This document shows, piece by piece, positions 1 through 17,558 of a stretch of DNA of 17,558 nucleotides; positions within the stretch are counted from its first letter, which is position 1, and each line of letters opens with the position of its first letter. The stretch is from assembly GCA_964247135.1 (NCBI GenBank), contig CAXTTL010000091.1, forward strand, positions 1 through 17,558, in the 5' to 3' direction. The notes under the pieces were generated by a model. The model was given only the letters and a program-made list of their open reading frames with translations, did not search any database and had not been told where the DNA came from. A program made the translations under genes and the position numbers. The DNA comes from an uncultured Deinococcales bacterium (GTDB lineage: Bacteria > Deinococcota > Deinococci > Deinococcales > JAAFIG01).

Positions 1-1
1 T

Positions 2-85
2 CCAGGTATCAACCCCACATTGGCGATCTGGGCGCTCACCACCTGGGCGGCAGACCAACTCGTGACCAAACTCAAACAACCGTAG
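2..85 (+). CDS. C-terminal fragment of a GMC-family (FAD) oxidoreductase, 5' end outside window
   Basis: The frame from base 2 reads PGINPTLAIWALTTWAADQLVTKLKQP* (TAG 83-85). NPTLxIxAL...AAD matches the GMC oxidoreductase C-terminal motif. Not in the ORF track. Confidence 0.7.
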   Translation, partial: PGINPTLAIWALTTWAADQLVTKLKQP

Positions 86-137
86 GGTGCGCCGTGCGCA
101 CCACTTGACGCGAAACGGTGCGCGGGGCGCACCCTAC
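82..137. repeat. GTAG-family REP doublet (REPIN-like inverted pair)
   Basis: GTAGGGTGCGCCGTGCGCACC (82-102) and the near-perfect inverted copy GGTGCGCGGGGCGCACCCTAC (117-137). Each unit is GTAG plus an internal palindrome. Confidence 0.8.
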
Positions 138-149
138 CAGGAGATCAAC

Positions 150-1556
150 ATGACAGCCACACTGACGACAATGGAAATCATCAATCCCGCTACTTTCGAC
201 GTGATCGGCAGCGTGCCAATCTCGAGCGCCCAGGATGTCGAAAAGGCGTTGAACGCCGCGCAGGACGGCAAAAAAGTTTGGGCGGCAACCCCGATGTGGA
301 AACGCCGCGAGATTCTCAGCCGTTACCTTGATCTGCTGACCGCACAAAAGCTCGAGGTGGCACACACGCTCTGTCTCGAGACGGGCAAACCGCTCGAGCA
401 GGCGATAGATGAGGTTTCTGGTGGGATTCGGATGTTCCGCGAGTACATCAACCGCGTGATTGGGCTGCACGGCACGACCATTCCGCTCGATTCGCAAGAA
501 GGACTCGAGCGCGATGTCCTCATGACACACCATCAACCGCTCGGGGTGCTGGCGGCGATCTTGCCGTTCAATTTTCCGATAGACACCTTCAGCCACAAGA
601 CCGGCGCGGCGCTGGTGACGGGCAACGCCGTGATCGTCAAACCTGGCGAGGACGCACCGCTCGCGGTCTTGCACGCCGTGCGCCTGATGCACGAGGCGGG
701 TGTGCCCGAGAATGTGATTCAGGTCCTTACAGGCAAGGGTGAGGTCGGCGCGATGATGACCGACACGCCCAAAGTCAACGCGATCAGTTTTACCGGCAGC
801 ACCGCCACGGGCAGCCGCGTGATGGCAAACGGCGCAAAGCACATCTCGCGGGTGTACCTCGAGCTTGGCGGCAATGATCCGTTCATTGTTTTTGAAGATG
901 CCGACATGGATGTCGTCATGGAACACGCGGCGTTTGCTCGAACCTACTGCAACGGGCAGTGCTGCGTTGCCAGCAAGCGCTTTATTGTCCATCAATCCAA
1001 GCGCGAGGAATTTACGGCAAGGTTGCTCGAGTCTTTAAAGTCTTACACGGTCGGCAACCCGTTGCTGACGGGCACAAAAGTTGGACCACTGATTCATGAG
1101 GCAGCCGCCAAACGCGCCGAGGAGCAAATCGCGTTGACCGTCTCGCAGGGGGCAAAGGTGCTTTCGGGCGGCGAACGATACGACCGTAGTTTTATCGCGC
1201 CAACCGTGCTCGAGAATGTCACGCCAGAAATGGACGTTGCCAGGGACATGGAAATCTTTGCCCCTGTCTTCCCGATCATCAGTTTTAAAACAGACCAAGA
1301 AGCCATCTCGATTGCGAACGCCTCGATTTACGGTCTGAACGCTGGTGTGTTCACCAACAACGTCAACCGTGCGATTCAAGCGGGCTACCAGATCGAATCT
1401 GGCACGGTCTGCGTCAATGGCGCGGGTTTGTATCACCCCGATGCCGCCGCGTTTGGCGGTTTCAAACAGAGCGGGCTGGGACGCGAAGGAACGCTGACCG
1501 GACTCGAGGAGATGACGCAAATCAAGAGCATCGTGTTCCGCAACGCCTTGTCATAA
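150..1556 (+). CDS. NAD(P)-dependent aldehyde dehydrogenase
   Basis: PFNFP, KPGE, FTGS, catalytic LELGGNDP and NGQCC, EIFAPV, FGGFKQSGLGREG. RBS AGGAG at 139-143 favours ATG 150 over the ORF-track start at 87, which lies inside the REP. Confidence 0.95.
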   Translation: MTATLTTMEIINPATFDVIGSVPISSAQDVEKALNAAQDGKKVWAATPMWKRREILSRYLDLLTAQKLEVAHTLCLETGKPLEQAIDEVSGGIRMFREYINRVIGLHGTTIPLDSQEGLERDVLMTHHQPLGVLAAILPFNFPIDTFSHKTGAALVTGNAVIVKPGEDAPLAVLHAVRLMHEAGVPENVIQVLTGKGEVGAMMTDTPKVNAISFTGSTATGSRVMANGAKHISRVYLELGGNDPFIVFEDADMDVVMEHAAFARTYCNGQCCVASKRFIVHQSKREEFTARLLESLKSYTVGNPLLTGTKVGPLIHEAAAKRAEEQIALTVSQGAKVLSGGERYDRSFIAPTVLENVTPEMDVARDMEIFAPVFPIISFKTDQEAISIANASIYGLNAGVFTNNVNRAIQAGYQIESGTVCVNGAGLYHPDAAAFGGFKQSGLGREGTLTGLEEMTQIKSIVFRNALS

Positions 1557-1796
1557 TTCACCAAACATAACGTTCTCAACCGCACTGAACCCCATCTCGA
1601 GGTTCTCACTCGAGTCTCTTCCTTTACGCCCAAAACGCTCAGCTCGAGCGCCATTTGACCGACCCAATCGGGTGGTCTTGTTGCTATTGCCCAAAACCTG
1701 AATTCCAGGAGGTGAAGCCCAAAAACACGAAATGGCGATTTATCAACCCCAAGCCCTGAACCGCACCAACTCAACCCCAATCCCCGAGGAGGGAAC

Positions 1797-3053
1797 ATGA
1801 AATACAAACACATCATCGTGACTGGCGTACTCGCACTGGCAGCGGGTGCATTCGTCGCCCAGGCGGCTGGCGCAACTGGCAAACTCGAGATTTTTTCCTG
1901 GTGGACGGCTGGCGGCGAATCCGAAGGTCTGGACGCGCTGTTTAAGATCATGAAAGCCCAAAACCCAGACCTCGAGATCATCAATGCGACCGTGGCTGGC
2001 GGTGGCGGCACGAACGCGCAAGCGGTACTGCGAACCCGCGTTTTGGGTGGCAATCCACCAGATTCGTTCCAGGTTCATGGTGGTTCTGATGTCCTTGACA
2101 ATTGGGTTAAAGCCGGCAAGATGGACGACATCTCTGCGGTCTGGATCAAAAACGGCTATGACAAGGTGATCCCAAAAAGCATTCAGGCGCAGTTTATGGC
2201 AGACGGCAAATATTACGGAATGCCAGTCAACATTCACCGCAACAACAATTTGTATTTTAACAATGCGTTGCTCGCCAGCGCTGGCGTCAAAGTACCGACC
2301 ACGCTGGCGCAATTCTGGGTGGCGGCTGAAAAACTCAAAAAAGCTGGCATCACGCCACTGGCGCTCGGCAGCCAAGGCAACTGGGAAATCACCATGCTGC
2401 TCGAAAACATGGTGGTTGAGGTGGGTGGCGCAAAATTTTACAACGACCTGACCACAGGCAAAATCGCCTGGACGGACGCTCGAGTGATCAAAGCCTTGAC
2501 CAACCTCAAGCGCATGTTGGGTTACGTCAACAAAGACCACGCGGCGCTCTCGTGGGATCAGGGCGCTGGGCTGGTTTTGAACGGCAAAGCCGCGTTTAAC
2601 ATCATGGGCGACTGGGCAAAAGGTTATTTTTTATCGAACAAATGGACTGCCGACAAAGAATTCTCGAGTGTTCCCGCCCCTGGCACGAAAGGCACGTTCA
2701 TTGCCACCAACGATGCTTTCGGTCAACCCAAAGGCGCACCAAACCAAGCTGCTGTCAGCGAATGGTTGAAACTGCTGGGCAGCAAAGAGGGACAAGAGCA
2801 ATTCAACATCAGAAAAGGTTCGATCTGCGCCCGCACCGATTGCGATGCCAAACTCTTTGACCCAATCGGTCAACGCACCATGAAAGATTTCTCGAGCAAT
2901 GCCATTGTCGCCACCATCGCACACGGCAGCGCCATGAAAGGTTCTTTTGTCTCGGCACTGCACGATGAGATGGGTATCTTTGCGCTGAATGGTGACGTGC
3001 AAAAAACCGCCGCGAATCTCGAGAAGCAAGCCAAAGACCTCGGTATTCGCTAA
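1797..3053 (+). CDS. Sugar ABC transporter substrate-binding protein (glucose/mannose GtsA / Thermus glucose-binding protein type)
   Basis: Signal peptide; LEIFSWW...INATVAGGGG...RVLGGNPPDSFQVH; PVNIHR; IMGDWAKG; RBS GAGGAGG upstream of ATG. Confidence 0.9.
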   Translation: MKYKHIIVTGVLALAAGAFVAQAAGATGKLEIFSWWTAGGESEGLDALFKIMKAQNPDLEIINATVAGGGGTNAQAVLRTRVLGGNPPDSFQVHGGSDVLDNWVKAGKMDDISAVWIKNGYDKVIPKSIQAQFMADGKYYGMPVNIHRNNNLYFNNALLASAGVKVPTTLAQFWVAAEKLKKAGITPLALGSQGNWEITMLLENMVVEVGGAKFYNDLTTGKIAWTDARVIKALTNLKRMLGYVNKDHAALSWDQGAGLVLNGKAAFNIMGDWAKGYFLSNKWTADKEFSSVPAPGTKGTFIATNDAFGQPKGAPNQAAVSEWLKLLGSKEGQEQFNIRKGSICARTDCDAKLFDPIGQRTMKDFSSNAIVATIAHGSAMKGSFVSALHDEMGIFALNGDVQKTAANLEKQAKDLGIR

Positions 3054-3095
3054 TCATCACACTTCACTGAGCCTGCTTTATCACACAGTTTCTTC

Positions 3096-3128
3096 GCGGT
3101 TGGTTTCTTGAACTGGGAAACCAACCGC
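3096..3128 (+). other. Intercistronic stem-loop after the binding-protein gene (mRNA stabiliser or partial terminator)
   Basis: GCGGTTGGTTTC-N9-GAAACCAACCGC, a perfect 12-bp stem with no U-tract, in the position typical of ABC operons. Confidence 0.65.
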
Positions 3129-3198
3129 AACACCCACAAAATCAGACGTACAAATTTCTCGAGATAAAATCTCTTTGAACCGTTCCCCAAGGACTCCA

Positions 3199-4113
3199 AT
3201 GACCAGTATCAGCCTTCGCAAACGCCGCCCTCCAAACACCGATCAGATCACCGCCGTTTTGATGATTGTGCCGTCTTTGATTGCGATTGCCATTTTTGTG
3301 TACATGTTCATTTTACGCACGGCAGGACTTTCGTTGCTGGCGGTCAATGACTTGTTCGTGATGGCTGGACCAAAGACCTGGTTGGGTTTTCCGCAGGCAG
3401 CCTTTGTCGGCTTGAAAAATTATTTTGACCTTGCCAGCAACGACCGCTTCCGAGCCGATGTCGTCAACATGCTGGTCTTTAGCATTCTGTTCGTTGCCTG
3501 TTCGCTCTCGCTTGGCTTGCTCTTAGCGGTGCTCATCAATGCCAAGGCGAAACTCGAGGATTTGTGGCGCAACATTTTTTTCTTCCCCTTGGCGCTTTCG
3601 TTGGTCGTGACTGGCACAGTTTGGCGTTGGGTCTTCAACAGTGCCAGCACCAGCAGCCTTGGGCTGGACTGGATCACCAACCCAAACACCGCCATTTTGA
3701 CCATCATCATCGCCGCCACCTGGCAGATGAGCGGTTATGTCATGGCACTGTACCTGGCGGGTTTGCGCGGTATTCCAGGCGAATTGCACGAGGCGGCTCG
3801 GGTGGATGGCGCAACCGAGGCGCAAATTTTTTGGCGCATCACCTTTCCCTTGCTTGGTCCGATCACGGTCAGCGCCGCCGTGCTGTTGATTCATATTTCA
3901 CTGAAAATTTTTGACCTGGTGTTTGTCATGACGGGCAACCCTGGCGGACCCGGATTTTCCAGCGACATGCCTGCGCTCTACATGTTTCAGGCAACCTTCA
4001 AGCAAGATTTGTACTCGAGGGGCGCGGCGATAGCGACGTTTATGCTGATCGTGGCGGCGGTCATCATCATTCCGTACCTGGTCGCCAGCAACCGAAAGTC
4101 GGTGGAGGAATGA
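3199..4113 (+). CDS. Sugar ABC transporter permease (MalF/GtsB-like)
   Basis: Multiple hydrophobic segments and the EAA motif ELHEAARVDGA. AAGGA at 3189-3193 precedes ATG 3199. Confidence 0.92.
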   Translation: MTSISLRKRRPPNTDQITAVLMIVPSLIAIAIFVYMFILRTAGLSLLAVNDLFVMAGPKTWLGFPQAAFVGLKNYFDLASNDRFRADVVNMLVFSILFVACSLSLGLLLAVLINAKAKLEDLWRNIFFFPLALSLVVTGTVWRWVFNSASTSSLGLDWITNPNTAILTIIIAATWQMSGYVMALYLAGLRGIPGELHEAARVDGATEAQIFWRITFPLLGPITVSAAVLLIHISLKIFDLVFVMTGNPGGPGFSSDMPALYMFQATFKQDLYSRGAAIATFMLIVAAVIIIPYLVASNRKSVEE

Positions 4114-4973
4114 CCCGTGTGAGCCAACCCATCTCGAGTCCAGCCGTCAAGAAACGCACGCTCTCACCGGCTCGAGTTGGCTTGTACCTGCTGCTTTTGA
4201 CCCTCGCCGCGTTTTACCTGGTTCCGGTTTTTGTGGCGATCAACACCAGCCTCAAAAGCTTCGAGGAAGTCTCAAAAACCAGTGCTTTCGCCTTGGTGCT
4301 TCACCCCAACCTGGCGGCGTACCTCGAGGCGTTCGCGGGGCTAAAACAGGGTTTGCTGAACAGCTTGGCAATGGCAATACCAGCCACGCTCATCAGCAGC
4401 CTGCTGGGTTCAATGAATGGTTATGTGCTCGCCAAGTGGAAGTTCAAATGGGCGGACACCATCTTCCCAGCCGTGCTGTTCGGCATGTTCATCCCGTATC
4501 AATCGATCTTGATTCCACTGTTTCAATTCATGAGCGACATCAAACTGGCGGGCAGCATCTGGGCGTTGGTGCTGGTTCATGTCGTGTACGGCATTCCAAT
4601 CACCAGTTTGATCTTTCGCAATTTTTACGCCACCATTCCAAGCTCCTTGCTCGAGGCTGCCAAGCTCGACGGGGCAAGTTTTTTTGGCATTTACCGCCAC
4701 GTGCTGTTTCCGCTCAGCACCAGTTCGTTCGTGGTCGTGCTGATCTGGCAGTTCACCAACATCTGGAATGACTTTCTGTTCGCCGTGACGCTGACCAGTC
4801 CAGCCACGCAGCCCGTGACCGTGGTTTTGCAAGGTTTGGGCGCGGGACAGATCAGCCATTACGAGGTTCAAATGGCGGGCGCGATTGTCGCCGCCCTGCC
4901 GACCTTGCTGATTTACATCGTGCTGGGAAGGTATTTTGTGCAAGGCGTATTGGCGGGTTCGGTCAAAGGCTAA
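4110..4973 (+). CDS. Sugar ABC transporter permease (MalG/GtsC-like)
   Basis: EAA motif SLLEAAKLDGA, WNDFLF, C-terminal FVQGVLAGSVKG; ATGA overlap with the upstream permease. Confidence 0.93.
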   Translation: MTRVSQPISSPAVKKRTLSPARVGLYLLLLTLAAFYLVPVFVAINTSLKSFEEVSKTSAFALVLHPNLAAYLEAFAGLKQGLLNSLAMAIPATLISSLLGSMNGYVLAKWKFKWADTIFPAVLFGMFIPYQSILIPLFQFMSDIKLAGSIWALVLVHVVYGIPITSLIFRNFYATIPSSLLEAAKLDGASFFGIYRHVLFPLSTSSFVVVLIWQFTNIWNDFLFAVTLTSPATQPVTVVLQGLGAGQISHYEVQMAGAIVAALPTLLIYIVLGRYFVQGVLAGSVKG

Positions 4974-5170
4974 ACCTGCTCGAGATTTATCAATCTTTAA
5001 AACGTGGTGATGGCTTCGTGCTTTGCTCGAACCAGCATGGTGATCCTTTGATGGTCTTTTGATACGGGTTGGGTTTCATTACTTCATACGCTTGCGTAAA
5101 TATTGCGTTCATCACGGAATCCGTATTGGGTTGTATCCTGCCCTGCCGCTGAATCTCGCATCCGCAAACG

Positions 5171-5205
5171 CAAATAAAATATCTCGAGGTTGTCGCCTCG
5201 AGATA
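5171..5205 (-). terminator. Intrinsic terminator of rtcB
   Basis: TATCTCGAGG-N6-CCTCGAGATA 10-bp stem (5180-5205), followed on the minus strand by TTTTATTTG, just past the rtcB stop codon. Confidence 0.7.
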
Positions 5206-5212
5206 CCGATTC

Positions 5213-6853
5213 TTAATCTTCTGGAATCTCGCCCGCGTCCGCCATTTTGACGATTTTCGGGTCAAATCGTGCGATCACATGCACCAGTTCGGTTTGCGCC
5301 GCCATGACTTTATCGATGTCTTTGTACGCCAGTGGGTTCTCGTCAATGCCCGCCGAGAGCAGCGTCACGCCCGCTTCCTCGAGTTTTGGTCGGATCATCT
5401 TCCAGGTGAATTGCTCTTTGGCTTTGGTGCGGCTCATGGCGCGTCCCGCACCGTGGCTGGCACTCTCGAGACTGTCTTTGTTGCCTTTGCCGCGCACCAC
5501 AAAACCTGGGGTTGCCATGCTGCCTGGAATCATGCCGAGCACGCCCATGCCGGCTGGGGTTGCGCCTTTGCGGTGAACGATGACCTCCTGTCCAAAGTGG
5601 CTTTCTTTCCAAGCGAAATTGTGATGGTTTTCGACGCCCGCCAGCACTTTCGCGCCGATGGCTTTGATCACTTTTTTGTGAATCAACGCGTGGTTGGCGC
5701 TGGCATACAAACCCATCAAGTTCATGGCAGCCCAGTATTCTTGTCCAGCTTCAGAATCCATGCCCAGCCATGCCAGGTGTTTTAATTCTGCTGGCAGTTC
5801 GCGGTGAAAATCCATTGCCAAGTCCGAGTAATGCTTTGCCACCGTCGCGCCAGAGCCTCGAGAACCACTGTGCGACAACAGCGCCAAGTATTCTCCTGGC
5901 GAAAGGTTCATCTCACTCTTGTCAAGCGTCACAATGCCAAATTCGACGAAGTGATTGCCGCTGCCCGAAGTGCCAAGCTGCGCTCGGGCTTTATCAAACA
6001 GCTTTTCGGTGACTCGAGTCACCGTCCAATCCTCATCGAGCACGTCATGCTCGAGTGGTCGCTGCCAGCTTGCGCCTGTGCCGAATTTGGTCTCGGTTTC
6101 GATGGCACGTTTCAAGTCTTCAAAACGACGTTTGAAGGCGGTGGTGACGGGCATATCCAGAATCGAGAGTTTCAGGCGGCAAGCAATATCGTCCCCACCC
6201 GCGTAAGGAATCACGGCGTTTTCGGTGGCGAGCACACCGCCAATTGGCAAGCCGTACCCTTGGTGCGCGTCTGGCATCAACGCGCCAGCGAACGCCACAG
6301 GCAGCATCGCGGCGTTGTGCATTTGCTTGATCGCGCCGTCCTCCAGCCCAGTTCCAAAAATCTTGTACGGCGCAGCCTCCAAGCGTCGCTCGAGTGGTTT
6401 TGGTTTGCTTAATTCACTTGCCAAAACCCCAAAGTGCTCATCCTCGAGGTGTGCTTCTGGTTGCTCGAGAATCGCACGGATTTGAGCTTCGATTTTTGCT
6501 GGTTCAAATCGGTCGGGATGGTTTTTGATGGCAGCAAGCACCACGCCGACCAGTCGTCCCTCTGGAATTCCGAGTGCCAAAATGTCTTTTGCTTTCATGA
6601 TGTCAGTTCCTGTGTTTTCTTTAACCTCGAGCAGCTTATCGATGCCTTCTTTGCGATCCCACTGAATGCCGGCTTCGGTTTTGAAATACCAAATTCGGTG
6701 CCACGGAATTTCCAAACCTGGTTTGAAACTGGTCAGCCTGATTTCTTTCATGCCGTTAAAACGGGTCTGGTAACCAATCACAAATTCGGACGGGTCAAAG
6801 CGCGAATCGTAACAGATTTGATTGTAAATGATTTCACTGGAACGAAGTTTCAT
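5213..6853 (-). CDS. rtcB: RtcB 3'-phosphate/cyclic-phosphate RNA ligase with N-terminal MJ1316 (DUF504) domain
   Basis: RtcB motifs MPDAHQGYGLPIGG, DIAC, GSGNHFVE, HSGSRG, NHHN, HRKGAT, SHGAGR, DENPLAYKDI. The N-terminal ~75 aa has IGY..RF.GMKE...IPWHRI.YF.....WDR, characteristic of MJ1316. RBS GTGAGGGA supports ATG at 6853. Confidence 0.92.
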   Translation of the reverse strand: MKLRSSEIIYNQICYDSRFDPSEFVIGYQTRFNGMKEIRLTSFKPGLEIPWHRIWYFKTEAGIQWDRKEGIDKLLEVKENTGTDIMKAKDILALGIPEGRLVGVVLAAIKNHPDRFEPAKIEAQIRAILEQPEAHLEDEHFGVLASELSKPKPLERRLEAAPYKIFGTGLEDGAIKQMHNAAMLPVAFAGALMPDAHQGYGLPIGGVLATENAVIPYAGGDDIACRLKLSILDMPVTTAFKRRFEDLKRAIETETKFGTGASWQRPLEHDVLDEDWTVTRVTEKLFDKARAQLGTSGSGNHFVEFGIVTLDKSEMNLSPGEYLALLSHSGSRGSGATVAKHYSDLAMDFHRELPAELKHLAWLGMDSEAGQEYWAAMNLMGLYASANHALIHKKVIKAIGAKVLAGVENHHNFAWKESHFGQEVIVHRKGATPAGMGVLGMIPGSMATPGFVVRGKGNKDSLESASHGAGRAMSRTKAKEQFTWKMIRPKLEEAGVTLLSAGIDENPLAYKDIDKVMAAQTELVHVIARFDPKIVKMADAGEIPED

Positions 6854-6897
6854 AATTTCCCTCACCAACTCGAAGATGCTCGAGTTTCAACCTTGTC

Positions 6898-6903
6898 AGT
6901 GTA
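6898..6903 (-). promoter_or_regulatory. Putative -10 element (TACACT) for rtcB
   Basis: TACACT on the minus strand about 45 nt upstream of the ATG. The leader contains the hairpin AACTCGA-N6-TCGAGTT (6867-6886) next to the RBS. Confidence 0.4.
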
Positions 6904-6977
6904 AGGGCTTAAAGCTCGAGTCGCCTGATGGAAACGGCGTGGTTTGACTAAGCGTTATGGCTCAAATCAAAACCACG

Positions 6978-7013
6978 CAAATCAAAACCCCGACGTTCCG
7001 CAACGTCGGGGTT
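6978..7013 (-). terminator. Intrinsic terminator
   Basis: AACCCCGACGTT-CCGC-AACGTCGGGGTT (6986-7013); on the minus strand the stem runs into GGGGTTTTGATTTG. Confidence 0.8.
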
Positions 7014-7069
7014 GAAACGAAAGCTCGAGGGGGTCGAGCGGTACTGCGTCGAGCGGTGCTTCTCTGCTG
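6978..7069 (-). ncRNA. Candidate ~90-nt small RNA with its own -10 box and terminator
   Basis: -10-like CATACT at 7080-7075, two ACCGCTCGAC repeats and a CCCCCTC tract, ending in a perfect 12-bp hairpin plus U-rich tail. No credible ORF. Confidence 0.4.
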
Positions 7070-7171
7070 AAGTCAGTATGGCGTTTAATTCTGAGAGGGG
7101 CACTGGAATTTTTATGAGAAGAATCGATCTCTCGAGCCGTTTTCTTCATATTGAATTCATTTTAGAGGGTT

Positions 7172-7600
7172 TTATGAGGAAATTTGGTTCTCAAAACTCG
7201 AGACCCAACAACCAATCCGCGCCGTAATCATCGTTAAAACCCACCCAAACATCGGGTTTTGGCACGCTGTGACCAAAACATTCAACTTCTCGTAAATCGA
7301 ATCGATCCAACCCTTGCGATCACCGCGTTCGGTTTCTTCACGGACAAAATCATCCCAAGCCAGACAGCGTTTGTTCTTGACCCAGGCGTAATCCTCGAAC
7401 AACTCGATCAAGCGAAACTTGCCGTGCTTCTCGAGCAGCAAAACATCGGGCGTCCCCTCGAGCGTGGTGTGGGCAAGCGCCAGCCAACCGCGTTCCGCCA
7501 AAGGATGCTCGTGCTCGAGTGCATCCAGCGCCCTTGGTTGGGCGTAATGAATGGCGATACCTTCATCCTCGAGCGCCACTGGTTCAGACAATAATTTCAT
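7172..7600 (-). CDS. Hypothetical protein (C-terminus possibly frameshifted)
   Basis: Host-like codon usage with several CTC-GAG Leu-Glu pairs; ATG at 7600; no motif recognised. Confidence 0.6.
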   Translation of the reverse strand: MKLLSEPVALEDEGIAIHYAQPRALDALEHEHPLAERGWLALAHTTLEGTPDVLLLEKHGKFRLIELFEDYAWVKNKRCLAWDDFVREETERGDRKGWIDSIYEKLNVLVTACQNPMFGWVLTMITARIGCWVSSFENQISS

Positions 7601-7687
7601 AATCAATAGTTTGCTCGAGATTTGGGTATTTGTGAAGTGGTGCGGTAAAAGCATTCTCGCTCAGGGTTAAGCACGCCTCAAAACGGT

Positions 7688-7693
7688 TAGACT
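7688..7693 (+). promoter_or_regulatory. Putative -10 element (TAGACT) for the M16 peptidase operon
   Basis: GGTTAGACT lies about 48 nt upstream of TTG 7741; RBS AGGAG at 7731-7735. Confidence 0.45.
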
Positions 7694-7740
7694 GAAGAAC
7701 GTTCATCGCCAGTCTGCAAAACTGGCAGCCAGGAGCTTTT

Positions 7741-8964
7741 TTGATTCACTCAACCACACTTGAAAACGGTTTTACCGTCATCAGCGAACCTCAACCGTGG
7801 CAACCCAGCGTCAGCTTTGACTTGCTGATTCCAGCCGGTGCGGTCAACGAACCCGAAACCATGCGCGGCGTGACCAGCGTGCTCGAGGATTGGATGGATC
7901 GCGGCGCGGGAAACCGTGACTCTCGAGCGCTTTCGGACGCCTTCGATAACCTCGGCGTGCGGCGCGGCGGCGGGGCTGGACTCGAAGGCACCAGCTTTTC
8001 AGGTGCGATGCTCGAGACGGATTTGAGCGCGGCGTTTGAACTGTTCGCCGATGTGATTCAGCGCCCAATCCTGCCCGACACCGAACTCGAGCCTTGCCTG
8101 GAATTGGCGCGGCAAGACATCGAATCGCTTGACGACAGTCCCGCGCAAAAACTGTTCGTCAAACTCCGCGAACGCTTTTTTGTAAGCAACCACGGGCGCT
8201 CGGGCATGGGCACGCTCGAGGGTCTGGCAGCCATTACGGGCGCTGCCGCTCGAGCCGATTACCAAAACCGTTTCACCCCAAACGGCGCAATTCTGGGTGT
8301 CTCTGGCGGCGTCAAATGGGATGAATTGCTCGAGTTGGTCACGCGCCTGTTCGGTTCTTGGACTGGAAAACCTGCCAGCAATCCAGCCCCCAAAATGCAA
8401 GGCGGATTTTACGACCACATCGTGCAAGACACCGCCCAAGTTCAAATTGGAATGCTTTACCCCAGCCTTGCGCCCACCGATCCGCACTGGCTCGAGTCGC
8501 GCCTCGCGCTTCTGGTGCTTTCAGGCGCGGGATTCTCGAGTCGATTGATGCAGGAAGTCCGAGAAAAACGCGGGCTGGTCTACAGCGTTCGGGCTTCGGG
8601 ATCACCGATTAAAGCCGCCAGCACGATCAGCGTTTACGCGGGAACCAGCCCAGACCGCGCCCAGGAAACCCTGAATGTGATCCAAGAAGAAATGCAAAAA
8701 ATGCGGCTCGGCGTCACGCTCGAGGAACTTGAACGCGCCAGAATTGGCTTGCTGACCAGCCTGGTCATGAGCGAAGAATCCAGCGGCGCTCGAGCGGGAG
8801 GTTTGGTGCGCGACTGGCATTTGCTGGGTCATGCCCGAGAACTCGAGGATTTGAAAGCCAAGGTCAAAGCCGTCACGCTCGAGGGTGTGAACACGTGGCT
8901 TGCCGCCAACCCGTTCGAGAATCCTGGCGTGATGACGCTTGGACCAAAAGCGCTGAATTTGTAA
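7741..8964 (+). CDS. M16B (pitrilysin-family) peptidase, non-catalytic subunit
   Basis: TLENG start and SSRLMQEVREKRGLVYSV motif. HxxEH is replaced by SVLED. Confidence 0.9.
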   Translation: MIHSTTLENGFTVISEPQPWQPSVSFDLLIPAGAVNEPETMRGVTSVLEDWMDRGAGNRDSRALSDAFDNLGVRRGGGAGLEGTSFSGAMLETDLSAAFELFADVIQRPILPDTELEPCLELARQDIESLDDSPAQKLFVKLRERFFVSNHGRSGMGTLEGLAAITGAAARADYQNRFTPNGAILGVSGGVKWDELLELVTRLFGSWTGKPASNPAPKMQGGFYDHIVQDTAQVQIGMLYPSLAPTDPHWLESRLALLVLSGAGFSSRLMQEVREKRGLVYSVRASGSPIKAASTISVYAGTSPDRAQETLNVIQEEMQKMRLGVTLEELERARIGLLTSLVMSEESSGARAGGLVRDWHLLGHARELEDLKAKVKAVTLEGVNTWLAANPFENPGVMTLGPKALNL

Positions 8965-8990
8965 ATCTCGAGAAATGAAATTTATGCCTT

Positions 8991-9014
8991 GGGCGCAGCA
9001 AGCGGCGCCCCTAC
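8991..9014 (-). repeat. Single GTAG-family REP
   Basis: The minus strand reads GTAGGGGCGCCGCTTGCTGCGCCC (GTAG plus GGGCGC...GCGCCC palindrome), between the two M16 genes. Confidence 0.65.
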
Positions 9015-9051
9015 GAAACCCCAAATATTGGGCATAACAGGAGTGCAATCA

Positions 9052-10281
9052 ATGGAATTTCAACAAACAACATTGTCAAACGGATTGACCGTCATCGGCG
9101 AACACAACCCTCAAGCCAAAAGCGTGGCTGTTGGGTATTTCGTCAAAACAGGCTCGAGGGACGAAAGCCCAGAAATTTCGGGCGTCAGTCATTTTCTCGA
9201 GCACATGATGTTCAAAGGTTCAGACACGATTTCGGGCGATGAAATCAACACCGAATTCGATGAGGTCGGCGCAAAATACAATGCCTTCACCAACGAAGAA
9301 CTGACCGCCTATCACGGTGCGGTGCTGCCCGAATTTCAACCACGACTGGTAAAACTCCTGACGACCATGATGCGCCCAGCGTTGCGAAACACGGACTTTG
9401 ATGTCGAGAAAAAAGTGATTCTCGAGGAAATTGAGATGTACAAAGACCGCCCAAATTTCATGGTCTTTGACGAATTGCGCCCAACCTACTTTGGTCAGCA
9501 TCCACTCGGCAACAGCGTGCTCGGCACGAGCGGAAGCATTCTGGCGCTGTCTCGAGATGCCATGTTCGAGTATTTTTCGCGCCGTTACGCGCCGAACAAT
9601 TTGGTGCTCGGCGTGGCGGGAAATTACGACTGGGATGCACTTTTAACCCAAGTTGGCGAGATGACCTCGAGTTGGACGCCAGCCACCACCGGACGCAATC
9701 AACCCACCTTTGCCCCGACCAGCACGATCAAAACCATCAACTCGAGCAAAATCAACCGCGCCCATATTGCGTTAATGACCCCAGGATTCTCGAGCTTGGA
9801 CCCACAACGTTACGCGGCTGGCGTGCTCGGCTGGATTTTGGGCGACGGTGAAAACTCGAGGTTGTACTGGGCGTTGGTGGACAACGGTTTGTGCGACGAA
9901 GCCAGTTTTGACCACACCAGCGAGGACGGACTCGGGCATTTTGGCGGCTACATCAGCACCGATCCAGAACGCGCCAAAGAAGCCTTGGCAACCTTCAAAA
10001 ACGTGCTCGAGGATGCCCAAAAAAACGGTGTGACGCTGGAGGAACTCGAGCGAGCCAAACGCAAAGTCGCCGTGTCTATTGTACTCCGCGCCGAAACGCC
10101 TTACTCGAGGTTGTTTTCCATGAGCATGGAATACCTCGACACCCTTGAGTACAAACCGCTCGCTGAGGTCGTCAAAACCGTGCAAAGCATCACGCTCGAG
10201 GAAGTCAACGCGATTCTCAAAACCCGCCCGTTTGATGCCATGACGGTGGTTGGTTTGATGCCAGACGGCTTTGCATTGTGA
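9052..10281 (+). CDS. M16B zinc peptidase, catalytic subunit
   Basis: GVSHFLEHMMFKG (HxxEH), YNAFT, EKKVILEEI. AGGAG precedes ATG 9052; the ORF-track start at 8989 is at the REP. Confidence 0.93.
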   Translation: MEFQQTTLSNGLTVIGEHNPQAKSVAVGYFVKTGSRDESPEISGVSHFLEHMMFKGSDTISGDEINTEFDEVGAKYNAFTNEELTAYHGAVLPEFQPRLVKLLTTMMRPALRNTDFDVEKKVILEEIEMYKDRPNFMVFDELRPTYFGQHPLGNSVLGTSGSILALSRDAMFEYFSRRYAPNNLVLGVAGNYDWDALLTQVGEMTSSWTPATTGRNQPTFAPTSTIKTINSSKINRAHIALMTPGFSSLDPQRYAAGVLGWILGDGENSRLYWALVDNGLCDEASFDHTSEDGLGHFGGYISTDPERAKEALATFKNVLEDAQKNGVTLEELERAKRKVAVSIVLRAETPYSRLFSMSMEYLDTLEYKPLAEVVKTVQSITLEEVNAILKTRPFDAMTVVGLMPDGFAL

Positions 10282-10316
10282 ACTCAAAGCAAATGCTGAT
10301 AACATGAAACCCACCC

Positions 10317-10883
10317 ATGATTGACCGTCTGAAACTCCCGTTTTCGTTCGACCCAATGCGTTTAAAACACGACCTCGAGAATCTCGAGCACTTGGGTTGG
10401 ACGGATCATTTTGTCAAACAGAATTACGAGGGTTCTTGGAGCGTGATTCCGCTCCGAGGCACGGCGGGCGCGACGCATCCGATCATGATGATTTACAGCG
10501 ATCCAAACGCCAAGGACTTTGAAGACACGCCTTTTTTGGAATCCAGCCCGTATTTTCAGGAAGTGCTGCAAGGATTTCAATGTCCGCTCGAGGCGGTTCG
10601 CCTGATGAAACTCAGTGCCGGTTCGATCATCAAAGAGCACACCGATTATGACCTGGCGTTTGAAGACGGTCACGCGCGGTTGCACATTCCAGTCGCTACC
10701 AACTCCGCAGTCGATTTTCAGTTAAATCATCGGCGCGTGGTCATGCTCGAGGGTGAATGCTGGTATTTAAAACTTAGCGAACCGCATTCGGTTGCCAACC
10801 GTGGTGAGGCAGACCGTGTGCATTTGGTGATCGACGCATTGGTGAATCCTTGGCTCGAGGAAATCTTTCACAACAACCTCTAA
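10317..10883 (+). CDS. Aspartyl/asparaginyl beta-hydroxylase-like Fe(II)/2-oxoglutarate dioxygenase
   Basis: RLMKL..GSIIKEHTD (HxD), RLHIP, GECW, PHSVAN...DRVHLVID. Confidence 0.85.
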   Translation: MIDRLKLPFSFDPMRLKHDLENLEHLGWTDHFVKQNYEGSWSVIPLRGTAGATHPIMMIYSDPNAKDFEDTPFLESSPYFQEVLQGFQCPLEAVRLMKLSAGSIIKEHTDYDLAFEDGHARLHIPVATNSAVDFQLNHRRVVMLEGECWYLKLSEPHSVANRGEADRVHLVIDALVNPWLEEIFHNNL

Positions 10884-10884
10884 A

Positions 10885-11337
10885 TTATAGTTCCCGCAGC
10901 ATGTATGTTGGTTGCGGGTTTTCAGCTTCAAAGCCGCTCGAGCGATAAAATTCTACGGCTTCTTGGTTGTCCGCCAGCACCCAAACCACATCAACATCAT
11001 TTTCGCGCATCCAAGTTTCCATTTGGTTCAAAAGCGCTCGACCAATACCTTGCCTGCGCCAATCTTGATGCACACCAATTTCGTACAACACAAGCTCCTG
11101 CCCTGTATTCGAGCGCAGTAAAATGACGTTGCATTGTAAAAACCCAAGAATGGCATCACCTTCAAATGCAACCCAACAAAGCACGTCGGGATGCTCGAGA
11201 AAACGTTTTGCGTTTTCGGGCTTTAGCGGTGGTTTTGGTGCGCCGCGATCATCAAGGTCAAAGTCGGCATCGTGGGTTGCCAGAAACTCGAGGATTGCTT
11301 CATCACCTGCGCCGAGTTGTTTGATTGAAACTGCCAT
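10885..11337 (-). CDS. GNAT-family N-acetyltransferase
   Basis: Motif A VHQDWRRQGIGRALL and N..AVEFYRSSGF; RBS GAGGTG before ATG 11337. Confidence 0.9.
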   Translation of the reverse strand: MAVSIKQLGAGDEAILEFLATHDADFDLDDRGAPKPPLKPENAKRFLEHPDVLCWVAFEGDAILGFLQCNVILLRSNTGQELVLYEIGVHQDWRRQGIGRALLNQMETWMRENDVDVVWVLADNQEAVEFYRSSGFEAENPQPTYMLREL

Positions 11338-11406
11338 CGGGTTCACCTCTGAATAGCATTGTCGCTCGAGATTCTATTTGGAAATGTTGAGGTTTAAACT
11401 TGAGGA

Positions 11407-11907
11407 ATGATTTTCCCACTCGAGCAATGGATTCGTGTTTCACAAGAAATGAACTTGCGCTTTGAGAAACTTCGAGGGATTGCCGTGTGCGAAGCCAATC
11501 CCACGCCATTTCACCAAATGGAAATTGATCGGATTCGGGCGAGTGTTCGCGTTACCAATCCTAACGTTTCTGGTATTCATGTGGCGAATGTTTTGTTCGC
11601 TTTTGAGGATGATACGTTCGTCCAACCCGATATTGCTTTTTTAGCCGAGTTACCAATTCTTCTCGAGACTTATGAAGCTTTAAGCGTCGTTCCATCCGCC
11701 GTGATTGAAGTAACATCACTGGGTTTCGAGCGCAAAGACCTCGAGTTCAAACCACGGTTTTATCTTGAAAAAGGCGTAAAGGACATTCTGATTTTTGATC
11801 CGCGCACGAAAGTCATTTTGTATCACCGGCAAGAATGGACTGAACCCAAACAATTCTCGAGTCCAGCAAGATTCGAGTTGGAATGCGGTTGCGAAGTCAC
11901 AATTTGA
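11407..11907 (+). CDS. Uma2-family (DUF820) PD-(D/E)xK endonuclease-like protein
   Basis: P.P.HQ, QPDIAF, PSAVIEVTS...KD...K..FY...GVKDILIFDP. Confidence 0.85.
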   Translation: MIFPLEQWIRVSQEMNLRFEKLRGIAVCEANPTPFHQMEIDRIRASVRVTNPNVSGIHVANVLFAFEDDTFVQPDIAFLAELPILLETYEALSVVPSAVIEVTSLGFERKDLEFKPRFYLEKGVKDILIFDPRTKVILYHRQEWTEPKQFSSPARFELECGCEVTI

Positions 11908-11969
11908 AGCTCGAGATTTTTGTTTGTCAAGGTCTGGTTATGTTCACGTTACGGCGGTAACATAGCATC

Positions 11970-14900
11970 ATGTCCGACTCGAGCAACCCGTTACGACCTG
12001 GGGACGCCAACCCCGCCGACCTCCACCACAACCTCGAGGCTTCACTCAAAACCCCGAAACGCTTCGCACACTTGCATCAGCACACACAATATTCGCTTCT
12101 GGACGGTGCAGCGCGAATCAAGGATTTATTGAAATGGGTTTTGAAAACCTCCCCAGAAAACCCGACCGTCGCCATGACCGATCACGGCAACATGCACGGT
12201 GCGGTGCAATTTTTCAAGTATGCCAACGAGTACGGCGTCAAACCGATCATCGGTTATGAGGCGTATGTTTCGGCAGGCTCGAGGTTTGACCGCAAAATGG
12301 AAAAGGGTGTCGATGGTGGGTATTACCATCTGACGCTGCTGGCAAAGAATTTTGAGGGCTATCAGAACCTCTGCAAGTTATCCTCCATCGCGTATCTCGA
12401 GGGTTATTATTACAAGCCCCGCATCGACCGTGAGGTGCTGGCGCTCCATCACAAAGGCGTGATCGCCATGAGCGGTTGCCTGGGTGCGGAAGTCCCAAAT
12501 TTGATCTTGCAAGATCGGCTCGAGGAAGCCGAAGAGCGTTTAAAGTGGTATCAAGCGCTTTTTAAAGAAGATTATTTCGTCGAGATTCAAAACCACGGTT
12601 TGCCAGAGCAGCAAAAAGTCAACCCCGTTTTGAAAGCTTGGGCGATCAAGCACGGCATCGGCATGGTTGCCACCAACGACGGGCATTACGTCAAACACGA
12701 AGACGCTTATGCCCACGAGGTTTTGCTCGCCATTCAGACCAAAGCGCTGATGAGCGAAGAAAAACGCTTTAAATTTTCCTGCGATGATTTTTACGTCAAA
12801 ACCCAACTCGAGATGGAAAAAATGCTGCCCAGTTCTGACTGGGGCGATGAGATTTACGACAACAGCATCAACATTGCCGACCAATGCAACCTCGAGCTTC
12901 CGATTGGCAACAAGCGCGTTTACCAAATGCCAGCGCTTCCAATTCCCGAAGGTCGTTCGATGGCGGAAGAGTTGCGGGTGCAAGTCTTTGAGGGTTCTCA
13001 AAAACGTTACCCCAAAGATTTGACCGATGCCTTGTACCGCCGTTATGTGCAAGTCAGCCTCGAGAAACTTGATATTGAGCGCCAAACTGCCCTGTTAAAG
13101 CGTATTCCAAACCTGAACCCCGAAACCGCGAGCCTCGAAACGCTGATTCTGGCGATGGCGTTTATGGGAACACTCTGGGTTGAACAATTTAAAGACGAAA
13201 AATACACGCAATACCCAGGGCTGGACTGGCTCGAGGAATTTGAGCCTGATGCTTGGGGGCAAGGTTTGGTGGTCTTGCGCCGCGCCGAGTACGAATCGGG
13301 CGTGATTATTCGCATGGGTTTCCCAGATTACTTTTTGATCGTCGCGGACTTTATCAACTGGGCGAAAGACCAGAACATTCGCGTCGGACCTGGGCGCGGT
13401 TCGGGTGCGGGTTCGCTGGTGGCGTATGCGCTGCGGATCACCAACTTGGACCCGCTGTTTTACGGTTTGCTGTTCGAGCGTTTTTTAAACCCCGACCGCG
13501 TTTCGATGCCCGATTTTGACGTGGATTTTTCGGACGCGCGGCGCAACGAAGTGATCGAGTACGTGCGCAACAAATACGGTGACGACAAGGTTGCCATGAT
13601 CGCCACCTTCGGAACGATGGCATCTCGCGCTGTGTTTAAAGACGTGGCTCGAGTTCTGGAATTGCCCTTTGCCGAAGCGGACAAACTCTCCAAACTCGTG
13701 CCCGTCAAATTCGGTAAAAGCCTTTCGCTCGAGGATGCCGCCAAAACCGTGCCTGACATTGCCGCGATGCTCGAGGAGAACGAAAAAACCAAAGAGGTTT
13801 TTGGCATTGCGCAGTCTTTGGAGGGTTTGACCCGTCACGCCAGCGTTCACGCCTCGGGGGTCATCATTGGACGCGAACGCCTGGACAACCTTGTGCCCTT
13901 AATGCGCGACTCGAGCGGCGAGGGTGTGGTCTGTCAACTCGACATGAGCAGCGTCGAAGATATTGGTCTGATCAAAATGGATTTTCTTGGACTTCGCACA
14001 TTGTCGTTTCTCGAGGAAGCCATGCGTATCGTCAAAGAATCCAAAGGCGTTTCGCTCGAGCCTGATGATTTCCCGCTCGACGATTCCAAAACCTACGATC
14101 TGATCTCGAGGGGTGAGACCAAGGGCGTGTTTCAACTCGAGGGTGGCGGGATTACCGAGGCGGCAAAACGCCTGAAACCCAGACGGATTCAGGATGTTAA
14201 CGCGCTCTCGGCGTTGTATCGCCCGGGTCCGATGGACAACATTCCGGCGTACATCGAACGGCATCACGGGCGCGAAGAGGTGCGTTACGACCAGGGCGAG
14301 TTTGATCTTCCGACTTGCGAACCGTTTTTGAAGCCGATTCTCGAGGAAACATACGGTATTCCCGTCTATCAAGAGCAAATCATGCAGATTGCGAGTGCGG
14401 TTGCGGGGTATTCACTGGGTCAATCTGACCTCTTGAGACGCGCAATGGGAAAAAAGAAGTTAGAGGAAATGAATAAAGAGCGTATTAAATTTGAAGAAGG
14501 CGCTCTTAGTGTTAATAAAATTCCTAAAAAAGAGTCAAATCGCTTGTTTGATATCCTAGAAAAATTTGCCAATTACGGATTTAATAAATCTCATTCTGCT
14601 GCATACGCCTTTATTTCATTCCAAACCGCTTATATCAAAGCCCATTATCCTGTTGAATTTATGGCGGCGCTGCTGACCGTCGAACGAAAAGACAGCGATA
14701 AAGTTGCAGAATATATTAACGATGCCAGACAACTCAAACTCGAGTCTGGCAACAAAATGCAGGTCTTGCCACCAGACATTAACCTTTGCTCGAGCGACTT
14801 TAAGGTGGTTGGCGAAAAGATTTTGTTCGGACTTTTTGCCGTTAAAGGCTTGGGCGAGGAATCGGTGCTGGCGATTCTCGAGGAACGTCAGAAAAACGGT

Positions 14901-15914
14901 GCGTTTAAGGGCTTGGCAAATTTTTGCTCGAGGTTGCAGCATGTTGGTTTGACCCGTCGTTGGGTGGAAAACCTGGTCAAAGCTGGCGCGTTTGATGCCT
15001 TCGGCGTTCGGCAATCCTTGCTCGAGTCGGTCGAAGATGCGCTCGATTACGCGGTGGGTCAGGCGCAAATGGCAAATCAGGGCATGGATGCGCTGTTTGG
15101 CATGGCGACCATTGCGCCAGAACCCAAGTTGCGGGTGATTCCGCCGGCTCAAACCGAAGATGAGTCTCGAGCGCGAGCGATTCAACAATTGCAATTCGAG
15201 AAAGAAGCAGTGGGTTTGTACATTTCTGGGCATCCGCTCGAGCATTACCCTGGAATGCTCGAGGCTGCCAGCACCAAAGCCCCAAACCTCGAGTATTGGT
15301 TTCACAATTCGGGTACGATTGCGGGCTACCGTGGGCGCAAGAAGGCGGTGCTGGCAGGCATGATTTCGGGCGTGCAACGCAAACCCACCAAATCGGGCGG
15401 CATGATGGCACGAGTCAATCTGACCGACAATGTGGGTTCTCTCGAGCTTGTGGCGTTCTCTCGGGCTTACGAGAAAATAAATACCAAACTCGTGGAAGAC
15501 ATGCCTGCGCTGGTGATCGTCGAGGTTGAACCAGACGGCGAGGGTATTCGGGTCAGCATCGAAGATGTCTTGACTTTCGATGAGGCTCGAGCCATGCCGA
15601 AAATCTTGTCGCTCGAACTGGATTTGGAAGAAGTTGGGGATGGTCAACTCGAGCATTTGGATGAAATTTTGCAAAATCAAGAAGGTGTTCCGAACACGCC
15701 AATTCGCGTTCGGGTTCGTTCTGAAGCAGGTTATGAGGTCTGGGAACTCGAGGTCAAAGCCACGCCCAGCACCCCAGAAACCCTGAAACTCGAGTGTCCG
15801 TGGTTACAACCCAAACTGGGCATCAACGGCGATGCAGTGCTGGCAAAGTACGAACGTGCGCCCAAGCCTTGGGAGAAAAAAGCGCAGGGTGGCGAAGCTC
15901 GAGTCTTGAATTGA
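11970..15914 (+). CDS. dnaE: DNA polymerase III alpha subunit (DnaE1 type, intein-free)
   Basis: PHP motifs HLHQHTQYSLLDG, TDHG, TNDGH; GPGRGSGAGS; SMPDFDVDF; KMDFLGL; YGFNKSH; C-terminal OB fold. Confidence 0.98.
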   Translation: MSDSSNPLRPGDANPADLHHNLEASLKTPKRFAHLHQHTQYSLLDGAARIKDLLKWVLKTSPENPTVAMTDHGNMHGAVQFFKYANEYGVKPIIGYEAYVSAGSRFDRKMEKGVDGGYYHLTLLAKNFEGYQNLCKLSSIAYLEGYYYKPRIDREVLALHHKGVIAMSGCLGAEVPNLILQDRLEEAEERLKWYQALFKEDYFVEIQNHGLPEQQKVNPVLKAWAIKHGIGMVATNDGHYVKHEDAYAHEVLLAIQTKALMSEEKRFKFSCDDFYVKTQLEMEKMLPSSDWGDEIYDNSINIADQCNLELPIGNKRVYQMPALPIPEGRSMAEELRVQVFEGSQKRYPKDLTDALYRRYVQVSLEKLDIERQTALLKRIPNLNPETASLETLILAMAFMGTLWVEQFKDEKYTQYPGLDWLEEFEPDAWGQGLVVLRRAEYESGVIIRMGFPDYFLIVADFINWAKDQNIRVGPGRGSGAGSLVAYALRITNLDPLFYGLLFERFLNPDRVSMPDFDVDFSDARRNEVIEYVRNKYGDDKVAMIATFGTMASRAVFKDVARVLELPFAEADKLSKLVPVKFGKSLSLEDAAKTVPDIAAMLEENEKTKEVFGIAQSLEGLTRHASVHASGVIIGRERLDNLVPLMRDSSGEGVVCQLDMSSVEDIGLIKMDFLGLRTLSFLEEAMRIVKESKGVSLEPDDFPLDDSKTYDLISRGETKGVFQLEGGGITEAAKRLKPRRIQDVNALSALYRPGPMDNIPAYIERHHGREEVRYDQGEFDLPTCEPFLKPILEETYGIPVYQEQIMQIASAVAGYSLGQSDLLRRAMGKKKLEEMNKERIKFEEGALSVNKIPKKESNRLFDILEKFANYGFNKSHSAAYAFISFQTAYIKAHYPVEFMAALLTVERKDSDKVAEYINDARQLKLESGNKMQVLPPDINLCSSDFKVVGEKILFGLFAVKGLGEESVLAILEERQKNGAFKGLANFCSRLQHVGLTRRWVENLVKAGAFDAFGVRQSLLESVEDALDYAVGQAQMANQGMDALFGMATIAPEPKLRVIPPAQTEDESRARAIQQLQFEKEAVGLYISGHPLEHYPGMLEAASTKAPNLEYWFHNSGTIAGYRGRKKAVLAGMISGVQRKPTKSGGMMARVNLTDNVGSLELVAFSRAYEKINTKLVEDMPALVIVEVEPDGEGIRVSIEDVLTFDEARAMPKILSLELDLEEVGDGQLEHLDEILQNQEGVPNTPIRVRVRSEAGYEVWELEVKATPSTPETLKLECPWLQPKLGINGDAVLAKYERAPKPWEKKAQGGEARVLN

Positions 15915-15949
15915 AACAAATAGCAATCAGCGATTAGCAAATAACAAAA
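15915..15949. repeat. Degenerate 7-bp tandem repeat (5 units)
   Basis: AACAAAT AGCAATC AGCGATT AGCAAAT AACAAAA directly after the dnaE stop. Confidence 0.45.
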
Positions 15950-15981
15950 CCCCTCCGAGCCACACGTGTATAGCGCTTAAA

Positions 15982-16023
15982 TTCCCTTCTCCCGCTGGCG
16001 GGAGAAGGGTTAGGGATGAGGGT
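15982..16023 (-). repeat. CCCTCA-CCC-N-CCCTTCTCCC...GGGAGAAGGG palindromic repeat element; may act as terminator between convergent genes
   Basis: The minus strand reads ACCCTCATCCCTAACCCTTCTCCCGCCAGCGGGAGAAGGGAA, with a 12-bp stem CCCTTCTCCCGC/GCGGGAGAAGGG. Confidence 0.65.
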
Positions 16024-16028
16024 GGGCT

Positions 16029-17030
16029 TTATTGATACACCGCAATCGAAAACGCAATCCTGCGCTTCGGGTGAATCAAAACCTTGCCCTTCCACGCCAT
16101 CCCGACGCTCGAACCACCATCGAGCGCGATGGCTTCTTTGGCGTTTAACGCTTTCATGATTTTGGAAAGTTGCCATAAATTGAGTTTCTCGCGGGTGCTG
16201 ACAAAAAAGAGTTTGCGTTCGCTCGAGATGCCCACCGCCGAACGTGAGGCGCGTCCCCAAACGGCGGCGTCTTTGAAACCTTCGCCTTTGGGAGCAACTT
16301 GCACCAGACCTCGGCGCAGAATGTAGGGTCCGCTCGAGATCAGGGTTTCAAATCCCGACCAGTCGAGCCTCGAGGCGCGGGAGAGTGATTCTGGTTTGAC
16401 CCAAAGGTAGGCGCGGTTGTCGGGCGTGATGCCGAGGGCGGTGCGGAGTTTCCCCCTGGCAACGTAACGTCCGTTGATGACCAGATCGCCGGCTGGGGCA
16501 AAGGTGGCGGTATTAAAGTATCCGCCGTTAATCATGGCGACGGCTTTGGAACCCGCAACCATCGCGTCAAAATTGGCGCCTTTATTGTGTTTGGGCAGGA
16601 TTGCTTTGACCTGAACGCTTGGGTTCTCGAGGTTGACGCGCACGATTTTAACGTGAAATCCAAACACGGTTTTTTCCTCAAAGGTGACACTGTTTTGAAT
16701 GCCCAGTTGAATTTGGCGCGGTTTGGCAACTTTGGGCTTAACCCGAATTTGTTTGAGCTTGGAAGGGTTGCTGATGGGTGTAAACGTTGGGGCTGCCTCG
16801 GGAATCGGCTCGGTGGGTGTGCCTGGGATCACTGGTTCGGGGGCTAAAGGTAGGCTCGGTGTGGCTGGTGCGGGTTGAATTGATGCGGGTTGAATTGATG
16901 CGGGTTGAATTGGCTCTGGTTGAATGGGTGCAACTGGCACATGGGGTGGCAAAACAGGGGCATCATTTTGGGGTTCCCCAAAACTCGAGCCACAAAATGA
17001 GATGAGTAGCACAACCAAAATTCGTTTCAA
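16029..17030 (-). CDS. Secreted phosphodiester glycosidase (NAGPA/DUF2233) family protein with Pro-rich linker
   Basis: Signal-like LKRILVVLLISF after RBS GGAGG (TTG at 17030); AMINGGYF, SSGPYIL, RSAVG, AIALDGGSS. Confidence 0.85.
   Translation of the reverse strand: MKRILVVLLISFCGSSFGEPQNDAPVLPPHVPVAPIQPEPIQPASIQPASIQPAPATPSLPLAPEPVIPGTPTEPIPEAAPTFTPISNPSKLKQIRVKPKVAKPRQIQLGIQNSVTFEEKTVFGFHVKIVRVNLENPSVQVKAILPKHNKGANFDAMVAGSKAVAMINGGYFNTATFAPAGDLVINGRYVARGKLRTALGITPDNRAYLWVKPESLSRASRLDWSGFETLISSGPYILRRGLVQVAPKGEGFKDAAVWGRASRSAVGISSERKLFFVSTREKLNLWQLSKIMKALNAKEAIALDGGSSVGMAWKGKVLIHPKRRIAFSIAVYQ
16869..16928. repeat. 15-bp coding tandem repeat (IQP[A/E][S/P] x4)
   Basis: TGCGGGTTGAATTGA twice exactly, plus two degenerate copies. 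Confidence 0.85.
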
Positions 17031-17195
17031 ATGCGATCCTCCAGGTGATGTTTGTATTGTACGGGTTTTGCAGGTTTTTAAACATCGCAATTGAACAGAG
17101 GCTGTGTTGCTCGAGGTTTTCGTCAATTTTTTCATTCTTTACTCAAACCTGGCTTTTCACGGCTTTTTGGTTTCATCGCTTGCACACCTCCAGAA

Positions 17196-17204
17196 TGGTA
17201 CACT
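17196..17204 (+). promoter_or_regulatory. Putative extended -10 (TGnTACACT) for mreB
   Basis: TGGTACACT about 100 nt upstream of the mreB start. Confidence 0.45.
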
Positions 17205-17299
17205 CGAGCCTTGAGACCCGCCATTTCCAGTTTTTTGGATTGTGTGGCGTAAAAAATCGAGCAAAACAGCCACGTCATGTACGCGGCTCGAGGAGTTAA

Positions 17300-17558
<259 letters not shown>

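Follow-up and report, generated by a model that had tools for sequence, protein, structure and literature searches.

The question raised by this locus is why a single palindromic word, CTCGAG, recurs so often within it. The window, a 17,558-nt stretch of one contig from a 5.09 Mb, 84% complete assembly in 386 contigs, contains exactly 128 copies by direct count, compared with a mean of 3.67 (sd 2.01, maximum 12) in dinucleotide-preserving shuffles, none of which (0/200) reached 128. A previous sequence-only reading had put the numbers at about 128 and about 4, in agreement with these counts, and had called CTCGAG a HIP1-like highly iterated palindrome outside cyanobacteria. The word does behave in this way, and our literature search found no prior description of its hyper-abundance.

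Extent and codon phase of the CTCGAG excess

Genome-wide, CTCGAG occurs 33,925 times (1 per 150 bp) and is the most frequent hexamer, at 27 times the mean hexamer count and ∼25 times the base-composition expectation, so that the proposed ∼30-fold excess was a fair estimate. It is the only top outlier among the 4,096 hexamers. At least one copy is present in 4,030 of 4,160 genes, and the excess is not confined to this contig: the word is present in each of the 297 contigs that are 5 kb or longer (2.6–10.5/kb) and in all 19 genomes of the family, which were assembled independently and have 12,028–35,442 copies each (4.3–6.8/kb). Within the window, codon phase was assigned from Pfam-supported ORFs.

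221..17292, no strand assigned: 128 CTCGAG copies, of which 73 read CTC-GAG (Leu-Glu), 27 xxC-TCG-AGx and 14 xCT-CGA-Gxx, and 14 are non-coding

The non-coding copies lie in ∼1,368 nt (10/kb), and the 114 copies in genes compare with 15.8 ± 3.6 in a codon-preserving shuffle (maximum 24 in 200 shuffles). All three codon phases are used, as had been claimed, with the copies at 4014, 9153 and 12278 reading C-TCG-AG and those at 2479 and 8249 reading CT-CGA-G. Across all genes, 27,316 copies were observed, compared with 3,822 after a synonymous shuffle that preserves both protein and codons (a 7.2-fold excess) and 1,620 after shuffling codon order (16.9-fold). By phase, CTC-GAG, xxC-TCG-AGx and xCT-CGA-Gxx were observed 17,137, 6,189 and 3,990 times, against 2,996, 550 and 275 expected; in-frame Leu-Glu thus makes up 63% of genic copies and the two out-of-frame phases are enriched 11- to 15-fold. 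Non-coding DNA is as dense in CTCGAG as coding DNA (7.0 and 6.6/kb). The earlier statement that Leu-Glu codon bias cannot explain the word is upheld by both codon shuffles, and the enrichment persists under the codon-preserving null that had been suggested as a check. Sequences next to the word tend weakly towards a symmetric consensus, AAG-CTCGAG-CTT, which supports a DNA-level reading.

Trait strength differs among lineages, with one full-strength case outside the family. The earlier suggestion that CTCGAG is also frequent in some other Deinococcota holds in a weaker form, since several genera elsewhere in the order have 2–3.6/kb, ∼4 times the codon null. In one further group of the same order (g7), CTCGAG is depleted to 26–1,010 copies per genome. 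The phylum guessed from sequence, Deinococcota, is supported by a RecJ protein with Pfam's Deinococci-specific C-terminal domain and by a DnaE whose best solved-structure match is 2HPI (1,410 bits; others at most 757), which we take to be from Thermus aquaticus.

Conservation of sites and change in proteins

Maintenance of the sites was examined in 296 kb aligned to a congener (G005) at 86% identity, and in a smaller six-genome set. Between the congeners, CTCGAG was conserved at 82%, 67% and 79% by codon phase compared with 46% for other hexamers, and in non-coding DNA at 72% compared with 43%. A CTC codon was unchanged in 88% of cases when GAG followed and in 52% otherwise; a GAG codon, in 88% when CTC preceded and in 62% otherwise. 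Existing sites change 2–4 times more slowly than matched codons and are individually preserved far above the synonymous background. The surroundings of sites are slightly more divergent (85.7% compared with 87.2% identity). Conservation by itself fits both selection and a site-restoring repair system.

The dnaE gene served as a test case for positional conservation and amino-acid replacement.

11970..15914, plus strand: dnaE, with 33 CTCGAG copies, 23 of them in-frame Leu-Glu

The congener shares 18 of the 23 in-frame sites, other genera share 9–16 (∼0.3–0.4 expected by chance), and two genomes of another family share 7 of 22 (at most 0.5 by chance). Some positions are thus as old as the family's ancestor. 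At 19 of the 23 positions the commonest outgroup dipeptide differs from Leu-Glu, and DnaE contains 29–31 Leu-Glu pairs within the family compared with 11–24 outside; the comparison shows amino-acid replacements by which CTCGAG sites arose. The whole proteome is bent towards Leu-Glu, which is its most over-represented dipeptide (observed/expected 2.36, compared with 1.01 for Glu-Leu). This amounts to ∼12,800 extra pairs, and CTCGAG encodes 77% of Leu-Glu pairs, with 4.9–11% expected. Compensatory turnover was weak (67 events within 60 nt, 49.6 ± 6.6 expected). In a polarised set that is small, underpowered and biased by conditioning, CTCGAG was lost in 31 of 366 lineages and other majority-defined hexamers in 2,219 of 23,561, and single-step gains numbered 0 in 62 lineages.

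Two explanations carry practically no weight after these results. In the first, a preference for the Leu-Glu dipeptide or the CUC-GAG codon pair would produce CTCGAG as a by-product, as the predominance of in-frame Leu-Glu among genic copies might suggest. It is refuted by the shuffles, by conservation of non-coding sites and by the hexamer outlier analysis; it also leaves unexplained the out-of-frame enrichment, the density of non-coding DNA, the lack of Glu-Leu enrichment and the outgroup proteins without Leu-Glu at the family's Leu-Glu positions. In the second, the copies would derive from a dispersed repeat element, a cloning linker or an assembly artefact, for which sheer copy number is the only argument. 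That reading is refuted by flanks that are near-random beyond ±3 nt, by the spread over nearly all genes and by the presence of the trait in 19/19 independently assembled family genomes, with positions conserved between them.

Hairpins, spacing and acquired DNA

Sites often lie just past stop codons, as had been noticed from the sequence, and the three examples given start 5, 2 and 2 nt after stops. An offset of +2 is the commonest genome-wide (199 of 4,103 gene ends).

1596..1614, plus strand: close CTCGAG pair, 13 nt apart, 3′ of an aldehyde dehydrogenase gene
4979..4984, plus strand: CTCGAG in non-coding DNA, 5 nt past the second ABC permease gene's stop
5172..5207, minus strand: terminator-like hairpin just 3′ of the rtcB stop, with the CTCGAG copies at 5183 and 5197 as stem core
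8967..8972, plus strand: CTCGAG beginning 2 nt past the first M16 peptidase gene's stop
11910..11915, plus strand: CTCGAG 2 nt after the stop of a Uma2-family gene

The rtcB hairpin has a 12-bp stem (GGTATCTCGAGG / CCTCGAGATATT) and, after it, a T-rich run; its RNA fold (5160–5212, minus strand) has a predicted energy of −20.5 kcal/mol. The pair at 1596..1614, with a 6-bp stem only, is a weaker case of the same arrangement. Genome-wide, the stem is extended by at least 2 bp in 212 of 1,113 close non-coding pairs (∼70 by chance), and 169 of 4,117 gene ends have CTCGAG..CTCGAG..TTTT; pairs have thus been recruited as terminator-like stems. Within genes, sites repel each other within ∼20 nt: CTCGAG encodes 36% of Leu-Glu pairs that have another site 6–12 nt away and 83–85% of those whose nearest site is beyond 50 nt. 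Recently acquired low-GC DNA is poorer in the word. The long CTCGAG-free stretches are islands of 27–40% GC with defence or surface genes, and density is 6.6/kb in shared DNA compared with 4.6/kb in unshared DNA, an accessory deficit that persists at matched GC.

Explanations for a maintained DNA word

We tentatively favour, at somewhat less than even confidence, that CTCGAG is a double-stranded-DNA signal akin to HIP1 or DUS, kept by selection or molecular drive and possibly serving DNA uptake or recombination. Selection or drive on the DNA word itself would create and maintain the sites, through a putative sequence-specific protein that prefers CTCGAG-bearing DNA. The likeliest setting would be uptake of, or recombination with, kin DNA in a phylum that has an uptake channel, where CTCGAG-bearing alleles would spread and alleles losing the site would be replaced. 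The short-range repulsion in genes might reflect hairpin avoidance, or a second nearby site that adds no benefit. ComEC was found in 18/19 family genomes; it does not discriminate, because 40/41 genomes of the order have it with or without the trait. Some observations speak against an uptake signal. Thermus is a highly competent genus that is not known to have a sequence preference, and the genomes that we take to be Thermus (g9) show no CTCGAG excess (16 observed, 20 expected). In addition, a 6-bp word is a poor discriminator, its density is ∼7–8 times that of DUS, and compensatory turnover is weak with no clear gain/loss bias in the small polarised set.

The mechanism preferred in the sequence-only reading, repair linked to an orphan methylase of CTCGAG specificity, is not supported; the results agree better with its other proposal, a protein of the nucleoid, of recombination or of DNA uptake. 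Dcm/Vsr very-short-patch repair modestly raises CCWGG in E. coli while draining its T-for-C variants, so a repair process can enrich a methylase target word. However, CTCGAG is enriched 7- to 27-fold, no Vsr family gene was found in the 84% complete genome, and the one-off variants lack a Vsr-type pattern because those that T:G repair should drain are not depleted (TTCGAG 1.13, CTCAAG 1.11). The suggested single-mismatch test did reveal depletion, but it follows synonymy and not C-to-T chemistry, with no single base change favoured. A search with six Pfam methyltransferase families gave 12 loci, and none of the nine genes tested is family-wide: close orthologues of five occur in 0/18, 3/18, 2–3/18, 4/18 and 3/18 family genomes, and those of the other four in 1/5 genus representatives each. 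Two further genes encode MmeI-type enzymes, and in G011, a family genome assembled as one contig, none of the five genes checked there has a close homologue. The XhoI nuclease family PF04555 was not found in the genome, in a search that matched no control genome either. The methylase without cognate nuclease that had been predicted did not, therefore, emerge among the tested genes.

In a model after Elhai, a CTCGAG-specific (orphan) methyltransferase would mark the sites, and repair, replication or an epigenetic process that depends on this methylation would create or preserve them. We regard this as unlikely, though a serious contender. Alternate HIPs of cyanobacteria accompany a cognate methyltransferase (Elhai 2015, PMC4390886); CTCGAG is a methylation motif in hot-spring MAGs (bioRxiv 10.64898/2026.06.24.734251) and in a haloarchaeon (PMC8112702). 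Family genomes are rich in methyltransferase genes, non-orthologous enzymes can supply the same specificity, and an undetected gene may exist because the genome is 84% complete. Against the model stand the results above on methyltransferases, Vsr, PF04555 and T:G-repair variants. It is improbable that the sites bind an abundant nucleoid or chromosome-organising protein, as proposed for HIP1 by Xu et al. 2018 (PMC5861425), who argue for selection and a structural role. The sites are dense, fairly even, maintained and alike within and between genes, with symmetric flanks as for a dimeric DNA binder. However, our analysis found no candidate protein, a structural role alone leaves the accessory-DNA deficit at matched GC and the terminator pairs unexplained, and the benefit per site seems too small to fix ∼34,000 sites and the additional Leu-Glu pairs. 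We also give little credence to a neutral, function-free bias of context-dependent mutation or repair. The trait is genome-wide, in every phase, variable between lineages and weaker in recently acquired DNA as slow amelioration predicts, and repair restoring whole sites would still fit; but slow change at existing sites, positions that persist across genera, site repulsion and variant depletion that tracks synonymy all argue against it.

The favoured DNA signal resembles two known systems. Like HIP1 (GCGATCGC), CTCGAG is a short GC-rich hyper-abundant palindrome found in all frames and between genes, with sites conserved between genomes above background, variable strength and loss in some related lineages. 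HIP1 is a cyanobacterial 8-mer, whereas CTCGAG is a 6-mer of Deinococcota at 6,660 per Mb, compared with 300–2,700 quoted for HIP1 (Elhai 2015, PMC4390886). An example of an alternate HIP is GGCGCC in Calothrix PCC 7103 (Elhai 2015; Xu, Lawrence & Durand 2018); such HIPs have a cognate methyltransferase, whereas no conserved one was found among the nine genes tested here. HIP1 has a 10–90 kb periodicity; the CTCGAG genome is in 386 contigs. Proteome-wide dipeptide distortion and terminator pairing are documented in the CTCGAG family. As with the DUS of Neisseriaceae and USS of Pasteurellaceae (Treangen 2008, PMC2397512), core DNA is over-supplied with sites while genes of recent acquisition have few or none, single sites are strongly conserved although the 'permissive' regions around them diverge slightly more, and the pattern is compatible with molecular drive; close inverted DUS/USS pairs form rho-independent terminators and CTCGAG pairs are terminator-like. 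DUS/USS are non-palindromic words of 9–12 nt at ∼1 per kb (DUS spacing ∼1,150 nt), unlike a 6-nt palindrome at 1 per 150 bp. Uptake specificity is experimentally shown for DUS/USS and would be a prediction for CTCGAG, whose reader is putative; the analysis identified no receptor of the ComP minor-pilin type.

Restriction targets are normally depleted in genomes. CTCGAG is the 6-bp target of XhoI/PaeR7I type II restriction-modification and follows that rule in g7, in contrast to its rank as most frequent hexamer here. Restriction avoidance is visible in this genome for other words, among them the GRGCYC set including GAGCTC (0 copies), all GGCC words, CGATCG, GCATGC and further ones.

Abundance of CTCGAG and its spread among relatives

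The window holds 128 copies of CTCGAG, against 3.67 ± 2.01 in dinucleotide-preserving shuffles, none of which (0/200) contained at least 128. Relative to Pfam-supported open reading frames, the copies fall in all three phases (73 as CTC-GAG, or Leu-Glu; 27 as xxC-TCG-AGx; 14 as xCT-CGA-Gxx), with 14 more in non-coding DNA, and the example positions and phases listed in a sequence-only reading of this DNA were all correct. Shuffling the window genes while retaining each protein and its codon usage gave 15.8 ± 3.6 copies, compared with 114 present. The window corresponds to contig C91 in an assembly of 5.09 Mb (G000; 386 contigs, 52.7% GC, 84% complete), which contains 33,925 copies, i.e. one per 150 bp (6.7/kb) or 4.0% of bases. 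CTCGAG is the top-ranked hexamer of this genome; next come words that overlap it, ahead of any unrelated hexamer, the commonest of which reaches 6,081 copies. The excess corresponds to 27 times the mean hexamer count, ∼25 times the base-composition expectation and 7.2 times the synonymous-shuffle expectation, and the density is 2.6–10.5/kb in every one of the 297 contigs that reach 5 kb.

The effect of coding constraints was examined in 4,160 G000 genes predicted by a simple self-trained caller, which reproduced the Pfam-supported reading frames of the window. These genes contain 27,316 copies; permuting synonymous codons gave 3,822 ± 57 and shuffling the codon order gave 1,620. Counts in the three phases were 17,137 versus 2,996, 6,189 versus 550 and 3,990 versus 275 under the synonymous null (5.7-, 11- and 14.5-fold), and the density outside called genes (7.0/kb) was similar to that inside (6.6/kb). 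Among all hexamers, CTCGAG was the sole top outlier against this null (observed/expected, O/E, 7.18). Leu-Glu codon bias is therefore insufficient to explain the motif, as the sequence-only reading had argued; the excess neither vanished under a codon-preserving null nor was confined to one contig, the two outcomes named there as speaking against it. Highly iterated palindromes (HIPs) are recognised by an excess of at least an order of magnitude over composition and by presence in all frames and between genes beyond codon and peptide usage, and both properties were found in G000. The flanks carry a weak symmetric extension (AAG-CTCGAG-CTT) and are near-random in composition beyond ±3 nt, so CTCGAG is not a repeat element; identity as a dispersed repeat (REP/MITE) fails because the copies lack conserved flanking sequence.

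The G000 DnaE matched the solved structure 2HPI, presumably Thermus aquaticus DnaE, over its full length (1,410 bits; other DnaE structures at most 757), and its RecJ bears the Pfam 'RecJ C-terminal domain, Deinococci'. Together these support the earlier assignment to Deinococcota and overturn an affiliation with the PVC superphylum, which RtcB matches had suggested. The best named matches of RtcB belong to Tepidisphaerales and Phycisphaerales (up to 67% identity), and a search of G000 with the 515F primer site gave no 16S gene.

5213–6868, reverse strand: RtcB RNA ligase with an N-terminal MJ1316 domain; closest named relatives in Planctomycetota/Verrucomicrobiota, not Deinococcota

These relatives suggest horizontal transfer, and rtcB was probably acquired in this way or is otherwise atypical.

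All 19 genomes of the family (five genera, DnaE ∼75% identical) are rich in the motif, with 12,028–35,442 copies or about 4.3–6.8/kb in whole-genome pattern counts. The over-representation is real, strong and family-wide. Raw counts from a wider set of 251 genomes of the phylum, which belong to one order, showed that the trait is graded: some lineages avoid the motif, some are neutral, and others are enriched moderately or extremely. The suggestion in the sequence-only reading that some other Deinococcota are CTCGAG-rich thus holds in a weaker form, at 2–3.6/kb in several genera.

CTCGAG in relatives of G000: raw counts per genome, followed by comparison with a synonymous shuffle in samples of 20 kb or less per genome
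Genus group g7 (92 genomes): 26–1,010 copies per genome, at or below expectation
Genus group g9, taken as Thermus (30 genomes): 1,455–2,803 copies per genome
Genus groups g13, g18, g19 and some genera of family group f2 (several genomes): 2–3.6/kb
G253, family group f3 (one genome): 24,536 copies in 3.5 Mb, 7.0/kb
G197, congener of G253 in genus group g36 (one genome): 683 copies
G196: 56 versus 13.7 expected; moderate form, same kind
G090: 48 versus 12.4 expected; moderate form, same kind
G030: 50 versus 11.3 expected; moderate form, same kind
G220: 44 versus 5.3 expected; moderate form, same kind
G022 (g9): 16 versus 20 expected; no excess
G020 (g7): 0 versus 2.4 expected; reversed, avoidance

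Genomes with the moderate form also have non-coding sites. The DnaE of G253 is 59–63% identical to that of G000 and 73% identical to that of G197, which places it outside the family, and G253 therefore represents the full-strength trait truly outside this group. At the 26 in-frame DnaE sites of G253, its congener G197 has Leu-Glu at 10 and CTCGAG at two.

Maintenance of sites at the DNA level and the imprint on proteins

To follow individual sites, 296 kb of the congener G005 was aligned to G000 (86.3% DNA identity). In the three phases, CTCGAG was kept at 82.1% (n = 1,232), 66.8% (n = 253) and 78.5% (n = 404) of sites, compared with 46% for other hexamers, and in non-coding DNA at 71.9% (n = 242) compared with 42.9%. 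Conservation of the constituent codons depended on the motif: CTC was kept at 88.1% before GAG and 51.6% elsewhere, GAG at 87.7% after CTC and 62.3% elsewhere, and the out-of-frame codons TCG and CGA at 83.9% and 74.4% within the motif versus 66.3% and 53.3% elsewhere. In agreement, a six-genome alignment of the window showed CTCGAG kept at 79% of coding positions versus 48% background (406 comparisons) and at 77% versus 42% of non-coding positions (31 comparisons). Of the 23 in-frame sites in G000 dnaE, 18 were shared with G005 and 9–16 with three genomes of other genera; 7 of 22 were shared with both G253 and G196. Chance would give at most 0.5 shared sites. Sites are thus conserved between related genomes above background, as in HIPs. 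Around kept sites, flank identity was 85.7%, versus 87.2% round random conserved hexamers, a pattern of highly conserved sites in more permissive surroundings that also characterises DNA-uptake sequences (DUS/USS). These data show that CTCGAG sites are maintained at the DNA level. Compensatory turnover of sites exceeded expectation only weakly, and rate heterogeneity is another possible source of that excess. A polarised gain/loss analysis of six congeners gave too few events and was biased by conditioning on majority states.

This maintenance has left a mark on the proteome. Leu-Glu is the most over-represented dipeptide of G000 (22,165 pairs, O/E 2.36; Glu-Leu 1.01, Ser-Ser 1.62), corresponding to ∼12,800 pairs beyond expectation. 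CTCGAG spells 77.3% of these pairs, where overall codon usage predicts 11% and usage outside the motif 4.9%. Family DnaE proteins have 29–31 Leu-Glu pairs and those of outgroups 11–24. Outgroups most often have a dipeptide other than Leu-Glu (e.g. LD, LA, VE or IE) at 19 of the 23 in-frame sites, and only 24 of 230 outgroup cells at these sites hold Leu-Glu, with two outgroup reading frames possibly mis-framed. A force acting on DNA can raise one dipeptide 2.4-fold across a proteome, which is a warning for codon models and composition-based binning, and such dense CTCGAG is equally a warning for cutting this DNA with XhoI.

Spacing of sites, foreign DNA and gene ends

Gaps between sites in G000 have a mean of 148 nt and a CV of 0.96, with a deficit of close pairs (433 gaps ≤12 nt versus 2,607 expected) and an excess of long gaps (16 over 1.5 kb versus 1.4 expected). 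HIPs have a periodic distribution over 10–90 kb (Xu 2018); in the 386-contig assembly, periodicity was assessed at short range, where a 3-nt period was the only one seen. The proportion of Leu-Glu pairs spelled CTCGAG rose with distance to another site, from 36% at 6–12 nt and 63% at 13–20 nt to 83–85% beyond 50 nt, i.e. the sites repel one another, and this repulsion acts at the DNA level.

At least one site is present in 97% of G000 genes, and among the 1,958 genes measuring 900 nt or more, only nine, which are GC-poor, have none. Long site-free gaps correspond to islands of 27–40% GC encoding STAND NTPases, a reverse transcriptase–protease fusion, an O-antigen ligase and patatin.

G000 contig C4, 51606–53234: fusion of a reverse transcriptase with a trypsin-like peptidase; lies in a CTCGAG-free island of 35% GC

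This fusion looks like a defence-associated reverse transcriptase. In G005, DNA shared with G000 has 6.57 sites/kb and unshared DNA 4.58/kb, and the contrast persists at matched GC. CTCGAG is therefore enriched in core DNA and rarer in recently acquired DNA, as are DUS/USS.

Along genes the density is flat, and it reaches 16/kb in the first 15 nt past stop codons. Offset +2 after the stop codon forms a sharp peak (199 of 4,103 gene ends, versus 30–75 at neighbouring offsets); the arrangement is often TAA-AA-CTCGAG, with window examples at 8967 and 11910. Opposite to genes, non-coding DNA is enriched in CTCGAG pairs 15–24 nt apart. Among 1,113 close non-coding pairs, 212 have a stem extended by at least 2 bp (∼70 by chance) and 120 of these also carry a T-run; the order CTCGAG..CTCGAG..TTTT occurs at 169 of 4,117 gene ends. 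A clear example follows rtcB.

5172–5207, reverse strand: paired CTCGAG forming a predicted terminator-like hairpin after rtcB

Restriction, methylation and uptake as possible sources of the trait

Other palindromes of G000 are strongly depleted. GAGCTC has 0 copies (about 860–1,600 expected) and is nearly absent from 16 of the 19 family genomes; outside the family, G253 has just 30 copies beside its 24,536 CTCGAG. The absence of GAGCTC might be taken for a mirror image of the abundance of CTCGAG, but this reading is ruled out, because GAGCCC, GGGCTC and GGGCCC are purged equally, together making up GRGCYC, which we take to be a BanII-type specificity. Every hexamer containing GGCC has an O/E of 0.001–0.004, and CGATCG, GCATGC, CCGCGG, CGTACG, GGATCC, CAGCTG and TCGCGA lie at 0.01–0.03. 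The loss of GAGCTC, as part of a GRGCYC and GGCC purge among many palindromes, is thus ordinary restriction avoidance. GAGCTC was also informative for viruses. Five IMG/VR loci (L215, L226, L227, L254 and L259; 64–72% GC) have 6–10 CTCGAG/kb with GAGCTC as common, and since GAGCTC is equally abundant in the dense viral contigs among the matches listed (80 loci), they were rejected as carriers of the family's signature. Their density is a separate phenomenon, ordinary Leu-Glu and Glu-Leu codon pairing at high GC.

The sequence-only reading had proposed an orphan CTCGAG methylase coupled to repair. A search of G000 with six Pfam methyltransferase families gave 12 loci, comprising two MmeI-type genes, one contig-end fragment and nine loci checked for distribution.

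G000 contig C192, 4855–7644: MmeI-family type IIL restriction-modification gene
G000 contig C21, 25623–28157: MmeI-family type IIL restriction-modification gene
C189 methyltransferase: close orthologues in 0/18 family genomes
C14 methyltransferase: close orthologues in 3/18
C36 methyltransferase: close orthologues in 2–3/18
C207 methyltransferase: close orthologues in 4/18
C178 methyltransferase: close orthologues in 3/18
C320, C4b, C112 and C169 methyltransferases: each in 1/5 genus representatives

MmeI-type enzymes have asymmetric targets. One of the two genes aligns end to end with the solved MmeI structure (951 bits), and the other is diverged, with no match to the target-recognition or C-terminal domains. 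PF07669 matched these two proteins and also a methylase-helicase fusion of 1,499 aa, which was found in 1/5 genus representatives. None of the nine loci is conserved across the family, so a family-wide cognate methyltransferase was not found in this 84% complete genome, and the proposed methylase gained no support. The XhoI family (PF04555) had no match in G000, but also none in 14 control genomes. Very-short-patch repair of the Vsr type fits poorly. No PF03852 (Vsr) match was found in G000, and of the depletion of single-mismatch variants suggested as a check, only part was seen: synonymous Leu-Glu variants are depleted (O/E 0.25 for CTGGAG, 0.47 for CTCGAA and 0.57 for CTTGAG), whereas the non-synonymous T-for-C variants TTCGAG (1.13) and CTCAAG (1.11) are not. 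Depletion thus tracks synonymy and spares the T-for-C variants, which speaks against patch repair of the Vsr kind. We consider it rather unlikely that a methylation-linked process lies behind CTCGAG.

In the features compared, CTCGAG fits the descriptive class of HIPs as set out by Elhai 2015 (PMC4390886) and Xu 2018 (PMC5861425), except for the co-occurrence with a cognate methyltransferase, which has no counterpart among the nine loci checked. Of four signatures of neisserial DUS listed by Treangen 2008 (PMC2397512), it shares enrichment in core DNA, stringent conservation and a permissive location; for the fourth, terminator pairs, the sequence pattern is present and the CTCGAG pairs are putative terminators. 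However, DUS/USS are asymmetric, 9–12 nt long and occur at ∼1/kb, ∼7–8 times more sparsely than this 6-nt palindrome with its weak symmetric extension (6.7/kb), and they are experimentally validated. HIP1 itself has been proposed as an uptake signal (GBE 2026, PMC13756078), and HIP1-dependent transformation is reported in a 2024 preprint. Given these likenesses and differences, the CTCGAG trait is of the HIP/uptake-signal kind, but a member of neither named family. Our tentative explanation, with a little less than an even chance of being correct, is that a drive tied to DNA uptake or to recombination acts through a putative reader protein. ComEC is present in 18/19 family genomes and 40/41 genomes overall; it therefore does not discriminate, and permits uptake without specifically supporting it. 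A stronger version, in which the bare 6-bp motif would be a watermark of kin DNA for uptake or recombination, independent of cyanobacterial HIP1 and proteobacterial DUS/USS, the densest known and without a dedicated methyltransferase, we regard as somewhat unlikely. If it were true, the patchy and graded occurrence of the trait in the order, with full-strength G253 next to motif-poor G197, would reflect a single reader gene gained and lost repeatedly.

In the literature searched, which did not extend to REBASE or subscription journals, we found no earlier account of CTCGAG as a palindrome that is iterated or over-represented; the matches concerned primers for cloning or methylation motifs of the ordinary kind. 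To our knowledge, HIP function has been debated for about thirty years and work on HIPs has been confined to cyanobacteria. A stronger case that arose independently in another phylum makes general and specific HIP features separable: positional conservation, depletion from foreign DNA and terminator-like pairing recur here, and the methyltransferase link does not. One order spanning avoidance to extreme enrichment is a natural comparison series, in which the G253/G197 contrast suits a search for the responsible gene. The moderate form occurs in genera with genomes like those of cultured isolates (99–100% complete, in a small number of contigs), which should put experiments on uptake, the methylome and binding within reach.

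A putative endonuclease gene was considered as a reader of the motif.

11407–11907, forward strand: Uma2 (DUF820) putative endonuclease gene

Uma2 matches number 24 in G000, 4–39 per family genome and 32 in G019; among 14 control genomes, only Synechococcus elongatus, Thermus thermophilus and Deinococcus radiodurans match. The expansion does not track the motif cleanly (10–16 in motif-neutral g9, 0–3 in moderately enriched g13), and this candidate was set aside.

The window also contains a dispersed intergenic repeat of 70–85 nt with an internal hairpin (CCCTTCTCCCGC..GCGGGAGAAGGG, then GGGTTAGGGATGAGGGTGGG).

15944–16028: copy of the 70–85-nt repeat
78–140: copy of the 70–85-nt repeat
5059–5149: copy of the 70–85-nt repeat

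Dozens of copies (80–95% identity, without CTCGAG) occur in G000 and all five congeners, and an Rfam scan of the window, repeat included, gave no family match. Finally, the dnaE reading frames of many relatives are long (1,645–2,429 aa, e.g. G011:C1, G197:C1 and G012:C102, versus 1,314 aa in G000), and in these the match to G000 DnaE is broken near residues 380, 430 and 874. From their sequences, these frames look as though they carry one to three inteins; the G000 dnaE (window 11970–15914) has none.

Follow-up and report, generated by a model that had tools for sequence, protein, structure and literature searches.

The dnaE gene and its AT-rich tract

The stretch of DNA analysed here (the window; 17,558 nt) carries a dnaE gene encoding the alpha subunit of DNA polymerase III (Table 1). 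The product contains the Pfam domains of this subunit, its relatives bear the same name, and its closest relatives are the DnaE proteins of Deinococcota, with 98-87% identity within its own subclade. In the alignment of relatives, the protein is collinear with intein-free homologs and has no insert; the features that mark a dnaE with an intein (an insert in frame that starts with Cys/Ser, ends in His-Asn and is followed by a nucleophile at +1) are absent from the window. The relatives that we fetched are metagenome-assembled genomes (MAGs), and the window may be one too. In one related MAG, dnaE is split over two contigs.

Table 1. Position of dnaE, of its AT-rich tract and of the intein sites in the window (a slash marks an intein junction)
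Feature	Position	Strand	Remarks
dnaE (DNA polymerase III alpha subunit)	11970..15914	+	ORF, 1314 aa, intein-free allele
AT-rich tract	14442..14660	+	codons 825-897; maximum-likelihood core 14472-14660
N-side arm of the tract	14472..14588	+	codons 835-873; most AT-rich part
C-side arm of the tract	14589..14660	+	codons 874-897
Empty intein homing site FNK/SH (K873/S874)	14586..14591	+	junction 14588/14589; Ser at +1
Second intein site LRR/A (R824/A825)	14439..14444	+	junction 14441/14442; uninvaded, Ala at +1
Position homologous to the cyanobacterial split-DnaE junction (Y869/G870)	14574..14579	+	junction 14576/7; Gly at +1

A preliminary description of this DNA had reported 72 G+C among the 220 bases at 14441-14660, within a gene that is otherwise at about 50%. 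Our recount agrees (0.327, against 0.517 for the whole dnaE and 0.527 for the window). The G+C content at third codon positions (GC3) falls to a minimum of 0.23-0.30 across 14460-14669 in 40-codon windows, the gene mean being 0.594. Maximum-likelihood segmentation delimits a low-GC3 block at codons 835-897, with a GC3 of 0.22 over 63 codons versus 0.61 outside. The log-likelihood ratio of this segmentation is 19.0, while the permutation maximum was 10.5 (100 permutations), or 14.6 with a second routine (40 permutations). Across the 12 Pfam-supported genes of the window, the lowest 73-codon window is the one starting at 14442 (GC3 0.260); the remaining 4074 windows have a mean of 0.629, a standard deviation of 0.085 and a minimum of 0.301. 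Given the amino acids of the tract, host synonymous usage predicts a GC3 of 0.554 +/- 0.053, which places the observed value at z = -5.5, far outside intragenic variation. Further low-GC3 stretches occur elsewhere in the window, with 0.30 near 17099 and 0.37 in 11407-11907.

Beside the FNK/SH site, the 20-codon GC3 bins of the N-side arm are 0.15 and 0.30, and its third positions give T/(T+C) 0.78 and A/(A+G) 0.81 (elsewhere in dnaE, 0.41 and 0.39); its amino acids are also shifted towards AT-rich codon classes. On the C side, GC3 is 0.30 over the first 20 codons past the site and then rises to 0.55-0.60, with T/(T+C) 0.68 and A/(A+G) 1.0. The switch to A/T-ending codons that had been described is thus real (GC3 0.22-0.26 vs 0.61), but its supposed abruptness is not demonstrable: a block with sharp edges (lnL -842.4) describes the data about as well as does a smooth decay with its centre at the homing site (lnL -844.3 to -843.2). 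The 2-lnL support limits of the edges are 14394-14484 on the left and 14651-14747 on the right, and a Gaussian with free centre peaks at residue 861, 12 codons off the FNK/SH site.

The Leu-Glu pairs follow the same trend. Inside the tract they read, as had been noted, TTA-GAG and CTA-GAA, whereas 23 of the 28 pairs elsewhere in dnaE are CTC-GAG, and the hexamer CTCGAG is missing from 14345 to 14739. As a clock for the tract, CTCGAG turned out to be weak, with only 2 Leu-Glu opportunities, both unconverted; against 69/87 elsewhere this gives p ~0.04-0.05, and it is not different from the 5/8 of the intein described below.

Intein sites and intein movement among relatives

The low-GC3 block brackets the FNK/SH junction, as expected for the adjacency of a co-conversion tract. 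At exactly this junction, a 430-aa intein is present in L006, whose extein is 97% identical to the window protein, and in P0004 (96%); in L006 the 1290-bp element lies between the bases homologous to 14588 and 14589. Both inteins contain Intein_splicing and LAGLIDADG_3 domains, the latter a predicted endonuclease. The junction is filled in 16 more proteins of the alignment, and occupied alleles include P0019, P0021, P0027 and P0029 as well as many from Deinococcus, one from Trueperaceae and one from a Thermaceae genome. The inserts begin with Cys and end with HN, followed by Ser.

The second site, LRR/A, falls within the support interval of the left edge of the tract. Here P0018 contains a LAGLIDADG intein of 420 aa, the +1 residue being Ser, and P0123 an intein with Cys at +1, while the intein-free alleles listed have Ala at this position, in one case Val. 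Co-conversion is directly visible at LRR/A, invaded alleles having Ser/Cys and uninvaded ones Ala/Val. The Ala at residue 825 also weakens the proposal that the tract is an exon once flanked by two inteins, because invaded alleles have Ser/Cys there. At the third position the window reads ANY/GFNK, which aligns with the native junction of the Npu split DnaE intein, AEY/CFNK, as reported for that intein in PMC3759424.

All three intein sites that the preliminary description had named are therefore real (FNK/SH in L006, P0004 and others; LRR/S in P0018 and P0123; AEY/CFNK in Npu, PMC3759424), and the coordinates that it gave for them in the window are right. It had further stated that the +1 residues at two of the sites could not support splicing. 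This is correct for Ala and Gly, while the Ser at the third site could splice.

Exteins that are nearly identical differ in whether they contain an intein, and the inteins spread horizontally. L006 nests with the intein-free window, P0002 and P0003 (clade support 97%), and P0008 (intein-free) and P0019 (intein-bearing) form a sister pair. The polymorphism is found in at least two sister clades. The intein-free allele of the window and the intein-bearing one of L006 differ by only 3% in protein and have the deviant flank in common. Furthermore, P0019 and P0021 are 98% identical in the extein and 79% in the intein, and L006 and P0122 share 65% identity in the intein and 56% in the extein. The L006 intein contains 8 CTCGAG sites versus 10.5 expected, and 5 of its 8 Leu-Glu pairs are CTC-GAG; since this signature is at near-host density, the intein did not enter the family recently from elsewhere.

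The tract itself is present both with the intein (L006) and without it (window). In L006, its GC3 is 0.30 versus 0.58 elsewhere, and the best low-GC3 segment covers residues 832-885. The window and L006 differ at 24/219 positions in the tract, 20/230 upstream and 144/1254 downstream. Since the divergence of the tract (11%) equals that of its flanks, the tract is at least as old as the split between window and L006. Third positions give the same picture (21/73 in the tract; 18/77 and 116/418 in the flanks), and the GC/AT differences within the tract are symmetric, 11 vs 11; hence, no excess or biased mutation is visible since the split. A recent exchange between the two around the site was also rejected, as divergence is flat. 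At the protein level, P0002 has exactly the tract of the window and P0003-P0007 match it at 96-99% identity; these proteins stem from other sources. Its amino-acid type is common to 8/8 subclade alleles (seven proteins plus L006), with DNA for 2/8; in the wider family, the DNA-level comparison covers three members, namely the window, L006 with L002, and L001.

In composition, the tract resembles the intein and not the host. The L006 intein has a GC3 of 0.363 (0.54 for the L006 extein), and its codon usage predicts 0.345 for the tract (z = -1.6), where 0.26 is observed. The lnL of the tract is -66.1 under L006 intein usage and -81.9 under host usage; the difference of +15.8 compares with a median of -18.8 for the other dnaE segments. 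The composition is nevertheless discontinuous at the L006 junction, where the flank bins are 0.25 and 0.15 and the first 40 intein codons 0.55.

In 74 dnaE loci, the GC3 of the homologous tract lies close to the value for the remainder of the gene; the exceptions are the kin of the window and some Deinococcus. An overlap of the best low-GC3 segment with residues 825-897 is seen at 6 of 9 Deinococcales loci, compared with 2 of 64 other loci (Fisher p = 1.3e-5; 5/8 and p = 7.8e-5 without L006), a grouping that was chosen after the data were seen. The high-GC Deinococcus alleles L009, L029 and L048 have their lowest-GC3 segments at residues 838-874, 854-892 and 821-866, respectively; at the amino-acid level, the L009 patch has the sequence found in further Deinococcus proteins (P0074, for example). 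Most dnaE genes show no dip, among them the Deinococcus loci L008, L011 and L012, and neither do L005 and L074, which carry an intein at the same site. In L048, the AT-rich patch lies near a host-like intein (GC3 0.87), with GC-ending codons between the two.

Origin of the tract

Considering that the tract is common to the window and an intein-bearing sister, that its codons are intein-like, that the dip is site-specific and that the inteins are polymorphic and mobile, there is good support for reading this anomaly, located at an intein hot-spot, as a scar of intein traffic. This is the core of what the preliminary description had proposed; its specifics fared less well. We favour, at a probability of roughly 45%, the explanation that the tract is a footprint left in the extein by a homing intein, co-converted in an ancestor from which the intein has since disappeared. 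A LAGLIDADG intein that inserts at FNK/SH would then circulate in this gene, with the window carrying an allele whose site is empty. In homing, the endonuclease would cut the empty site, and the break would be resected and repaired from the intein-bearing copy; because this copy templates the repair, flanking extein DNA would be rewritten along with the intein. An ancestor of the window's subclade may have received the intein in this way from an allele of the same Deinococcales family, whose homing zone would have had A/T-ending codons like the intein itself. The rewritten DNA would comprise ~117-150 bp upstream and ~70 bp downstream of the junction, and in the line leading to the window the intein would have been lost, the rewritten flanks being kept. 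We observe the anomaly and its location, the intein at the exact junction in relatives 96-97% identical, and the tract in the intein-bearing sister. That co-conversion rather than change in situ made the tract AT-rich, and that the window's line once carried an intein and lost it precisely, are steps that we infer from these observations.

Several findings count against the footprint explanation. The tract runs unbroken across the empty site, which speaks against loss by recombination with an intein-free allele that has no tract, since such an event should overwrite the junction codons. Nor is a route for precise deletion evident, as no microhomology in register was found at the intein ends. 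We also counted against it the lack of a donor, the normal rate, the host-like CTCGAG in the L006 intein, the discontinuity at the L006 junction, the separation of patch and intein in L048, L005 and L074 having no dip, a patch similarity in Deinococcus unrelated to the intein, and a family represented by three members at the DNA level.

The search for a donor deserves some detail. The suggestion of a low-GC donor received no support: a tract-only search of 5.8 billion proteins returned no protein in which the tract matches better than its flanks, and the tests on protein sequences speak against import from any of the lineages sampled. The tract ranks its relatives as the whole protein does (subclade 96-100%, family 78-86%, then ~73%). 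Between subclade and family, the N-side patch diverges at 1.43x the rest of the protein, and among family members at 1.46x; this relative rate being normal, the amino-acid sequence of the tract looks vertically inherited. Thus, the donor relationship that a co-conversion tract might show does not appear at the protein level, where the nearest relatives are the same and the rate is normal. At this level the tract groups with the relatives of its flanks. This is one half of what the preliminary description had held against its own reading; the other half was that no relative would have inteins at these junctions, and close relatives do carry them. Among plasmids, there was no near DNA match (29 records, all at 60-80% identity, with distant dnaE matches at 72-74%), and among phages none either (39 records, all below 60%, with distant inteins in phage helicases at ~24% identity).

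We therefore rejected an out-of-family donor, for which neither the protein search nor the plasmid and phage DNA searches gave a closer source, as well as an in-family donor identified by relative rate, as the patch shows neither excess nor deficit of divergence. Import of the patch from the window's family into Deinococcus along with the intein was rejected too: how closely the patch of a Deinococcus protein resembles the window's family shows no relation to whether an intein is present (n = 21 vs 87, Mann-Whitney p = 0.59), and in the same comparison the score of FYMINK minus GARP residues differs only slightly (0.05 vs 0.00).

The strongest rival, which we nonetheless consider unlikely, is that the tract became AT-rich in place through homing-linked decay. 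A polymorphic homing site might be cut repeatedly and resynthesised by error-prone, AT-biased repair, or the heterology of the intein might suppress whatever recombination or selection maintains the high GC3 of the host; synonymous sites would then drift to an AT-rich mutational equilibrium, while selection at the protein level holds the amino acids. In its narrower form, a drift over ~100 bp on either side of the site, due to recutting or to a 1.3-kb heterology shield, with a constant protein, we give it a little less credence still. The protein-level tests look vertical, yet the replacements are directionally of the AT type: FYMINK minus GARP in the patch reaches +0.31 to +0.33 within the subclade, compared with about +0.10 for the family, and outside the patch the two score equally. 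A site-centred decay describes the data about as well as a block does, the intein is also low in GC3 despite its host CTCGAG signature, and three high-GC Deinococcus have their lowest-GC3 segment at the same place. The recurrence in 6/9 Deinococcales, including intein-free high-GC Deinococcus, was counted for such an in-place scar, together with the vertical-looking protein and the AT-directed amino-acid shift. On the other hand, the tract shows no elevated third-position divergence between window and L006 and its GC/AT changes are symmetric, L005 and L074 have inteins and no dip, and there is no C-to-T vs G-to-A strand asymmetry across the cut site. Single-strand deamination during resection, which should favour C-to-T on one side of the cut and G-to-A on the opposite side, was accordingly rejected, both changes being enriched on either side. 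Moreover, the mutational mechanism is an assumption of ours, not established for bacteria.

Less probable again is an ordinary mosaic gene, in which a dnaE segment came from a lower-GC family member by homologous recombination and the intein site is coincidental. Many Deinococcales are naturally transformable, deviant composition is here combined with normal protein similarity, and the window has other low-GC3 stretches. However, this reading would leave unexplained the coincidence with the junction and its recurrence (6/9 Deinococcales vs 2/64 other dnaE), and the codon usage of the tract matches the intein. The phylogeny is not discordant at the protein level, and no family member is notably closer in the patch, the nearest, P0018, differing at 11 of 36 residues by alignment count.

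We regard as very unlikely that the tract is an endonuclease-immune allele, its synonymous recoding having been selected or swapped in because it hides the site from the homing endonuclease, so that an intein-free allele can persist beside intein-bearing ones. Such alleles do coexist at 97% identity, and the junction codons are suggestive: all four occupied loci read AAC AAR / TCS CAC and the window AAT AAA / TCT CAT, a difference from all four at three third-codon positions beside the site. Moreover, the +1 Ser is often AGY in intein-free Deinococcus. Across free loci it is encoded by 25 AGY and 35 TCN, and in occupied ones by TCN in 4/4, but with n = 4 this contrast is not significant. In addition, recognition sites of LAGLIDADG enzymes span tens of bases, compared with ~190-220 for the tract, and the intein-bearing L006 has the same AT-rich tract. 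These enzymes also tolerate substitutions in their target sites, according to the passages of PMC10643990 that concern them.

A nucleotide-level function that needs A/T-rich DNA (an RNA element, internal promoter, antisense gene or slow-translation patch) is highly improbable. A/T-ending codons are indeed the rarer class in this host (GC3 0.62), but the window has no match to an Rfam family, promoter-like sites number 2 vs 1.2 expected, no terminator-like sites were found, the antisense ORF at 14616-15680 has no Pfam match, and the dip is missing from most dnaE genes. Lastly, an assembly chimera with the dnaE of another organism, which the MAG origin of the relatives and a contig break ~210 nt upstream of the tract in one of them might suggest, is hardly credible: it would need two in-frame joins within one gene, the independently assembled L006 has a homologous tract diverged by 11% like its flanks, and the same tract protein recurs in P0002 (identical) and P0003-P0007 (96-99%).

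Comparison with known systems

In the portions of the publications returned by our literature search, a compositional footprint left by an intein in its extein is not described. The closest parallel to the footprint explanation is the homing group I intron of cox1 in angiosperm mitochondria, for which PMC3192709, in the text available, describes an exon co-conversion tract retained after putative intron loss. In both cases, flanking coding DNA would be rewritten together with the element during double-strand-break repair; in the rare cox1 case, the element is absent while the tract is fully retained, which is interpreted there as secondary loss. The cox1 tract is recognised by synonymous differences at diagnostic sites, the tract of the window by composition. 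Furthermore, the window concerns an intein in a bacterial chromosomal gene, with a tract of ~190-220 bp on both sides of the site, compared with 3-21 bp and some extended tracts in the cox1 account; and the donor origin of its tract is a proposal, the protein-level tests showing no discordance.

In haloarchaeal MCM-d, as far as the available text of PMC10643990 goes, invaded alleles always have a nucleophile at +1 and uninvaded ones a non-nucleophile; since the +1 state differs between them, invasion must co-convert the flank. The same +1 pattern is found at the LRR/A site, and in both systems several intein sites lie close together in a replication gene. MCM-d differs in that a single codon is concerned, homing was experimental in Haloferax, the hosts are archaea, and no compositional tract is described in those parts of the work. 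A cluster of intein sites in the catalytic domain of DnaE, Deinococcus-Thermus included, is reported in the consulted sections of PMC4760082. In those sections and in the corresponding ones of PMC3759424, the DnaE catalogues list inteins, whereas the window has none and presents only empty sites and their flanks.

Empty-site alleles that keep the flank signature of the element are rare, and they document those parts of the homing cycle that are least understood, namely the loss of an intein from an essential gene or the resistance of the gene to it. The two dnaE alleles offer a system to measure the length of co-conversion, the mutagenicity of repair at homing sites and the protection given by synonymous changes. 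If general, a compositional scar could reveal past occupancy by inteins or introns in genomes that now lack the element; if the in-place reading were true, intein hot-spots would carry a scar recording past homing even in empty alleles. In the homing-cycle model, as outlined in the available parts of PMC1654191 and PMC2814812, removal of the element must be precise and is therefore slow, and a compositional footprint in empty alleles is not among the predictions given there. The cycle of invasion, fixation, decay, loss and re-invasion does predict presence/absence polymorphism and incongruent intein and host trees, and in the dnaE genes studied here we see both, the polymorphism being found among close relatives.

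Extent of the AT-rich tract and its recurrence in Deinococcales

The preliminary description of this dnaE had claimed an AT-rich tract, and our counts bear this out. G+C accounts for 72/220 bases in 14441-14660, compared with 0.517 for dnaE overall and 0.527 for the window, and GC at third codon positions (GC3) falls to 0.23-0.30 against a gene mean of 0.594. Sliding along the 12 Pfam-supported genes of the window, we found the tract to be the minimum of all 73-codon windows, the remaining 4074 having a mean GC3 of 0.629 and a minimum of 0.301. Maximum-likelihood segmentation returned a block with GC3 of 0.22 versus 0.61 outside (log-likelihood ratio 19.0; permutation maximum 10.5, n=100). Amino-acid composition is ruled out as the cause, since residues and host synonymous usage predict a GC3 of 0.554 +/- 0.053 whereas 0.260 was observed. 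On the other hand, the edges are blurrier than the abrupt codon switch initially described: a gradual decay with its centre at the intein site fits the GC3 profile about as well as a block, and the limits lie within 14394-14484 (left) and 14651-14747 (right).

Features of the window and best low-GC3 segments of Deinococcales dnaE genes
Feature	Position	Strand	Evidence or remark
dnaE, DNA polymerase III alpha subunit, 1314 aa, intein-free	11970-15914	+	ORF, translation, Pfam domains
LRR| junction, followed by Ala in the window	14441/2	+	Occupied in P0018, P0123
FNK|SH junction, empty in the window	14588/9	+	430-aa insert at exact position in P0004, L006
Low-GC3 segment, window	residues 835-897 (14472-14660)	+	Significant
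Low-GC3 segment, L006	residues 832-885		Significant
Low-GC3 segment, L001	residues 866-888		
Low-GC3 segment, L009	residues 838-874		Significant; GC3 0.50 vs 0.85
Low-GC3 segment, L029	residues 854-892		Not significant; GC3 0.67 vs 0.90
Low-GC3 segment, L048	residues 821-866		Significant; GC3 0.49, LLR 24.3
L048 intein	L048:7563-8801		GC3 0.87
RtcB RNA ligase, 551 aa	5213-6868	-	N-terminal MJ1316 cyclic-end recognition domain; RtcB match in two stretches
Uma2-family gene directly upstream of dnaE	11407-11907	+	GC3 0.37
Antisense ORF within dnaE, 354 aa	14616-15680	-	No Pfam match; probably a by-product of dnaE codon composition
NAGPA-domain gene	16029-17135	-	N-terminal part, near 17099: GC3 0.30 over 73 codons

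Across 74 dnaE loci from many phyla, the homologous codons have a GC3 close to the value for the remainder of their gene. As a control, one best low-GC3 segment was taken per gene in 73 genes and its overlap with residues 825-897 scored; 8 overlapped, with about 6.5 expected by chance. The overlap occurs in 6/9 Deinococcales versus 2/64 others (Fisher p = 1.3e-5; without L006, 5/8 and p = 7.8e-5), p-values to be read with caution since the grouping was picked post hoc and the genes are related. Four of these six segments are individually significant. The dip is absent in two intein-bearing genomes, L005 and L074.

L009 and L029 are intein-free, high-GC Deinococcus dnaE genes; the lowest-GC3 segment of both lies at the FNK|SH site, with T-ending codons and AGT as the Ser codon right at the junction. 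In L048, a Deinococcus MAG (GC3 0.89), seven GC-ending codons separate the AT-rich patch from an intein of host-like GC3; an older footprint may have been partly replaced here when a later intein arrived with a short co-conversion tract.

Inteins at the dnaE junctions and their mobility

The three intein sites named initially (LRR|, the Y|G split junction and FNK|SH) are all correct, and relatives do carry inteins at LRR| and FNK|SH. The FNK|SH insert of P0004 (96% identical to the window protein) and L006 (97%, a Deinococcales MAG contig) begins with Cys, ends with His-Asn, is followed by Ser and contains Intein_splicing and LAGLIDADG_3 domains. The same site is filled in P0019, P0021, P0027, P0029, many Deinococcus, one Trueperaceae and one Thermaceae genome. 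At LRR|, P0018 has a distinct 420-aa LAGLIDADG intein followed by Ser. P0123, a 2032-aa DnaE of another phylum whose extein is 39% identical to that of the window, carries one intein at LRR|, followed by Cys, and a second at FNK|SH; the two come after residues 824 and 873 in the window's numbering and are separated by 49 extein residues. In the uninvaded alleles listed, the residue after LRR| is Ala throughout, except for one Val; carrying over the logic published for the haloarchaeal MCM-d intein site (PMC10643990), the window's Ala marks an uninvaded state there. The window's ANY|GFNK aligns with AEY|CFNK, the native Npu split DnaE junction (PMC3759424). Clustering of PolIII alpha intein sites, including in Deinococcus-Thermus, has been documented before (PMC4760082).

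In an extein tree built with the tract excluded, the window, P0002 and P0003, all intein-free, formed a clade with intein-bearing L006 (97% support), and P0004, which also has the intein, fell outside this clade but within a subclade of eight alleles that has 100% support. In the sister clade, an intein-free allele (P0008) and an intein carrier (P0019) were nearest neighbours. Intein and extein identities were discordant: 79% vs 98% for P0019-P0021, 85% vs 95% for P0019-P0027, 65% vs 56% for L006-P0122 and 91% vs 96% for L006-P0004. Therefore, the intein is polymorphic in near-identical hosts and horizontally mobile within Deinococcota, in line with the homing-cycle model (PMC2814812, PMC1654191). 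In the sister clade, intein-free alleles (P0008, P0009) are interleaved with intein-bearing ones (P0019, P0021, P0027), whose exteins are 95-98% but inteins 79-85% identical; both observations suggest repeated independent invasions or intein replacement.

A lineage signature was found in the palindrome CTCGAG (for example at 14340, 14739 and 14789), present 128 times in the window, about 1 per 137 bp, against 3.7 expected and a maximum of 12 in 200 shuffles. All three reading frames contain the motif (69, 12 and 25 sites), it is denser still outside the 12 genes (22 sites/2273 bp), and 69/89 Leu-Glu pairs are coded by it. L002 and L006, two contigs of one related MAG, match the window's density (7.4-7.5 per kb), with 4.2 in L001 and an all-loci median of 0.11; 14 of the 16 window sites in 14212-15914 are kept in L006 despite 11% divergence. 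CTCGAG has the appearance of a lineage-specific, highly iterated palindrome; no paper listed by full-text literature searches describes it in its title or the opening of its abstract. The L006 intein has 8 sites (10.5 expected) and 5/8 Leu-Glu pairs as CTC-GAG, indicating a long-term resident of a CTCGAG-rich family and no recent immigrant. Neither Leu-Glu pair of the tract has CTCGAG in the window or in L006, but two pairs are too few to weigh.

Origin of the tract

The L006 intein is surrounded by a homologous tract (GC3 0.30 vs 0.58 elsewhere). Window and L006 differ at 24/219 bases in the tract, 20/230 upstream and 144/1254 downstream, and third positions are likewise equal; the tract thus dates back at least to their split, without exchange since. 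The L006 intein has a GC3 of 0.363 (extein about 0.54), and the tract is coded much more like the intein than like the host (lnL -66.1 vs -81.9), whereas other dnaE segments favour host usage by a median of 18.8. About 210 nt before the tract, at a point homologous to window 14212-14233, the dnaE of the related MAG is broken between two contigs: the end of L002 and the start of L006 share about 20 bases, one of them mismatched, and the contig with the intein is just 3257 bp. Coexistence in that assembly of strains with and without the intein would be expected to give this pattern.

A search with the tract protein alone gave the relatives that the whole protein gives, identically ranked, and no outsider. 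Upstream of FNK|SH, patch divergence relative to the rest of the protein is 1.43 between the subclade (window and 7 closest alleles) and the wider family, vs 1.46 among family members. Only the direction of amino-acid change is unusual: the subclade patch is enriched in AT-rich-codon residues (+0.31 to +0.33 vs about +0.10), the rest of the protein being equal. Together with the intein's CTCGAG signature, the step in GC3 at the L006 junction (0.25 and 0.15 in the flanking bins, 0.55 over the first 40 codons of the intein) and the combination in L048 of an AT-rich patch with an intein of host-like GC3, the search and the divergence argue against a foreign low-GC donor. The proposed scar of intein traffic is partly supported: its link to homing has good support, a low-GC donor has none.

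Summed over all mechanisms, we consider a causal connection with intein homing to be well supported (roughly 0.65-0.7). The conventional mechanism, which we rate likeliest while holding it tentatively, at somewhat under even odds, is that the tract would have been copied by co-conversion from an allele of the same family that carried the intein, and then retained in an allele now empty. The tract runs unbroken through the empty site, a continuity that does not sit easily with intein loss via recombination with an allele lacking the tract. The main competitor, which we rate clearly lower, is in-situ change around a homing site that is cut again and again or shielded from recombination. It would better explain the vertical-looking protein and the dip recurring in high-GC Deinococcus; it draws no support from strand asymmetry or from any substitution excess or bias since the window-L006 split. 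Recombination import unrelated to inteins is more doubtful still, and an endonuclease-immune allele is improbable. A nucleotide-level function, for which RNA element, promoter and antisense-gene searches were negative, is very improbable, and mis-assembly hardly credible, the tract being also found in an independent assembly (L006).

Co-conversion remains our preferred mechanism, and the locus offers a natural system, of moderate interest, in which to study how inteins are gained and lost and how their flanks are rewritten. A retained cox1 co-conversion tract provides a direct precedent (PMC3192709), and the window tract is a new example of a kind of footprint already known.
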